From an uncultured Gemmatimonadaceae bacterium (GTDB taxonomy: Bacteria; Gemmatimonadota; Gemmatimonadetes; Gemmatimonadales; Gemmatimonadaceae), in NCBI GenBank assembly GCA_963781585.1, contig CAWAGQ010000013.1, positions 160,001 through 224,000 of the forward strand: a stretch of 64,000 bases of DNA, read 5' to 3'. The notes beneath the pieces were generated by a model. That model had not been told where the DNA came from and did no database searches. It saw only the letters and a program-made list of their open reading frames with translations. This document shows, piece after piece, positions 1 to 64,000 of this stretch (position 1 is the stretch's first letter; the number at the start of each line of letters is the position of its first letter). The translations under genes were made by a program, and so were the position numbers.

Positions 1-74
1 CTGGTGACCGTGAGGACGACGAATGCGCCGATCACCAGGAGTGATCCGGCGATCAGTCGTTGGGTAAGCGTCAA
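1..74 (-). CDS. N-terminus (partial) of a PhoR-like sensor histidine kinase
   Basis: TTG start at 74-72 overlaps the phoB stop (TTGA). Reads MTLTQRLIAGSLLVIGAFVVLTVT, a TM segment, and runs off the window edge. Confidence 0.6.
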   Translation of the reverse strand, partial: MTLTQRLIAGSLLVIGAFVVLTVT

Positions 75-793
75 GCGCTACGCGGCTGGGCGGCTCGCAG
101 GCGGTATCCGAATCCGCGGACGGTCTCGATCAGCTCTCCCGCCGCCCCAAGTTTACTGCGCAAGCGCTGCACGTGCATGTCGACGGTGCGGGTCTGGATG
201 TCGGGCGCGGCGTCCCACACGGTCTCGAGCAGGTGGCTCCGGCCCTGCACGCGTCCCCGCCGTTCGGCGAGGGTGAGGAGCAGGCGGTACTCGGTGGGGG
301 TGAGATCGAGGTCACGGCCATCAACCGTGACCCGGTGGGCCGCCCGATCGACCACGATCGGCCCGATACGGATCCGGTCCGCGAGCCCCTGCTGTCCCTG
401 CACCAGACGCCGCAGAATCGCCCCCACCCGGAGGACGAGTTCCTGGGGACTGAAAGGCTTCGTGAGATAGTCGTCGGCGCCGAGTGACAACCCCTTGATG
501 CGATCCGGCTCATCGCGTCGCGCGGTGAGCAGCAGGACGGCGATGTCGCGGGTGGTCTCGTCGCGGCGCAGCTCTTCGAGCACCTCGAGCCCCGACATCT
601 CGGGGAGCATCAGGTCGAGGACGATGAGCCCCGGATGATCCTGCTGGGCTACGCGGAGCGCGTCGCCACCATTGGTCGCCGTGGAGACGCGGTAGCCGGC
701 CTTGACCAGGTGGTAGGCGACGAGAGCGACAATGTCCGGCTCGTCGTCGACGACGAGGATGCGATCGCCCGGCGGCGCATGATTCAGCGACAT
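71..793 (-). CDS. phoB: OmpR/PhoB-family response regulator, PhoB-like
   Basis: Receiver motifs VVDDE, LDLMLP, LLTAR, YLTKPF; wHTH motifs RTVDMHVQRLRSKL and IETVRGFGY. Confidence 0.8.
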   Translation of the reverse strand: MSLNHAPPGDRILVVDDEPDIVALVAYHLVKAGYRVSTATNGGDALRVAQQDHPGLIVLDLMLPEMSGLEVLEELRRDETTRDIAVLLLTARRDEPDRIKGLSLGADDYLTKPFSPQELVLRVGAILRRLVQGQQGLADRIRIGPIVVDRAAHRVTVDGRDLDLTPTEYRLLLTLAERRGRVQGRSHLLETVWDAAPDIQTRTVDMHVQRLRSKLGAAGELIETVRGFGYRLRAAQPRSA

Positions 794-1014
794 CCGGACT
801 CCAGCCGGCGATGGATCCTGTCCACGAGCATCTCGATCAGCGCCTCGGCGACCTTTGCGTGCGACGATGGACTTCGCCGATCCGATGCCACGCGCGAAGC
901 CAATGATGCGGGGCTAACTGGCTCGACGACCGCATCGCCGAGTCGGATTCACGATGCGCTCGCATCTGAGGAAATAGAAGCGACGTCGGTGTCACGGTTT
1001 TGTATCGCGTCTGG

Positions 1015-1152
1015 AGGCCGAAGGCCACAGGTCAAAGTCCATGGGCTAAAGGAAATAGGCCAAGAAAAAAAGGCCAAAGGCCAAAGGTCAAAGGTCAAAG
1101 GCCAAAGGTCAAAGGCCAAAGGTCAAAGGCCAAAGGTCAAAGGCCAAAGCCC
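1015..1152. repeat. Heptamer tandem array (AAAGGYC)n
   Basis: 11 perfect AAAGGCC/AAAGGTC units at 1069-1145, with degenerate units on both sides. Confidence 0.95.
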
Positions 1153-1312
1153 CAAGACCGGGCAAACGGCGTCGTGCGCGATCCGCCGAGGCAATCCGAA
1201 CTCGTTGCCGCCGGCCGTGCGACGCGGACCTCTCGCCTCCCTGCGGGAGGGGGGTGCGGCTACCTTCCTCGCATGCTCCAGGAACCATCGCCGCTCCGCA
1301 CCCGCAGCGCGC

Positions 1313-1546
1313 ATGTCTGAGTCCATCCGCGTCTACATCAATGCGCGGGGGGTGGATGTGCCGGCCGGGTCCCTCGCGCTGGACGCCGTGCGCGCCTTCG
1401 ACCCGGCGACCGCGGATCTGGTGGCCGCCCGGGATCGCGCCCTGACCGACAGCCGGGGGCTTCCGGTCGAGCCGGACGCGCAGATGTACACGGGCGCCAT
1501 TCTTCGAATCGTCTCCGGGCGGCACCACGCTCCCGGTGCGCCGTAG
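1313..1546 (+). CDS. Small beta-grasp-like (ThiS/2Fe-2S N-terminal-like) hypothetical protein, 77 aa
   Basis: MSESIRVYINARGVDVPAGSLALDAVRAF...GAILRIVSG; stop lies 3 nt before the add start. Confidence 0.7.
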   Translation: MSESIRVYINARGVDVPAGSLALDAVRAFDPATADLVAARDRALTDSRGLPVEPDAQMYTGAILRIVSGRHHAPGAP

Positions 1547-1549
1547 CGC

Positions 1550-2596
1550 ATGGGGCTCGCGGTCACCCGGGCCTTGCTGGAGCGGCTTCCGAAAGCCGAA
1601 CTCCACTGCCACCTCGACGGCTCGGTGCGCCCCGAGACCCTGCTGGACCTGGGCCGCGAGTATGACGTCGCGATGCCACGCGACGACGCCGAGGCGCTCC
1701 GCAACTATATGGTTGTGCGGGACGCCCGGAGCCTGGAGGACTACCTTCAGCGCTTCGACACCACGCTGTCGGTGATGCAGACCGAGGACGCGCTCGAGCG
1801 GATCGCGTTCGAGCTCGGGGAGGATTGTGCGAGCGAGGGAGTGCGCTATCTGGAGACGCGGTTCGATCCCGTGCTCAGCACCCGCCGCGGACTGTCGGTC
1901 GGCGCGACGATTGAGGCGGTCGTGCGCGGGTTGGAGCGTGCCGGGCAGCGGTATCGCCTCGTTGGGCGGCTGATCGTGACGACGCTGCGCACCCATCCGG
2001 CCACCGAGTCGCTGGAAGTGGCCCGGATGGCAGTGTCCTACAAGGGACGCGGGGTGGTGGGCTTCGATCTGGCCGGTGCGGAGCGCGGACACCCGGCGTC
2101 GGCGCACGCCGAGGCATTTCATTTCGCGCGGGCGCACGACCTCGCCTGCACGTGCCACGCGGGAGAGGGCGATGGCGCGGGGTCGATCCGCCAGGCGGTG
2201 CACGAGTGCTGCGCGGATCGCATCGGCCACGCCACGCGGCTGTTCGAGGACGAGTCGCTGGCGGAGTACGTGAACGACCGGCGGATTCCCCTGGAGATGT
2301 GCCTGACGAGCAACGTCCAGACGCGGGCCGCCGAGTCGTACCAAGCGCATCCGGCGCGGACGTATTTCGATCGCGGGATGAACGTGGTGTTGGGGACCGA
2401 CAACCGGCTGATGAGCGGGACGTCGCTGACCGACGAGTACGAGCATGCCGCACACCGCCTGGGCTTCACGTTCGACGAGCTGGCTCGCATCGCCCTGAAC
2501 GGGTTCGAGAGCGCGTTTCTGCCGTGGCCGGAGCGGGTGTCGCTCATCGAAGCAGCGCGCGCGGACATCGCGCGCCTGACGGGAGCGGCCGCGTGA
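1550..2596 (+). CDS. add: Adenosine deaminase
   Basis: LPKAELHCHLDGS, HAGE, RIGHA, GTDN motifs. Confidence 0.93.
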   Translation: MGLAVTRALLERLPKAELHCHLDGSVRPETLLDLGREYDVAMPRDDAEALRNYMVVRDARSLEDYLQRFDTTLSVMQTEDALERIAFELGEDCASEGVRYLETRFDPVLSTRRGLSVGATIEAVVRGLERAGQRYRLVGRLIVTTLRTHPATESLEVARMAVSYKGRGVVGFDLAGAERGHPASAHAEAFHFARAHDLACTCHAGEGDGAGSIRQAVHECCADRIGHATRLFEDESLAEYVNDRRIPLEMCLTSNVQTRAAESYQAHPARTYFDRGMNVVLGTDNRLMSGTSLTDEYEHAAHRLGFTFDELARIALNGFESAFLPWPERVSLIEAARADIARLTGAAA

Positions 2597-2795
2597 AGCG
2601 GTCCCGCTTCTCCAGCATCAGCGTAACTACGGTCGTGCCAGTGCGCGTTTCTGCGGTGCTCGGCGCGGAGCGGTACCTGTTCGGCTGGCGGCGAACTCAA
2701 CACGGGACCATGACCGCGCGGGGTCGCGCGGCCATCTGGGCGCGCGGAGGAATGTCCGACGCCGAGTGGCCGCTTTGACGGAGCGGATCTCGTGA
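2593..2795 (+). other. Possible small translationally coupled ORF, apparently frameshifted
   Basis: GTGA overlap with the add stop at 2593 and a TGA overlapping the punA GTG at 2793-2795; the 203-nt span is not a multiple of 3. Confidence 0.3.
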
Positions 2796-3655
2796 GTGAG
2801 GCGTCGGTGGCCGTGGACGCGAGCGTTGTGGCCGGCGCGCTGCGCGAGCGACTCGATGTGCGCGCGCCGGCCATCGCGATCGTCCTCGGCTCGGGGCTGG
2901 GAGGACTGGCGAAGCGGGTGGGTCGCGCCCGCTCGGTGCGGTATGCCGACATCCCGGGCTTCGCGGCGCCGGCCGTGGAGGGTCATGCCGGGCTGCTGAT
3001 GGCCGGGGAGCTCGCGGGGCGCGAGGCGCTGGTGCTGGCCGGCCGCTTTCACTTGTACGAGGGACATCCCCCAGCCGCCGCCGGATTCCCGGTCCGGGTG
3101 GCCTCCGCGTTAGGCGCGCGGGTGCTGCTGCTGTCGAACGCGGCCGGAGGAATCCGGCGCACCTTCCGGACCGGCGACCTGATGGTCATCAACGACCACA
3201 TCAATCTGATGTGGCGGAATCCGCTCACCGGTCCGGTCGTGGCCGGGGATGAGCGGTTCCCGGACATGTCGTGTCCGTACGATCCCGCGCTGCGCGCGCT
3301 GCTCCACGAATCCGCCGCTTTCCTCGGCGAGGCATTGCAGGAGGGCGTCTACGCGGGGCTGCTGGGGCCGTCGTACGAAACGCCGGCCGAAATCCGGATG
3401 CTCGAGCGCCTGGGGGCCGACGCGGTGGGCATGTCCACCGTGCCCGAGGTGCTGGTGGCGCGCGCGCTCGGGCTGCGCGTGGCGGGGGTGAGCTGCATAA
3501 CGAATCCGGCCGCTGGCTTGTCGGCCGGGAAGGTCGATCACGCCGATGTGCTCGAACGCTCGGCCGCGGCGGCCGAGCGCTTCGAGCGCATCGTCATCGA
3601 ATTCGTGCGGCGGGTGGAAGAGGGCGACGGCGACGGCGGTGAGGAGACACCGTGA
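2792..3655 (+). CDS. punA: Purine nucleoside phosphorylase (trimeric type)
   Basis: IVLGSGLG, GRFHLYEG, NAAGG, GPSYETPAE, VGMSTVPE, ITN motifs. Confidence 0.93.
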   Translation: MSEASVAVDASVVAGALRERLDVRAPAIAIVLGSGLGGLAKRVGRARSVRYADIPGFAAPAVEGHAGLLMAGELAGREALVLAGRFHLYEGHPPAAAGFPVRVASALGARVLLLSNAAGGIRRTFRTGDLMVINDHINLMWRNPLTGPVVAGDERFPDMSCPYDPALRALLHESAAFLGEALQEGVYAGLLGPSYETPAEIRMLERLGADAVGMSTVPEVLVARALGLRVAGVSCITNPAAGLSAGKVDHADVLERSAAAAERFERIVIEFVRRVEEGDGDGGEETP

Positions 3656-3697
3656 TTCCGGGGATGATCTCGCGACCGTCGCCGCCGATCAGCGTCA

Positions 3698-4303
3698 CTA
3701 CCAGGACAATCCCACGCTCATCGGGAAGAACTGGAAGTGCGTGTTGCCCACGCTCACCGCGTGATAACGCGACTCGACAAACAGATTCGCTCCGCCCATC
3801 CGGAAACGAAGGCCTCCGCCGGCGTTGAACCCGAGCTTGGTGTCGCTGCTGCTCACGGTGATATCCTGGTCGGTGATGGACGGCTCTACGCGATACACGG
3901 CGGGTCCCGCCAGCAGGTACCAGCCGATACCGCGTCCCTGCGGCGCGACTTCAAGGACGCCGTCCGCGCCAAAGGAGAGCATGCCGTAGTGGCCCGTCGT
4001 GCCAACGGATCCGCCTTCGTCCACCAGGAACCGGTCGGTGAAGTCGTTCCTGTACTGCACTTCACCGCGAAGTCCGAAAACCTGGTCGGGCTGCCGGTAC
4101 TGCACGTACCCGCCGAGGTTCCACCCGGTCTTCGTGACATCGCCGAGGTCACCGCTGGGCACGGTGAGGCCACCCTGGATGCCGACGGAGACCGGCTTGC
4201 CGGCTGGTGGAGCAGCGAATTGGGCCACCGCCACGCGGGGCGCCAGACCAGCCGCGGCCGCGAGGACGACGAGCGAAGCACTGCCAAGAAGAGAACGCTG
4301 CAT
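3698..4303 (-). CDS. Outer-membrane beta-barrel protein (8-stranded, OmpA-like TM domain)
   Basis: Signal peptide, alternating beta-strand pattern, GFNAGGGLRF, C-terminal aromatic (GLSW). Confidence 0.75.
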   Translation of the reverse strand: MQRSLLGSASLVVLAAAAGLAPRVAVAQFAAPPAGKPVSVGIQGGLTVPSGDLGDVTKTGWNLGGYVQYRQPDQVFGLRGEVQYRNDFTDRFLVDEGGSVGTTGHYGMLSFGADGVLEVAPQGRGIGWYLLAGPAVYRVEPSITDQDITVSSSDTKLGFNAGGGLRFRMGGANLFVESRYHAVSVGNTHFQFFPMSVGLSW

Positions 4304-4364
4304 ATTGAACCTCTGGATTCTCCGATGGAGGAAACGGGCGGCGCGCCTGCCGATACCCGGCGAG

Positions 4365-5168
4365 TCAGCGCCGGCCGCGTGAGGTGGTTACCGGCAGCGA
4401 CATCAGCCGGTCGCGAAACGCCCGGTAGGCGGGGGTATCCGTGGTGAGGGTGCGCAGCACGGACGGGCTGATCTGGTCGATCTCCGCCTGCACGGCGGCG
4501 ATGCGGTCCTCTTCCAGCGGGTGGGTGGCGAACCACGCGTCCACCCCGGCCGGCCGGGACTTTCGCTCGTCGAGGAGCGTCTGAAACATCTGCGTCATGC
4601 CGCGCGGATCGATGCCGGCGCGAGTGACATACTGCACGCCGACGTGATCCGCCTGCGCTTCGTCATCGCGGCTGAACTTGGCGAACAGCGCGGTGCCGCC
4701 GACCTGAATCGCGGCGCCGGCCGCCTGACTCTGGCAAACACGCGTCAGCACGCAGGCGAGCGTGACTCCCACGTTGGCGCCCTGCGCCTGCTGCATCTGC
4801 TTCACCGAATGGCGCAGCACCACGTGCCCGATCTCGTGTCCGAGCACCCCCGCCAGTTCGTCCATGCTGGTGGCACGCTCGATCAGCCCGCGGTTCACGT
4901 AGACGTAGCCGCCCGGGACCGCGAATGCGTTGACCTCCTTGCTGTCCACGACAAAAAAGTGCCAGCTGAGTCCCCGCTGATCGGCCACATGTGCAATGGA
5001 GTCGCCGAGCAGGTTGATGTAGCGGTTTACCTCGGCGTCACGGACGATGGGCAGCTGCGCGTTGATCTGCTGGGAGTACTGCTGTCCCATCTGCACCTCT
5101 TGCTGGGTGGAGACGGCGCAGGCGCCCAGAGAGAGGGAGAGGGCGACGACGCCCGGCACGCGCTTCAT
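4365..5168 (-). CDS. M48-family zinc metalloprotease lipoprotein (BepA/LoiP-like)
   Basis: Lipobox LSLGAC, VNAFAVPGG, HEIGH, FSRDDEAQAD, THP. Confidence 0.88.
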   Translation of the reverse strand: MKRVPGVVALSLSLGACAVSTQQEVQMGQQYSQQINAQLPIVRDAEVNRYINLLGDSIAHVADQRGLSWHFFVVDSKEVNAFAVPGGYVYVNRGLIERATSMDELAGVLGHEIGHVVLRHSVKQMQQAQGANVGVTLACVLTRVCQSQAAGAAIQVGGTALFAKFSRDDEAQADHVGVQYVTRAGIDPRGMTQMFQTLLDERKSRPAGVDAWFATHPLEEDRIAAVQAEIDQISPSVLRTLTTDTPAYRAFRDRLMSLPVTTSRGRR

Positions 5169-5298
5169 ATTTCTGGCCAATGCAATGTGCCCGCGGGGCT
5201 TCGAACAGCCGCACCATGAATCGGACGCGGCGAACGACTCGGGGAGAGGATGCCCCGGAGTGCGGACGCCGGCACTCCGGTTCGTATCGAGCACCCTC

Positions 5299-6054
5299 AT
5301 GCGCGTCCTGACGCTCGCGCGTGACCTGCGGCGTCGCAAAGCGCGCGCGCGCGACGCGCTGTTTGTGGCGGAAGGGATTCGCTGCATCGAAGAACTCCTG
5401 CGATCCCCGCTGGACGTGGTTGGCATTCTGGCCGCACCGAAGCTGGCGGAGTCGTCGCGCGGGGCCGCGTTGCTGGAATCGATGAAGTCACAGGGACGGC
5501 TTGTGACCGAGGTGGACGAGAAGGACTTTCGCAGTGCTGCGGAAACGGAGTCGCCGCAAGGGGTGCTCGCCATTGTTCGTGTGCCCGACCGTTCGCTGAG
5601 CGCGCTGGCCGATCTGTCGCCGCTCCGGATGCTCGTCCTCGATGCCGTGCAGGATCCCGGGAATGTCGGGACACTGATTCGCTCGGCCGCGGCCCTTGGT
5701 GCGCACGCGACTGTCGCCCTGCCGGGCACCGTTGACGTCTGGAACGCGAAGGTCGTCCGTAGCGCAATGGGAGCGCACTTCCATCACCTCGCTCTGCATA
5801 CTACCTGGGCCGACCTGGGGGCGTTCCTCGCGGGCACGGGGACGGCGCTCTGGGCCGCTGATCCGCACGGGGAGCCGCTGCCGGCCAGCGCGCCGCCGCG
5901 GCTGGCGATTGCCGTGGGGAACGAGGGGGCCGGGCTCAGCGGCGAGGTGCGCAGCGCGGCGGCGCTCGAGGTTGCCCTTCCACTTGCGGCGGGCGCAGAG
6001 TCGCTCAACGTCGCGGTCGCGGCCGGGATTCTCCTGTACGAGCTGCGGCCGTGA
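5299..6054 (+). CDS. TrmH/SpoU-family RNA methyltransferase
   Basis: LDAVQDPGNVGTLIRSA, VGNEGAG, ESLNVAVAAGILLY. Confidence 0.9.
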   Translation: MRVLTLARDLRRRKARARDALFVAEGIRCIEELLRSPLDVVGILAAPKLAESSRGAALLESMKSQGRLVTEVDEKDFRSAAETESPQGVLAIVRVPDRSLSALADLSPLRMLVLDAVQDPGNVGTLIRSAAALGAHATVALPGTVDVWNAKVVRSAMGAHFHHLALHTTWADLGAFLAGTGTALWAADPHGEPLPASAPPRLAIAVGNEGAGLSGEVRSAAALEVALPLAAGAESLNVAVAAGILLYELRP

Positions 6055-6911
6055 TCGACGCCTTCTCGGGCACGTTTTTCTTTCTCATCGGCGCCGCGGT
6101 CGGGTCGTTCCTGAACGTGTGCATCGCGCGGTGGCCCCACGAGCTGTCGGTGGTCAAGCCGCGGTCGCGGTGCCCCACCTGCGGCCAGCCGATTGCCTGG
6201 TACGACAACGTGCCGCTGGTGAGCTGGCTGGTGCTTCGCGGGCGCTGCCGGCACTGCGGCAACCCGATCTCGGTGCTCTACCCGGCGGTGGAGCTATTGG
6301 TGGCGTTAGGCTGGCTGCTGGCGGCGTCGGCGTTCGGCCCGACCTTCACGGCGGTGCGGGTGGCCGTGTTCGGGACGCTGATGCTCGGCATCGCGGTCAC
6401 CGACGCGCGGCATTACCTGATCCCCGACGGCTTCACGGTCTTCGGATTGATCTGGGTCCTCGGGACCGCGCTGGCGGCGGGTGCACGCGGCGACCTATCG
6501 CCGTTCGCGGGGCCGTACGACGCGCTGATCGGCGCCTGTGCGGGCGCCGGTGCCATCGCCATCGTCGGATGGCTGGGCGAAGTGGCGCTCAAGAAGGAAG
6601 CGATGGGCTTCGGCGACGTCACCCTGATGGCGGTGGCGGGCGGGGCACTGGGGCCGGGGCGCGCGCTCCTCGCCATCTTTCTGGGAGCGATGGCCGGTGC
6701 GGTCGGCTTTGCACTGGTGGTGTATCCGATCGTGAGATTCCGCCGTAGGGACGCAGGTGAACAGATGGAACTCGAGATGGACAATTCGCGCCGGCGCGCG
6801 CTTCCGCAGGTCCCGTTCGGCGTTTTCCTTGCGCCTGTCGCGATCATCGCGTTGGTTTGGGGCGAGCACCTCATTTCCTGGTATGTAGGACGGATGCTGG
6901 CGGCATCGTGA
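6051..6911 (+). CDS. pilD: Prepilin peptidase (A24, with N-terminal Cys domain)
   Basis: GSFLNV, CPTC...CRHC, TDARHYLIPD, MGFGD, PFGVFLA. Confidence 0.9.
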   Translation: MIDAFSGTFFFLIGAAVGSFLNVCIARWPHELSVVKPRSRCPTCGQPIAWYDNVPLVSWLVLRGRCRHCGNPISVLYPAVELLVALGWLLAASAFGPTFTAVRVAVFGTLMLGIAVTDARHYLIPDGFTVFGLIWVLGTALAAGARGDLSPFAGPYDALIGACAGAGAIAIVGWLGEVALKKEAMGFGDVTLMAVAGGALGPGRALLAIFLGAMAGAVGFALVVYPIVRFRRRDAGEQMELEMDNSRRRALPQVPFGVFLAPVAIIALVWGEHLISWYVGRMLAAS

Positions 6912-8107
6912 CGGACGAGATTGAGCCCACCTCGCTCCCCCGCAACGGAGCGCTCGCGCGATTCGCGCGCGATCTCACGGCCGAAGCCCGCGAGGGACGG
7001 CTGGAGCCCGTGCGCTGCCGCGCCCCGGAGATCGCCCGACTGATCGACATTCTCCTGCGCCAGGGCAAGAACAATCCGGCGCTGGTAGGACCGGCCGGCG
7101 TCGGCAAGACGGCGATCGCGGAAGGACTGGCGATGCGCCTCGTTGAGGGCGACGTCCCGCTGGCGTTGCGCTCGGCGCGACTGATGGCGGTGGACCACGT
7201 GGCCCTGCTGGCGGGCACGACCTACCGCGGCCAGTACGAGGAACGGATCCGGGTACTGGTCGAGGAGACGCGCTCGCATCCCGACGTCATCCTGTTCATC
7301 GACGAGCTGCACAACCTCATTGGACAGGGAACGGCGTTAGGCGTGGCGATGGACGCGGCCAACATGCTGAAGCCGGCGCTGGTCCGCGGCGACTTCCGGG
7401 TGATCGGCGCCACCACCGACGAGGAATACGACCGCTGGATCCGCACCGATCCGGCGCTGGAACGCCGGTTTCAGCGGCTGCAGGTGACCGAGCTGTCGTC
7501 CGAGGAGACGCTCAAGATCCTGCGCGCCCGCCGCGAACGGCTGGAACGCCACCACAACGTGGTCATCTCCGACGACGCGCTGCGCGCCGCGGTCGCCCTC
7601 ACCGACCAATACCAGACCGATCGCCGCCGCCCCGACCGCGCCATCGACGCCCTGGATGAAGCCTGCGCACACACGCATGCACTGGCGCACTATTCGGATC
7701 GGGCGCAGCAGCTCATCCTGCGGCGGCGCCAGCTCCTGCGCTCGGCGCCGGCGGCGAGGGAGGCCGAACGCGAGTCCGCTCCCGAAGACGATCCCATCGA
7801 TCAGTTCGCGCGCGATGGCATTTCGGCGCTCCAGCGATTCGGCGCCGAGCTCGAGGCCATGTTCGTCGGTCCACCGATCGACGGCAATGGCGACGGGCCC
7901 GAGCGCACCAACGTGCCGCGCGTGGCCGTGCCCGAGGCACCCGCGCCTCAGCCGGAACCGGCGGTGGACCTGCCCACCACTCTCCCGGCCGCGGAGCGCG
8001 CGCTCACCGACCTGCTGCACGCGGAGAGCGTGGTGGTGCGCGGCGTGGACGTGGCACGCGTAGTGGCGGTGTCGACGGGGCGCGAGGTGACATGGGCCGC
8101 CGCGTAG
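6908..8107 (+). CDS. ClpA/ClpB-related AAA+ ATPase containing only NBD1
   Basis: KNNPALVGPAGVGKT, GTTYRGQYEER, ILFIDELH, GATT, ERRF, PDRAIDALDEAC; ends at the VARVVAVSTG helix. GTG start overlaps the pilD stop. Confidence 0.85.
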   Translation: MTDEIEPTSLPRNGALARFARDLTAEAREGRLEPVRCRAPEIARLIDILLRQGKNNPALVGPAGVGKTAIAEGLAMRLVEGDVPLALRSARLMAVDHVALLAGTTYRGQYEERIRVLVEETRSHPDVILFIDELHNLIGQGTALGVAMDAANMLKPALVRGDFRVIGATTDEEYDRWIRTDPALERRFQRLQVTELSSEETLKILRARRERLERHHNVVISDDALRAAVALTDQYQTDRRRPDRAIDALDEACAHTHALAHYSDRAQQLILRRRQLLRSAPAAREAERESAPEDDPIDQFARDGISALQRFGAELEAMFVGPPIDGNGDGPERTNVPRVAVPEAPAPQPEPAVDLPTTLPAAERALTDLLHAESVVVRGVDVARVVAVSTGREVTWAAA

Positions 8108-9354
8108 TCGCCGGTCTCATGGCGGCGAGCGCGCTGACCGCCTGCGCGCACGACAAGGGTGCGGCAGCGGCGGGGCCTTACGCCGACAAGGTGGCGGAGA
8201 TCGTCCCCAAGCTCGAGAAGGAGACCGGTCTCAGGTTCAAGACACCGCCAAAGCTCGAGATTCGCACTCACGACGAGGTGAAATCATTCCTGGAGCAGCG
8301 CTTCAACGACGAACTTCCCGCCGAGGAACTGTCGGGGTCAGAACGCGCGTACAAGCGGCTAGGCCTGCTCCCCGACTCGCTCGACCTCCGGGCGTTCATG
8401 CTCAAGCTGCTGGCCGAGCAGGTGATCGGGTACTACGACCCGAAGATGAAGGTGCTGTACGTGGTGCAGGGCGCGGGAGAGGAAAACGTCGTGCTCACCA
8501 TCTCGCACGAACTGGTGCACGCGCTGCAGGACCAGTACTTCAATCTCGATTCGGTCCAGAACAGCCACGACGACAACGACCGGACGTCGGCGGCGCAGGC
8601 GGTGATCGAGGGCCAGGCCACGCTCGATGGCATCGCGGCGATGATCGGAGGTCAGAACTTCGTCACGGCACTTCCCGGGGGCTGGGACCGCATCCGCCAG
8701 ATGATCCGCGAATCGCAGGGCTCGATGCCGGTGTACGCATCGGCGCCGCTGCTGCTGCAGGAGACGCTGATCTTTCCGTATCTGAGCGGTGCCGAATTCA
8801 TGCGCCGGTTCGAGGAGAAGGAACCGGGGAAGCAGCCGTTCGACCGGATGCCGGTGTCGACGGAGCAAGTCCTCCACGAGGACCGGTACTTCGGAGACGG
8901 GCGCGATGAACCGACCACCGTGACGCTCCCTGCGCCGAAGACCGGGAAGCTGGTCTATTCCAACGACCTCGGGGAGTTCGAGACCCGGCTGCTGCTGTTC
9001 CAGTATCTGCGCGACCAGCCGACGGCGGTGCGCGGCGCAGCGGGGTGGGATGGCGACCGGTATCAGCTCATCAGCGTGGGGCGCGACGAGGCTCTGGTGT
9101 GGCTCTCGGTGTGGGATACGTCCATCGACGCCGCCGAGTTCTTCAATGATCTGGATCTCGGCCTGCTCAAGCACTACGCGAGCGTCAAGCCGGAGACGTC
9201 GACCGAGACGCGCCATGCGTACGTTGTGGGCACGCGGACGATGTCGATCGAGATCAGCGAGATCCAGAAGCGCCCGGTGGTGGTGTTCACGGACGTGCCG
9301 CGCGGCATGTCGCCGTCGCTGCTCGACCTCGCGAAGGTCACGCTCAAGGAGTAG
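8092..9354 (+). CDS. Lipoprotein with HEXXH zincin-like motif (putative metallopeptidase)
   Basis: Lipobox LTAC, GYYDP, HELVHALQDQ, IEGQA, AAGWDGD. Confidence 0.75.
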   Translation: MGRRVVAGLMAASALTACAHDKGAAAAGPYADKVAEIVPKLEKETGLRFKTPPKLEIRTHDEVKSFLEQRFNDELPAEELSGSERAYKRLGLLPDSLDLRAFMLKLLAEQVIGYYDPKMKVLYVVQGAGEENVVLTISHELVHALQDQYFNLDSVQNSHDDNDRTSAAQAVIEGQATLDGIAAMIGGQNFVTALPGGWDRIRQMIRESQGSMPVYASAPLLLQETLIFPYLSGAEFMRRFEEKEPGKQPFDRMPVSTEQVLHEDRYFGDGRDEPTTVTLPAPKTGKLVYSNDLGEFETRLLLFQYLRDQPTAVRGAAGWDGDRYQLISVGRDEALVWLSVWDTSIDAAEFFNDLDLGLLKHYASVKPETSTETRHAYVVGTRTMSIEISEIQKRPVVVFTDVPRGMSPSLLDLAKVTLKE

Positions 9355-9355
9355 C

Positions 9356-10765
9356 GTGTCGCGCCAGGGCGCGGACCCGGCGACGCCCGGGCTTCCGACC
9401 ACGACGCCGCCGCGGGCGGGCGAGCCGGTTGCGGCGGCGGCCGGGGCCAGCATTCCGGCGACGCGGCCCCTCGCGAAAACGGACGTCGCCGGCCGCGATC
9501 CCCTGTCGCAACCCGTGTCGTTGCGGCCCGGAGAGGATGAGGTCCGGCAGCGGGCGCTGGACCGGATGAAGCGATGGGCGACCGGGCTCCTGCTGCTGGC
9601 GACGGTGATCTTTCTTGTTGCCCGATGGCTCGAGCCGGCCCATCCCTGGTTAGGCATCATCCGGGCGACCGCCGAGGCGTCGATGGTGGGGGCACTCGCC
9701 GACTGGTTCGCGGTGACCGCGCTGTTCAAGCACCCGCTGGGGATCCGCATTCCGCACACCGCCATCATTCCGGCGCGGAAGGACCGGGTGGGGCAAACGT
9801 TAGGCGCGTTCGTGCAGCGCAATTTCCTCAATCGCGACGTGATCGCGGCCAAGGTGCGGTCCATTCACGCCGCCGAGCGGCTGGCGCGGTGGATGCTGGA
9901 GCCGGAGAACGGGCGGCGGATCGCCCGCCAGCTGGCGCGCGGGCTGGCGACCGGCGCCGAGGTCGTGCGTGACGAGGACGTGCAGCAGCTGTTGCACCGC
10001 ACCGTCACCGACCGCGTGCGCGCGGTGAAAGTCGCGCCGCTCCTTGGGAAGCTGCTGGGCGTGCTGACCGAGGGGAACCGGCACCAGGCGCTGCTGGACG
10101 AAGGGATCCGGATCGCGGCGCGGGCGGTGTCGGGGAATCGCGATCTCATCCGGGAGAGGGTGGAGAGCGAGAGCCCGTGGTGGATCCCCGGTGTGGTGGA
10201 CGAGAAAATAGCCGAGAAGATCTCCGGTGGTCTGGAGCGGACGCTGGCCGATATTCATGCCGATCCCGCGCATCCGCTGCGGCTGCGGTTCGACCACGCG
10301 CTGGAGGAGTTCGTCCAGCGGTTGCAGACGTCTCCCGAGGTGATCGCGCGCGCGGAGGCGATCAAGGAGGAAGTGCTGAGCGCCGAGGTCGTGCGGGCGT
10401 TCACCGGGTCGCTGTGGGGCGATGCGAAGCGCGCGGTGGCGAGGTACGCGGACACCGAGGAAGGTTTCAATCCGGCCGCCGTGCAGCGGGCGCTGAGCGG
10501 ATTCGGCGAGGCGATTCTGTCCGATCCGGCACTGATGGAGAAGATCGACGGATGGCTGACGGAGGCGGCGGTGGCGCTGGTGGACCGGTATCAGGACGAG
10601 GTGGGGGAGCTGATCGCGGGCACGGTGCGGCGCTGGGACCCGGTGGCGACGTCGCGTCGCATCGAACTGGCGATCGGGCGCGATCTGCAGTTCATCCGGA
10701 TCAACGGGACGCTGGTAGGCGGGCTGGCGGGGATGATGCTGTACCTGCTGCAGCGGATGATGTAG
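9356..10765 (+). CDS. DUF445-family membrane protein
   Basis: AEASMVGALADWFAVTALFKHP, HTAIIP, GRDLQFIRINGTLVGG. Start codon uncertain. Confidence 0.88.
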   Translation: MSRQGADPATPGLPTTTPPRAGEPVAAAAGASIPATRPLAKTDVAGRDPLSQPVSLRPGEDEVRQRALDRMKRWATGLLLLATVIFLVARWLEPAHPWLGIIRATAEASMVGALADWFAVTALFKHPLGIRIPHTAIIPARKDRVGQTLGAFVQRNFLNRDVIAAKVRSIHAAERLARWMLEPENGRRIARQLARGLATGAEVVRDEDVQQLLHRTVTDRVRAVKVAPLLGKLLGVLTEGNRHQALLDEGIRIAARAVSGNRDLIRERVESESPWWIPGVVDEKIAEKISGGLERTLADIHADPAHPLRLRFDHALEEFVQRLQTSPEVIARAEAIKEEVLSAEVVRAFTGSLWGDAKRAVARYADTEEGFNPAAVQRALSGFGEAILSDPALMEKIDGWLTEAAVALVDRYQDEVGELIAGTVRRWDPVATSRRIELAIGRDLQFIRINGTLVGGLAGMMLYLLQRMM

Positions 10766-10800
10766 GTGACCATCCTGAGCGATTGCTGATCATTGTTTGA

Positions 10801-10842
10801 TAGGCCCCGCGCCCGGGTGCCGGGCAGCAGGTGCGGGGCCTA
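10801..10842. terminator. Inverted repeat, probable terminator of the trmH-DUF445 operon
   Basis: TAGGCCCCGC...GCGGGGCCTA, a 10-bp perfect stem about 35 nt after the stop. No clear U-tract. Confidence 0.5.
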
Positions 10843-11109
10843 GCCGCACCATCGTGGTGTGCATCGATCTCTGGTCCCGATTCCACGCGTTTTGCGAGCA
10901 GTTCTCATCAGAAAGTGACGCTGCCGTGCGGCCGGCGTTTTCTCACCTTGAGGCCACGGATTTCCAATTCTGAGTCTGGCCGAGTGTGCCTGAAGAGCCT
11001 ACCCGTTTACGAGAGACTGGGTCAGCTCCGTTGAGGCCAGGGAACCGTGGCGGCCGACAGCGGGCTCAAGCAAGAAAAGCCAGGGGCATTGAGGTCGGAG
11101 GTCTACACC

Positions 11110-12153
11110 ATGACAAGGGCTAGCTTTGGACAAGGCTACCGCGCGCTGCTTGTGACTGCTGGGGTCGTCGCTCTTGCCTGCTATGACTCCAGTGGTGGTC
11201 CTCCGCCAGTGGGGCCTCCACGCGCGAATCAGGTACTCGCGCGCGATAAGCAGACCTACTCGCCTACCGCCCTTCACGACAGGAACCCGATGGACTGGGT
11301 AGGCCGACTTCATAACGCCATAAGTCGGAGGGTGGTGCAGGAAATAAGCAAACCGGGAACAACTCCGTCACACGTGTGCTCTCGGCTCGCCGCGTGGTTC
11401 GACGATTCAACAGACTTGGCCAAGGTCTCATCGAGACTTTCGTCGATCGGGTCTGCTCCGCTGAAAGCAGCTTGGGCGCGGACGGCATGGTGCCAGGTTG
11501 GGCTCAGCATATCGCGTCACGTGAGCTACTACCGACCTACCTCAATCAGCTCCTCGGTGGCGCTCGATACACTGAGCACGGCTCTCGATTCCGCATTCTC
11601 TCTAGTCGATGCAGCATTGGGTGAGGCTACTGACCCGAATGATCTAGCCTCACGACTGAGCCCTATTCTGGACGGCGCTTCGAGCTTGGGAGAGGACTCA
11701 ACCGCCCTCCAAGGGCAGGTCGCGATCGCCCAGAGCTCCTACGAAGAGTGGTATGCAGGCACGGAGATTGAGGTCTTCGTGGCCCCCATACAGGCGGACA
11801 TGGAACCATGCCTGGAGGGACAACTGGAGCACCAGAACTACGAGCTGGATGGCGTGACGTACACTTGCCTCAATGGGGAGTGGCTAGCAGCGCGGTTCCG
11901 AAATCCGCCGATGCGGCCAGGTCGGATGAAGTTCGTGTCGTATGGCGCTTCGGCGTTCTGCGGCATCAATTGGGAGTCGGTTGCGTGGGCTGACGCTGGT
12001 GCCGGGGTGACGGGGATTACGGTAATGTGGTACACAGGGCAGTTGGGGAATCCCGCCGCGTGGACAGCCTTAGGAGTAACAGTCGCTGGCGTCTCTTCCG
12101 TATCGTCTGTCATCGAAGGTTATAACTTTCTCAAGTGCCTGTTTGCACTCTAG
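11110..12153 (+). CDS. Hypothetical lipoprotein with C-terminal hydrophobic Gly/Ala-rich segment
   Basis: Lipobox VALAC, NPMDWVGRLHN, IAQSSYEEWY; lower GC than flanks. Confidence 0.75.
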   Translation: MTRASFGQGYRALLVTAGVVALACYDSSGGPPPVGPPRANQVLARDKQTYSPTALHDRNPMDWVGRLHNAISRRVVQEISKPGTTPSHVCSRLAAWFDDSTDLAKVSSRLSSIGSAPLKAAWARTAWCQVGLSISRHVSYYRPTSISSSVALDTLSTALDSAFSLVDAALGEATDPNDLASRLSPILDGASSLGEDSTALQGQVAIAQSSYEEWYAGTEIEVFVAPIQADMEPCLEGQLEHQNYELDGVTYTCLNGEWLAARFRNPPMRPGRMKFVSYGASAFCGINWESVAWADAGAGVTGITVMWYTGQLGNPAAWTALGVTVAGVSSVSSVIEGYNFLKCLFAL

Positions 12154-12350
12154 CGTCCCCATTCGGGATGGTGCATACCCCTCACCTACAGTCCGTTACC
12201 TGTCATCACCGATCTGAAATTGCTCAGAATCACCGATCGAAATTGCACACTTCCTCCTTCCTGATCCGGGGGGTGCACCGCACGTGATCGGTTGATGCGC
12301 GCTCCCGGATTCCTTCCAAGTTGCGTCTCCCCGTGCTGGTGGAGGCGCCC

Positions 12351-13391
12351 GTGTACGGATGGGAGCGACTTGTGCTACTCAAACACCTGCTGGAGCAAGG
12401 GCTGAAGAAGACCGCCATCGCCGCGCGGCTCGGCGTGAGCCGGCGCGTGATTCACCACTGGCTGCAAACCGGGCAGCTGGACCGCGACGTGGACGCACCG
12501 ATTCCCCCGCGCGTGCGACACACGGGACCGCCGAAGCTCGCGCCCTATCAGGCGATCATCACCGCGCGCCTCGACACGTACCCCGAGCTCAGTGCGGTGC
12601 GGTTGTTCGAGGAGATCCGCGCCGCGGGCTATCCCGGCGGGATCAGTCAGCTGCGCGAGTTCGTGCAGCACGTGCGCCCGCAGCCGCCCCCGGAGGCGAT
12701 CGTGCGCTTCGAGACGCCGCCCGGGCTGCAGGCACAGCTCGACTTCGCGACGTATCGCTTCCCCTGGGGGACGCGCTATGGCTTGCAGATTGTGCTCGGC
12801 TACTCGCGGTTGTTGTGGGTGCAGTTCTATCCGCGCCAGACGATGCGGGTGGTGATGCAGGGACTCGAAGCGGCGTTTGCGTATTTCGGGGGCGTCCCAC
12901 GCGAGATCCTGTTCGATCAGATGAAGGCCGTCATCATCGACGATGGACGGCCGGACGGCGGCAAGCTCCTGGAGAATCCGGAGTTTCTCCGCTTCGCAGC
13001 GCACTGGGGCTTTCGCATTCGGGCCTGTCGGCCCTATCGCGCCCAGACGAAGGGCAAGGTCGAGCGACCGGTGAGTTACATCCGGACGAATCTGATCTAC
13101 GGGCGCGACTTTCTGGGCGATGGCGATCTCAATGCACAGACGCTGACCTGGCTCGAGGTGACGGCGAATGGGCGGATCCACGGCACGACGCACGAGGCGC
13201 CACGGGAACGGTTTGAGCGCGATGAGCGCGCCGTGTTGCTGCCGCTCGCCCTGCGGCCGTATCACGCCCTCGCGCTCCCACCTGAGCGGCGACCGACGTG
13301 CGACCCGGTCCGGCGGACGGGCCGGCCGCTGGTGGTGGTCGAACGGCGCCCCCTCGCGGCGTATGGGCACCTCCTGGAGGGCGAGCGATGA
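12351..13391 (+). CDS. istA: IS21 transposase IstA
   Basis: N-terminal HTH, RFETPPGLQAQLDF, FGGVPREILFDQMK, PYRAQTKGKVER, NGRIHGTT; GGAGG precedes the GTG at 12351. Confidence 0.93.
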   Translation: MYGWERLVLLKHLLEQGLKKTAIAARLGVSRRVIHHWLQTGQLDRDVDAPIPPRVRHTGPPKLAPYQAIITARLDTYPELSAVRLFEEIRAAGYPGGISQLREFVQHVRPQPPPEAIVRFETPPGLQAQLDFATYRFPWGTRYGLQIVLGYSRLLWVQFYPRQTMRVVMQGLEAAFAYFGGVPREILFDQMKAVIIDDGRPDGGKLLENPEFLRFAAHWGFRIRACRPYRAQTKGKVERPVSYIRTNLIYGRDFLGDGDLNAQTLTWLEVTANGRIHGTTHEAPRERFERDERAVLLPLALRPYHALALPPERRPTCDPVRRTGRPLVVVERRPLAAYGHLLEGER

Positions 13392-14223
13392 AAGCCGCCA
13401 CCCTCTCCCTGCGGGATCGGATCCGCACGCAGCTCGCCGATCTCCGCATGCCGGGCGCGCTTGAAGCCCTCGATGACGTCCTGCAGGAGGTCGACGGCGG
13501 CAAGCTCCCCGGCCCGGTCGCCATCGAGCGGCTGTTAGGCGCACAAATCACGCTCCGCAACAATCGCCGCCTGACCGCGGCGATGCGGTCCTCGCGCCTC
13601 CCGGCGGTGAAGCTGCTCGCCGACTTCGATTTCAGCTTCCAGCCGTCGCTCAAGCGCGAGCAGATCGACAGCCTGCACACGTTAGGCTTCGTCGAGCGGC
13701 GAGAAAACGTGATCCTGCTCGGGCCGCCCGGCGTCGGCAAGAGTCACCTGGCGATCAGCCTCGCGATCGCGGCGGCGCAGAGCGGGCGCCGGGTCTACTA
13801 CGGCACCTTGGCCGATCTCATCACCTCGCTCGAGGAGGCCCAGGCCGCCGGCCGGCTCTCGCAGCGGCTCAAGACGCTCATCTTCCGAGTGTGCTGGTGG
13901 TCGACGAGATCGGCTACCTCCCGATCAGTCGGACCGGGGCGATGCTCTTCTTCCAGCTCATGTCCCGCCGCTACGAACGCGGCAGCAGTGTGCTCACGTC
14001 GAACAAGAGCTTCGAGGAGTGGGGCGAGATCTTCGGCGACGAGGTGATGGCGACCGCGCTCATCGACCGGCTCGTGCACCACTGTCACATCGTCAACATC
14101 CGCGGCAACAGCTACCGGATGAAGAACCACGCCGACCTCTACGCCGCGCTCCGGGCCACGACCCGCGGCGACGCCTCACCCACCCTCAAACGGCCCAGCC
14201 GGCGGGAGGTGGTGGCGCGCTGA
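13388..14223 (+). CDS. istB: IS21 helper ATPase IstB, with a frameshift near 13885
   Basis: GPPGVGKSHLA in one frame; LVVDEIGYLP...TSNK...DRLVHH...GNSYR in the next. Adding one C at TTCCGA restores IFPSVLVVDE. Confidence 0.9.
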
Positions 14224-14901
14224 CGGCTCGCCCCCAACGTGAGCAATTTCGATCGGTGAAAGTGAGCAATTTCAATCGGTGTTGACACGTTACCACTGAA
14301 ATTCGACACAAAACGACAAGAGAATGAGAGGTCTCAGAGCAACAACGACTACTCCAACTTCCCGGTAGCGGCTACGCCGGCATGTGGACGGGCGTAGGCG
14401 CCGCCACACCGCGAGTGATTAGAACATGGTGGTATTTGGAATTGGGCCGCGCCAGCGCTCAGGTTCTGCGCGCTGGCCTAGCCGACCTGTCTCAGCACGC
14501 CATGTACCGTTGCACGGAGCCACGTTCATGCCGCTCCGAGACATTGCGCCCCAGACCGCTATGCTGCATCCGCTCGCGGGAGCATGACTTCCGGCGGACA
14601 TTGCGAACGATCAGCTTCATCGAGGTCGAAGAGGGTGTGAAGCACCGGCAAGCAGCGTGGCACGCACCGTTCCAACGACCCCCATCGGGCTCCGCACGTC
14701 TCTCGCAAACCCAGCCCAAAGCGGATCCGTGCTACCTGAATCCGACGGAACCAAGTTGAGTTGCTGAATTGCTGATCCCAATCCGCAAACGCCGCCTAAC
14801 AGTCCTCAACATGGGAGCATGTCCTTCTACAAAAAACGCGGCCTTGACCATCGGAGAAGGCTACCTCCGGCTTGCTTTGGCCATGAGGTCTTCGTAGCGT
14901 A

Positions 14902-15513
14902 GTGACTCATCTCAGGGGTCAGGATTTCCCATTGGCCACGGGTCGCGCCGTGTCATCGAAGGGATCCAATGAGCTGAGGTTTACGTTCCCCTTCTCCCTT
15001 CGGGAGCAGGCCCGAGCCATGAAGGCGTCGCTACAACGCGGCCGACTGGGGCGCGGGTGGAAAACGGTGGGCGTCGTCGTTGGAGCGGTGGCGGTCGCTG
15101 ATCTCGCTTTAGGACTCAAGAGTCAAGACTTCGGTCCAGCAATGAGCCATGCGCTCCCACTCTTCGCACTGTCCGTCTTCTGGAGCCAATTCTTCAGGCT
15201 GCTCCCGAAACGCTTTTATGAAAGTATGATACAACGTGCGACGTCCGCGCAGTTGGAGCATCAGGTTCGCATTTTCTCCGCTGACGGGTTCTTCTGCAGC
15301 AGTCCAGCCGGCGCCCAGTTTTACCCTTGGGATGCCGTCCAGGAAGTTGTGGAGACCGATGAATTTCTGCTTCTATACACCGCTTTGGGTCCCTCACAAT
15401 TTGTGCCGAAGCACGCGATTCCGGTTGATCATGAGGTGGCCCTTCGTGAGTTGCTGGCCCGGCGATTTGCTGCGCGGCCGACCGCACTTCGGCTACAGGA
15501 GTGGACCGGCTAG
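14902..15513 (+). CDS. YcxB-like membrane protein
   Basis: Two TM segments followed by FSADG...YPWDAVQEVVETDEFLLLY...FVPK. Start uncertain. Confidence 0.7.
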   Translation: MTHLRGQDFPLATGRAVSSKGSNELRFTFPFSLREQARAMKASLQRGRLGRGWKTVGVVVGAVAVADLALGLKSQDFGPAMSHALPLFALSVFWSQFFRLLPKRFYESMIQRATSAQLEHQVRIFSADGFFCSSPAGAQFYPWDAVQEVVETDEFLLLYTALGPSQFVPKHAIPVDHEVALRELLARRFAARPTALRLQEWTG

Positions 15514-15544
15514 TACATACTTCCGTAGAACGGGACAGACGTAG

Positions 15545-16063
15545 GTGGGAAAACGAACCGTGAATCCTATAATGCGTACCATGTCGCACGTGGCGGTGGC
15601 GGTGGTCTTCGTCGCGTCGCGGGGATTGTCTCAAGGGGTCCCACTCGTCACGCTCTCTCGACCCGAAGCCGTCTTCGCCACTGCGCTTCGCGATGTATCA
15701 GCCGTGCGGGAACTGGGCGACGGGAGCCTGCTGGTTTTGGATCGCGTCGAGGGCACTGTATTGATTCTCGATTCGGGCTATCGCAGGCTCGGCAGGTGGG
15801 AAGGAAAGCTGCTGGTCCACGCGAGTATTCCCTTCGTCGCGCCTGTTCGCGCTGGCAGGCGACAGCTCGGCGGTACTCGATCGTGGCCCAGGTAGGTTGC
15901 TGATTATTACACCCGACGGAAAACCCGGGGGATTTGTCCGGGGCCGCGGTGACGCGACGTGCTCAGGTGGAGTTGGAGCTCGGCCCCAACTCTTCCAAGC
16001 TGTGGATGAGGTCGGTCATTATTACGTGCGGGCAGAACCGGTTGACGTGGCGCCAGGTGGCGA
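15545..16063 (+). pseudogene. Frameshifted, 3'-truncated exported beta-propeller (6-bladed/NHL-like) protein
   Basis: VSAVRELGDGSLLVLD, then QVGRKAAGPREY and RLFALAGDSSAVLD...LLIITPDGK in shifted frames; runs into the 3' end of lon. Confidence 0.6.
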
Positions 16064-18519
16064 CTACGTCCCCGCCTCAGCCTCCACCACCCCTTCCGTG
16101 TACCGCGGTGGATGCTCCACCGGCAACTCGCCGGCCTGGAATGCGACTTCGGGCGGGACCTTGGGGAGCAGCGCCAGTCGCAACACTTCGTCCATCGTGG
16201 CCACGAAGGTGAACGCCATGTGCTGCCTGACCTCGTCAGGCACCTCGCGCAGGTCCTTCTGGTTGCCCGACGGCAGGATCACCTCGCGCAGTCCGGCACG
16301 GTAGGCGGCCAGGGTCTTCTCCTTCACACCGCCGATCTCCAGCACCTTGCCGCGCAGCGTGACCTCGCCCGTCAGGGCCACATCGCGCCGGATCGCGCGC
16401 CGGCTCAACACGCTGGCGATGGCCAGCGTGACCGCCACGCCGGCGCTGGGTCCGTCCTTGGGTACCGACCCGGCGGGGAAATGGATGTGAAGGTCCGTTT
16501 CCTTGAAGTCGCGCTCCGGGACGCCCAGCACTTCGGCGCGCGACCGCACGTACGACAGCGCCGCGTCGACCGACTCGCGCATCACGTCGCCGAGCTGCCC
16601 GGTCACCGTCAGCTTTCCTGCGCCCGGCATGCGCAATGCCTCGATGGTCATGATGTCGCCACCGGTGGTGGTCCAGGCCAGCCCCGTGACGGTGCCGATC
16701 TCGGGCTCCTTCTCCGCCTCCTCCGCCGCATAACGAGGCGCGCCCAGGATTTCCTCGACCTTCTCGTTGTCGATCACCCACGCTCCTTCCTCGCCGTCGG
16801 CCTTCTTTCGGGCACGCTTGCGCATCACGGCCGACAGGTTCCGCTCGAACCCTCGCAACCCGGCCTCGCGCGAGTAGCGGCTGGAGACGAACCCCAGCAC
16901 CTCGTCGGTGAACTGGATGTCCTTGTCGGAAATCCCGTGCTCCTCGAGCATCCGCGGCAGGAGATAGCGCCAGGCGATCTCCACCTTCTCTTCCACGGTG
17001 TAGCCGGCGATGCGGATCACTTCCATCCGGTCGCGCAGCGGCGGCGGGATGTCGAACAGGTTGTTGGCGGTGCAGATGAACAGCACCGCCGACAGGTCGA
17101 AAGCGAGATTCAGGTAATGGTCGACGAAGTCGTGGTTCTGTGACGGGTCGAGCACCTCGAGCATCGCTGCTGTCGGATCGCCCGACGCGCCACCGCCGGC
17201 CATCTTGTCGATCTCGTCGATCATCATCACCGGATCCTTGACCGCCACCCGGCGCAGCGCCTGGATGATGAGTCCCGGCATCGCGCCCACGTAGGTGCGC
17301 CGGTGGCCCCGGATCTCGGCCTCGTCGCGCACGCCGCCCACCGCGATCCGGTAGAACGCGCGGCCGATGCTGGTGGCGATCGCCGAGCCTAACGAGGTCT
17401 TGCCGGTCCCCGGGGGACCGACGAAGCAGAGGATGGGGCCGTGCGGGTCGCCCCCGCGCAGCTTGCGGACGGCCAGGAACTCGAGGATCCGTTCCTTGGC
17501 CTCGGTCAGTCCGTAGTGCCGGGTGTCGAGCGCCTCCTCCACCTTCTTGAGCTCGATCTCCTCGTCGCCGGTGCGCCGGTTCCAGGGAGCGAGAGGATCC
17601 AGTCGAGATAGGTGCGGATCACCTGGTACTCGCTCGACGCCGGCGAGAGCATCCGCAGCCGCTCCGTCTCGCGACGCGCTTCCTGTCCCGCGCGCTCGGG
17701 GAGACCCGCCTCGTCCACCCTCTTGAGGAGATCGAGCGCTTCCTTCTCGCCCGGATCGGTCTCGCCCAGCTCCGACTGGATCGCGCGCAGCTGCTGGCGC
17801 AGGTAAAACTCGCGCTGGTGCTGCTCGATCTTGACCTCGGTCTGCTTCTTGACGTCCTCCATCACGCGCGCCCGCGCGACTTCGCGCTCGAGGCGGGTGA
17901 GGATGAAGCGGAGCCGCTGGCCCACGTCGAGGCGCTGGAGCACCTCGTCCTTGTCCGAGATCCGGAAGTTCATGTTGGTCGCCGCCAGGTCGGCGAACCG
18001 GCCGGGGTCGGACACGTTCATCTTCAGGATCTGCGGCACCTCATCAGGGATGCGGTCGACGAGGTCGGCGAGGGTCTCGGCGGCGCTCACGATGCGCGTG
18101 ACCAGGTCATCCAGTTCCGACGGCTCGGCCAGCGTCTCGCGGGCCGGCTTGACCGTCGCGATGGAGTACGGTTCGACCTGGGTGATCGATTCGATCGTGA
18201 TGCGGCGGAGTCCCTGCAGCGTGATCTGGACCGTGTCGCCCGGGAGGTTGATGCGCTCGTGGACGCGCGCCGCCACCCCCACCCTGCCGATGAACGTGGT
18301 GTGGTCGAGCGGTTCGTCCAGGTCGCCGGCGGCGACCACCAGCGCGACGATGAGTCCCGGTTCCTCGTTGTCGCGGAGCAGGGCGAGGTTATCCGGAGCG
18401 CCCATCTGCACGGCGATGGTGCCGAGCGGATAGACGATCGTCGAGCGCAGCGCCATCAGGGGCAGGGATGGCGGGAGCTCGGAGCCGAGGATCTCGTCTT
18501 TGCGTTGGGGACGGGGCAT
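16064..18519 (-). CDS. lon: ATP-dependent protease La, with a 1-nt frameshift near 17585
   Basis: LON N-domain, QREFYLRQQL, GPPGTGKT, HRRTYVGAMPG, PKDGPSAG, GGVKEK. One extra C restores LSLPWNRRTGDEEIELKKVEEALD. Confidence 0.93.
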
Positions 18520-18530
18520 TACATCATCAT

Positions 18531-18644
18531 CAGGTCATGGGTCATAGGCCGAATCAACGGCCATAGGCCATAGGTCAACAGGCCATAGGTCAAAGGCCAT
18601 TGGTCAAAGGCCATTGGTCAAAGGCCATTGGTCAAAGGCCATAG
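18531..18644. repeat. Heptamer array (GGYCAWW-type) directly upstream of lon
   Basis: GGTCAAA/GGCCATT/GGCCATA units, including (GGTCAAAGGCCATT)x3. Confidence 0.9.
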
Positions 18645-18931
18645 AGACCAGCGTTCCGAATCGCTGGCGCAGCGTAACACGCGCCAGGGTGCCATGGTAG
18701 CCGATCGTTGATCGCGAGGAAAGTAACGGTACGCCCCGGGAAAGGGTGCCAGCCTGGCTCCCGGACGCGTCCGGACCACGTCTGCCCCGGATGACGCGCC
18801 CACTGCAGGGGACGATGAGGATCGCTGCGGCAAGTCGCGTGAGAGCAAGGGCCTGGGCAGTTGTGACGCTGCGGGGCGAAGTGTAATCGCGGCTTGTGTT
18901 TACGACCACTGCCGATTAACCTCCGGCTCCC

Positions 18932-20263
18932 ATGTTCGACGAACTTTCCGAGAAGCTGTCCGCCACGTTCTCGCGCCTTCGCGGGCGAGGCATACTCACG
19001 GATTCCGACATCAAGGACGGACTCCGCGAGATCCGGCGCGTGCTCCTCGAGGCCGACGTGAATTTCCAGCTCACGCGGGAGTTCCTCGAACGGGTGGAGT
19101 CGAAGGCCGCTGGTGTGACGTCGATCAGGACGGTCCAGCCGGCGCAGCAACTGGTCAAGATCGTCTACGACGAGCTGACCGCCATGCTGGGCGAGCAGCG
19201 GCAGCAGCTCAAGTTCAGCAGTGTGCCGCCGACGGTCGTGATGCTGGTGGGGCTCCAGGGTTCCGGGAAGACGACCACGGCGGCGAAGCTCGCGCGAAGG
19301 CTCAAGGGCGAAGGACGGCCGACGCGAATGGTTGCGGCCGACGTGTATCGTCCGGCCGCCATCGACCAGCTGGAGACGCTCGGCGCGCAGCTCGAGGTGC
19401 CGGTGTACGCGGACCGCTCGACGCAAGACGTGGTGCGGATCGCGCGGACGGGCATCGAGGAGGCGCGCCGGGCGCGCGACCGGATCGTGGTGCTCGATAC
19501 CGCCGGCCGGCTGCAGATCGACGAGGAGATGATGAAGGAGCTGGTGCGGGTGAAGGAGGCGGTGCACCCCGACGAGATCCTGCTGGTGGCCGACGGCATG
19601 ACGGGGCAGGACGCGGTGCGCATCGCCCAGGGCTTCAACGACGCGTTAGGCATCACCGGGGTCATTCTCACCAAGATGGACGGCGATGCCCGCGGCGGGG
19701 CGGCGCTGTCGATCTACGGCGTGATCAAGAAGCCGATCAAGTTCGTGGGCGTCGGCGAGAAGGTGGATGCGCTCGAGGACTTCCATCCCGAGCGCATGGC
19801 CGGCCGTATCCTTCAGATGGGCGACATCGTGTCGCTGGTCGAGAAGGCGCAGGAGGCGTTCGACACGGCCGAGGCGAAGAAGCTCGAGAAGAAGGTCCGG
19901 AAGGAAGGGGTCGATCTGGAGGACTTCCTGACGGCGATGAAGCAGATGCAGAAGCTCGGACCGCTCGAGGGAATCCTGAAGATGCTGCCCGGCGTGAACG
20001 CCAAGATGCTGCGGCAGGCGAATCTCGATCCGAAGCGGATGAAGCACGTGGAGGCGATCGTGCTGTCGATGACGCGCCAGGAGCGGAAGACACCTGGCGT
20101 GATCAACGGCTCGCGGCGGGCGCGCATCGCGCGGGGCAGCGGCCGTCCCATCAGCGAGGTGAACAGGCTGCTGGAGCAGTTCCGCGACATGCAGAAGATG
20201 ATGAAGAAGGCGGCCGGGGGCGGGCGGATGGGGTTGCCGCCTGGGCTGATGGGGATGCGGTGA
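18932..20263 (+). CDS. ffh: Signal recognition particle protein
   Basis: LLEADVN, GLQGSGKTT, DTAGR, TKMDGDARGG, Met-rich M domain with SRRARIARGSG. Confidence 0.97.
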   Translation: MFDELSEKLSATFSRLRGRGILTDSDIKDGLREIRRVLLEADVNFQLTREFLERVESKAAGVTSIRTVQPAQQLVKIVYDELTAMLGEQRQQLKFSSVPPTVVMLVGLQGSGKTTTAAKLARRLKGEGRPTRMVAADVYRPAAIDQLETLGAQLEVPVYADRSTQDVVRIARTGIEEARRARDRIVVLDTAGRLQIDEEMMKELVRVKEAVHPDEILLVADGMTGQDAVRIAQGFNDALGITGVILTKMDGDARGGAALSIYGVIKKPIKFVGVGEKVDALEDFHPERMAGRILQMGDIVSLVEKAQEAFDTAEAKKLEKKVRKEGVDLEDFLTAMKQMQKLGPLEGILKMLPGVNAKMLRQANLDPKRMKHVEAIVLSMTRQERKTPGVINGSRRARIARGSGRPISEVNRLLEQFRDMQKMMKKAAGGGRMGLPPGLMGMR

Positions 20264-20268
20264 TGAGA

Positions 20269-20326
20269 GGCCACAGGCCTCGGGCCATGGGTCAGAGGGT
20301 AGAGGACGGCAGGTCAAAGGTCATAG
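20269..20326. repeat. Degenerate heptamer array (GGYCANA-type) after ffh
   Basis: GGCCACA GGCCTCG GGCCATG GGTCAGA ... GGTCAAA GGTCATA. Confidence 0.6.
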
Positions 20327-20422
20327 CTCACCATTCCTTCTGTTTGCGCCGGGTGCGGGCCGGAGAGGCCGGTTTCGCGTGGAGCCTGGCGAGTTGCACG
20401 AACACCTAACGAGGATACATCC

Positions 20423-20758
20423 ATGGCAGTGCGCATTCGTCTTCGCCGGGTGGGGCGCAAGAAGCAGCCCTACTATCGCATCGTGGTCGCCGACAGTCGC
20501 AGTCCGCGCGACGGCCGGTTCATCGAAGTCATCGGTCACTACAATCCTCGTCAGGGTACCGCGCTGGGCGCGGGCGTGGATTTGAAACTCGATCGCGCGA
20601 ACTACTGGCTCGATGTCGGCGCGCTGCCCACGGACACCGCACGCTCGCTGCTCCGGCGCGCCGGCGTGCTGAAGACGCGGCACGAGGCGCGGGTGGCAAC
20701 GCGGCGCCAGACGGAAGCCGTGCCGCTGGCCGAGGGCGCGGAGCCGAAGGAAGGGTAG
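20423..20758 (+). CDS. rpsP: 30S ribosomal protein S16
   Basis: [35 protein letters not shown]. Confidence 0.97.
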
Positions 20759-20771
20759 GAGCGGGCGGGCC

Positions 20772-21440
20772 GTGCCCGGGCCCGAGCCGCGCCTGCCGGA
20801 ATACGTCATCGTCGGACGTGTGCGCCGCGCGCATGGCGTGAACGGCGAGGTGGTGGTGGAGCCGCTGACCGACTCGCCCGACGTGATCTTCGCTCCGGGC
20901 CGGCGGGTCTTCGCGGGGACCACCCGGGGCGATGTGAGCGCTGGAACCCCCCAATTGCACGTCGGGAGCGCCTTTGCGCACCAGCTCGCGCTGGTGGTTG
21001 CATTCGCGGAGATCGCCGATCGGGATGCGGCGGACCTCTGGCGCAACCGTTACCTCCTCGTTCCGCGCGACGAGTTGCCGGGCCCGGAGGAGGGCGAGAT
21101 CTATCTCCACGAGCTGGTGGGATTGCGCGTGGAGACTCAGGACGGAGTCACGATCGGGACCGTCGACGCGTTCTATGAGTTGGCCCAGGGGCTGATGCTC
21201 GAGGTGCGGGTTGTGCTGGGGAGCGGGGCGGGCACGCGCGGGGACCATCGCGAGCGCGCGGCGAGGGACGACGCGAGCCCGGGGGAGAGGCCGCAACCCG
21301 ATGGCGACGCCGGACCTGCGGAGGCAGAGGCGTCCGGAAGCCGCACCTTGCTGCTCCCCTATCGGCCCGAGTTCGTCCGGCGGGTGGACGTGAAACAGGG
21401 GATGATGGTTGTGGAGCTGCCGGAGGGGTGGGTTGATTGA
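20772..21440 (+). CDS. rimM: Ribosome maturation factor RimM
   Basis: VGRVRRAHGVNGEV, EGEIYLHELVGLRV, LLPYRPEFVRRVD; expected position after rpsP. Confidence 0.9.
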   Translation: MPGPEPRLPEYVIVGRVRRAHGVNGEVVVEPLTDSPDVIFAPGRRVFAGTTRGDVSAGTPQLHVGSAFAHQLALVVAFAEIADRDAADLWRNRYLLVPRDELPGPEEGEIYLHELVGLRVETQDGVTIGTVDAFYELAQGLMLEVRVVLGSGAGTRGDHRERAARDDASPGERPQPDGDAGPAEAEASGSRTLLLPYRPEFVRRVDVKQGMMVVELPEGWVD

Positions 21441-21444
21441 AGGC

Positions 21445-21548
21445 AGGTATCAGATATCAGCGTTCAGCTCTCAGAGGTGGGGGCCGTATCTGCTGAATGC
21501 TGCATGCTGCACCCTGAATGCTGATCGCTGAATGCTGACCGCCGATCT
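21445..21548. repeat. Inverted pair of heptamer arrays (TCAG-type then CTGA-type)
   Basis: TATCAGA TATCAGC GTTCAGC TCTCAGA, a short spacer, then GCTGAAT GCTGCAT GCTGCAC CCTGAAT GCTGATC GCTGAAT GCTGACC. Confidence 0.8.
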
Positions 21549-21555
21549 CACTTCC

Positions 21556-22302
21556 ATGCTCCCGATTACGATTCTCACCATATTCCCTGACTACTTCAGC
21601 GCTCCGCTCGGACTCAGTATTCCGGCGCGCGCGGCGGAGGTGGGCGTGGTGTCGTATCGGGTGGTCGACCTGCGGGACTTCACCCACGATCGGCATCGGA
21701 CGGTGGATGACTACGCGTATGGAGGCGGGGCAGGCATGGTGATGAAGCCGGAGCCGTTCTTCGAAGCCGTCGACGCGCTGCGGCCGGAAGGACCAATCGT
21801 GCTGCTCTCGCCGCGCGGGCGCACCTTCAGCCAGGACGACGCGCGGCGGTACGCCGGGGCGCCCGGGCTGACGCTGCTCTGCGGTCACTACAAGGACGTG
21901 GACCAGCGCGTGGCCGATCACCTGGCGACCGAGGTCGTCTCGTTAGGCGATTTCGTGCTGAGCGGCGGGGAACCGGCGGCACTGGCGGTGATCGATGCCA
22001 CGGTGCGCCTGCTCCCCGGCGCCATGTCCAGGCTCGAGAGCGCCCACGGCGACTCCTTCTTCGACCGCGACCTCAGCGCGCCGAGCTACACGAGGCCGCC
22101 CGAGTACCGGGGACACGCGGTGCCGGACGTGCTGCTGTCGGGCGACCACAAGCGGATCGCCGCGTGGCGACGCGACGTGGGCGACCGCCTGAGCCGGGAA
22201 CGCCAGCCGAACGGCGCGGGTACGCCCCGGGTGTCGACCGCGGCGGGGAAACCGGACCACGCCCCGACCGGCCGCGGCGTCGTCGAACGCGACCATTCCT
22301 GA
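21556..22302 (+). CDS. trmD: tRNA (guanine37-N1)-methyltransferase
   Basis: ILTIFP, VDDYAYGGGAGMVMKPEP, LCGHYKDVDQRV, SLGDFVLSGGE, YTRP, LLSGDH. Confidence 0.96.
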   Translation: MLPITILTIFPDYFSAPLGLSIPARAAEVGVVSYRVVDLRDFTHDRHRTVDDYAYGGGAGMVMKPEPFFEAVDALRPEGPIVLLSPRGRTFSQDDARRYAGAPGLTLLCGHYKDVDQRVADHLATEVVSLGDFVLSGGEPAALAVIDATVRLLPGAMSRLESAHGDSFFDRDLSAPSYTRPPEYRGHAVPDVLLSGDHKRIAAWRRDVGDRLSRERQPNGAGTPRVSTAAGKPDHAPTGRGVVERDHS

Positions 22303-22320
22303 TCGGACCGAATCGAACTC

Positions 22321-22896
22321 GTGCGACACTCCATCGCGCTCTGCCTGCTGACCGCTACCGGTTGCGCCGCCTTCTCGGCGAGGCAGGCGGCGCGAACGCC
22401 GGGCGGCGAAGCGCTATCGGGCGGCGAGGTTCGCGCGCATCACCACGCACCAGTGGCGTACTCCGTGCGCCTTGCCCCACGCGCACGACCCGCCTCCGCC
22501 GACGGTGGTGACGATGGCGATGGTCAGCAGGTCGAGTCGCGGAATTCCGGATCGATCCGGCTGATCATCGACGACGACGACACCTTCGAGTACCAGCTGA
22601 CGATCCAGAATCAGGCGCGTCGAACCTACACCTCGGCGCGCATCTATCGTGGCGACCCCGAGAACGGCGGCCAGCTCGTCGCGACGCTGTTCGACGATGT
22701 TGCGATGGGCAATCGCTACATCCAGGTGCGCGGCACGGCCCTGGTGCAACGTGCGTTGGATTCGCACCAGGCGCTCGATGCCCTGCGCAGTCATCCGGAC
22801 GAATATGTTTTCCGGGTGGACGCGGGGGATCGCTCGGCAGCGGCGTTGCAGGGCGGTATCGGCGATGACACCGGGGTCACAGGCCAGGGGCGGTAA
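22321..22896 (+). CDS. Lipoprotein with a degenerate CHRD-like domain
   Basis: Lipobox [50 protein letters not shown] pattern. Confidence 0.6.
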
Positions 22897-23002
22897 GCCG
22901 CAGGCCATACCGCGCGCTGGCGTAAAGCTTTGCGGCCGGTTACGTTGCAGGTCTTCCCGAAGACGACGTCGACCGGGTTTCCCCGACTGGCCCGAGCATC
23001 AT

Positions 23003-23389
23003 ATGCATCCGTTCATCGAGACGCAGAAAGAGTGGCTGCGCACCGATCGCCCACCCTTTCGAGCAGGCGACACGCTCCGCGTGAGCGTTCGAGTGCGTGA
23101 AGGAGAGAAGGAGCGACTGCAGGCGTTCGAGGGCATCTGTATCGCCCGGCGTGGAAGCGGCGTGAGCGCCTCGTTCACGGTTCGGAAGATCTCCAACGGC
23201 GTCGGCGTGGAGCGCATCTTCCCCCTGCACAGTCCGATGATCGCGGACATCACGGTGGTGCGGCGCGGTCGCGTTCGGCGCGCCAAGCTGTACTACCTGC
23301 GTCATCTCGTCGGCAAGGCGACGCGTATTCGCGAGAAGAAGGTGCGCGTGTCGGTTCCCGTCACCGAAACACCCGAGAGCGCGGAGTAG
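23003..23389 (+). CDS. rplS: 50S ribosomal protein L19
   Basis: [40 protein letters not shown]. Confidence 0.97.
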
Positions 23390-23440
23390 CGGAGCCCCTC
23401 GTGCGGTCGTCCCGCGCTCGGCGCGATTGCGCCTGATGGG

Positions 23441-24118
23441 GTGGCGGCTCACCGGTGGAGCCAGATAGAGCGGCAACTCCGCGCCGAGCACGGCGCGTTG
23501 ATCGCCGGAGTGGATGAGGTAGGACGCGGGCCGCTGGCCGGGCCGGTGGTCGCGTGCGCAGTGATCATGCCGCCGGAGCGTCGCGCCATCGCCGGCGTGG
23601 ACGACTCGAAGCGTCTCACCGAAGGGCAGCGCGTCCGGCTGGCCGCGCGCATTCGCTCCGTCGCGCTCGCGCTCGGCGTCGGCGCGGCGTCGGTGCGCGA
23701 GATCGACACCTTCAACATCTACCACGCGAGCACCCGCGCCATTCGACGGGCGATCATGCGCCTCGCCGTCAATCCGCATCACGTGCTGATCGACGGTCTC
23801 CCGATCCGAACGCTGGGAGTTCCGCACACGGCGGTGGTGCGCGGCGATTCCCGATGCTACTCGGTGGCCTGCGCGTCGATCGTGGCAAAGGTGGTTCGCG
23901 ACACGCTCATGCGCCGGCTTGCGCCGCGATATCCCCAGTACGGGTGGGAGCACAACGTGGGGTACGCCACGCCGGAGCACATCGCCGTGCTCGATGCGCA
24001 CGGCGGGTCGCCGCATCACCGCACCTCGTTCCGGATTACGCAACTCACGCTCGATCTCGACGAGGGCGCCGCGCTCGATGCGTCGTTCTCGAGAGCATCG
24101 CGGATCGGCGACGCGTGA
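23441..24118 (+). CDS. rnhB: Ribonuclease HII
   Basis: GVDEVGRGPLAGPV, DDSK, LIDG, ASIVAKVVRD, HRTSF. Confidence 0.95.
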   Translation: MAAHRWSQIERQLRAEHGALIAGVDEVGRGPLAGPVVACAVIMPPERRAIAGVDDSKRLTEGQRVRLAARIRSVALALGVGAASVREIDTFNIYHASTRAIRRAIMRLAVNPHHVLIDGLPIRTLGVPHTAVVRGDSRCYSVACASIVAKVVRDTLMRRLAPRYPQYGWEHNVGYATPEHIAVLDAHGGSPHHRTSFRITQLTLDLDEGAALDASFSRASRIGDA

Positions 24119-24990
24119 GACAGCCTGCCAGTGACTCGACGTTTCGGGCCGGGCTGTTCGACGGCCGGGTGGCACTGGTGACGGGCGGCGGGACCGGCAT
24201 CGGACTCGGGATATCGACGCTGCTGGCCGAGCTTGGGGCGCACGTGGTCATGGCGAGCCGGAAGCCCGAGCATCTCGATCCGGCGGTGGGCTATCTGCGC
24301 GCGCGCGGCCTGTCGGCGAGCGCGCAACCCCTCGACGTGCGCGACCGTGAGCGTGTGGGCGAAACCGTGGCCGCCGTGCGCGAGGCGCACGGCCGCATCG
24401 ATCTCCTCGTCAACAACGCGGCCGGCAACTTCTACGCGCCGAGCGAGACCATGAGCCCCAACGCGTGGCGGTCGGTGCTCGAGATCGATCTGTTCGGCAC
24501 GTTCTACTGCTCGCAGGCGGTGGCGCCGGTGATGCGCGCGCAGGGCGGCGGCGCGATCGTCAACATCTCGATGACACTGCAGTACCGTGGATGGCCGCTC
24601 ATGGCGCACGCGACCGCCGCGAAGGCGGGAGTGGACGCCCTCACCCGCACCCTCGCGGTGGAGTGGGCGCCGCACGGGATCCGGGTGAACGCCGTGGCAC
24701 CGGGACCGATTCCCACGGAAGGTGTCAAACGCGCATTCACTCCGCCGACGGTGGGGAAGGACAGCGGCGGGAGCAATGCCGCGGCGGATGTGTTTGCGGT
24801 GGAGCGCACCCTCGAGGACTACGCCCGTGCGGCCATTCCCCTACGGCGCTTCGGCACTCCGGCTGATATAGCTCATGCGGTGGTGTTCCTCGCGTCGCCT
24901 GCGGCGGGATGGATCACGGGGGCGATCCTGGTGGTGGATGGCGGCGAGTGGATCTGGAAGCCGGGACCACAGAGGCCGGGGCCTGTGTGA
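24115..24990 (+). CDS. SDR oxidoreductase, 2,4-dienoyl-CoA reductase-like
   Basis: TGGGTGIG, NNAAGNF, MSPNAW, HATAAKAG, PGPI; GTG overlaps the rnhB stop. Confidence 0.88.
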   Translation: MRQPASDSTFRAGLFDGRVALVTGGGTGIGLGISTLLAELGAHVVMASRKPEHLDPAVGYLRARGLSASAQPLDVRDRERVGETVAAVREAHGRIDLLVNNAAGNFYAPSETMSPNAWRSVLEIDLFGTFYCSQAVAPVMRAQGGGAIVNISMTLQYRGWPLMAHATAAKAGVDALTRTLAVEWAPHGIRVNAVAPGPIPTEGVKRAFTPPTVGKDSGGSNAAADVFAVERTLEDYARAAIPLRRFGTPADIAHAVVFLASPAAGWITGAILVVDGGEWIWKPGPQRPGPV

Positions 24991-25119
24991 CCCCGGTCAC
25001 ACGCTGTTCGTCGCACCCCCGGTATTATTGACCTGACTCCCTGCGGCGGACCGGCAGACGCTTCCGGAGCGCGGGGCAGTCCAGCGTCTAGAACAACTCT
25101 TCTCTGTGGGAGTGAAGAT

Positions 25120-25791
25120 ATGAACAATTTCAGCAGACTGCCCGCGATCGCCCTGGCGACGATGGTAGCTGGTGCGTGTGCGACGAAAGGGTACGTGCGC
25201 CAGCAAGTGGAAACCGGCGTGACCGCCGAGCGTGTCGCGCGTGTCTCAGCCGACAGTTCCCTGACGGGGAACGTCAACGACCTGAATTCGCAGGTCACGA
25301 CGGTGAAGTCGGACGTGGCGTCGTTGAAGAACGACGTCGCCGCGCTGCGCAGCGATCTGACCTCACTGCGCACCGAATTCGACGCGAAGATCACGGCGAT
25401 GGAGAACGGCATGAAGTTCGCGTTCCCGGTGACGTTCGCGTTCGACGATGCGACGGTCCGTGACGAGGACCGGGCGGCGCTCGATCAGTTCACCAAGGTG
25501 GTGAACAAGTACTATGGCGGATCGGTGCTGACGGTTGAGGGCCATGCGGACCCCGCCGGCTCCGCGACCTACAACAACAAGCTCTCCAAGGAGCGCGCCG
25601 AAGCGGTTGCGGCGTACCTGACGCAGGCCGGACTCACGGGTGTGGATGTACGCACCGTCGGGTATGGCGAGAGCCGTCAGGTGGTGAAGGGCGCCGAGAA
25701 GGACGAGCCCGGAGCCGACTCGAACCGCCGCGTGGTGTTCGTCGTCGAGTCGAAGGGGACGGCTGCTGCCACCGTGTCGAGCATGCCGTAA
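25120..25791 (+). CDS. OmpA/Pal-family lipoprotein with coiled coil
   Basis: Lipobox AGAC, heptad region, FAFDDA, EGHAD, NKLSKERA, GYGE, NRRV. Confidence 0.9.
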   Translation: MNNFSRLPAIALATMVAGACATKGYVRQQVETGVTAERVARVSADSSLTGNVNDLNSQVTTVKSDVASLKNDVAALRSDLTSLRTEFDAKITAMENGMKFAFPVTFAFDDATVRDEDRAALDQFTKVVNKYYGGSVLTVEGHADPAGSATYNNKLSKERAEAVAAYLTQAGLTGVDVRTVGYGESRQVVKGAEKDEPGADSNRRVVFVVESKGTAAATVSSMP

Positions 25792-25850
25792 CGGACCGGC
25801 GGCGCTCGGCCACGAGCGCCCCGACGCTGGCGCCAGTGCGCCGGCATCCG

Positions 25851-25883
25851 AGAGGCCCGGGAGTCCGCTCCCGGGCCTCTTTC
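25851..25883 (+). terminator. Intrinsic terminator between convergent genes
   Basis: AGAGGCCCGGGAG-TCCG-CTCCCGGGCCTCT, a 13-bp perfect stem followed by TT. Confidence 0.75.
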
Positions 25884-25885
25884 AT

Positions 25886-27348
25886 TCAGGAGGCGGCGAG
25901 CGGCGCGGTCGCCGGAACGGGCAGCGTCAGGCGAAAGAGACTTCCGCCGGGACCCGTTTTCGCCAGGGTGACGTCGCCGCCATGCGCGCGTACGACCCAG
26001 CGTGCGATGGCCAGCCCCAGCCCAGCCCCGCCCGGACGAGCGGCGGCATCGTCGTGGTGGGGCGCGCGATAGAAGCGCTCGAAGATGCGCTCGGCGGCGT
26101 GAGGCGGCACGCCCACGCCGGTGTCCTCGACGTCGATCCCGTATGAGCCGTTGTCGCGGCTCGGCGCGGACCGTGACCCGGCCGCCCGGCGGCGTGTACT
26201 TCACGGCGTTGTCGAGGAGGTTCATGACGGCCCGTTTGAGCAGCGTCTCGTCGCCCGAGAACGGGAGGTCGTCGTCACCGAGCTCCGGGGCCAGACGTGA
26301 TGCCCTTCGCGGCGGCCAGGGACCGGGCCGCGCGCACGCACTCCTCGAGGACATCGCGGAGGTACAGTTCCTCGTCGCGAACGGGGCGCGAGCCGCCCTC
26401 GCTCTGCGCGAGCAGGAAGAGGTCGTCGACGATGCCGCGCAGCCGCCGGCTTTCCGCGCGAACGGCGGTCAGGGCGTCGCGCAGCTCTTCCGTGCGGCGG
26501 TCGGGTCTCGACAGCGCCAGTTCGCTCTCACCGCTGATGACCGCGACGGGCGTGCGCAGCTCATGCGAGGCGTCGGCCATGAACCGGCGCTGCTCCTCGA
26601 AGGCGCGCTCGAGGCGGTCGAGCAGGTCGTTGAAGACCGCGGCCAGGCGTCCGAGTTCGTCGCGCGGATTGCCCTCCGGCAGTCGCTCGTGCAGCGACGA
26701 CGCCCCGATAAAGGCGGCGCGCTCGGTCATGGAGGCGACCGGATGCAGGCTCTTCCGGGCGAGCATGTATCCGCCGATGGTGGCGAACCCCAGCAGAATC
26801 GGGATGACGAGCAGGAGCACGATGCCGACGTCGCGGAGCAGCTTCTGCTGCGCCCGCAACCGCTGGACGGTGGCGATCACGAGCGAATGGCTGCCGAGGG
26901 TATAGGGCATCGTGTAGACGCGAAGGGTTTCGTCTCCTTCGCGCACGGTGCGGAATGTCTGGGCGTCGGCCGGCGTGCGCTGCATCAGCGAGTCCATGTC
27001 GCTGACGACCGGGACGGTGGTCACCAGGGCGGACGTGGAGTTCGGGTCCACGCCGGCGCGCGCGTGGAAGGCGATCCCGGTTCCGCGGTCGAGCACCACC
27101 ACGTCGGTCTCGCGCAGCCGGAACGCGCGCACGACGTCGGCAATGGCGACGCTGTCGGACTTGCCGCTGTTGCGCTCGTACTCCATCGCGCCGGTGACGG
27201 CGCTGGCGGTCTCGGCGAGGAATTCGTTGATGCGCGCGAGACTCGATTGCCGGAGGAAGAGGAAGACGGCGACCGCGAAGGCCGCCAGAAAGACCGTGAA
27301 GACGCCCGCGTACCAGAGGGCGATCCGGGCCCGGATCGAGTGGAGCAC
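25886..27348 (-). CDS. HAMP sensor histidine kinase (CusS/QseC-like), with two frameshifts near 26295 and 26158
   Basis: Two TM segments, HAMP (DELGRLA), ADASHELRTP; NLLDNAVKYT and DTGVG...IFERFYR...GAGLGLAIA in successive frames. Confidence 0.85.
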
Positions 27349-27349
27349 G

Positions 27350-28081
27350 TCAGCGCGGTCGCGTCGAGCGTCCCCGCGTGCCGGCCGGTTCGTTAGGCGC
27401 GGCGTCGTCCGCGACGTCGGCCAGCAGGTAGCCGGCGCCGCGCCGGGTGTGGATGAGCGCGCGTCCGGCGCCCTCATCCACCTTCTTGCGCAGGCGGTTG
27501 ATGTAGACCTCGATGGCGTTGGAGAAGGGGTCGTGGTTCTCGTCCCAGACGTGCTCGCACAGCTCGGCCCGTCCCACGACCCGTCCCGCGTGGCGCGCCA
27601 GGTACTCGAGCATCACGTATTCCTTGCCGGTGAGGCGCAGCGGCCGTTCGGCGCGGGTGGCCGTCTGGCCGGCGGTGTCGATCCGCAGGTCGGCGACGGT
27701 GAGGACGGCGGGCAGCAGCGACGGCATGCGGCGCAGGAGAGCACGCAGCCGCGCGTGCAACTCCTCGAGCTCGAAGGGCTTGGTGAGGTAGTCGTCCGCC
27801 CCGGCGTCGAGACCCGTGATGCGATCGGGCAGGGTGTCGCGCGCGGTGAGCATGAGAATCGGGACCTGAAGGCCGCGCCGCCGCAACTCGCGGCTGACCT
27901 CGATGCCATCCTTGCGAGGCAGGCCGATATCGAGGATCAGGGCGTCATATGGATTGACCGCGGCCTGGAAGATGGCCGCGTCGCCATCGACGGCCAGATC
28001 GACCGCGTAGCCCCGTTCGCGCAAGCTGCGGGCCAGCATGTCCGCCAGGCGGGCGTCGTCTTCGACAACAAGGAGTCGCAT
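27350..28081 (-). CDS. OmpR-family response regulator
   Basis: MRLLVVEDD, LDIGLP, LTARD, KPF, NAIEVYINRLRKK, IHTRRGAGY. Confidence 0.92.
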   Translation of the reverse strand: MRLLVVEDDARLADMLARSLRERGYAVDLAVDGDAAIFQAAVNPYDALILDIGLPRKDGIEVSRELRRRGLQVPILMLTARDTLPDRITGLDAGADDYLTKPFELEELHARLRALLRRMPSLLPAVLTVADLRIDTAGQTATRAERPLRLTGKEYVMLEYLARHAGRVVGRAELCEHVWDENHDPFSNAIEVYINRLRKKVDEGAGRALIHTRRGAGYLLADVADDAAPNEPAGTRGRSTRPR

Positions 28082-28114
28082 GGGAATGATCCCGATCGAG
28101 CGGGGTGTGCGGGC

Positions 28115-28131
28115 GTTAGCCGCCGTTTAGG
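28115..28131. promoter_or_regulatory. Candidate OmpR-family operator, TTAG-N7-TTAG
   Basis: TTAG at 28116 and 28127 (11-bp period) in the divergent promoter region. Confidence 0.35.
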
Positions 28132-28247
28132 TGGAGTCCCGTAACGTCATCCCGCGAATCGATGCACGACAGCGGGACAAGTGGCCGTCGGGGCTTTCGA
28201 CATCGCGGATCGCAAGACAGTACCACCAATCTACCAGAGGAGTTCAT

Positions 28248-28541
28248 ATGACCCGTAAGCTGATCGCCCTCCTCGCATCGCTGGCGCTCGCGTCACCGGT
28301 GCTGGGCGCCCAGCAGTCGAAGGCGGCGGCGCCGAAGCCTGCGGCGTCGCAAGCGGCGACGGCGGCGAAGGGCAAGGCAGATACCGCCAAGACCAAGGCC
28401 GACTCCACCAAGGCCAAGACTGCGGCGACGAAGAAGTCCACCACCGGCAAGTCGGCGACGACCAAGGGGAAGTCGAAGTCCGCGACGACGCACAAAGGCG
28501 CGACGAAGGATTCGACCAAGGCCGCGCCGAAGAAGCCGTAG
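28248..28541 (+). CDS. Small exported Lys/Ala/Thr-rich basic protein (Asr-like composition), 97 aa
   Basis: GAGGAG RBS, signal peptide ...SPVLGA|QQ, 20 Lys versus 3 Asp, low complexity. Confidence 0.8.
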   Translation: MTRKLIALLASLALASPVLGAQQSKAAAPKPAASQAATAAKGKADTAKTKADSTKAKTAATKKSTTGKSATTKGKSKSATTHKGATKDSTKAAPKKP

Positions 28542-28593
28542 CGCGGTAGTACTGCCGCGCTGTGTTCGCCGCTGCGTGCTCCTGGGGGTGTAG

Positions 28594-31248
28594 ATGTCCA
28601 ACGCAGTGTTGCGGTCCGTGGGCGGGCACAGCGCGGTTCCCGCGCCTCCGAAGGCGCGGCACGACAAATCGAGTGACGAGCGGTCGCGCCTGACGCCGCG
28701 CCGACGCCGGCTCCGGCAGTGGGGAATGCTGGCCGGCGTGCTGACCCTGTTTGGCACCGCACTCTTCCTGTTGCACCGCGAGCTGGCGCGGTACAGCTAT
28801 CGCAACATCGCCCAGGCAGTCCGCGACATCCCGACGCCGCTGCTGATTCTCGCCGGGGCGGCGACCGCCGCCTCGTATGCGCTGCTGTTCGGATACGACT
28901 GGCTGGCGCTGCGCTATGTGGGGCGCCGCCTGACGATTCGGCGCACCGCGCTGGCGTCGTTCATCGCCTACGCGTTCAGCCAGAGCCTGGGTGTGTCGGC
29001 CCTGACCGGGGCGTCGGTCCGGTTCCGCTTCTGGTCGGCGTGGGGGTTGTCGCCGGAGGAGATCGCGCAGGGCGTCGCGTTCACCACGGCGGCGTTCTGG
29101 CTGGGGGCATCGACGCTGGGTGGTCTGGCGGCACTCGCCGCCGGCGGCGTTGCACCCGGACTGGTTCCACCGGTGTTGTCGGGTGTCGGCGGCGTACTGC
29201 TCCTGCTGCCGGCGGTGGCGTACCTGGTGTGGGTCGGCCGCGGACGCCCGACGCTGGCGCTGCGGCGCTGGTCGCTCCATCCGCCGGCCCCACGGTTGGC
29301 GGTGGCGCAGATCGTCGTGGCCAGTCTCGACTGGACGCTGGCCGGTGTGGCGCTCTACCTGGTGCTCCCGCACGACGGGGGGCTGACGCTGGCACGGCTG
29401 CTCGGGGCGTTCCTGATCGCGCAGATGGCGGGTCTGGCCAGCCACGTACCGGGCGGGGTGGGCGTGTTCGATACCACGATGCTCGTGCTCCTCGAACGCT
29501 ATGCACCGGTGCCGCGGATCGCGGCCTCGCTGCTCGCCTACCGGTTCATCTACTACCTGCTCCCGTTAGGCGCGGCGACCATCGCGTTCGCGGCGCACGA
29601 GATGACGGTGCGGCGGCGGATGGTGACGCGGGCGGTCCGGATCGTCGGCCGGGTGGTCGCTTCGTCCGCCCCGTTCTGGCTGAGCGGCGCCACGTTCGTC
29701 GCCGGAGTGCTGCTCCTGGCATCGGGATCGACGCCGTCGGTGCACAGCCGGCTGCGGTTCCTCGACGCGCTGTTCCCGCTGGCGGTGATCGAGCTGTCCC
29801 ACTTCGCCGCCAGCGTCGTGGGCGTGGTACTGCTGCTGGTGGCCAACGGGCTGCGACGCCGGCTCGACGCGGCTTGGCACGTGGCGGTGGCGTTGCTGGC
29901 GGTGGGCATCGGCGCGTCGTTGCTCAAAGGCGGCGATTACGAAGAGGCTCTCACGCTGGCGATCGTGCTTGGCGCCCTGCTGCCGGCGCGCCGCCACTTC
30001 TACCGTCGGGCGGCGCTGCTGGCCGAGCCGCTGTCGGCGGGGTGGATGGTGGCGGTGACGCTGGCGATCGCGGCCACCACCTGGCTCGGGATCTTCTCGT
30101 TCAAGCACGTTCCGTATCGCGCGAGCATGTGGTGGCGCTTCGCCACCACCGCGGACGCGCCGCGGTTCCTCAGGGCGACGGTCGGGGTGGCGGTGGTGCT
30201 GATCGGGTATGCGATGGCGCGGTTGCTGCGGCCTTCACGGGCGCGCACCGTGAGGCCGTCGCCCGCGGAACTGGCGCGCGCCGGCGAGGTGGTGTCGGCG
30301 GCCGGGTCGGGCGACCCGTACCTCGCCCTGCTTGGCGACAAGAGCCTGCTTTTCTCGAAGTCGGGACGCGGCCTCCTGATGTACGGTGTGCATCGGGACG
30401 TGTGGGTGGCGCTTGGGGATCCGGTGGCGACGCCCGGGGAGGCCCGCCAGCTGGTGTGGGAGTTCTGTGAGCAGGCCGACGCGCACGGGGGGTATCCCGC
30501 GTTCTACGAGATCGGCCACGACAGCCTGCCGATGTACGTCGACCTGGGGCTGTCGCTGGTGAAGGTTGGCGAGGAAGCCCGCGTGTCGCTGCCGAGCTTC
30601 GCCCTGGACGGGGGAGGGCGAAAGGGCCTGCGGCGGGCGCTCCGCGACGGGGAGCGCGCCGGCCTCAGTCTCCAGATCGTTCGTCCGCCGTTCCAGCCCC
30701 TGCTGATGGAGGAACTGGCGGCTCTGTCCGACGCCTGGCTGGCGGAGCGCCACACGCGCGAGAAGGGATTCTCGTTAGGCTTCTTCGATGTCGACTACCT
30801 CGAGCGGTTTCCGCTGGCGCTGGTCTGGCAGGGCAGCCGGGTGGTCGCGTTCGCCAACCTGTGGATGTCGGCCGGGAACCAGGAGTTGTCGGTAGACCTC
30901 ATGCGGCACGTCCCCGATGCGCCCGACGGGGTGATGGACTTCCTGTTCCTGCGGCTGATGCTCTGGGGGCGCGAGGCGGGCTTCTCGTGGTTCAACCTCG
31001 GCATGGCCCCGCTCTCCGGGTTCGAGACGCATTCGCTGGCGCCGCTCTGGAGCCGGCTCGGCGCACTCGTGTACCGCCATGGCGAGCATTTCTACAACTT
31101 CCGCGGACTCCGGCAGTACAAGGAGAAATTCGATCCGGTGTGGACGCCGAAATATCTCGCGTCGCCGGGCGGGTGGCGGCTCCCGGTGGTGCTCGGAAGC
31201 ATCGCCGCGCTGATCGGCGGTGGGTTCAAGGGAGTGGTCGCGAAGTGA
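28594..31248 (+). CDS. mprF: Bifunctional aminoacyl-phosphatidylglycerol flippase/synthase
   Basis: Many TM segments, SHVPGGVGVF, LAYRFIYY, LALLGDK, ALGDP, EKGFSLG, SVDLMR, NLGMAPL, YNFRGLRQYKEKF. Confidence 0.93.
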   Translation: MSNAVLRSVGGHSAVPAPPKARHDKSSDERSRLTPRRRRLRQWGMLAGVLTLFGTALFLLHRELARYSYRNIAQAVRDIPTPLLILAGAATAASYALLFGYDWLALRYVGRRLTIRRTALASFIAYAFSQSLGVSALTGASVRFRFWSAWGLSPEEIAQGVAFTTAAFWLGASTLGGLAALAAGGVAPGLVPPVLSGVGGVLLLLPAVAYLVWVGRGRPTLALRRWSLHPPAPRLAVAQIVVASLDWTLAGVALYLVLPHDGGLTLARLLGAFLIAQMAGLASHVPGGVGVFDTTMLVLLERYAPVPRIAASLLAYRFIYYLLPLGAATIAFAAHEMTVRRRMVTRAVRIVGRVVASSAPFWLSGATFVAGVLLLASGSTPSVHSRLRFLDALFPLAVIELSHFAASVVGVVLLLVANGLRRRLDAAWHVAVALLAVGIGASLLKGGDYEEALTLAIVLGALLPARRHFYRRAALLAEPLSAGWMVAVTLAIAATTWLGIFSFKHVPYRASMWWRFATTADAPRFLRATVGVAVVLIGYAMARLLRPSRARTVRPSPAELARAGEVVSAAGSGDPYLALLGDKSLLFSKSGRGLLMYGVHRDVWVALGDPVATPGEARQLVWEFCEQADAHGGYPAFYEIGHDSLPMYVDLGLSLVKVGEEARVSLPSFALDGGGRKGLRRALRDGERAGLSLQIVRPPFQPLLMEELAALSDAWLAERHTREKGFSLGFFDVDYLERFPLALVWQGSRVVAFANLWMSAGNQELSVDLMRHVPDAPDGVMDFLFLRLMLWGREAGFSWFNLGMAPLSGFETHSLAPLWSRLGALVYRHGEHFYNFRGLRQYKEKFDPVWTPKYLASPGGWRLPVVLGSIAALIGGGFKGVVAK

Positions 31249-32051
31249 GCGACGGTTCACGACCTCGTCGGCGCTGGAGATGGTCCGTCGTGTGCGTCCT
31301 CTGCATGTCGACGCTGGGGTGCGAAACCACTGGATCGGCCGGGCACGCAGATGGCTCCGACGGCGATTCGCGGATGGCTGCGGCCACTCCGACGTCGGAG
31401 GGCCACCTGCGATCGCTTCCCCTGTTCACGGTGGCGGCGGCGAGGGACGGAAACTGGCTGGCCATGTTCATGACCGGGGACGAAGGATGGAGCGATGCCG
31501 ATCGCGTCCTGGCGGGCGATCTGGCGGCGCGCGGGATGCCGGTGGTGGCCCTCGATGCGCGAACGTATCTGTCGCGCCGCCGAACTCCCGACCAGGTGGC
31601 CGATGACGTGGCGGCGACGCTGGCGCGGTACCTCGGTGTGTGGCGTCGAGAACGCATTCTGCTGCTCGGGTATTCGCGCGGAGCGGACGTCATGCCATTC
31701 GTGGCGAACCGCCTGCCGGACAGCCTGCGGGCCCGGGTGGGGCTGGTTGCCCTGATGAACGTGGCGGCCTGGGCCGGATTCCAGTTCCATTGGCGCGACC
31801 TGTTCATGACGACGCGCCGGGCGACGGACTTTCCGGTCCTCCCCGAGCTGGAACGGCTGCGCGGGACGCCGGTGCTCTGCGTCTACACCGCCGACGAAAA
31901 GGACTCGTTATGCAGGCGCATCGACCCGACGCTCGCCCAGCGGTACGAACGCCGGGGTGTGCACCGGCTGCGACCCGGCGACGTCGCGGAGGTCGAACGC
32001 GCGCTCGGGCGCGCGCTGGCCTCGCCCGGATTGGCTTCGCCAAACCGATGA
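31245..32051 (+). CDS. AcvB/VirJ-family alpha/beta hydrolase (lysyl-PG hydrolase-like)
   Basis: TGDEGW, LLGYSRGADV, VLCVY...DSLC, GVH; GTG overlaps the mprF stop. Confidence 0.85.
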   Translation: MSDGSRPRRRWRWSVVCVLCMSTLGCETTGSAGHADGSDGDSRMAAATPTSEGHLRSLPLFTVAAARDGNWLAMFMTGDEGWSDADRVLAGDLAARGMPVVALDARTYLSRRRTPDQVADDVAATLARYLGVWRRERILLLGYSRGADVMPFVANRLPDSLRARVGLVALMNVAAWAGFQFHWRDLFMTTRRATDFPVLPELERLRGTPVLCVYTADEKDSLCRRIDPTLAQRYERRGVHRLRPGDVAEVERALGRALASPGLASPNR

Positions 32052-32842
32052 CCGCGGCGTCGGAAACCCATCGCCCTCACCGTACCCGGAAGCGCTGGTT
32101 ACTGGCAGCGATCCCGATCGCGGTCTTGTCATGCGCTCCGGCGAGGCCGACCTATGTGCCGCGCGATCCGGCGCTGCGCCGTGAACCGCTCTACTTCTAC
32201 CCCGCGCGCGGCACGCCGCGGGCGATGCTCTTCTTCCTCGGCAACGACGTCGGATTCTGGGACGCGCATCAGCGCCTCGCCATGCGCGTCTCGGCAAACG
32301 GAGTTGCGGCCGTGGGCCTCGACGTGCGGCCGATCCTCCGGACACTGCCGGCGGGGCCGCAGGCGCGACGGGCGTCGGAGTACGCGAGCGCCATCACGCG
32401 ACTCATTGCCGGGGCACGACGCGAGCTGGGCGTCCAGGACCGCCCGCTCCTGATTGGCGGTCACTCCATCGGCGCCGAACTCGCGGTGTATACGGCAGCC
32501 CAGGTGCCACTCCCCGGGCTCGTGGGCGTGCTCGCCCTGAGCCCCGGACTGAGAGGACACCTCCGGGTTTCGCTGGGCGACATCTTCATGTCGGGGGAAC
32601 CCACCGAACCGGGAAGTTTTGCGCTGGCGGACGAGATTCGCGCGCTGCCGTCGCGCGTGGCCGTTGCAATCGTACGCGGACAGCGTGACCCGTATCCCAA
32701 CGCGGATTCGGCGTTCGCGGTGGCCGGTGGGGAGCGCCTGCGGCGTTGGGCGGTGCCGTTCGCGGGGCACTCGCTCAAGCAGCTCGTGCTCACCTGGCCG
32801 GTAGTCGCGCGCGCGCTCACTTATCTCCTGACCGAGGAGTAG
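32048..32842 (+). CDS. Second VirJ-like alpha/beta hydrolase, probable lipoprotein
   Basis: Lipobox VLSC, GNDVGFW, GGHSIGAE, AGHS; ATGA overlap with the upstream gene. Confidence 0.7.
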   Translation: MTAASETHRPHRTRKRWLLAAIPIAVLSCAPARPTYVPRDPALRREPLYFYPARGTPRAMLFFLGNDVGFWDAHQRLAMRVSANGVAAVGLDVRPILRTLPAGPQARRASEYASAITRLIAGARRELGVQDRPLLIGGHSIGAELAVYTAAQVPLPGLVGVLALSPGLRGHLRVSLGDIFMSGEPTEPGSFALADEIRALPSRVAVAIVRGQRDPYPNADSAFAVAGGERLRRWAVPFAGHSLKQLVLTWPVVARALTYLLTEE

Positions 32843-32973
32843 AGCCGGCGTCCTGGCGCCGCCGGAGTCGGACGCGTGCCAGCGGCGTTTTGCGCCATTG
32901 TCACGCCAGGACGGGTGCCTTCGCGGTCACCCACGATTTCACCGGCCGGATCGACGGCCTCGGGTCTACGACC

Positions 32974-33627
32974 TCATCCTTCGTCGAGGAAGACCAACGC
33001 GCGCCCGCTGGCGACCACGCGCGCGAGGGCCGGGAGCACCGATGGACATACCACCGGCGTATCGAGCCCCAGCAGGTATTCGATGGCCTGCTGGCTCGTC
33101 ATGTAGCTTCGGTACGCCCGCGGCGACGTCAGGGCATCGAACACATCGGCGGCGCCTACGATCCGACCCCCCAATGAGATCGTGTCGCCCTTCAGTCCCT
33201 GGGGGTAGCCGCTGCCGTCCCGACGCTCCTGGTGGTGCCGGATGAACTCGATCACCGGTCCCAGATGGGTGAGCGGCGCGAGGATTTCGAGGCTGATGCG
33301 CACCGAGTCGCGAACGTGTGCGTACTCCTCGTCGGTGAGTCTCGCCGGCTTGTTGAGCACTTCCTCGCGGATGCCGATCTTCCCCACGTCGTGCAGCCGG
33401 CCGGCCAGGCGCACCTGCTCCACGAAGTCGTCACCCAGGTTGAGTTCGGCCGCGATCGAGGCCGCGGTCGCGGCCACGCGCTCGGAATGCCCGCGCAGGA
33501 ATGGGCTCTTGGCTTCCATCGCGTTGATGAGCGCTTGCGCGATGTTCGTGCTGAGCTCTTCCAGACGCTGATTCTCCCGCTCCAAAGCCGAGAGATCGGA
33601 GGGTCGTCCGCTGAGATGAGAAGTCAT
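32974..33627 (-). CDS. Stand-alone HD-GYP phosphodiesterase
   Basis: GHSERV, LHDVGKIG, HHQERRDGSGYP, ADVFDALTSPRAYR. Confidence 0.87.
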   Translation of the reverse strand: MTSHLSGRPSDLSALERENQRLEELSTNIAQALINAMEAKSPFLRGHSERVAATAASIAAELNLGDDFVEQVRLAGRLHDVGKIGIREEVLNKPARLTDEEYAHVRDSVRISLEILAPLTHLGPVIEFIRHHQERRDGSGYPQGLKGDTISLGGRIVGAADVFDALTSPRAYRSYMTSQQAIEYLLGLDTPVVCPSVLPALARVVASGRALVFLDEG

Positions 33628-33912
33628 CAGGGAATCTGGGGGTGGGGACGCGACAAGATCGGCGTCGTCACCACCTGCGACCGACACGCCAGGGGAACCT
33701 TCGATACACGAGGTAACATGTATCGGTCTGAGATGGAGCCGTCCTGATTGACGAGCGCTCCCGCCGGAACGTCCCGCGCTGACCGGGGGCGGCACGCATT
33801 GGGGCACCGGCATATCGGCCACGTAACCGTCTTCAGGCGCCCTCCTGGCAAACGGCAATCTACCTCTCGCGGGCGGCCCGGAAAGCGCGCCGGCCAAAAC
33901 GGGCCGCCCTTC

Positions 33913-33949
33913 GCGGGGGCCTCCCACGAGGGTGCGGTGGAGGCCCCGC
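33913..33949 (-). terminator. Hairpin downstream of dps
   Basis: GCGGGG(G)CCTCC...GGAGGCCCCGC. Confidence 0.45.
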
Positions 33950-33974
33950 CTGAGACGCGGGAGCGCCCGGTGGG

Positions 33975-34571
33975 TCAGGCGCGCAGGACCGGCACGTCCA
34001 CCACGTGTTCGGCAAGGAACCAGGCCTGCATCTCGTTGCGTCGAACGATGTCGCTCACGATCAGGTCGTTGGTGCCGTCGTCTCCCGAGTTCGCGGCGCG
34101 GTGCGCCATCGACCGCGCTTCCTCGAGCAGGATCTCGTGCGCGAAGAGCAGGCGCGAGATCTGTACCGGCGCTTCCTCGCGGCCTTTCGGAGGACGCGGG
34201 ATCAGGGTCGTCTCGGCGACATCGGGCGCCATGGCGATGCTCACGCCTCCCAGCTGCTGCACGCGCTCGGCGATCAGATCGACCAGTTCGTTCTGCTCCG
34301 CGTAATGCTTGTCGAAGAGGAGATGAAGCTGGTAGAACGTTGGACCGCTCACCTGCCAGTGGTGCTTCTTGTACAGGTCACGCAACGTGATCGTGTCAGC
34401 GAGGAGCTGATTGAGGTTCTCGGCGGATTCGGCGCAGACCTTCTGCGACAGGGCGATCGGGCGCTTGGCGATGTGCCCGTAGGGTTGCACCTCATGAGCG
34501 TGCTGGTTCAGCACTGGACGCGCCCGCGTGATCACGGCCTCGGCGTCCCGGGTCTTCTTGTTGTTCTTCAT
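33975..34571 (-). CDS. dps: Dps DNA-protection ferritin-like protein
   Basis: KKHHWQVSGPTFYQLHLLFD, DLIAERV, DDGTNDL, QAWFL. Confidence 0.92.
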   Translation of the reverse strand: MKNNKKTRDAEAVITRARPVLNQHAHEVQPYGHIAKRPIALSQKVCAESAENLNQLLADTITLRDLYKKHHWQVSGPTFYQLHLLFDKHYAEQNELVDLIAERVQQLGGVSIAMAPDVAETTLIPRPPKGREEAPVQISRLLFAHEILLEEARSMAHRAANSGDDGTNDLIVSDIVRRNEMQAWFLAEHVVDVPVLRA

Positions 34572-34759
34572 CGTATGGACTCCCGGTCCTGGTTCAGTTT
34601 GGCAGGTGTTGTCTCTCCGTGCCCTCGGTTGTTCGCATCATAAGTGGTACGCACGATCGCGCGCGAACGCAGTCGCGCGATGCCCGGCGGATCGACCGGG
34701 AAACGCCGATTCCGCTTCGAACGGGAGCGTGCTTCGCCTCCCCCTTCGGATCGGGGACC

Positions 34760-36454
34760 CTACCCGGCCAGGTACTGGTGGACGGCCGAGATCGCAATCG
34801 AGCCCTCGCCAACAGCGGATGAGACGCGCTTGACGCTGTCGGCTCGGACGTCGCCCACGGCGAAGACGCCCGGGAGGCTGGTCTCGAGGAGGAAGGGCGA
34901 ACGGGCCAACGGCCAGTGCGCCGCCGCGAGGTCCTCCGGCGTCAGGGACGTCCCCGTCTTGATGAATCCCCGCGCATCCATTGCGACGCATCGCTCGAGC
35001 CACTCGGTGCTCGGCGCGGCGCCGGTCATGGAGAAGACGTGGCGTACGCCGAGGGTCTCCGAATGGCCGGTCTGATTGTCTCGCCACGTCACCTGCTCGA
35101 GATGGACGTTGCCGTCGAGCCCGACGATCTCGGTGAATGGGTGGAGCTCGATGTCGGGGTGGTCCTCGATCCGCCGGATCAGATAGCGCGACATCGTATC
35201 GCGCAGGCCGGCCGAGCGCACCAGTACGTGCACCGTGCGCGCCGTCTGGGCGAGGAAGACGGCGGCCTGGCCGGCCGAATTGCCTCCGCCGACCACGATC
35301 ACGTCTTCGCCATCACAGAGCTGCGCCTCCATGAAGGTTGCTGCGTAGTAGACGCCGGCGCCTTCGAACCGCGCAAGGTTTTCGATGGTGAGGCGCCGAT
35401 ATTCCGCCCCGGTGGCGATCACGACCGCGCGCGCGGGGATCCGCTGGCCGTCGCCGATCTCGAGGGCGAAGGGGCGGCGGTCGCACGAGAGCCTGGTGGC
35501 GTTGCGCGCGACCATGACCTGGGCGCCGAATTTCTGCGCCTGCACGTGGGCGCGCGCGGCCAGCTCCTGGCCCGAGACGCCGGTGGGGAATCCCAGGTAG
35601 TTTTCGATGCGCGAACTGGAGCCCGCTTGTCCGCCGGGGGCGGTGGATTCGACGACGAGGACGTCGAGCCCCTCGGACGCGCCGTAGACGGCCGCGGCCA
35701 GGCCCGCAGGCCCGGCGCCAACGACGACCACGTCGCGCAGCCGGGCCTGGTTGATGTCTTCGTTGAAGCCAAGGCAGTCGGCGATTTCCTGATTGGATGG
35801 ATTGCGCAGGACGATCTCGCCGCGACAGATCAGCACCGGGATGTCGTGCACGTCGATGTGGAAGCGATCGAGCAGGTCCTGCACCTGCGGGTCGCGATCG
35901 AGATCGAGTGACGTGTAGGGATGCCCATTCCTGGTGAGGAATTCGCGCACGCGCAGCGTGCCCTGACAGTGATTCGAGCCGATGAGCACCACGTCACCGA
36001 TGCCGCGAGCAATGAGCTCCACGCGCCGCAGGATGAATGCCCGCATGAGGATGTCGCTCAGCTCGCCGTCGGTCTGGATGAGGGCGAGCAGGCGCTCGCG
36101 ATCCACTTCGATGACCTCGCCGGGCTCGCCGCCGCGAATGAGCACCATGCCCGGGCGCCCGCTCAGCATGTTTCCCTCGCCCGTGAACTTGCCGGGGCCG
36201 AAGACGGCAATGAGGTCGCCGCCCGACGCGGCTGGTCGGACGAGCTCGATGGTGCCGGATACCACCACGAAGCTGTGTGTGACGGGTTTCCCCGGTTCGA
36301 CGAGGACCTCGCCGTGCGCGACCTGCCGTCGGCGGCCGTGGCCGGCGATTCGGTCCAGCAGTGCGGGGGAGAGGGTGGGATAGACCTGATCGATCCGCTC
36401 GGGGTGGGCGAGGGGGAGGACGGCGGTTTCGAGGGTGGCGTTCACGTTAGGCAT
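34760..36454 (-). CDS. cNMP-binding domain fused to a thioredoxin-reductase-like FAD oxidoreductase
   Basis: N-terminal cNMP fold, GAGPAG, GGQAGSSSRIENYLGFP, GGGNSA, FAVGDVR; GGAG RBS before the ATG at 36454. Confidence 0.88.
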   Translation of the reverse strand: MPNVNATLETAVLPLAHPERIDQVYPTLSPALLDRIAGHGRRRQVAHGEVLVEPGKPVTHSFVVVSGTIELVRPAASGGDLIAVFGPGKFTGEGNMLSGRPGMVLIRGGEPGEVIEVDRERLLALIQTDGELSDILMRAFILRRVELIARGIGDVVLIGSNHCQGTLRVREFLTRNGHPYTSLDLDRDPQVQDLLDRFHIDVHDIPVLICRGEIVLRNPSNQEIADCLGFNEDINQARLRDVVVVGAGPAGLAAAVYGASEGLDVLVVESTAPGGQAGSSSRIENYLGFPTGVSGQELAARAHVQAQKFGAQVMVARNATRLSCDRRPFALEIGDGQRIPARAVVIATGAEYRRLTIENLARFEGAGVYYAATFMEAQLCDGEDVIVVGGGNSAGQAAVFLAQTARTVHVLVRSAGLRDTMSRYLIRRIEDHPDIELHPFTEIVGLDGNVHLEQVTWRDNQTGHSETLGVRHVFSMTGAAPSTEWLERCVAMDARGFIKTGTSLTPEDLAAAHWPLARSPFLLETSLPGVFAVGDVRADSVKRVSSAVGEGSIAISAVHQYLAG

Positions 36455-36763
36455 GGAGCGGCTCCGCATCGATGGAAGCGGAGTGGGTTCGGTCGTGCGC
36501 CTTCGCGGCGCGGCACATCCAGGATGCCGGGGTGCGTCCTGTTCGTAAGGTAGTGCGGGCGTCTACCCCTTGTCGGCGCAGGTGACCGGCGGCAGGCGAG
36601 AGCTGGTGTGTTCGGGCTTGTGGCGGACCGGACAGCGGGGGGGTTGAGGGCGGTCGCTGAGCTGGCGGGGCCTCAGGCGCGTTTTGAGACGGTTTCGGCC
36701 GCCGTGCGGCTGTGTAGCCGATGGCATGCAGGGGCAAGTAAGTTTCGTTCCTTGTTTGTCTTC

Positions 36764-36836
<73 letters not shown>

Positions 36837-36981
36837 TGCTCCGGTGCGCCAAGCGGTCGCGCTGCACTGCACCTCGCGGCCGGTTGCGCGCGAAATTGGG
36901 AGCTTTGGCACCAGCAATCGTTCGCGTCGACGTCGTGCGGGAAAGCGTGCTGCGGGCGCTGTGGGAGGGGGGGCTGGACGA

Positions 36982-37557
36982 TTAGATGAACAAGTCGGCC
37001 AGCTCACACGCGAACCCCGGCAGCACATCCTCGCCGTCCAATGCCCCGCTGTGGTCGACATACGACTCGCTTCCGTCCGCGCGATAAATCCTCGCCTGCG
37101 CGCGAGCCGGATCGATGACCCACACGAGGCGACTTCCGGCGTCGAGCCAGTCGGCGACCTTCGACAGCACTGCTGCGGGTCGCTCCCCTGGAGACAACAC
37201 CTCGACGGCAAGGTCGGGCGCCAGGGAGGCGTAGCCGGCGGGGAGAGGCGAAGGCAGACGATCAGTGGAGACGAATGCCACGTCCGCGGCCCGTACCGTG
37301 TCCGGATCGCGCGCAAGCTGGAACCCCGTTTCCGCGGCGAAGACACGCCCCAGACCCTGCGCCTTGACGTGATTGGCGAGCAGCGCTGCCAGCTCGAGGG
37401 AGACGGCGCCATGTCGGGATCCCGGCGGCTCGCTGACCCGCAGTCGCCCGCGAACGAGCTCGGTCCGCTTGCCCGGCGCGTCGATCTGCAGCAATTCCCC
37501 CGCGGTGACGAGCGCGTTCGGCGGCATATCCGGAAGGTACCGCGGAGCAGTCGACAT
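36982..37557 (-). CDS. Uma2-family (PD-(D/E)xK) endonuclease-like protein
   Basis: ELVRG, DTVRAADVAF, APDLAVEVLSP, GSRLVWVIDP, DVLPGF. Confidence 0.88.
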   Translation of the reverse strand: MSTAPRYLPDMPPNALVTAGELLQIDAPGKRTELVRGRLRVSEPPGSRHGAVSLELAALLANHVKAQGLGRVFAAETGFQLARDPDTVRAADVAFVSTDRLPSPLPAGYASLAPDLAVEVLSPGERPAAVLSKVADWLDAGSRLVWVIDPARAQARIYRADGSESYVDHSGALDGEDVLPGFACELADLFI

Positions 37558-37722
37558 GGGGAGGCAATTTCGGGCGCGCGCGTCACAACGGCGTCACCCG
37601 ACGCGGGCGGCGACGGACAGGAACGTCAACCTGTTCGAGTCCCGGGAGAGCAACACATCGACGGCGCTGTCGGCTGGTGCGCGATCGCCGAGCACGTCCG
37701 ACGCGAACGGCTCACTGCGCGC

Positions 37723-38922
37723 TCAGATTCCCTCGAGCGAATACACCCGCACGTGCTCCACGTCGTCACTGTCCCGCCAGACGCCGTACACCCGGGATGC
37801 TGTGAAGGCGAGCGGACGGAGCCCCTCAGGCAGCGCGACGGCCACCGCGATGCGTGACCGCGAGTCCAGGCGTATCCAGAGATTCTCCGGCTGATCCAAC
37901 CCAGGATACACTTCGAGCCACAGTCGTCCCGCACCGTCGGTCTCGAACCGCCGATACGCGGGCCTGGTCCTGGGATACGGCATCTCGGAAACCATTCGCT
38001 CCCCGATGACCCGGTCTTCGCCCTGACTTCCTTCGAGCGATTTCTCCCGGAACGCATCCTTGTCGCGCGGCGTGACGGGAGAGACCTCACGCTGCAGGTG
38101 GTGGGTGCGGATCACGGCGCCATTCAGATCCCGCTCCTCGACCGACCAGTCGGTGCCATCGCCGTCGAGAATCGAGCGCGGGCCGGCGCGCACTGTCATC
38201 GCGCGGCCGAAGGCCAGATTCCAGTATGCCACGCCGCCCATCCGCGGCGTTGAGGCCTGGACGAAATGTTCGCTGTCGGGGAGGCGAAGCGGACCTCCCC
38301 CCCGGATCTCGCCGGTCGTGGAATAGCGATAGAGGCGTTGCCAGAATGTCACGGCGTCGGGCTGCGGAGCCATCGTCCTCACTTCCGAGTAGCCGATCAG
38401 CAGCGTGCCGTCCGTCAGCGCGATCATGTGCGTTGCCGAGCCACCGCCGTCGAACGGCGCCGTGATGGGGAATGAGCGGACGAAGCCGCCGTTGGGGCCG
38501 AGAATCGACAGCCGGCGCTCGGAAGGGTCGAAGACGGCGATCGAATCGTGAGGCAGGAAGCCGACCTCGCGCACGCCGCTATACTCCCCCGGGCCGTGCC
38601 CCTTGCGTCCCGCAGACGAGACAAAGTGCCCCGTCGCATCGAAGAACCGCAACTCGCTGGTCGCACCGTTCACTACGATGAATCCACCGTCGCCGCGCGG
38701 CAGGATGGTCACGATGCGGAGGAAGTCCATCGCGCCGCCGGCCGACCCGCCAAGGTCGAGCAGTGGCGCGTGCTGCGGAAGCGTACGGATCGTCGTGGGG
38801 TTCGCGTACTCCACGACGGTGCGCGCGGGCTGCGCGGCGATCGTGCAGATCCCGCTCGCGCACAGAATCCCGGGAAGGAACCTCAGCGACGGGATCGCCC
38901 GGTTGGATCGGAGCTGGCGCAC
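37723..38922 (-). CDS. Exported 6-bladed beta-propeller-like protein
   Basis: Signal peptide, ELRFFDATG...GRKGHGPGEY, DSIAVFD, DGAGRLW, DDVEHVRVY; AGGGGG RBS before the GTG. Confidence 0.75.
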   Translation of the reverse strand: MRQLRSNRAIPSLRFLPGILCASGICTIAAQPARTVVEYANPTTIRTLPQHAPLLDLGGSAGGAMDFLRIVTILPRGDGGFIVVNGATSELRFFDATGHFVSSAGRKGHGPGEYSGVREVGFLPHDSIAVFDPSERRLSILGPNGGFVRSFPITAPFDGGGSATHMIALTDGTLLIGYSEVRTMAPQPDAVTFWQRLYRYSTTGEIRGGGPLRLPDSEHFVQASTPRMGGVAYWNLAFGRAMTVRAGPRSILDGDGTDWSVEERDLNGAVIRTHHLQREVSPVTPRDKDAFREKSLEGSQGEDRVIGERMVSEMPYPRTRPAYRRFETDGAGRLWLEVYPGLDQPENLWIRLDSRSRIAVAVALPEGLRPLAFTASRVYGVWRDSDDVEHVRVYSLEGI

Positions 38923-39149
38923 TGTCCCCCCTTCAACGGTTCGTGACCGGGTGTAGCGCTCATCGTCAAAACGGAGAGTGGTCGCCGCCCTGACCTCCGC
39001 AATGGCGTTCAGGCTGTGTTCCTTCATGCACTCCGGATCATGGCGCATTCCGGGCCGGATGGCCAGCCACGCGGGCGCCGGGCTGTGGGTACCCAACGCC
39101 GGGCGCCGAATCGATCCGGCAGCACCTCCGCTCTGCGAACTGGCCGCCC

Positions 39150-40265
39150 TCAGCCAACGTCCTCCGCTGGCACCGGTGCCGTCTTCCCGGACTCGCCAAG
39201 CGCCATCGTCATCACGCGCTGCAGGACATCTTCGGCGCGCGCGACCCAGTCGCGGAACCACGCGTTGTCGATTCGCGCGGGGAGCGACGCCAGCCGATCG
39301 AGCTCGAATCGATCAGCGCTCATGGCGAGGCCCGCCTGCACGGCATCGCGCGCATTCCACCGCTGTTCGGCGTGACGCTCGACAGGCACGACGAACAACG
39401 GCTTGCCGAGCCAGGCCGCTTCCGAGACCGACTCGAAACCAGCGGTCGTCGCCACGCCCCGGCATCCTGCCATGAACCGGAGGAACTTCTCACCCGACAG
39501 TCGGTGAAAGGTGAGGGTCGGCGCCGCCTGCTCCACTTCCGGTGCCCCGGGCAGGTCGTAGAAACAGTGCAGCTCCACTTCGGGATGCGCGCGATGCCAG
39601 CGGCGCACATCCTCGTGGTATCCGTGATTCACCAGGTAGACGAGGAAGTAGTCACCCTGCGTTGGCGTCAAGTCGAAGAGCTCACGACGGAGCAGGGGAG
39701 GGCCGACGATAACGTGTCGTCCGGGCTGATCAGGCGCCGGGTAGAGCGAAAGCGCGAGCTTCCACGAACGGCAGCCGACCAGGTCGGCGAACAGCCGGAG
39801 TGACCATTGGTCCGCACGCGCGGAGAAGGGCGCGCGATGCGCAGGATGCCCGATCATGTGCTGATGGGCGATCGAGATCACCGGAACGCCAAGCGGTGAA
39901 AAGAACTGCGCGAGTCCGGTGAGCGGCTCGAGGAAGTTGAAGATCAGGTCGGGGCGGGCGTCGGCGACCGCCGCCCGCAGACTCGTCAGGCTCCGGCGCC
40001 AGGTCCGGTGCGCGGCCAGCGCGCGCCACGCCGTTGCCGCCATGTTGACGGAGCGGCCGGCGCGCACTGCGAAGCCGGGGCTCGGCAGTTCCACGATCGG
40101 AGCGGACAGGCCCTGCACGACGTATTCGGGAAGAGCCCGCGATCCGTTGCGGCCGATGACGACGCGGACGACCTCATGCGCCGACCGGGACAGGATCTGG
40201 CGCACGGCGAGCGCCTGCGTCATGTGGCCCCGCCCTTCGCCCTGTACTGTGAACAGGACTCTCAT
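39150..40265 (-). CDS. GT-B glycosyltransferase (MJ1255/VC2487-like)
   Basis: VQGEGRGH, NFLEP, TTAGFESVSEA, HAEQRWNA. Confidence 0.85.
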   Translation of the reverse strand: MRVLFTVQGEGRGHMTQALAVRQILSRSAHEVVRVVIGRNGSRALPEYVVQGLSAPIVELPSPGFAVRAGRSVNMAATAWRALAAHRTWRRSLTSLRAAVADARPDLIFNFLEPLTGLAQFFSPLGVPVISIAHQHMIGHPAHRAPFSARADQWSLRLFADLVGCRSWKLALSLYPAPDQPGRHVIVGPPLLRRELFDLTPTQGDYFLVYLVNHGYHEDVRRWHRAHPEVELHCFYDLPGAPEVEQAAPTLTFHRLSGEKFLRFMAGCRGVATTAGFESVSEAAWLGKPLFVVPVERHAEQRWNARDAVQAGLAMSADRFELDRLASLPARIDNAWFRDWVARAEDVLQRVMTMALGESGKTAPVPAEDVG

Positions 40266-40660
40266 TGAAGTGGATGAGGCGGAAGTGACCGCGATCGTCT
40301 TCGACCAGCGCCGTACAGCTCTCCACCCAGTCGCCGCAGTTCATGTACTCGAGCGAACCGATGCGACGGATCTCGGCGCGATGGATGTGCCCACAGATGA
40401 TGCCGTGCACGCCGCGCGCCTCGGCGAGCCGGGTCATGGCGTTCTCGTAGCGGGTAATGTACTGGACCGCCTGCTTGGCGCGCCCCTTGAGGTACGCAGC
40501 GACCGACCAGTATCCGAGGCCGAATCGACGGCGCAGGCGGTTGAGCCAGAGGTTGAGGTTGAGGATGACGCTGTAGAGGTGGGATCCGACGTGCTCGAGC
40601 GAGCGATTGAAGTGGGTGAGGCCGTCGAACTGGTGCCCGTGGACCACGAGGTAGCTCCGG
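40174..40660 (-). pseudogene. C-terminal half of an LpxH-like metallophosphoesterase
   Basis: YLVVHGHQFD, ICGHIH and NCGDWVESCTALVE are present; the N-terminal DxH/GD/GNHD motifs are absent and a different ORF sits upstream. Confidence 0.75.
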
Positions 40661-40963
40661 TCAGTCGGCGTCGACGATCCATCGGCGCGGTTCCTCGAGG
40701 ACGCGGGCGTCCAGATAATAGTGTCCAGGAGTCGTCTGCCGGATCACACGACGCCGCATCAGCCGGAGAAACGCCTCCTCCTCGGCCTTCGAGTGCGGGT
40801 GGAACCGCTGTGCTGTGGACGGACTGACCGCGCCGGCATCGCGGAACGCGTTGATCAGACCGGCCGCAGTGGGTGCAAACCACCGGACCAGCACGCGTCC
40901 CCCGGGGGGCCATTCGGTGGCGAGCGTACGAAGGAATTCCTGGATCGCGTTGCCAAGTGCCAT
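40661..40963 (-). CDS. Small hypothetical protein, possibly winged-helix-like
   Basis: LINAFRDAGAVSPSTA...FLRLMRRRVIRQTTPGHYYLD. Start uncertain (up to 41029). Confidence 0.55.
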   Translation of the reverse strand: MALGNAIQEFLRTLATEWPPGGRVLVRWFAPTAAGLINAFRDAGAVSPSTAQRFHPHSKAEEEAFLRLMRRRVIRQTTPGHYYLDARVLEEPRRWIVDAD

Positions 40964-41108
40964 GACGAGATCCCTGGCGTACTCGTGCGTAATCGGCGCC
41001 CGATTGCGGGCGGTCGGCTGCCGGCGCAACCTTAGCTTGTCGATGGTGGACCCGATCGCACAAGGCGCAGTTCAGTCACGCGCGCGAGCGCCAGCCAGGA
41101 GCATCACC

Positions 41109-41621
41109 ATGAACCCCTCGCGAACGATGGCGGCCCTTCTGGTGGCTATCGCACCACTGGCGCCCGGGCGCGCAGCGCGGAGCCAGGCGACCTCCACCGC
41201 GAAGGTCTGTGGGCTGTTGCCAATGGCCGCGATTGAATCCCACTTCGGGCAGAAGGCGAGCTCGGTCCGGGGATCGGATACGCCATCGGTCTCGATGTGC
41301 GCGGTGGACATTCAGGATCGTCGACACGGCGTGAACCTGATCAGCCAGCGCGAAGGCCCCGTCTCGGTGACCGTCCAGCAGCGCCTTGCCGCGATCAAGC
41401 CGGTGCTGGACAAGAAGGGAGCCAAGGTCCAGGACTTCGGCGACGCGGCATGTTACGACGACGATCTCGAGATGGGCGATAACACGAAGCTGCCCGCGGT
41501 CACGTGCTTCCTCGACAAGGGGGGCTATCTGAGTCTCACCGCGCGGAGCGATGATCGCACACAACTCTCGTTCGATGCCGTGAAGGATCTCCTGGAAAAG
41601 ACGGCTGCCAGGCGCAAATAG
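41109..41621 (+). CDS. Exported hypothetical protein (DUF3558-like Cys pattern)
   Basis: AGGAG RBS, signal peptide, VCGLLP...MC...FGDAAC, C-terminal helix LLEKTAAR. Confidence 0.65.
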   Translation: MNPSRTMAALLVAIAPLAPGRAARSQATSTAKVCGLLPMAAIESHFGQKASSVRGSDTPSVSMCAVDIQDRRHGVNLISQREGPVSVTVQQRLAAIKPVLDKKGAKVQDFGDAACYDDDLEMGDNTKLPAVTCFLDKGGYLSLTARSDDRTQLSFDAVKDLLEKTAARRK

Positions 41622-41669
41622 GGATTCGCGGCCCGCGGTCAGGCATCGATGGGAGCGATCGGCGATCGC

Positions 41670-41735
41670 CGGTCAGCGGTCAGTTGTCAGTCCACGGCAG
41701 GCAGTTATCAGGGTGCAGCAGTCAGCGATCAGCCG
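41670..41735. repeat. Degenerate TCAG-type heptamer array between convergent genes
   Basis: GGTCAGC GGTCAGT TGTCAGT ... TATCAGG GTGCAGC AGTCAGC GATCAGC. Confidence 0.65.
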
Positions 41736-41746
41736 CCGGCGGGTGC

Positions 41747-42259
41747 CTAACGCTGCGCGTCGGTGCGGGGCCTCGACACCTGGCGGATCGCCAGCGCCAC
41801 GACCGCCGCCAGCAGCCCCAGCCCCACCGCGGCCGCAGCGCGGTGGGTGCCGCCGGGCGTCCCCAGGCCGAGAAGCCCATCCAGCGAGTAGTCGCCCGGG
41901 CCCGTGAAGGCGATCATCAGCGCGCCCATCGCATACAGCAGCGGAATCTCGACGCCATTCTTCGCAGCGAAGAAGCCGTTGCGCACGTGAACCGTCACCG
42001 CGGCCACGATCATCACCGCGATCATGATCGCCGGCCCCACCGGTCCCAGGAGCCCCAGGGCCACCAGCAGTCCCCCCGATGTCTCGGCCAGGGCCAGCGT
42101 CAGGGCAAAGAACCGTTTCCACGGGAAGCCGAGCTTCACTATGAACTCGCCGGTGCCGGCGAGACCGTGGCCACCGTACCACCCGAACAGTTTCTGCGCA
42201 CCGTGGGCGGCCAGCCCGAGGCCGAAGTAGAGCCGCGCGATCAGGAGAGCGACGCTCAT
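41747..42259 (-). CDS. DoxX-family membrane protein
   Basis: LLIARL..GL.LAAHGAQKLFGW, AETSGG, VH..NGFF..KNGVE, GPGDYSLD. Confidence 0.9.
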   Translation of the reverse strand: MSVALLIARLYFGLGLAAHGAQKLFGWYGGHGLAGTGEFIVKLGFPWKRFFALTLALAETSGGLLVALGLLGPVGPAIMIAVMIVAAVTVHVRNGFFAAKNGVEIPLLYAMGALMIAFTGPGDYSLDGLLGLGTPGGTHRAAAAVGLGLLAAVVALAIRQVSRPRTDAQR

Positions 42260-43023
42260 GGTACCGTGATCCGACCCGACTTGTGCGCCACCCGCGTGCC
42301 GGCGGGCACGCCGGCCGGGATCTCGCCGTTGAATTCCTGGCGGGCGAGGATTTCGAGCATCGCCTGGCAGCTCGCGCGCGACGCGGCGCGGCCCCTCTCG
42401 ATTGCCTCGAGGAGCGCCGCGAGATCGGGCGCCGACGTCAGGTTGTTGAGACCGCGCTGAAACGCCTTCGCGTCCTCGACCCCGCGCAGTACCCGCATGT
42501 GCCTCGCGCCTAACGCGCCGGCAGTGGAGTCGGCGGCGCGCGCGCCCACCAGCGCAATCACGCTGTTGGTGGCGAGGTTGCTCGACCGCGTGATCATGCG
42601 CTCCACCAGTTCACGCACCGGCACCCGCCGCCCGACCATCGCATAGAGCGAACTGTCGGAGTCGTCACCGGGGCTCAGCGAGAACGCGGAACCGTCGGCC
42701 AGCGAGGCGAACTGGTTCACCAGCAATACGTCCTGCCCGGGACCGAGCCGCCCGGCGTCGATGGACCGGAAGTACTCGATCAGGACCGGCACCTTCATGG
42801 TGCTGGCAGCGTGAAAGACGCTGTCGGGATTGATGACGAGGGACGCGCCGGTGGCCAGATCGCGATATGCCACCGCGACAGTGGCCCCCGGCACATCGGC
42901 GATGCGATGCAGCACACTGGCGCGCAGGCCACTGGTGTCCGGCTGCGCCACAGCCGGCGTGGCGGCCAAAACCACGGGCCAGAATGCGCAGATCATGCGG
43001 CGACCAATGTCCGCGAAGGCCAT
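42256..43023 (-). pseudogene. Class A beta-lactamase-like serine hydrolase, C-terminally truncated
   Basis: Signal peptide, AASTMK (SxxK), RSSN, HKSG; the ORF stops 5 residues after KSG, so the final strands and helix are missing. Confidence 0.7.
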
Positions 43024-43143
43024 GGCTGAATAAAGGGGCGCCGACCACCCAACGGCAATTGTCGCCGCCGGCGTTGCCCGAGTCCCGCTGGATCGTGTCT
43101 CATGGCAGGCACCTTCCCCACACGCCCCGGGACCGGTCCGGCC

Positions 43144-43608
43144 ATGACGTCCCCGAATTTCGCCGACAAGTCCGACTCCGTTGCTCCCGGCCCAGGCAGC
43201 GCCGAGGCAAAGCGCGAGCGCCTGCGCTTCAGCTCCTTCGCATTCAAGCGCTCGCCGTCGGCGTTCTGCATCGCCGAGGTCGAGCTGGAATGGACCGATG
43301 GCGAGCGGTACAACGGTCGCGCGGAGGGGGTGACGAGCCCGTACAGCGACCTCCGGCTCGCGTCCGAGGCGACCCTGCGCGCGATTGCGGCCTTTGCCCA
43401 CGGGGAAATCTCTTTCGAGTTGATCGGTGTCAAAGCACTGAGGGCCTTCGACGCGAACGTCGTCATCGTGAGTGTCCTCGCCCGGCGCGCCAGCGGGGAC
43501 CGGCGGCTGCTGGGGTGTCACCTGGCGGACGAAGACTCGTTGCGGAGCGCCGTGCTGGCCACCCTGCAGGCCACAAACCGGATCATCGAGACCGTCGTCG
43601 GGGATTGA
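43144..43608 (+). CDS. Hypothetical protein
   Basis: Alpha/beta pattern (AEVELEW...LASEATLRAI...VLATLQATNR) with host-like codon usage. Confidence 0.7.
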   Translation: MTSPNFADKSDSVAPGPGSAEAKRERLRFSSFAFKRSPSAFCIAEVELEWTDGERYNGRAEGVTSPYSDLRLASEATLRAIAAFAHGEISFELIGVKALRAFDANVVIVSVLARRASGDRRLLGCHLADEDSLRSAVLATLQATNRIIETVVGD

Positions 43609-43707
43609 CGGCTCGGTCCGGGTTACCAATTCCCGGATCGCGAGTATTATGGGACCTTCACACCTGCTCGTCCGCCAAGGGAGGATCGTATCGCCTCTTT
43701 AGCGCGT

Positions 43708-45216
43708 GTGGCCCGTCATGCGATTCTGGTCGCCACCGTGTCGGCGTGCGCAAAGTCGGCGCTACCCGACGCCGCCCCCGTGCCATTCCCGATCGGAAGG
43801 GGCATTGAGGGACGCGAAGGCGCTTCGCGACTGAACAGCGGCGCCCTGAAGGGCGATGCCCCCCGGCCCTCGGCGGACTCCATCGCGGCCGCTCTGTCGC
43901 TCGCCGGTGATCCCGCCACCGTGACCAGCGACGACACGACGTCGGTGGGCCCGGCGGCGGTGATCGCGCCCAAGGGACTGCCGGCCGGGTCGGAAGTGAG
44001 CTGGGACATCGACGTGGCGTCGTATGTGACCCACGATCGCGTCGAGTACTACGTGGATCGATTCACCGGCGAGGCGCGCGACCGGGTGGTGGCGTGGCTG
44101 GACCGCGGCCTGCGCTACGAGCCGATGATCCGCTCCACCTTCCGCGCGGCCGGCATTCCGGAAGACATGTACTACCTGGGACTCGTCGAGAGCGGCTACG
44201 ATCCCCATGCGTATTCGAGGGCGGCTGCCGTGGGGATCTGGCAGTTCATGACGTCGACCGCGAAGGGGATGGGGCTACGGGTGGACTGGTGGATCGATGA
44301 GCGACGCGATCCCGTGAAATCCACAGTGGCGGCTGCGCGATTTCTCTCCGGGTTGCGGGAGCAATTCGGCTCGCTGTACCTGGCGGCCGCCGCGTACAAC
44401 GGAGGCCCGGCGCGCGTGTCGCGCGGCCTCACCCGGTATGCCGGCGCGATGGAAGACGCCGACGGCGACGATCGCTTCTTCGTCCTGGCCGACCGCCGAG
44501 CGTTGCGCAGCGAGACGTCGAACTACATACCGCAGCTCATTGCGGCCGCCCTGATCGGCAAGAATCCGAGTCACTACGGCATCACGCTCGATTCGGTGGC
44601 GCCGTTCGCGTACGACTCGGTACGGGTACCTCCGGCCACGCCGCTCGCGGTCGTGGCTCGGGCTGCCGCCGTCGACCTGAAGGCTGTCCGCGACCTCAAC
44701 CCGCAGATCCTCCGGGGCATGACGCCACCGGTGGACTCGGCGGTCGTGCGGGTGCCGGCGGGATCGGCCGCCGTCTTCGAAAGCGGGTTTGCGCTGATCA
44801 GCGACTCCGAGCGCGTCGCGTTCCATCGGGTCACGGTGAAGAAGGGAGCCACGGTCGCAGGCGAAGCGAAGATGGCCGGGCTCTCGGTCTCCCAGTTGCG
44901 ATGGTACAACCCCAAGCTCCCCGGCACGAAGAGCGGCCGTTTGTCTGCGGGCCAGACGATTCTGGTGCCCGAAGCGAATGTGGTGGCGGCGGCGTTCGAC
45001 GTCCCGGATCCGGCAGTCGAGCGCTATGGGGGAGCGTCACCCGGCGGCATACACATCGTGCGACACGGCGAGACCCTGTCGGGGATCGCCGTGGCCAATC
45101 ACACGACGGTCGCGACCCTGATGCGGCTCAACGGCCTGCAAAAGAGCCTCATCCATCCGGGTCAGGCGATCGCGGTGCGCACGGGCCTCAGGCGGAGCGC
45201 GAAGAAGAAGAGCTGA
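43708..45216 (+). CDS. MltD-like lytic transglycosylase with LysM domains
   Basis: GLVESG, SRAAAVGIWQFM, DERRDP, AAYNGG, ETSNY, LysM HIVRHGETLSGIA. Confidence 0.88.
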   Translation: MARHAILVATVSACAKSALPDAAPVPFPIGRGIEGREGASRLNSGALKGDAPRPSADSIAAALSLAGDPATVTSDDTTSVGPAAVIAPKGLPAGSEVSWDIDVASYVTHDRVEYYVDRFTGEARDRVVAWLDRGLRYEPMIRSTFRAAGIPEDMYYLGLVESGYDPHAYSRAAAVGIWQFMTSTAKGMGLRVDWWIDERRDPVKSTVAAARFLSGLREQFGSLYLAAAAYNGGPARVSRGLTRYAGAMEDADGDDRFFVLADRRALRSETSNYIPQLIAAALIGKNPSHYGITLDSVAPFAYDSVRVPPATPLAVVARAAAVDLKAVRDLNPQILRGMTPPVDSAVVRVPAGSAAVFESGFALISDSERVAFHRVTVKKGATVAGEAKMAGLSVSQLRWYNPKLPGTKSGRLSAGQTILVPEANVVAAAFDVPDPAVERYGGASPGGIHIVRHGETLSGIAVANHTTVATLMRLNGLQKSLIHPGQAIAVRTGLRRSAKKKS

Positions 45217-45217
45217 A

Positions 45218-45252
45218 GGACAGCGATCAGCCAGCAGCGATCAGCTGACCGC
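45218..45252. repeat. Short TCAG-type heptamer array between convergent genes
   Basis: GGACAGC GATCAGC CAGCAGC GATCAGC. Confidence 0.55.
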
Positions 45253-45256
45253 CCTG

Positions 45257-45943
45257 CTACTCGAGAATCCCCTTCCCCGTGTAGCCGCGCAACACGATCC
45301 GGTCGTAGCCGTTCGACGGATCGAGTCCGAGTTCCACGGCCGCGCTCACGGCCTCCGGCCCCCGATTGTAGACCAGCAGCGCGAGCTGAACGCTCCCGTA
45401 CTGCTTGATCAGGTCGTGCAGGTAGTGGAACCCGATCCTGAGGTTGAGCTCGCGGTCGTACAGTGCCTCGCGCGTGACGCTGGGCACATAGCCGCGTGCC
45501 GTGCCGAGCATCAACTGGGTGAGACCGATGGCGCCCACCGGGCTGGTTGCGCGCTCCTTGAACTCGCTCTCGAGCCGGACCAGCGGAAAGGCCAGGGCCG
45601 GATCGATCGCGGCGGCACGGGCGGCGTCGTACACCGCCGTGGAGAGCTCAGAAGGAATGCGATACCGGCGCGAATACTCGAGGATCCGATTCAGCCGCTC
45701 GATCTGGGCGCCCGCGACGCGCATTTCGTCGTGCATCGATCTGGCGCCCAGCTGGCTCTCGGATGGGGGGACGTAGGCCGATGCGGCGCCGAGCGCCTCG
45801 GCGTTGGCCTCGCTGGGGGCGAGGCTCCGGATGGCAAAGTCCCCGGCCGCGACCAGACCAGCGAGAAGCAGCACCATGCGGACGCGCCGACGTCGGCGTT
45901 CCTCATCTCCCCGGTGGACATAGGTTCCGCGCAGATCCTTCAT
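45257..45943 (-). CDS. SLT-domain lytic transglycosylase with N-terminal anchor
   Basis: VRLESEF, SPVGAIGLTQL, ALLVYNRGP. Confidence 0.85.
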   Translation of the reverse strand: MKDLRGTYVHRGDEERRRRRVRMVLLLAGLVAAGDFAIRSLAPSEANAEALGAASAYVPPSESQLGARSMHDEMRVAGAQIERLNRILEYSRRYRIPSELSTAVYDAARAAAIDPALAFPLVRLESEFKERATSPVGAIGLTQLMLGTARGYVPSVTREALYDRELNLRIGFHYLHDLIKQYGSVQLALLVYNRGPEAVSAAVELGLDPSNGYDRIVLRGYTGKGILE

Positions 45944-46020
45944 GTGAACCTCTATAGAACTGCAAACGCGGTTCTACCACAGGCAGGACCGCGTTTGACG
46001 GTTGTGAACGCGCCGGCTCC

Positions 46021-46497
46021 CTAACCCCGAACCCAATCCCCGCTTTTTCCGCCGCGTTTTTCGTTGAGACGAATCTCGCCGATTTCCAGTGCATTATCTA
46101 CGCCCTTGACCATATCCCAGATCGTGACAAGGGTCACACTGACGGCAACAATTGCCTCCATCTCGACGCCGGTTTGTGCTGTCGTTTTGGCGGTCGCGCT
46201 GACGCGTACCGCGGGCGGCGCATCTTCGAGCACCATCGTTAGGTCGATGTCGGTCAGGGCGATCGGATGGCAGAGGGGGACCAGTTCGGCGGTGCGTTTG
46301 GCGGCCAGGATGCCGGCGACCCTGGCGACCGAGAGCACATCCCCCTTGGCGATGGCGTTGGCGCGGATGGCGGCGAGGGTCGCGGCCTGCATGCGAATGA
46401 CGCCGCTGGCGCGGGAGAGCCGGTGGGTGACCGGTTTGGCCGACACGTCCACCATCCGCGCCCGGCCGGCGTCGTCGGAATGCGTCAGGTCCGGCAT
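46021..46497 (-). CDS. moaC: Cyclic pyranopterin monophosphate synthase
   Basis: LTH..GRARMVDVSAK, KGDVL, AAKRT..LVPLCH, TGVEMEA, DMVK, KRGGKSG. Confidence 0.95.
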   Translation of the reverse strand: MPDLTHSDDAGRARMVDVSAKPVTHRLSRASGVIRMQAATLAAIRANAIAKGDVLSVARVAGILAAKRTAELVPLCHPIALTDIDLTMVLEDAPPAVRVSATAKTTAQTGVEMEAIVAVSVTLVTIWDMVKGVDNALEIGEIRLNEKRGGKSGDWVRG

Positions 46498-46518
46498 GAG
46501 CGCGGATGGCGCGAATCG

Positions 46519-47652
46519 TTAGGCAAGCGTGGCCGCCAGATGGCGCAGGAGGTCGGCGGTGATCAGTTGCGGACTCACGTTTCCGTCGGCCAGCAGTTTG
46601 GCATCCTCCACCAGGTCGATCGCCTGGCTGGCAGCGAGCGCCTGGCGCGCATTCCCGTGCTCGGCCCCCCCGCGCATCCGCTCCCGGAGGGCCAGGGTGA
46701 GGGCGTCGAGGAGATCGGAGAAGGCGCCGCGAGCGCCCCGGTGTCCCTGCAGGAACGCCAGGCGCCACAGTTCGGAGCGACGGCCCGCCACGGCGGCGTC
46801 GAGCAGGCGCTTTGCTTCGTCCACCGCGGGCTGGCGCACGCCGGATGACAGCAGCACTCCGGGGGCCCCTTCGGCGAGGTCGAGCCGGACCCTCTCCGGC
46901 TTCGGCACGCCGAGTTTGTCGAGTGCGGCGGATACGGCGGGATTGCGCAGAAACGCGCGCATCGCGGCTTCGGGAAGCCGTGGCACCCGCACGGTCACCA
47001 CGCGCGAGCGGATCGTGGGGAGCAGCGCGCCCACGGCGCTGCTGGTGGCGATGATCCAGGTGTCCGCCAGCGGTTCCTCGAGAAGCTTGAGCAGCGCGTT
47101 GGCGGCGAACTCCTGTCCCTCCACCGGCACCATCCGGTCCGCATCGCCGATGACGAACACCTTGCGCGCGGCCAGCGCCGGGGTGAGCGCGGCGCGCCGG
47201 AGAACGTGGCGCACGGTCGCCACGTAGATCCCCTCGGAGCCCGGGGGCGCCGCGTAGAGGCCATGCGCCTCGGCGCGCTCGAGCGCGGCGGTGGCGAGAT
47301 CGCTCTTGACGTCGTCGATGGCGAGGTCCGAGTCCTTCGGCCGCGGTCGCGGGAAGATCCACGTGAGATCGGGATGGACCAGCCCGATCACGTAGCGGCA
47401 GTGCTTGCAGGCTCCGCACGGCGGCTCCGGCTCGCGGCAGAGCAGGGCCTGCGCGACAAGCAGGGCCAGTCGCTGCTTTCCCACACCCTGCGGTCCGTGG
47501 AGGAGGAGACTCTGCGGCAACGAACCCGCGCGGACGGCGCGCAGCAGGCGTTCGCGCAGTTCCTCGTGCCCGAAGAGCGGAATGATGGTCCTGGCGGGCG
47601 GTGTCGCGTCAGGCAAGGGAGCGGGACTCCAGTCGGTGCAGGGCTCTGCCAT
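46519..47652 (-). CDS. holB: DNA polymerase III delta' subunit
   Basis: GPQGVGK, CGACKHC..HPDL, AANALLKLLEEP, LLPTIRSR. Confidence 0.88.
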   Translation of the reverse strand: MAEPCTDWSPAPLPDATPPARTIIPLFGHEELRERLLRAVRAGSLPQSLLLHGPQGVGKQRLALLVAQALLCREPEPPCGACKHCRYVIGLVHPDLTWIFPRPRPKDSDLAIDDVKSDLATAALERAEAHGLYAAPPGSEGIYVATVRHVLRRAALTPALAARKVFVIGDADRMVPVEGQEFAANALLKLLEEPLADTWIIATSSAVGALLPTIRSRVVTVRVPRLPEAAMRAFLRNPAVSAALDKLGVPKPERVRLDLAEGAPGVLLSSGVRQPAVDEAKRLLDAAVAGRRSELWRLAFLQGHRGARGAFSDLLDALTLALRERMRGGAEHGNARQALAASQAIDLVEDAKLLADGNVSPQLITADLLRHLAATLA

Positions 47653-47664
47653 CCAGGACGCAAG

Positions 47665-49251
47665 CTAGCGCGGGCGCGCCGCTCTCGTGAGCCGGGGGGT
47701 GCTGGCGGGTGTGCGCCGGTGATGGGTGGCCTGCTCGTACGCGTACGCCAGTCGGATGAGCGTCGCTTCGCTCCAGGGGCGGCCGAAGAACGTCAGGCCG
47801 GCGGGGAGCACGCCGCGCGAGTATCCCATGGGTACGGACATCGCGGGGAACCCGGTGGTGGGTGAGAAGAAGGGCGAGTTGTTGCCGTCGGGCGTGTTGA
47901 GATCGCCGATCAGGCGCGGCGGGTTGCTCCAGGTGGGATAGACGAACGCGTCGAGGTGCTGGTCGTCCATTGTCCGCACGACGGCGTCGGCGAGGGCGCC
48001 GCGGAACGTCTCGCGCGCGCGACAGCCGGGAAGGGTCTCGGGAGCCGAGTCGGCGCGCGCCTCCTGCTCCAGCCGGCGCTGGATGGTGGGATGGAATCGT
48101 CCCGACCGGAGGATCTCGTCGAGCGACTTGAGGGGCGGGCCATCAGCGCCTAACGCGGAGAGATACCGGTTCAGGTCGTACTTGAACTGCGGGCAGCCGC
48201 CGCGCCCGGTGCGCCGCAACGAGTCGAGCGACGGGATCAGTGCGGTGTCGACCACGGTGGCGCCGGCCCGCCGCAGGTCGGCCAGCGCCCGGTCGAAGAT
48301 GGCCATGACCTCGCTGTCGGCGGTGACGGGATTCCACGCCTGCCGCAGCACCCCGATGCGGGCGCCGGCGAGGCCGTGCCGGTCCAGCGATTTCGCGTAA
48401 TCGGGGATCGGGTGGTCGCGGCTCGCGGCCGTGACCGGGTCGTTCGGGTCTTCGCCGGCGACGACCTGGAATACGGCCACCGCATCGGCGACGGTGCGCG
48501 CGATCGGCCCGGCGATGTCCTGCGAGAGGAAGAGCGGCACCACACCGGCGCGGCTGGTGAGGCCCATGGTGGACCGGATGCCGAACAGCGCGTTGTGCGA
48601 CGACGGCCCGCGGATGGAATTCCCGGTGTCGGTGCCCAGGCCCACGGTCCCGAAGCTCGCGGCCACGGCGGCGGCGGTCCCGCCGCTGGAGCCGGCGGTG
48701 ACGCGGTCCAGCGCGTAGGGGTTCTTCGTGTATCCGGGGAGGATGGAGCTCACCGTCTCGTACGGCGAGAACGCGAATTCCGCCATGTTCGATTTGGCGA
48801 GGACGATCGCGCCTGCCTCGCGGATACGGCGGACCTCGAAGGCATCTTCCTTCGGCTGCCACCCCTGGAAGGCCAGCGAGCCTGCGGTGGTCGGCAGGTC
48901 AACCGTCTGGAAGTTGTCCTTGACGATCATGGGGATGCAGTGCAGGGGACCGACGAATCCGCCGGTGCGGAATCGACCGTCGAGCGAGTCGGCGACGTCG
49001 AGCGCGTGGGGATTCACCACGATGAGGGCGTTTATGGCCGGTCCCTTCTTGTCGAAGGCGTCGATGCGCGCGAGGTAGGCGCTCACCAGCTGGCGGCAGG
49101 TGAGGTGGCGCGCCTGCATCGCGGCGTGGATGTCAGCGATCGTGGCTTCGACGACGTTGAACGGAGTCGTCTGGGCCGACGCCGAACGCGCGACGAGCGC
49201 GAGGCATCCGGCCAGTGCCGTGCCGGCGATCAGGAATGGGTGGCGAGGCAT
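47665..49251 (-). CDS. Exported amidase-signature enzyme
   Basis: Signal peptide, VKDN, GSSGG, GTDTGNSIRGP. Confidence 0.9.
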   Translation of the reverse strand: MPRHPFLIAGTALAGCLALVARSASAQTTPFNVVEATIADIHAAMQARHLTCRQLVSAYLARIDAFDKKGPAINALIVVNPHALDVADSLDGRFRTGGFVGPLHCIPMIVKDNFQTVDLPTTAGSLAFQGWQPKEDAFEVRRIREAGAIVLAKSNMAEFAFSPYETVSSILPGYTKNPYALDRVTAGSSGGTAAAVAASFGTVGLGTDTGNSIRGPSSHNALFGIRSTMGLTSRAGVVPLFLSQDIAGPIARTVADAVAVFQVVAGEDPNDPVTAASRDHPIPDYAKSLDRHGLAGARIGVLRQAWNPVTADSEVMAIFDRALADLRRAGATVVDTALIPSLDSLRRTGRGGCPQFKYDLNRYLSALGADGPPLKSLDEILRSGRFHPTIQRRLEQEARADSAPETLPGCRARETFRGALADAVVRTMDDQHLDAFVYPTWSNPPRLIGDLNTPDGNNSPFFSPTTGFPAMSVPMGYSRGVLPAGLTFFGRPWSEATLIRLAYAYEQATHHRRTPASTPRLTRAARPR

Positions 49252-49351
49252 GGCAGGGGAGCGGAGGGATGGTCTACCGTGGCGCGTGCACCCAAGGAGA
49301 GGGGCACCCGGAGGCACGTTGCATTCGGCGACGCCACAATGGAAGGGCGAT

Positions 49352-49420
49352 GCCAGTCATCGATCGACAGCCAGCCGTCCACAGTATTCCGTCAACAGCG
49401 ATCAGCTGATCAGCGATCAG
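49352..49420. repeat. Degenerate TCAG-type heptamer array
   Basis: ...CAACAGC GATCAGC T GATCAGC GATCAGC. Confidence 0.55.
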
Positions 49421-50301
49421 CCGTCGGCGGCCGGCTCCGTGGCGTCGCGCAGCGCATCCCCCAGCACATTCACCGCCACCACGGTGACGAGAATGAGCAG
49501 GCCCGGATAAAGGGCCAGCCACGGCGTGGTCGAGAGATAGCTCTGCGCGTTGCTCAGCATGTTCCCCCAGCTTGCGGCCGGCGGAGAAACGCCGAGTCCG
49601 AGAAAGGACAGCGCCGATTCCATCAGAATCGCCGTTCCGACGCCGAAGGTGGCGCTCACGATCACGCTCGGCAACAGGTGCGGCAGCGCATGACGCAGGA
49701 ACAGCTCACGGGGCCGCGCACCTAACGCGCGAGACGCCTCCACGAACGCCTGCTCGCGGATGGCGAGGAGCTCGCCGCGTACGACCCGGGCCAGTCCCAT
49801 CCACGAGGTGGCGCCGATGGCGATGACGAGCGCGGGAATGCTCGCACCCACGAAGGTCACGGCGGCGATCACCAGGAAGAGCGTGGGGATGGCGAGGGCG
49901 GCATCGGTCAGCCGCATCACCAGGGTGTCGGCACGGCGCCCGGCCAGACCGGCCAGCGCGCCGAGCGTCAGTCCGATCGCCCCGGCGAAGAGGACCGCGG
50001 CGAGTCCGACGGCGAGCGAGACGCGCCCGCCGAACAGCAGCCGGCTGAGGACGTCGCGCCCGCTCTCGTCCGTCCCCAGCAGGTGGGCGGGGCCCGGCGG
50101 GGCGCCCGCGTTCGCGAGATCGAGCGCATTGGGATCAACGTGATACCACCAGGGCCCGGCGAGCGACGCCACGACGAGGACGCCCAGAATTGCCAGCGCC
50201 AGCCGGGCGCGGGAGTCGGCGAACAGCCGACGCCAGGTACCCGGCGGCTCGCGCTCGAGCTGTGGTGGCGCGGCGACCCAGATGGCATCGGCGGCGGTCA
50301 T
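49417..50301 (-). CDS. Peptide/nickel ABC transporter permease (DppC-like)
   Basis: HLLGTDESGRDV, FVEASRALGA, LSFLGLG, SWG. Confidence 0.9.
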   Translation of the reverse strand: MTAADAIWVAAPPQLEREPPGTWRRLFADSRARLALAILGVLVVASLAGPWWYHVDPNALDLANAGAPPGPAHLLGTDESGRDVLSRLLFGGRVSLAVGLAAVLFAGAIGLTLGALAGLAGRRADTLVMRLTDAALAIPTLFLVIAAVTFVGASIPALVIAIGATSWMGLARVVRGELLAIREQAFVEASRALGARPRELFLRHALPHLLPSVIVSATFGVGTAILMESALSFLGLGVSPPAASWGNMLSNAQSYLSTTPWLALYPGLLILVTVVAVNVLGDALRDATEPAADG

Positions 50302-50307
50302 GGGCGC

Positions 50308-51255
50308 TCACTCCAGCCGAATGCGCGGATCGATCCAGAGATACGTGAGATCCACGAGGAGGTTGACTGCTACCACCGCAATCGAGACGAACAGGGTGAT
50401 GGCCATCACGAGCGGGTAATCGCGTCCGAGCGCTGCCTGGACGCCCAGGCGCCCCAGCCCCGGCCAGGCAAAGACGGTTTCGGTAATCGCGGCGCCGCCG
50501 ATCAGGCGGGGGAGCTGAATGCCGAGCACGGTGACGACCGGGACGAGGGAGGCGCGCAGCACGTGCCGCCAGCGCACCGCGCTCTCGCTCGCGCCCTTGG
50601 CGCGGGCCACGCGCACGAAGGGCTGACCAGACACCGTGCGCGCCGACGAGCGCGTGTACCGGAGCAGTTCGGCGGTGGTCACCGCCGCCAGCACCAGCGC
50701 CGGCAGGATCAGATGGCGCAGCCGGTCGGCGAGATTCGCCGCGGCCCCCACCGTCGATGCCCCGCCGGCCGGCAGGACGTGCAGGACGACCGCGAACAGA
50801 AAGATGCAGCCGATGGCCAGCCAGAAGGTGGGTACCGCCATCGCCACGAAAGCGACCCCGCTCACCGCGCGATCGATCCAGCTGCGCGGCCGCGTCGCGC
50901 ACCAGACGCCGAGCGGGAGCGCCAGCACCACGCTCAACGCCAGCGCCGCCCCGGCGAGGAGGGCGGTATTGGGCAGCCGGGCCGTGATCGCCTCCACGTT
51001 AGGCGACTGGTAGAGAAAGCTCTCGCCCAGGTCGCCGCGCGCCAGACGCCCGATCCATCGCGCGTACTGCGTCGGGAGGGGCCGGTCCAGGCCCAGCTGG
51101 CGCTCGATGGCAGCGCGCTCCACGGCCGTGAGCTTGGGGTCGGCGAGCACCGCGGGGCCGCCGGGCGCGAGGTGCACGATGCCGAAGGTGACCGTGCACA
51201 CGACCAGGATCACTGTGAGCGCGTGCAACACGCGCCGGAGCAGAAAGGCAGCCAT
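50308..51255 (-). CDS. Peptide/nickel ABC transporter permease (DppB-like)
   Basis: LGLDRPL..QY, GDLGES, ARAKG, ETVFAWPGLG, DPRIR. Confidence 0.9.
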   Translation of the reverse strand: MAAFLLRRVLHALTVILVVCTVTFGIVHLAPGGPAVLADPKLTAVERAAIERQLGLDRPLPTQYARWIGRLARGDLGESFLYQSPNVEAITARLPNTALLAGAALALSVVLALPLGVWCATRPRSWIDRAVSGVAFVAMAVPTFWLAIGCIFLFAVVLHVLPAGGASTVGAAANLADRLRHLILPALVLAAVTTAELLRYTRSSARTVSGQPFVRVARAKGASESAVRWRHVLRASLVPVVTVLGIQLPRLIGGAAITETVFAWPGLGRLGVQAALGRDYPLVMAITLFVSIAVVAVNLLVDLTYLWIDPRIRLE

Positions 51256-51260
51256 CGATC

Positions 51261-52817
51261 CTACGGCCGGAGCGACAGGCGTTCGCTGTACCGCAGCGCG
51301 TCGCGAAGGCCGAGTCGGGGCAGGCCCTGCAGCCGATCGGTGACCGCCAGGATCTCGCGCGGATAGAACAGCACCAGAACCGGCGGATCGTCCGCCTCGG
51401 CCTCCTGCAGGGCGATGTAGAGACGACGACGCTCCGCGGTGTCGAGCGTGGCGCGGCCGGCCGCCAGCAGGCTGTCGACCTGCGGGTTCGAGTACCGTAC
51501 GTTGTTGTTGTCCTGGCCGGTGGCGTAGAACGAGAACTGATCGGGGTCGGGCGGGGTGGTCCACCAGATCAGGTTGGCGTCGTACTTCCCGGGAATCACG
51601 TAATCCCGCACCACCGTGGCGAACTCCAGTGCCCGGAGCGAAACGTCGAGGCCCACGCGCCGCAAATCCTGCTGTACCGCGAGGGCGGCCTGCTCGCGCG
51701 TCGGATTGCCCTTGTCGACCAGGAGCGTGAACGCGAACGGTTTTCCGCTCGCGTCGTGCAGCACGCCGTCGGCGCCGGCGTGCCAGCCGGCCAGCGCGAG
51801 CAACCCACGCGCCGAGTCGGGGCGATACGGGACATAGGCGAGTGACGAATCGAAATAGGCCGCGAGCGCGACCGGAATCGTTCCCTTGGGGCGATCCGCG
51901 TACCCATGGAGTACACCGCTGACAATCGCGTCGCGGTTCACGGCGTAGGTCATCGCCCGCCTGACGAGTGGCGACTTGAACATCGGACGCATCTGGTTGA
52001 ACGCGACATAGAAATGCTGCACCACGGCGTTCTGCCGCACCGAAATGCCCGGTACTCCCTCGACGCTGGGCAGGTTGGCGGGTTCGATGGGGACGAGATC
52101 CAGCTCGCTGGCGCGAAGCTGCGCGACCTGGGCGTTCAGATCGGGCACGATCTTGAAGATGACGCGGTCGATGGCCGGCCGATCGCCGTAGTACGCCGGG
52201 TTGCGCTCGAGCACGATGGAGGCCCCCGGTGTGGTCGCGACCACCCGGTATGGTCCGGTGCCGATGGGCTTCGAGTGGCTGAAGGAGCCGGGCTGCGTCA
52301 GCGCCCCGCCACCAAAGGCGTGCTCGGGCAGAATGCCGGCGTTGTAACCCAGGAGGGCGAGGAAGGGAGCGAACGGCGAGCGCAGGTGGAAACGCACGGT
52401 GAGCGAGTCCACGACCTCCACGCGCTCCACCGCCGCAAAGTCGGAGCGCAGGCGCGATCCTGAATTGGGGTCGATGATCTCGTCGAACGTGAACTTCACG
52501 TCCTGCGCACTGAAGGGCACGCCGTCGTGCCACTGCACGCCGGGTCGCAACGCAAAGGTCCAGGTGCGGCCGTCGCCGGAATGCGTCCACGACAGCGCGA
52601 GGTCGGGTGCGGGGCGCAGCTGTTCGTCGGGCCTCACCAGGCCGGGGAAGAGGATCTTGTTGATCAGGACCGACCCCAGGTCCGGGGCAAGGACGGGATT
52701 GAAGATCGGGTCGTTGATCAGCGGAATGCGAAGGACGGTCTGCTTCGCGCCGTGCGACCCGGTTCCGCCGCACGCCACCAGCAGCAGGGCGGCCAGCGTT
52801 CGGAGCAGCTGCCTCAC
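51261..52817 (-). CDS. ABC substrate-binding lipoprotein (family 5)
   Basis: Lipobox LVAC, LRPGVQWHDG..FSAQDVKFT, PIGTGPY, VRRAM. Confidence 0.9.
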   Translation of the reverse strand: MRQLLRTLAALLLVACGGTGSHGAKQTVLRIPLINDPIFNPVLAPDLGSVLINKILFPGLVRPDEQLRPAPDLALSWTHSGDGRTWTFALRPGVQWHDGVPFSAQDVKFTFDEIIDPNSGSRLRSDFAAVERVEVVDSLTVRFHLRSPFAPFLALLGYNAGILPEHAFGGGALTQPGSFSHSKPIGTGPYRVVATTPGASIVLERNPAYYGDRPAIDRVIFKIVPDLNAQVAQLRASELDLVPIEPANLPSVEGVPGISVRQNAVVQHFYVAFNQMRPMFKSPLVRRAMTYAVNRDAIVSGVLHGYADRPKGTIPVALAAYFDSSLAYVPYRPDSARGLLALAGWHAGADGVLHDASGKPFAFTLLVDKGNPTREQAALAVQQDLRRVGLDVSLRALEFATVVRDYVIPGKYDANLIWWTTPPDPDQFSFYATGQDNNNVRYSNPQVDSLLAAGRATLDTAERRRLYIALQEAEADDPPVLVLFYPREILAVTDRLQGLPRLGLRDALRYSERLSLRP

Positions 52818-54559
52818 GAGGTCATGGCGTCCCGCACCACCCGCCGAGCGTCGCGCAATGCCGCGACCAGCCGGTTCTGTCCGCGCGTGAGGTGCGCGAC
52901 GAAAAAGCCGACGTCGTCGGGCGCGGCGTTGGGGAGTTCCATCGCTGCGCTGAGATCGGGAAGGGGAGGGATGGGCTCCGCGGGATCGTGGAAGAACTCC
53001 GGACCGCGCGTGTAATTCACCGGCACGAGCAGCCGTGCCAGGCGCCGAATGGCCTGATTGGCACGCCGAACGGCCGTGCTTCCGACGGGCTGGTCCGCGA
53101 GATCCTGCGCGAACTCCCCGAAATCGCGCAGTGCGGCCTGGAGCTCGGTGACGGCGTCGCGTGCCGGCGCGAAGTCGAAGTGGTAGCCGGCAGTGCCCTG
53201 ATACCGGTCGAGCGTGCTCTGAAAGCCCCGAAGTGTTCGCGAGAAATCGAACGGCGCGATGGTCGCGTTGGCCGCTCCCATCACCGCCGCGAGATAGATC
53301 TGTATGTCGCGGTGCAGCACCTCACGGTCGGCGATGGGCATCAGGTCCTCTTCGGTATGCCACTCGATGTTGGCGCCGCACCCGCCCACCGCGTAGTAAC
53401 CGAGCTGCTCGCGCAGCTCATCGGGCATCGTGGAGAGCAGCATGAAGAAGCTGGAGATGCCGATGTTGTTGAACGAGTAGTCACCGGCCTGGTGAGGGCG
53501 TTCGCCGAATGCGTCCTGCCCGGTGACATCGCGGATCACGTCCTGGGCGAACGTCTCGGTCTCCTCCATCCATGAGATGTGGCGGTAGGCGGTGGCCCAC
53601 CGGCATCCGGGCGAGTCGCAGTTGATCTGGGCAACGCAGTTCTCATAGAGGTCGATGGCGAAGCGGTCGGCGAACCAGGTGCTCCCCGCGTAGCGGCCGG
53701 TGGAGTGGCCGGGCCACCAGGCGATCCGGACGCTTCGCTTCAGCGCGGCGCGGTTTTTCCAGAGCACGCGCGCCACCTCGAGCAGTGTCGCGTCGCCGAC
53801 CGCGTTGTCACCGACTCCCACGTCCCAGGAGTCGTAGTGCCCGTGCAGCAGGACGAAGGGATCGGGCTCCTCGGCGCCGGTGATGGTCACCACCGGGATC
53901 GGCGAGCGGAACCATCCTTCCACGACCTGGGTGGAAAGGCTCGCTGACTCGCCGGCACGCGCCAGTTCGATCAGCTTCTGGCCGTCGGGATTGTTGACGG
54001 CGACCACCGCGATCTTCGGTTTGCGCGGCAGGTCACGCAGGTCGGGCGTTCCCCAGATGGTGGTGCAGATGCCCCAGTGCGCGTTCCGTCCGGCGTTGAC
54101 GGCGATCATCCCCAACGCGCCGCGAGCCTCGAAGACCGCGACCTTGCCCGGCATGCCATAGCCTTCGGTGACCACGAACTTGCCGGCCAGGTCGAGGTCG
54201 GCGTCCTCGACCAGATTGCGCGAGAAGAGTTCGTCGGTGCCCCGTGCATAACGAGCCGGGACGTAGGCCAGGGGCGCGGTGCGGCCGCCCGGATAGGCAG
54301 CGCTCATCGCCATCGGTTTGGCGCGAAACGCCGCGCCGCCGGCGTGGACGGTGGCCTTGCCCGGGAGGCTGAGAAAGAGCTCCGGGTCGTGGACCTCGAC
54401 CGGCACGCCGTGCTTCCGCAGGCGGGCAACGATCTCACCGGCCGCGGTTCGCACGTCGTCGGGATGCTCGCGCCGGAGCGTGGAGAAGTGCTCGACGAGG
54501 GACCAGGGCTCGTCGAGGGTGACGTCGGAGAGCGCGGACTTCTGGGCGAGCGAGAGCAT
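52814..54559 (-). CDS. M28-family peptidase with PA domain
   Basis: HGHYDSW, GDNAVG, NCDSPG, WHTEED; no obvious signal peptide. Confidence 0.82.
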   Translation of the reverse strand: MLSLAQKSALSDVTLDEPWSLVEHFSTLRREHPDDVRTAAGEIVARLRKHGVPVEVHDPELFLSLPGKATVHAGGAAFRAKPMAMSAAYPGGRTAPLAYVPARYARGTDELFSRNLVEDADLDLAGKFVVTEGYGMPGKVAVFEARGALGMIAVNAGRNAHWGICTTIWGTPDLRDLPRKPKIAVVAVNNPDGQKLIELARAGESASLSTQVVEGWFRSPIPVVTITGAEEPDPFVLLHGHYDSWDVGVGDNAVGDATLLEVARVLWKNRAALKRSVRIAWWPGHSTGRYAGSTWFADRFAIDLYENCVAQINCDSPGCRWATAYRHISWMEETETFAQDVIRDVTGQDAFGERPHQAGDYSFNNIGISSFFMLLSTMPDELREQLGYYAVGGCGANIEWHTEEDLMPIADREVLHRDIQIYLAAVMGAANATIAPFDFSRTLRGFQSTLDRYQGTAGYHFDFAPARDAVTELQAALRDFGEFAQDLADQPVGSTAVRRANQAIRRLARLLVPVNYTRGPEFFHDPAEPIPPLPDLSAAMELPNAAPDDVGFFVAHLTRGQNRLVAALRDARRVVRDAMTS

Positions 54560-54738
54560 GATGCGGTGAAGTGGTGAGAGAGCGGCCAACCCGGGAGCAC
54601 CAGGGCGCACCTAACGTACGACGGAAATCGGCTCAGGTGGAGACCGGGCCGGGCGCGCGGCGCCAGGGACCGCGGAAGGCCTAGCGCCCGCGGACGCGAC
54701 ATCGCCATGGACGCGACGGTGCCGCAACCGGCGGCTGG

Positions 54739-57003
54739 TCACTTCAGCCGTGCTGACCGGTCGTCCAGTGCGGCGGCCTCGCGGGCTCGCCCCACGCGGC
54801 GGAGAAGATCGGCGTAATCGTGGAGGGTCTCGCGAAGGTCGTCGTTGTTTGGCCCCGGGAACCGGTCGCGGATCGTGAGGGCGCGGTGGTACAGGGCCTC
54901 CGATTCACCGGAGTGGCCCGTGTCGCGCAGGACGCCGGCCAGGGCGTTGAGCGTGATGGCCACGCTTGGATTCCCGCTGGTGAGCACCTGTTCCTTGATC
55001 GCGAGCGCGTGGCGCAGGAGGGGCTCGGCCTCGTTGTAGCGCTTCAGCCTCCAGTAGGTCTCACCGAGGTTGTTGAGGATCTCGGCGAAGCGGGAGTGCG
55101 TCGGCCCCAGCGTCTTCTCGACGATCGGGCGGGCGCGTTCGTAGAGCCGCAGGGCCTCATCGTAGTGCCCGAGTTGCCAGGCCACCGCGCCGAGATTCTG
55201 CAACGTGCCGGCGACGTCGTAGTGATCCGGGCCCAACACGCGCTCCTGAATCTCCAGCGTGCGCTGAAACAGGGGTTGCGCCTGGTCGTAGCGCTGCGTG
55301 GCGTAGAAGACTGCTGCCAGGCCGCGCAGGTCGCGGGCGAAGCGCTGGTCATCGGGGCTGCGCAGCCGCTCGTCGAGGCCGACCACGCGCTGATAGAGCG
55401 ACTCGGCCTCGGCAATCCTCCCCTGTTTGTAGCGCAGCGCCGCCAGTCCGCCGAGAGTCGTGGCGAGGTCAACAGTCTCGGTGCCGCGCGGCGTTTCGCG
55501 AATGGCCAGCGCGCGCTGGTAGAACCCGTCCGCGTCGTCGTAGTTGCCCTTCCCGCGGGCGACGTCGCCTAACGCGGTGAGCGCTTCCGCGACCGCGGGA
55601 TCATTCGGTCCGAGGGCCTGCTCGCGGATGCTGCGGGCCTTCTCGAGCATCTCCCGCGCCGGGTCGAGGAGGCCGAGGGCTTCCTGCACGGTGCCGAGGG
55701 TGTACATGATGCGCGCCTGGAGCACCGGCTGCTGGGCAAGCTCGGTGGTGACGCGGCTGGCGCCCCAGTCGAGGATTTCGCGGGCCGTGAGCGTGTCGCC
55801 ACGCGACTGGCCGGGATCGGCGGTGCGAAACAGGTCGACCAGGAAGTTCGTGACCTGCCTGGCGGCTGCCGCCTCCTGAGCGGCGAGGCGTTCGGCGCGG
55901 GTGGCGCGGACAAAGCCGACCGTGGCCAGGATGGCGCTGGCAATCACGGCCACGCTGACCGCACCGGCGGTGATCACCGCCGCGCGGTGCCGTCGCACGA
56001 ACTTGACGAAGCGATACCGGGCGCTCCTCGGGCGGGCCACCACCGGTTCGTTGGCCAGGTGCCGCCTGAGATCATTGGCCAGCCCGTTGGCGGTCTCGTA
56101 GCGCCGGGTCCGCTCCGGCTCCATCGCCTTCATCACGATCCAATCGAGATCACCCTTGAGCTCGCGCCGCAGTCCGGCGGGCTCGGTTCGTCGCGAGGCC
56201 GCGACGTGGGTCTGCTCATTTCCCAGCGTCTGCAGCATCGCACTGGGCGTAGGCGGCGAGGTGTCACCGGCGGCCAGGCGGGCGAGGAAGGCGTGTACGC
56301 CCAGTTTCGCCGGATCGGTTGGGAGACGGCCCACCAGCAACTCGAAGAGCATCACGCCTAACGAGTAGATGTCGGCGCGGGTGTCGACGTCGACCGCCGC
56401 CGAATCGGCCTGCTCGGGACTCATGTAGGCGGCGGTCCCGATCATCTGGCCGAACTGGGTCACCAGCGTCCGGTCGGTCAGGGGACTGCCGAGCGCCTTG
56501 GCGATGCCGAAATCGATGATCTTGGGCTGCGGCGCGCCGTCCTGTTCGGCGATCAGGACGTTCGACGGCTTCAGGTCGCGATGGATGACGCCCTTCTGAT
56601 GGGCGTGCTGCACCGCCTGACAGACCGCGATGAACAGCTCCACCCGCTGCCGGACGGGAAGCCGGTGTGCGTCGCAGTACTCGGTGATCGGGAGCCCCTT
56701 CACCAGCTCCATGGCGAAGTACGGCTGCCCCGACTCGGTGGAGCCGGCGTGAAGCACCTTGGCGATGGCGGGGTGATTCATGACGGCGAGCGCCTGACGC
56801 TCCGTCTCGAACCGGGCGATCACGTCGCGCTGGTCGCGTCCGGCCCGCACCACCTTGAGCGCCACACGCCGCCGCACGGCCCCGGTCTCCTCGGCCTCGT
56901 ACACAACGCCCATCCCCCCCTCACCCAGCACCTGCAGGATGCGGTACGGGCCGATGCGTTCCGGAAGCGGGTGCAGGCCGCGGGAGACGGTGGTGTCGTT
57001 CAC
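54739..57003 (-). CDS. Hanks-type Ser/Thr kinase with one TM segment and C-terminal TPRs
   Basis: GEGGMG, VALK, HRDLKPSN, DFG, GTAAYMSPEQ, TM, repeated AESLYQRAL/LGPDH units. Confidence 0.92.
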   Translation of the reverse strand: MNDTTVSRGLHPLPERIGPYRILQVLGEGGMGVVYEAEETGAVRRRVALKVVRAGRDQRDVIARFETERQALAVMNHPAIAKVLHAGSTESGQPYFAMELVKGLPITEYCDAHRLPVRQRVELFIAVCQAVQHAHQKGVIHRDLKPSNVLIAEQDGAPQPKIIDFGIAKALGSPLTDRTLVTQFGQMIGTAAYMSPEQADSAAVDVDTRADIYSLGVMLFELLVGRLPTDPAKLGVHAFLARLAAGDTSPPTPSAMLQTLGNEQTHVAASRRTEPAGLRRELKGDLDWIVMKAMEPERTRRYETANGLANDLRRHLANEPVVARPRSARYRFVKFVRRHRAAVITAGAVSVAVIASAILATVGFVRATRAERLAAQEAAAARQVTNFLVDLFRTADPGQSRGDTLTAREILDWGASRVTTELAQQPVLQARIMYTLGTVQEALGLLDPAREMLEKARSIREQALGPNDPAVAEALTALGDVARGKGNYDDADGFYQRALAIRETPRGTETVDLATTLGGLAALRYKQGRIAEAESLYQRVVGLDERLRSPDDQRFARDLRGLAAVFYATQRYDQAQPLFQRTLEIQERVLGPDHYDVAGTLQNLGAVAWQLGHYDEALRLYERARPIVEKTLGPTHSRFAEILNNLGETYWRLKRYNEAEPLLRHALAIKEQVLTSGNPSVAITLNALAGVLRDTGHSGESEALYHRALTIRDRFPGPNNDDLRETLHDYADLLRRVGRAREAAALDDRSARLK

Positions 57004-57068
57004 GTCCCGGCCATCCTGGACTTACGGCGATACGCGCGGACCGCGCGTGTGCGGCTACTCTGTCACCG

Positions 57069-57497
57069 CTAGTCTACCACGATGTCGGGGTCGATGGTAA
57101 CCGTATCCGGAGTGTCACTTCCATTGGGCGCGCAGATTCCCGTGATGGTGTACTTGTGCGGTCCGGCGTCGGCCCCGTCCAGCACAGTGGCCGAGGCCGA
57201 CTGGCCTTTCACCGCCGTATAGGGACCGGCAGGATCGAACTTCCAGGTGATCGGGTCCTTTGCCGCAATGACGATTTGCGCAACGCTGTGCGCATCACTC
57301 TTGAAATTCCACTGCACCGTCTCCGCCTTCTTCCGATGCAACTTCCAGCGGTCGATCTTGAAGTCGACGTTGCCGCTGGAGCACGTGAGATGCACGTTGA
57401 CGTCTCCTCGCGCGAGGGCGGCTGGCCCGCCGGCGCATGAGACGACAACGACCACCACAAAGGCGACACCAGCGACTCGCACACCCACGCCGCGCAT
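57069..57497 (-). CDS. Small beta-rich lipoprotein with C-terminal DP motif
   Basis: Hydrophobic stretch plus VSC lipobox, ETVQW, KYTI, IDPDIVVD. Confidence 0.6.
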   Translation of the reverse strand: MRGVGVRVAGVAFVVVVVVSCAGGPAALARGDVNVHLTCSSGNVDFKIDRWKLHRKKAETVQWNFKSDAHSVAQIVIAAKDPITWKFDPAGPYTAVKGQSASATVLDGADAGPHKYTITGICAPNGSDTPDTVTIDPDIVVD

Positions 57498-57680
57498 AGG
57501 CCACTCCAGGAGGGCTGAAGTCCCTAGATTGGCCCGGCCTGCTGCGACCCGCAAGGTGGCGCACGCTGAATCCCGCGCCGGTGCCCGTCGCGTAGGGAAC
57601 CAGCAGCAACGGATCGGCCACTCCCCGGCTCCAACAGGGCGACCAGTCCGCGTTGCCCGTCGTGCTCACCCTCCGAGTAC

Positions 57681-59495
57681 ATGACCAACCCGCCACTCTC
57701 TCCGGAATTCCTCGCCCTCCAGCGCGCCGTCGCCGGGCGGTTCTCGCTGGTGCGCGAGCTCGGGCGGGGTGGCATGGGAATCGTCTACCTCGCGCGCGAC
57801 GTCGCCCTGGACCGGTTGGTCGCCATCAAACTGCTGCCGCCGGCCCTGGCCGGGCAGTCCGCGTTCCGCGACCGGTTTCTCCGCGAGGCGCGGATGGCCG
57901 CGTCGCTGGCGCATCCGCACATCGTGCCGATTCATCTCGTCGAATCGACCGGCGACATCGTGTACTTCGTGATGTCGTTCGTGGACGGGGAAACGCTGGG
58001 AGAGCGGGTCCGGCGCCGGGGACCGATGGCCTCGTCCGACGTGATGCGGATCGTCCAGGAAGTGGCCTGGGCGCTGGGGCACGCGCACGCGCGCGGGATC
58101 GTGCATCGGGACATCAAGCCTGACAACATCCTGCTCGACCGGGAGTCGGGGCGCGCGCTGGTGACCGACTTTGGCATCGCCGGCGCGGCGGCCGGCACCA
58201 CCCCGGCCGATGGCCTGCCGGCGGGCACGCCGCACTACCTCAGCCCCGAAGTGGCGCGCGGGGAGCATGGCGACGCCCGCGCCGACCTCTACGCGTTAGG
58301 CGTGACCGCCTGGTACGCGCTCACCGGCAGCCACCCGTTCGAGGCCCCCACGCTTCCGGCGCTGCTGGTGAAGCAGGCCTCGGAGCCGCCGCCGGGGCTG
58401 GGCCGGATCGCACCGCATGCGTCCCCGCGGTTCGCGCGCGCGATCGACCGCTGCCTGGCCACGATGCCCGAGCAGCGCTGGCCCGACGCCGAAGCGCTGG
58501 CCGGCGAGGTCGACGTGGTGCGCGCACGCGTGATGCGGTTGCCGGCGCCGGTTCGCGCGTTTGCGTCGGAGGCGATATCGGCAGGCGACCTGATAGCGAC
58601 CGGCATAGCCGGCGCTGCGACGGCATTGACGGTGCTGGCTGTTCTCCATCGCGGAGGGCCGTTCGACGACATGGTGGCGACCGCCACGCTGGTGCCGGTG
58701 GCCTCCGCTTTTCTCGGCGTTGCGCTTCTGCGAGTCGGAGGTGTGGGCATCGCTGCTCGAGACCTGATCGAGGCAGGGTACGACTTCGAAGCCGCGCGTG
58801 CCGGCCTGGTCCACACCTACGCCGAGCGAGGCGGTGAGGAGGCGGAGAAGCTTTCCACGTCACACAGACGTCGAGCGCTGGTCTACGGGGCCACCGCCCT
58901 CATCAAGGAAGCGATCGCAATCTCGTTGGCTCTGTGGGCAAGGTCGACCTGGATCTATCTCCCGGCCGAGGTGTTCGCGGTGCTCATTCCGCCCTTCGCC
59001 GCGCGAACCATCTGGCGCACCCTCGGGCTCGGGCCGGGGCTGTGGCTGCGCCTGCTCGGAGGCCGACTGGGCCGGTTCATGTTCTCGGTTGCGCGCCGGC
59101 TCGCGCGCCGCAGCACTGCGCCCGCGGCCGACGCCCAATCGACGATCGCGGCGCTCGGCAGCGACGCCGAGGGGACATTCCTTCGCCTGCCGCTCGGCGT
59201 GCGCGATGACCTGCGCAACGTCCCGCGTCTGCTGAGTGCGCTGGGACGTAAGGCCGAGGTGCTGAGAACGAAGGCCGACGACCCCGTGGCGGCGGAACGG
59301 CTGGCCACCGTGGTCGCGGCCATCGAGGCCATGCGGCTGGACCTGCTGAGCCTCGAGGCAGGGCTTGTCACCATCCCGGATGTGACACGCCATCTCCAGG
59401 ATGCCGAACGCATCGCGCGGGCCGTCGACAATCTGCTGGAAACGCCCCCGCATGTCGCGACGGAGAAACTGGTCGGAGATCCAACCCCCACCTGA
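57681..59495 (+). CDS. Hanks-type Ser/Thr kinase with multi-TM C-terminal region
   Basis: GRGGMG, VAIK, HRDIKPDN, DFG, GTPHYLSPE, about 4 hydrophobic helices. Confidence 0.9.
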   Translation: MTNPPLSPEFLALQRAVAGRFSLVRELGRGGMGIVYLARDVALDRLVAIKLLPPALAGQSAFRDRFLREARMAASLAHPHIVPIHLVESTGDIVYFVMSFVDGETLGERVRRRGPMASSDVMRIVQEVAWALGHAHARGIVHRDIKPDNILLDRESGRALVTDFGIAGAAAGTTPADGLPAGTPHYLSPEVARGEHGDARADLYALGVTAWYALTGSHPFEAPTLPALLVKQASEPPPGLGRIAPHASPRFARAIDRCLATMPEQRWPDAEALAGEVDVVRARVMRLPAPVRAFASEAISAGDLIATGIAGAATALTVLAVLHRGGPFDDMVATATLVPVASAFLGVALLRVGGVGIAARDLIEAGYDFEAARAGLVHTYAERGGEEAEKLSTSHRRRALVYGATALIKEAIAISLALWARSTWIYLPAEVFAVLIPPFAARTIWRTLGLGPGLWLRLLGGRLGRFMFSVARRLARRSTAPAADAQSTIAALGSDAEGTFLRLPLGVRDDLRNVPRLLSALGRKAEVLRTKADDPVAAERLATVVAAIEAMRLDLLSLEAGLVTIPDVTRHLQDAERIARAVDNLLETPPHVATEKLVGDPTPT

Positions 59496-59514
59496 GGGGA
59501 ACGGCCTCTCCGCG

Positions 59515-60906
59515 TCAGGAGGACGTGTTCGTCGAAGCGAGACTTTTCAGCATCCGGTACCAGAATTCCACCGCGTCGTGGAACGACTTCACGGGAATCC
59601 GCTCGTCGCGGCCGTGGGCGCGGATGTCGTCGATGCGGTCGAACACGGCGCTCACGCCGTAGACCGGAATGCCCGCGTTGCGCGCGTAGAGACCGTCGGT
59701 GGCGCCGGTCGACATCTCCGGAACGATGACGGCACCGGGCCACATCTGTGCCACGATCGTCTCGATAGGCCCCATGACGTCGCGACGCAGCGGCGACGCG
59801 GGACTCAGTGTCGGTTCGGCGATGCGTGACAGGTGGATCGCGGTATCGGCCAAGACCCGCGTCAGCACGGCCTGCACGCTGTCGGGAGGATCGTCAGGTA
59901 GCATGCGGCAGTTCACCGTGGCGCGGGCGAGCTGGGGAAGCGCATTGTCGGCGTGACCGGCGAAGAGCCGGGTGGCCACGCAGGTGGTGCGCAGCACCGA
60001 GTTATAGTAGGGCGTGGCGGCGGACAGTCGGGCAGCAGCCGCCGGATCGGCCGAGCGCGCCACCGCCTGCATGTCGCGCGCGATGTCGGGCGGCTGGGTC
60101 GGTGCCGAGCGCTCGAAGAACGCCCGTGTCGTCTCGTTGAGCCGCACCGGCCAGGCGTGCGCGGCGAGCCGCGTCAGGCCCGTGCTGAGATGGTAGATGG
60201 CGTTGTCCGGTACCGGCACCGAGCTGTGCCCGCCCTTGTTGCGCACCTCGAGCTGAAAGCTGAGATAGACTTTCTCGGCGGTCTGTACCGAGAAGGCGAC
60301 TGCCTTGCCGTCGCGGAGTTCACCACCCCCGGCGTCGGTGTTGAGCGCGTAGTCGGCGTCAACGAGGTCGCGGTGCTCCTTGAGGAGCCACTTGATGGTC
60401 TCCGATGACGTCTCCTCGTCGGCGGTCAGGACGATGATGAGATCACGGTTCGGGACGAAGCCTTCCTGCTTGAGGCGGATGAAATTCGCGACCAGGGTCG
60501 CGACGCCCGCCTTGTTGTCGGATGACCCGCGCGCGTAGTAGTAACCGTCCTGCTCAAGAAACTTGTATGGGTCGAACGACCAGTCCTCCTTGCGCGCATC
60601 CACGACGTCGAGATGGGCCATGAGGAGAATCGGCTTGGCGCCGGACGCGCGTCCGCGATAGCGCGCCACCAGGCCCTGGTATCGAGGCGAGTATCCCATC
60701 ACCCGGACATCGGCCTGGGGGAAGCCCGCGTCGGTGAGCCGGCGCGCCATCGCCTGCGCCGCGAGATCGGTGTGACCCGCCGAGTCGCTGGTGTTGATCT
60801 CGACCAGTTGTCTGAGGATGTCGGTCTCGAGCTGGCGCTGGTCGGGCGATTGCGCGAGGGCGCTGAGGCCGGGGAGGATGAGGACGAGTGCGGCGAGGGG
60901 ACGCAT
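59515..60906 (-). CDS. Exported M20/M25/M40 metallopeptidase
   Basis: Signal peptide, AHLDVV, RGSSDNK, DEE, GGHSS, GATD, HGRDERI. Confidence 0.9.
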   Translation of the reverse strand: MRPLAALVLILPGLSALAQSPDQRQLETDILRQLVEINTSDSAGHTDLAAQAMARRLTDAGFPQADVRVMGYSPRYQGLVARYRGRASGAKPILLMAHLDVVDARKEDWSFDPYKFLEQDGYYYARGSSDNKAGVATLVANFIRLKQEGFVPNRDLIIVLTADEETSSETIKWLLKEHRDLVDADYALNTDAGGGELRDGKAVAFSVQTAEKVYLSFQLEVRNKGGHSSVPVPDNAIYHLSTGLTRLAAHAWPVRLNETTRAFFERSAPTQPPDIARDMQAVARSADPAAAARLSAATPYYNSVLRTTCVATRLFAGHADNALPQLARATVNCRMLPDDPPDSVQAVLTRVLADTAIHLSRIAEPTLSPASPLRRDVMGPIETIVAQMWPGAVIVPEMSTGATDGLYARNAGIPVYGVSAVFDRIDDIRAHGRDERIPVKSFHDAVEFWYRMLKSLASTNTSS

Positions 60907-60920
60907 GGAAGGGCGGCGCG

Positions 60921-61048
60921 AAGGTCAGAGGCAATGGGTCGCGGCTCATAGGCCGTGAACAGAAGGTCACGGGTCAAAGCTCACAGGTCATGGCCATGAA
61001 CAGAAGGCCAGGGGTCAAAGCACATCGGCCATAGGCCATGACGAGAAG
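60921..61048. repeat. Heptamer-based array with a 41-42-bp higher-order repeat
   Basis: GGCCRTGAACAGAAGGYCASGGGTCAAAGCWCA at 60951 and 60992, with a partial third copy at 61034. Confidence 0.75.
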
Positions 61049-61264
61049 ACACGAAGTGAGCGCCGACGGGGTGACTGGTCATGATATCGAAGGTCGTTTC
61101 TCACCCCCCGGCGGTCAAACCCAGGCCGCGAGGTGGCGTCGTGTCCGGGATGCGGGCGACCTCGATGTGTGGGCTGGCCGGGCCATCTTGCGGCGCCCCG
61201 CGGTGGGCTCGATCATCGGGAATCGCCGAGCGATACATCCTCCGCCCTTGATGAGGTAGACGCG

Positions 61265-62464
61265 ATGTCGGGATTCGGATTGGTTCGAGCGGTTGGCCGC
61301 CGAGGCGTGCTGTCGTGCCTCGTGACATTCGCGATGGTGGCGCCGGTGAGCGCGTCCAACGCGCAACAGACCGCCGCCGCACCCGCTACGGGCCTCTCGC
61401 CTACTCCGCCCATGGGATGGAACAGCTGGAACAAGTTCGGGTGCCGCATCGACGAGCAGTTGATCCGCGAGACAGCCGACGCAATGGTCTCGTCCGGGAT
61501 GAAGGACGCCGGCTATCAGTACGTGAACATCGACGACTGCTGGGAAGCGCCTCAACGCGACGCCAGCGGCGATCTCACAACCGAACCCACCCGCTTTCCA
61601 GGCGGCATGAAGGCGTTGGCGGACTACGTCCACGCCAAGGGCCTCAAGATCGGGATCTACTCCTCGGCCGGCACGGGCACCTGCCAGCGGCGTCCGGCGA
61701 GCCTGGATCATGAAGTGGCCGACGCGAAGAAGTTCGCCGAATGGGGCATCGACTATCTCAAGTACGACAACTGCAACAACGAGAATCGGCCGGCGCTGGA
61801 CCGCTACCGCGCGATGGGCGAGGCGCTGGCGGCGACCGGGCGTCCCATCGTCTACAGCCTGTGCGAGTGGGGACGCAACAAGCCCTGGGAGTGGGGGCGG
61901 ACGGTCGGCGGCCGTCTCTGGCGCACCACCGGCGACATCAGCGATCGCTGGAATTCGATGGTCAGTATTCTCGACCGGCAGGCGGGACTCGAGCAGTACT
62001 CCGGCCCGAACGCCTGGAACGACCCCGACATGCTGGAGGTGGGGAACGGCCGCATGAGCTACGACGAATACGTTGCGCACTTCAGCCTCTGGGCGCTGCT
62101 CAACGCCCCGCTGATTGCGGGGAACGACCTGCGAACGATGTCCGATTCGACGAAGGGGATCCTGACCAATCGCGAAGTGATCGCGGTCGATCAGGACTGG
62201 GGCGGGCGACAGGGGACGCGGCTGCGCGACGACGGCGAGGTGGAGGTGTGGATGAAGCCGATGGCCAACGGCGATCGGGCGGTGATCCTCCTCAACCGCA
62301 GCACCACGCCGTTTCACATCGCGGTGACGCCGAAAGAGCTGGGGCTAAGCGGGGGTCGTCACCGAGCGCGCGATCTGTGGGACCATCGGGATCTCACGTT
62401 CGAGGAGGAGGTCGAGGCACTGGTGCAGGCGCACTCGGTGAAGATGTATGTCGTGAGGCGGTAG
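61265..62464 (+). CDS. Alpha-galactosidase (GH27), exported
   Basis: TPPMGWNSWN, NIDDCW, DYLKYDNC, WRTTGDI, WNDPDMLEVGN. Confidence 0.93.
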   Translation: MSGFGLVRAVGRRGVLSCLVTFAMVAPVSASNAQQTAAAPATGLSPTPPMGWNSWNKFGCRIDEQLIRETADAMVSSGMKDAGYQYVNIDDCWEAPQRDASGDLTTEPTRFPGGMKALADYVHAKGLKIGIYSSAGTGTCQRRPASLDHEVADAKKFAEWGIDYLKYDNCNNENRPALDRYRAMGEALAATGRPIVYSLCEWGRNKPWEWGRTVGGRLWRTTGDISDRWNSMVSILDRQAGLEQYSGPNAWNDPDMLEVGNGRMSYDEYVAHFSLWALLNAPLIAGNDLRTMSDSTKGILTNREVIAVDQDWGGRQGTRLRDDGEVEVWMKPMANGDRAVILLNRSTTPFHIAVTPKELGLSGGRHRARDLWDHRDLTFEEEVEALVQAHSVKMYVVRR

Positions 62465-62547
62465 GGGAGGCCCTCACGTGTTTTCGCCAATCGGTGCGCT
62501 GCCCGCCGCGGTGCCGAACAGAGGACCCCGTCCGCGCGTTGGCACTC

Positions 62548-63714
62548 CTATCGCGCCGTCCACGCACCGCAGCGCGGTTGCGCAGGTGGCTCGCCGTCGC
62601 GTGGCGTGACCTCCTTTCCAGAGTGCTGGCCGCCTCGTACGTGAAGCACCTGGACGCGTTCCAAGCCGTCCTGGATATAGCGAACGCCCAGCACCCAATC
62701 CGTGCCGAACTGCGTCGGGAAGAACCGGGGAGGCAATTCGAGTCGGGCTTCGGCGCGACCGCTACGATATGCCGTCCAAACCAGCGGATAGACCCCTGGC
62801 CTCGCGGGATCCTGAACCCAGATGCGGCCGTCGGTGCCACCGACGATGTCTCGATATGCAGGCGCCGCCTCGGCATACTCGGCTCCGAATATCGCCCCCA
62901 CGCCACCATCGGGCACCATCACCTGACGTGACGACTCCCATCGTTGCTTCATCGCTGCTGTCACGGGTTCCGGCTTCGAAAACGAGGGTACCCGCCGCCG
63001 GATCGAGAAGTCCGGCGCGAACTCAATGAACTCTGCTGCCTCCTGGTCGCCGTAAGCGATTCCGTTTGCCAGGAGCGCAACGACGCCCGCCCGCTCCATC
63101 CGCACCGAAAACATCATGCGACGGTTCGCCTGCCTGAGTACCTCGATGCCAGGCAACCCGGACACGGAATCCACAACCGTCCCGTCAGCACGCAACCGGA
63201 CGAGCGTGATGGTGAGCCGCTGAATCCCGAGGTCGCCAGTTGGCCCCGTTATGGCGCGGCCGACAAAGGTTCCGTCCTCCATGCGACCAAGCACATCGAA
63301 GCGGACGGGGACTGAAAACGAACGGGTATAGTCGCCACTGCCGGTGAAGAGCGAGACGCGACGTGCGGCCCCATCGAAGATGCCGATCGAATCACCGCCG
63401 GCAGAGAACACACGCCGCAGGTAGCGGAACTCGCCCGGGCCAGAACCGTTTCGTCCCGAGGTTCGGATGTGGAGCCCGTCGCTGTTGTAGAATCGTAGCT
63501 CGCTCGAACCGCAGTCCGCTACCAGAATCCCCCCGTCGCCCAGCCGTAAGGCGCCCGCGATGCCCGCGAAGAGGTAGGGAGCGCCGCGATCCTCAGCTCC
63601 GATACTGAGAACGGGCTGAAGTTCAGCGACCAGCGACGCCTGCGCTTGAGCGGCGGGTTGTCGACCGAAGCCCGCCACGACTGCAGCACACCCACAGCTG
63701 TAGAGCACGCGCAC
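62548..63714 (-). CDS. Exported 6-bladed beta-propeller-like protein
   Basis: Signal peptide, ELRFYNSDG...GRNGSGPGEF, DSIGIFD, DGRIWV, GLERVQV. Confidence 0.75.
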   Translation of the reverse strand: MRVLYSCGCAAVVAGFGRQPAAQAQASLVAELQPVLSIGAEDRGAPYLFAGIAGALRLGDGGILVADCGSSELRFYNSDGLHIRTSGRNGSGPGEFRYLRRVFSAGGDSIGIFDGAARRVSLFTGSGDYTRSFSVPVRFDVLGRMEDGTFVGRAITGPTGDLGIQRLTITLVRLRADGTVVDSVSGLPGIEVLRQANRRMMFSVRMERAGVVALLANGIAYGDQEAAEFIEFAPDFSIRRRVPSFSKPEPVTAAMKQRWESSRQVMVPDGGVGAIFGAEYAEAAPAYRDIVGGTDGRIWVQDPARPGVYPLVWTAYRSGRAEARLELPPRFFPTQFGTDWVLGVRYIQDGLERVQVLHVRGGQHSGKEVTPRDGEPPAQPRCGAWTAR

Positions 63715-63749
63715 GCGACAGTTCCTCTTTCTCAGAAGCCGGCCGCAGC

Positions 63750-64000
63750 CTATTCCATCACTATCGTAATCTTCCCCGCCATCATCTCATTGAACGCCTT
63801 CACATCGGTGTCGATGAGTTTGGTGTAGGCCGCCTTCGCCGCAGTGAGGTCCTTCTCGATCTCCGCCAGCACGGCGAGCGACGCATCGGTGGGGCGGTAC
63901 TCGGCACCGCCGGCCACGTCACCCGCGCCGCTCCCCACTTCGCCCGACAGCCAGATCAGGTTCATCAGCACCTTGTACTTCTCCACGTACCACTTGTCGT
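63750..64000 (-). CDS. C-terminus (partial) of a large protein, resembling the helical tail of VPS10/BNR-repeat hydrolases
   Basis: Open to the window end: DKWYVEKYKVLMNL...YRPTDASLAVLAEIEKDL...DVKAFN. Confidence 0.6.
   Translation of the reverse strand, partial: DKWYVEKYKVLMNLIWLSGEVGSGAGDVAGGAEYRPTDASLAVLAEIEKDLTAAKAAYTKLIDTDVKAFNEMMAGKITIVME

Follow-up and report, generated by a model that had tools for sequence, protein, structure and literature searches.

The window analysed here, a 64-kb stretch of DNA from an uncultured Gemmatimonadaceae bacterium, raises the question of why a single asymmetric octamer, CGTTAGGC, should occur in it 20 times and what process reads it. The exact copies, 14 on the plus strand and 6 on the minus strand, had been reported in a first-pass annotation, and all of them were recovered at the same positions and on the same strands. 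Our gene calls also bear out the frames given there. The sense frame xCG-TTA-GGC accounts for 15 of the 20 copies (including those in ffh, lon, trmD, istB, both Ser/Thr kinases and, twice, mprF), three are antisense as CCT-AAC, and two supply stop codons (TAG in doxX and TAA in holB). The copies are as follows.

3108..3115, plus strand: sense GCG-TTA-GGC (A-L-G), PNP_UDP-family phosphorylase gene 2792-3655 (plus)
6304..6311, plus strand: sense GCG-TTA-GGC (A-L-G), prepilin peptidase (A24) gene 6051-6911 (plus)
7335..7342, plus strand: sense GCG-TTA-GGC (A-L-G), AAA ATPase gene 6857-8107 (plus)
9798..9805, plus strand: sense ACG-TTA-GGC (T-L-G), DUF445 gene, ORF 9050-10765 (plus), predicted start 9356
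13680..13687, plus strand: sense ACG-TTA-GGC (T-L-G), IS21 istB N-terminal piece 13298-14047 (plus), an ORF outside the predicted gene set
17387..17394, minus strand: sense TCG-TTA-GGC (S-L-G), lon, C-terminal ORF 16064-17542 (minus)
19644..19651, plus strand: sense GCG-TTA-GGC (A-L-G), ffh 18932-20263 (plus)
21941..21948, plus strand: sense TCG-TTA-GGC (S-L-G), trmD 21532-22302 (plus)
27391..27398, plus strand: antisense GCG-CCT-AAC-GAA (A-P-N-E), response-regulator gene 27350-28081 (minus)
29564..29571, plus strand: sense CCG-TTA-GGC (P-L-G), mprF 28594-31248 (plus)
30773..30780, plus strand: sense TCG-TTA-GGC (S-L-G), mprF 28594-31248 (plus)
36445..36452, plus strand: antisense ATG-CCT-AAC-GTG (M-P-N-V) at the gene's 5' end, cNMP-binding / pyridine nucleotide-disulphide oxidoreductase gene 34760-36469 (minus)
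41745..41752, minus strand: CGT-TAG, giving the TAG stop codon, doxX 41747-42259 (minus)
42508..42515, minus strand: sense GCG-TTA-GGC (A-L-G), Beta-lactamase2-family gene 42256-43629 (minus)
46517..46524, plus strand: complement read GCC-TAA, giving the TAA stop codon, holB 46519-47652 (minus)
48148..48155, minus strand: sense GCG-TTA-GGC (A-L-G), amidase gene 47665-49317 (minus)
50997..51004, plus strand: antisense TCG-CCT-AAC-GTG (S-P-N-V), oligopeptide permease (oppB-like) gene 50308-51255 (minus)
55567..55574, minus strand: sense GCG-TTA-GGC (A-L-G), Ser/Thr kinase-TPR gene 54739-57003 (minus)
56356..56363, minus strand: sense TCG-TTA-GGC (S-L-G), kinase domain of the Ser/Thr kinase-TPR gene 54739-57003 (minus)
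58294..58301, plus strand: sense GCG-TTA-GGC (A-L-G), kinase domain of the Ser/Thr kinase gene 57681-59495 (plus)

The frequency of CGTTAGGC in the window is about 20 times that expected by chance. Dinucleotide-preserving shuffles of the window (n = 100) held a mean of 1.18 and a maximum of 6 copies, and none of the 100 reached 20. When all 8-mers of the window were scored under Markov nulls, as had been proposed with the original observation, CGTTAGGC ranked top both at order 1 (1.0 expected, z = 18.8) and at order 3 (0.7 expected, z = 23.0). A further null, also requested with that observation, preserved amino-acid sequence and codon usage, with 1000 shuffles per scheme. The predicted genes of the window, which are crude codon-likelihood calls, hold 16 copies, against a mean of 0.56 (maximum 4) when codons were shuffled within genes and 0.40 (maximum 3) when they were pooled across genes, so the suspected enrichment persists with protein sequence and codon usage held fixed. 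The GC content of the window is 67.6% and not the roughly 69% first quoted. Six one-mismatch variants had been listed and all are present, but the list was incomplete. The window has 55 such sites against about 43 expected, and therefore CGTTAGGC is a sharp word with a small halo.

TTA codons are spread unevenly over contexts in the predicted genes of the window, as had been suggested: 14 of the 18 lie inside the exact octamer, and three of the other four lie inside one-mismatch variants. Occupancy can be expressed relative to capacity, meaning the sites that could be spelled as CGTTAGGC through synonymous codon choice alone. With relatives grouped according to motif density itself, and their genes called by the same crude method, the 20 that carry at least 0.2 copies per kb fill 86 of 283 sense NCG-TTA-GGC sites and 14 of 45 antisense CCT-AAC sites, whereas in the 38 GC-rich relatives below 0.06 copies per kb 0 of 510 sense sites are filled. 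On Gemmatirosa plasmid 2, 296 of 1242 sense sites and 164 of 319 antisense sites are filled, and 65 of 776 genes have their stop codon inside the word. Filling ranges from 24-31% at [S/T/P/A]-Leu-Gly and from 31-51% at antisense Pro-Asn. Because sense and antisense sites are filled similarly per usable site, and because intergenic density exceeds genic density in the complete replicon of a relative, CGTTAGGC is a DNA-level signal and not a matter of codon choice, in agreement with the initial proposal.

The word is lineage-specific, as first supposed, and belongs to one Gemmatimonadaceae clade. Its density is 0.2-1.2 per kb within that clade of relatives, high density is confined to a 25-row subclade of an Ffh tree, and among the relatives compared it is absent from the sister clades and from Longimicrobiaceae. 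Position 4 of the octamer differs between lineages and may be T, C or G; CGTCAGGC is the predominant form in L015, L036, L005 and L001, and the C and G forms are equal in L004. Many assemblies, produced independently in different studies, contain the word, as does one finished isolate genome. Our literature search, confined to open-access papers and bioRxiv, found no description of the CGTTAGGC motif.

That the word is genome-wide in character is supported by the cultured Gemmatirosa kalamazoonensis, in which 701 copies extend across one whole 1.04-Mb megaplasmid and both megaplasmids contain it. Density there is 1.18 per kb in intergenic DNA versus 0.56 per kb in genes, and among spacers it is 2.15 per kb in convergent, 1.28 in tandem and 0.67 in divergent ones. 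Base 9 is a purine in 588 of the 701 copies and the remaining flanks are unconserved; the fuller form of the word is CGTTAGGCR. The copies are not embedded in a longer repeat, and no AT-rich segments flank them. There are 42 pairs of neighbouring copies less than 100 bp apart; 14 are inverted, and the direct pairs include several short tandem arrays. Over the whole megaplasmid 335 copies lie on the plus strand and 366 on the minus strand, with no clear switch of orientation in 50-kb bins and no polarity relative to transcription. KOPS and architecture-imparting octamers are likewise asymmetric and over-represented, but they show strong leading-strand skew and switch orientation at dif; the count of 335 versus 366 excludes polarity of that type.

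At orthologous L-G sites, a second genome has the word with a chance of 0.60 if the first does and 0.29 if it does not, and the contrast persists between genomes so diverged that their four-fold-degenerate sites are saturated (identity <0.45). The word is maintained over time at these positions, and a large excess of perfect over one-off sites (31% versus 5%) points the same way. Its spacing is modestly even. In the window the copies are more evenly spaced than random (CV 0.54, p = 0.003), and against a null built from usable sites the CV gives p = 0.076 and the smallest spacing p = 0.012. The plasmid has a CV of 0.909 versus 1.000 ± 0.038, and its counts per 10 kb are under-dispersed (mean 6.74, variance 4.89).

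The explanation that we tentatively prefer, at a probability of roughly 40%, is that CGTTAGGC serves in uptake or self-recognition in the manner of DUS and USS; by analogy, we infer that the word is read in the course of DNA uptake. The clade would have gained the word by point substitution wherever the sequence allows. A DNA receptor belonging to the transformation machinery, on the cell surface or in the periplasm, would favour word-bearing fragments, so that word-bearing alleles would be taken up and recombined more often, and this uptake bias would act as a molecular drive, possibly with selection, that spreads the word genome-wide and then keeps it. The likeness is to the DUS of Neisseriaceae and the USS of Pasteurellaceae, which are likewise asymmetric short words at about 0.3-1.2 copies per kb, nearly equal in the two orientations, denser between genes and above all at 3' ends, placed within genes in the frames that cost least amino-acid change, and lineage-bound with substitution-spread dialects one base apart (PMC2817400, PMC3630211). 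For USS and DUS within coding regions, the same features are reported (PMC2817400). The Gemmatimonadaceae word differs in sequence and phylum, is 8-9 bp long rather than 9-12 bp, lacks the AT-rich flanks of USS and, unlike DUS, is seldom in inverted pairs (14 of 42). The rarity of inverted pairs, the missing AT-rich flanks and the only modest evenness of spacing count against uptake, as does the unequal filling of frames that need one rare codon (on Gemmatirosa plasmid 2, CCT-AAC 51%, TTA 24% and CTA-ACG 7%). We know of no member of Gemmatimonadota in which natural transformability has been established, and competence goes unmentioned in the term-searched text of two comparative-genomics papers on the phylum.

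The best surviving alternative, although an unlikely one, is that a helicase-nuclease of the AddAB/RecBCD type reads the word as single-stranded DNA and passes from degradation to recombination, in which case the word would mark "self" and its density would give protection every few kb. Chi (GCTGGTGG in E. coli, 5-7-mers in Firmicutes) is also an asymmetric short word that varies by lineage and occurs once per few kb, and in the AT-rich Firmicutes Chi words are GC-rich, against the base composition. CGTTAGGC likewise runs against base composition, differs among lineages, is somewhat evenly spaced and occurs once per 1.5-3.2 kb, within the range for Chi. Raw counts lean to the G-rich strand as Chi does, with 14 versus 6 in the window and 384 versus 317 on the Gemmatirosa plasmid, where replication arms depend on a very weak GC skew. 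Intergenic plasmid copies lean the same way (80 versus 51, or 70 versus 43 with one count per spacer, 62%, p = 0.014), as do those in convergent spacers (19 versus 6); this intergenic lean is one that an uptake sequence does not predict. Within genes, however, polarity disappears after correction for gene orientation and usable sites. Genes co- and anti-oriented to the G-rich strand are filled at 0.306 versus 0.271, in a second comparison at 0.241 versus 0.234 (p = 0.79), and in a further pair at 0.48 versus 0.573, and the co-oriented share of genic copies, 0.53, is that predicted from 58% co-oriented genes and a sense/antisense ratio of 319 to 199. Filling of 24-57% of all usable sites and a two-fold spacer excess are also unlike E. 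coli Chi, the saturation here being much the greater.

It is improbable that the copies form an array of binding sites through which an abundant sequence-specific protein organises or segregates the nucleoid, with selection holding them near-regular on chromosome and megaplasmids. Such a protein would account for sites that are neutral to orientation, somewhat even in spacing, under-dispersed per 10 kb, conserved at orthologous positions, present on both megaplasmids and sparse in promoter-side spacers. Yet parS, matS and the sites of Noc and SlmA are palindromes with tens of copies in a genome, compared with one asymmetric site per 1.5-3 kb here. It would also be unusual for nucleoid-organising proteins to read an asymmetric site of 8-9 bp as monomers, and the genes of the window give no hint of such a protein.

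A shade less probable again is a methylation-and-repair ratchet of the kind that Elhai put forward for HIP1. Some modifying enzyme, such as a DNA methyltransferase, would recognise the word, and sites would then be made and protected, through strand-directed or very-short-patch-like repair, faster than they decay, the word itself needing no function. Patchiness on the tree fits such a ratchet, as do a specificity change at a single position, which is common in methyltransferases, and the large excess of perfect sites (31%) over one-off sites (5%). So does TGTTAGGC, the C-to-T change at the CpG of CGTTAGGC, which is the top-enriched G/C-to-A/T variant in spacers (11 versus about 1.7 by our own composition estimate). 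Against it, a continuous asymmetric recognition site of 8-9 bp is unusual for methyltransferases, and even spacing is not expected from a ratchet alone. Moreover, T-type sites did not arise by deamination of C-type sites: they lie mainly on Leu-Gly that motif-free genomes also keep as L-G (541 of 932), and CTG-ACG to CTA-ACG, the frame in which C-to-T is synonymous, is the least filled. HIP1 (GCGATCGC, cyanobacteria) is comparable, according to a published account, as a hyper-abundant octamer put into genes by substitution without indels, with conserved orthologous sites and quasi-regular spacing, and its long-obscure function is now proposed to be that of a methylation-dependent uptake tag (PMC13756078). 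HIP1 is a palindrome with sites of known methyltransferases, whereas CGTTAGGC is asymmetric and neither matches nor overlaps any motif of the Gemmatirosa SMRT methylome, which comprises only RGATCY, ATGCAC and CCAGN7TCA, all m6A (PMC3974934). Methylation had been named among the candidate systems. Its m6A and m4C forms are unsupported by that methylome (PMC3974934), and modification of the word, if any, could only be m5C or of an undetected type. The candidates are narrowed only partly, and the uptake, Chi-like, binding-array and m5C/repair readings stay.

There is very little to recommend a translation or RNA signal, whether rare TTA codons in a fixed context slow translation in a regulated, bldA-like way, or the word works as an mRNA motif or through a selected x-Leu-Gly peptide. 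The 15 sense copies in the window and the 14 of 18 TTA codons inside the word would suit it, but the sense excess vanishes per usable site, antisense Pro-Asn being filled equally or more, spacer density is twice that of genes, other copies form stop codons, and codon-preserving shuffles yield 0.4-0.56 copies against 16 observed. These results contradict it, and CGTTAGGCR is recognised as DNA and not as an RNA signal, peptide or codon signal. Chance, a compositional or assembly artefact or a dispersed mobile repeat would be conceivable from one small window, but we give it practically no weight, as every null is exceeded, the word recurs in independent assemblies and a finished isolate genome, and unconserved flanks rule out a REP or MITE remnant.

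An uptake or self-recognition sequence is the preferred, tentative reading. A lineage of soil bacteria carries an eight-letter word on both strands of its DNA, against its own codon preference, in a manner that resembles "uptake sequence" marking.

The window holds 20 copies of the octamer CGTTAGGC, 14 on the plus strand and 6 on the minus strand, and every copy claimed by the first-pass annotation was recovered with exactly matching coordinates and strand. One hundred dinucleotide-preserving shuffles gave a mean of 1.18 copies and a largest count of 6. Under a Markov model of order 1 the octamer is the top-scoring 8-mer of the window (expected 1.0, z 18.8), and it holds the same rank under order 3 (expected 0.7, z 23.0). 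A null that preserves amino acids and codon usage had been named as the one able to refute the signal, and the enrichment survives it: predicted genes contain 16 copies, compared with means of 0.56 for synonymous codons permuted gene by gene and 0.40 for codons pooled across genes (1000 shuffles each, maximum 4). This null is conservative because the TTA codons contributed by the word itself are retained. One-mismatch variants number 55 versus roughly 43 expected, so the word is sharp. The six such variants listed by the first-pass annotation were confirmed; they are limited to variants that retain GTTAGG, and the list is incomplete.

Inside genes, the word is placed in the frames that require the least amino acid change, as in DNA uptake sequences (DUS/USS). 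On a gene map built from Pfam matches to 67 ORFs and our own crude codon-likelihood gene finder, 15 window copies are read in the sense frame xCG-TTA-GGC, 3 are antisense as CCT-AAC, and 2 supply stop codons (doxX TAG and holB TAA), in agreement with the frames originally assigned. The octamer encloses 14 of the 18 TTA codons in predicted genes of the window, and one-off variants enclose 3 more. The same holds for plasmid 2 of Gemmatirosa kalamazoonensis KBS708, a megaplasmid (NZ_CP007130.1) from a cultured relative, where 296 of 378 TTA codons are inside the word and 65 of 776 predicted genes have their stop codon inside it. In bldA-type regulation, TTA codons lie in the sense frame and their neighbors are irrelevant; here TTA is fixed in one 8-base context, and that explanation was rejected. 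Any codon, peptide, or mRNA signal is excluded by the existence of antisense, intergenic, and stop-codon copies. For the four stop-free frames we computed the fraction filled of all usable sites, meaning positions at which the word could be written purely by choosing among synonymous codons. Because the relatives were grouped by motif density, only the comparison between frames within one group is independent of that selection.

Filled sites over capacity in the four stop-free frames. Relatives are loci fetched around ffh.
Window: NCG-TTA-GGC sense 14/57; CCT-AAC antisense 2/10; GTT-AGG sense 0/41; CTA-ACG antisense 0/30
20 dense relatives: NCG-TTA-GGC 86/283; CCT-AAC 14/45; GTT-AGG 15/209; CTA-ACG 6/118
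38 GC-rich relatives (<0.06 copies per kb): NCG-TTA-GGC 0/510; CCT-AAC 1/47; GTT-AGG 0/343; CTA-ACG 0/217
Gemmatirosa plasmid 2 (776 predicted genes): NCG-TTA-GGC 296/1242; CCT-AAC 164/319; GTT-AGG 20/754; CTA-ACG 34/471

The share of sites filled through synonymous choice is 24-31% for [STPA]-L-G and 31-51% for P-N. The excess of sense-strand copies noticed at first reading thus reflects the commonness of x-Leu-Gly and no coding-strand preference. As a separate observation, x-Pro-Asn-[VADEG] sites, which can hold an antisense copy, are commoner in motif-bearing genomes: we estimate about 0.25-0.4 per 1000 codons for motif-free relatives, compared with about 0.6 for the window and the T-rich loci and about 1.0 for Gemmatirosa. 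This frequency hints that the word also drove amino acid change.

The word is restricted to a lineage. The best Gemmatimonadaceae metagenome-assembled genome matches to the Ffh of the window reach 88% identity, and none is identical. Among 80 loci fetched around ffh from relatives (1.22 Mb in total), 20 carry CGTTAGGC at 0.2-1.23 per kb, and the Ffh proteins of these dense loci are at least about 80% identical to that of the window, except in two short loci (L060 and L065). In the same sample the word is absent or at chance level in Longimicrobiaceae, in other orders, and in the Gemmatimonadaceae loci L006, L010, L011, L013, and L076-L080. An Ffh tree of the 75 of 81 rows whose match spans 380 or more residues concentrates this T-form in a 25-row subclade that includes the window (SH-aLRT 94). 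In part of the tree, the T-form is supplanted by CGTCAGGC, here called the C-form, joined in one lineage by CGTGAGGC, the G-form; the three dialects differ at position 4.

Copies of the three forms in five ffh loci.
L015: T-form 3, C-form 13, G-form 2
L036: T-form 2, C-form 13, G-form 0
L005: T-form 4, C-form 11, G-form 5
L001: T-form 3, C-form 7, G-form 3
L004: T-form 1, C-form 11, G-form 12

Eight C-rich loci have several frames filled by the C-form to an extent far exceeding that in motif-free relatives.

Filled sites over capacity for the C-form.
CGT-CAG-GCN: C-rich loci 7/11, motif-free relatives 0/19
CCT-GAC: C-rich loci 20/66, motif-free relatives 4/36
NCG-TCA-GGC: C-rich loci 7/54, motif-free relatives 0/76

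Most motif-bearing genomes have the T- and C-forms side by side. The window has 12 C-form copies, 7 of them in the xGC-CTG-ACG frame, where they fill 7/30 usable sites versus 1/66 and 6/48 in two motif-free groups. Plasmid 2 is essentially T-only (701 T, 157 C, 113 G, and 1 A at position 4). An origin of the T-form as a deaminated C-form is ruled out because the T-form sits on Leu-Gly and motif-free genomes have L-G at these sites in 541 of 932 comparisons; the frame in which a C-to-T change would be silent is also the least filled. With regard to an effect on the proteome, motif-bearing L-G is L-G slightly less often in motif-free genomes (541 of 932 versus 925 of 1446), and the P-N counterpart of this comparison (2/21 versus 17/246) has numbers too small to judge. 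Separately, a distant Gemmatimonadota clade (L057, L059, L060, and L065; Ffh 63-66% identical) has six CGTTAGGC copies in about 40 kb, several times the chance level, which we put roughly at about 0.03 per kb from composition. The word or its underlying system may extend beyond the main clade at low density.

The finished Gemmatirosa replicons allow the word to be viewed outside genes. Two 50-kb samples of the KBS708 megaplasmids had 31 and 35 copies, and the complete plasmid 2 (1,040,503 bp, 72.8% GC) has 701. Motif density correlates weakly with GC in 10-kb bins (Spearman 0.22, p = 0.024), and this comparison gave no clear signal of foreign islands. DUS/USS are enriched between genes and at gene 3′ ends, often as inverted pairs acting as terminators. 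On plasmid 2 the word has 1.18 copies per kb outside predicted genes versus 0.56 inside and spacer densities of 2.15 (convergent), 1.28 (tandem), and 0.67 (divergent) per kb; in tandem spacers, copies bunch directly after the upstream stop codon. Close pairs are inverted in only 14 of 42 cases. Across the window and the 20 dense loci, predicted genes fully enclose 138 of 157 copies; around ten straddle a stop codon, and five or six fall strictly between genes. The flanks of 190 sites and of 115 intergenic sites carried no information apart from a purine at base 9, which 588 of the 701 plasmid 2 copies have. Hence no longer repeat is built around the word, and REP, MITE, or other dispersed repeats are excluded on the same ground.

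Tandem repetition was seen in two guises. Around 108118-108173 and 697547-697600 of plasmid 2 are short arrays with a 12-bp or 15-bp unit containing the octamer, in one example four consecutive copies 12 or 15 bp apart, so the word is sometimes amplified locally besides being written by substitution. Other candidate dispersed words in Gemmatimonadota, the top 8-mers of L035, L037, L025, L015, L020, and L073, proved to be local 7-9-bp tandem arrays. These heptamer arrays resemble ones between genes of the window but have different units, often in two inverted blocks, and such arrays seem to be a recurrent spacer feature in Gemmatimonadota.

Intergenic tandem arrays of the window (7-bp units AGGCCAA/AGGTCAA, GGCCATA/GGTCAA, and TGCTGAA) and a 41-bp repeat lie at:
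1015-1149
18559-18644
21491-21538
60946-61048

The word also persists. Orthologous [STPA]-L-G sites were compared in 1162 gene pairs that are reciprocal best hits among 17 motif-bearing genomes. The probability that a second genome has the word is 0.61 when the first does and 0.28 when it does not, and identity at the four-fold-degenerate sites of these genes is only 45%. The same pattern (0.60 versus 0.29) is seen when the comparison is limited to the 69 genome pairs whose four-fold identity is below 0.45. Mismatch distances from the perfect word at [STPA]-L-G sites are bimodal in motif-bearing genomes, and CTG is more depleted there than CTC.

Mismatches from the perfect word at [STPA]-L-G sites.
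0 mismatches: motif-bearing 31%, motif-free 0%
1 mismatch: motif-bearing 5%, motif-free 2%
2 mismatches: motif-bearing 18%, motif-free 45%

Copies are spaced rather more evenly than random. In the window, the coefficient of variation (CV) is 0.54 (p = 0.003) and the shortest gap is 763 bp (p = 0.007); when the null was restricted to the usable sites of the window, the p values became 0.076 and 0.012, respectively. Plasmid 2 has a CV of 0.909 versus 1.000 +/- 0.038 and a mean of 6.74 copies per 10 kb with a variance of 4.89. The CV is below 0.9 in 11 of 13 genomes tested, although orthologous sites shared among these genomes make them non-independent.

Several other loci of the window were recorded alongside its copies.
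10800-16000: lower GC (0.63-0.655 in 4-kb bins), an IS21-type istA/istB pair, several ORFs with no Pfam match, and a single octamer copy, within istB
13298-14047 and 13891-14223, plus strand: IS21 istB, split
17506-18519, minus strand: Lon, N-terminal domain
16064-17542, minus strand: Lon, AAA and protease, overlapping the preceding ORF
36764-36836: tRNA-Lys(TTT) gene
36764-41745: the tRNA gene, then a Uma2-family gene, unknown ORFs, and a glycosyltransferase; octamer-free for 5.3 kb

The split lon and istB ORFs are either frameshifts or assembly errors, and the segment from 36764 to 41745 may be an integrated island.

DUS/USS occur about equally in both orientations, with no dependence on the direction of transcription or replication; KOPS have a strong leading-strand skew that switches at dif; Chi sites have an orientation bias with replication that exceeds what gene orientation accounts for and are recognized by RecBCD or AddAB, which then switch to recombination. 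On plasmid 2 the word is found 335 times on the plus strand and 366 times on the minus strand. Within genes it is filled equally in both orientations to the G-rich strand and has no polarity. Co- versus anti-oriented fill in the window and the 20 dense loci is 0.306 versus 0.271 (sense) and 0.30 versus 0.28 (antisense); on plasmid 2 it is 0.241 versus 0.234 (p = 0.79) and 0.48 versus 0.573 (p = 0.13). The 53% of plasmid 2 genic copies on the G-rich strand are as predicted by 58% co-oriented genes and a sense:antisense ratio of 319:199. With no clear orientation switch along plasmid 2 in 50-kb bins, KOPS or another architecture-imparting polarity is excluded. Intergenic copies lean 62% to the G-rich strand (80 versus 51; 70 versus 43 with one count per spacer, p = 0.014; 19 versus 6 in convergent spacers). 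This lean, taken provisionally, would speak for a Chi-like signal, and the absence of polarity within genes speaks against it. A Chi-type bias was not seen in genes and was weak in spacers, on a plasmid whose replication arms are poorly defined, being based on a very weak GC skew. We regard a Chi-like role as unlikely.

We place first, at a probability of about 40%, the reading of the word as an uptake or self-recognition tag because its set of features matches that described for DNA uptake sequences. Competent cells with DUS/USS preferentially take up DNA bearing their word, and the receptor in Neisseria is a ComP-type minor pilin. DUS/USS are short asymmetric words that number hundreds to thousands in a genome, far more than chance would give. 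The asymmetric word is present 20 times in the window versus about 1 expected and 701 times on plasmid 2, and its lineage restriction comes with dialects. The features shown here comprise an asymmetric 8-9-mer used in both orientations, an expected copy number in the thousands for each genome, a surplus in DNA under the least constraint, placement in the cheapest frames, single-base dialects, persistence at orthologous sites, and rather even spacing. Features of this kind are described for DNA uptake sequences (PMC2817400, PMC3630211, and PMC1939737), and HIP1 itself is now proposed as an uptake tag (PMC13756078). HIP1 is a palindromic octamer, whereas CGTTAGGC is non-palindromic (reverse complement GCCTAACG). 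HIP1-type words contain the recognition site of a resident methyltransferase; the word does not match the reported Gemmatirosa methylome motifs. That SMRT methylome comprises only RGATCY, ATGCAC, and CCAGN7TCA (PMC3974934), none of which overlaps the word, so m6A or m4C of the word is unsupported, although such data cannot settle m5C. An array of binding sites for a protein is improbable, and a ratchet driven by m5C or repair is a shade less probable again.

The process reading the uptake or self-recognition tag could be DNA uptake. As regards candidate uptake receptors, the Pfam map of the window offers a prepilin peptidase gene only. Keyword searches of the open-access literature and bioRxiv found no report of competence in Gemmatimonadota, and two comparative-genomics papers on the phylum, searched by term, do not mention it. 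A soil population study that includes Gemmatimonadetes describes widespread homologous recombination and ComEC loci linked to it (PMC7305173). Gemmatimonadaceae might own a novel self-DNA recognition system with the tag CGTTAGGCR and the dialects T, C, and G at position 4. As pure speculation, T at position 4 could substitute for 5-methyl-C, with which it shares a major-groove methyl group; a methyltransferase would in that case be required by C-dialect lineages but not by T-dialect ones.

The word belongs to a known kind, the lineage-specific hyper-iterated genomic word. No description of CGTTAGGC was found in the open-access literature and bioRxiv; sequence searches returned only primers and unrelated sites, degenerate forms (CGTYAGG and others) returned no matches, and the paper on the Gemmatirosa genome (PMC3974934) contains no mention of the word. 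Whatever its function, the word with its dialects is a sharp lineage marker, of use for contig binning, flagging recently acquired DNA, and tracking transfer between replicons, and it accounts for almost all TTA codons in these genomes, which would otherwise appear as a codon-usage anomaly. The question lends itself to direct testing in KBS708, a cultured strain that carries the word densely and for which a finished genome and SMRT data (GEO GSE55390) are available. In organisms that lack genetic tools, supplying donor DNA with the word would be an easy trial. If the tag reading is true, the Gemmatimonadaceae, a major and hardly cultivated soil group, would be a further bacterial lineage after the Neisseriaceae and Pasteurellaceae, and perhaps the cyanobacteria, to watermark its genome for exchange among kin. 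Were the word an uptake or self-recognition tag, it would provide the first evidence of sequence-specific DNA exchange in Gemmatimonadota, among the most abundant soil phyla, and such exchange bears on how recombination holds soil bacterial populations together.
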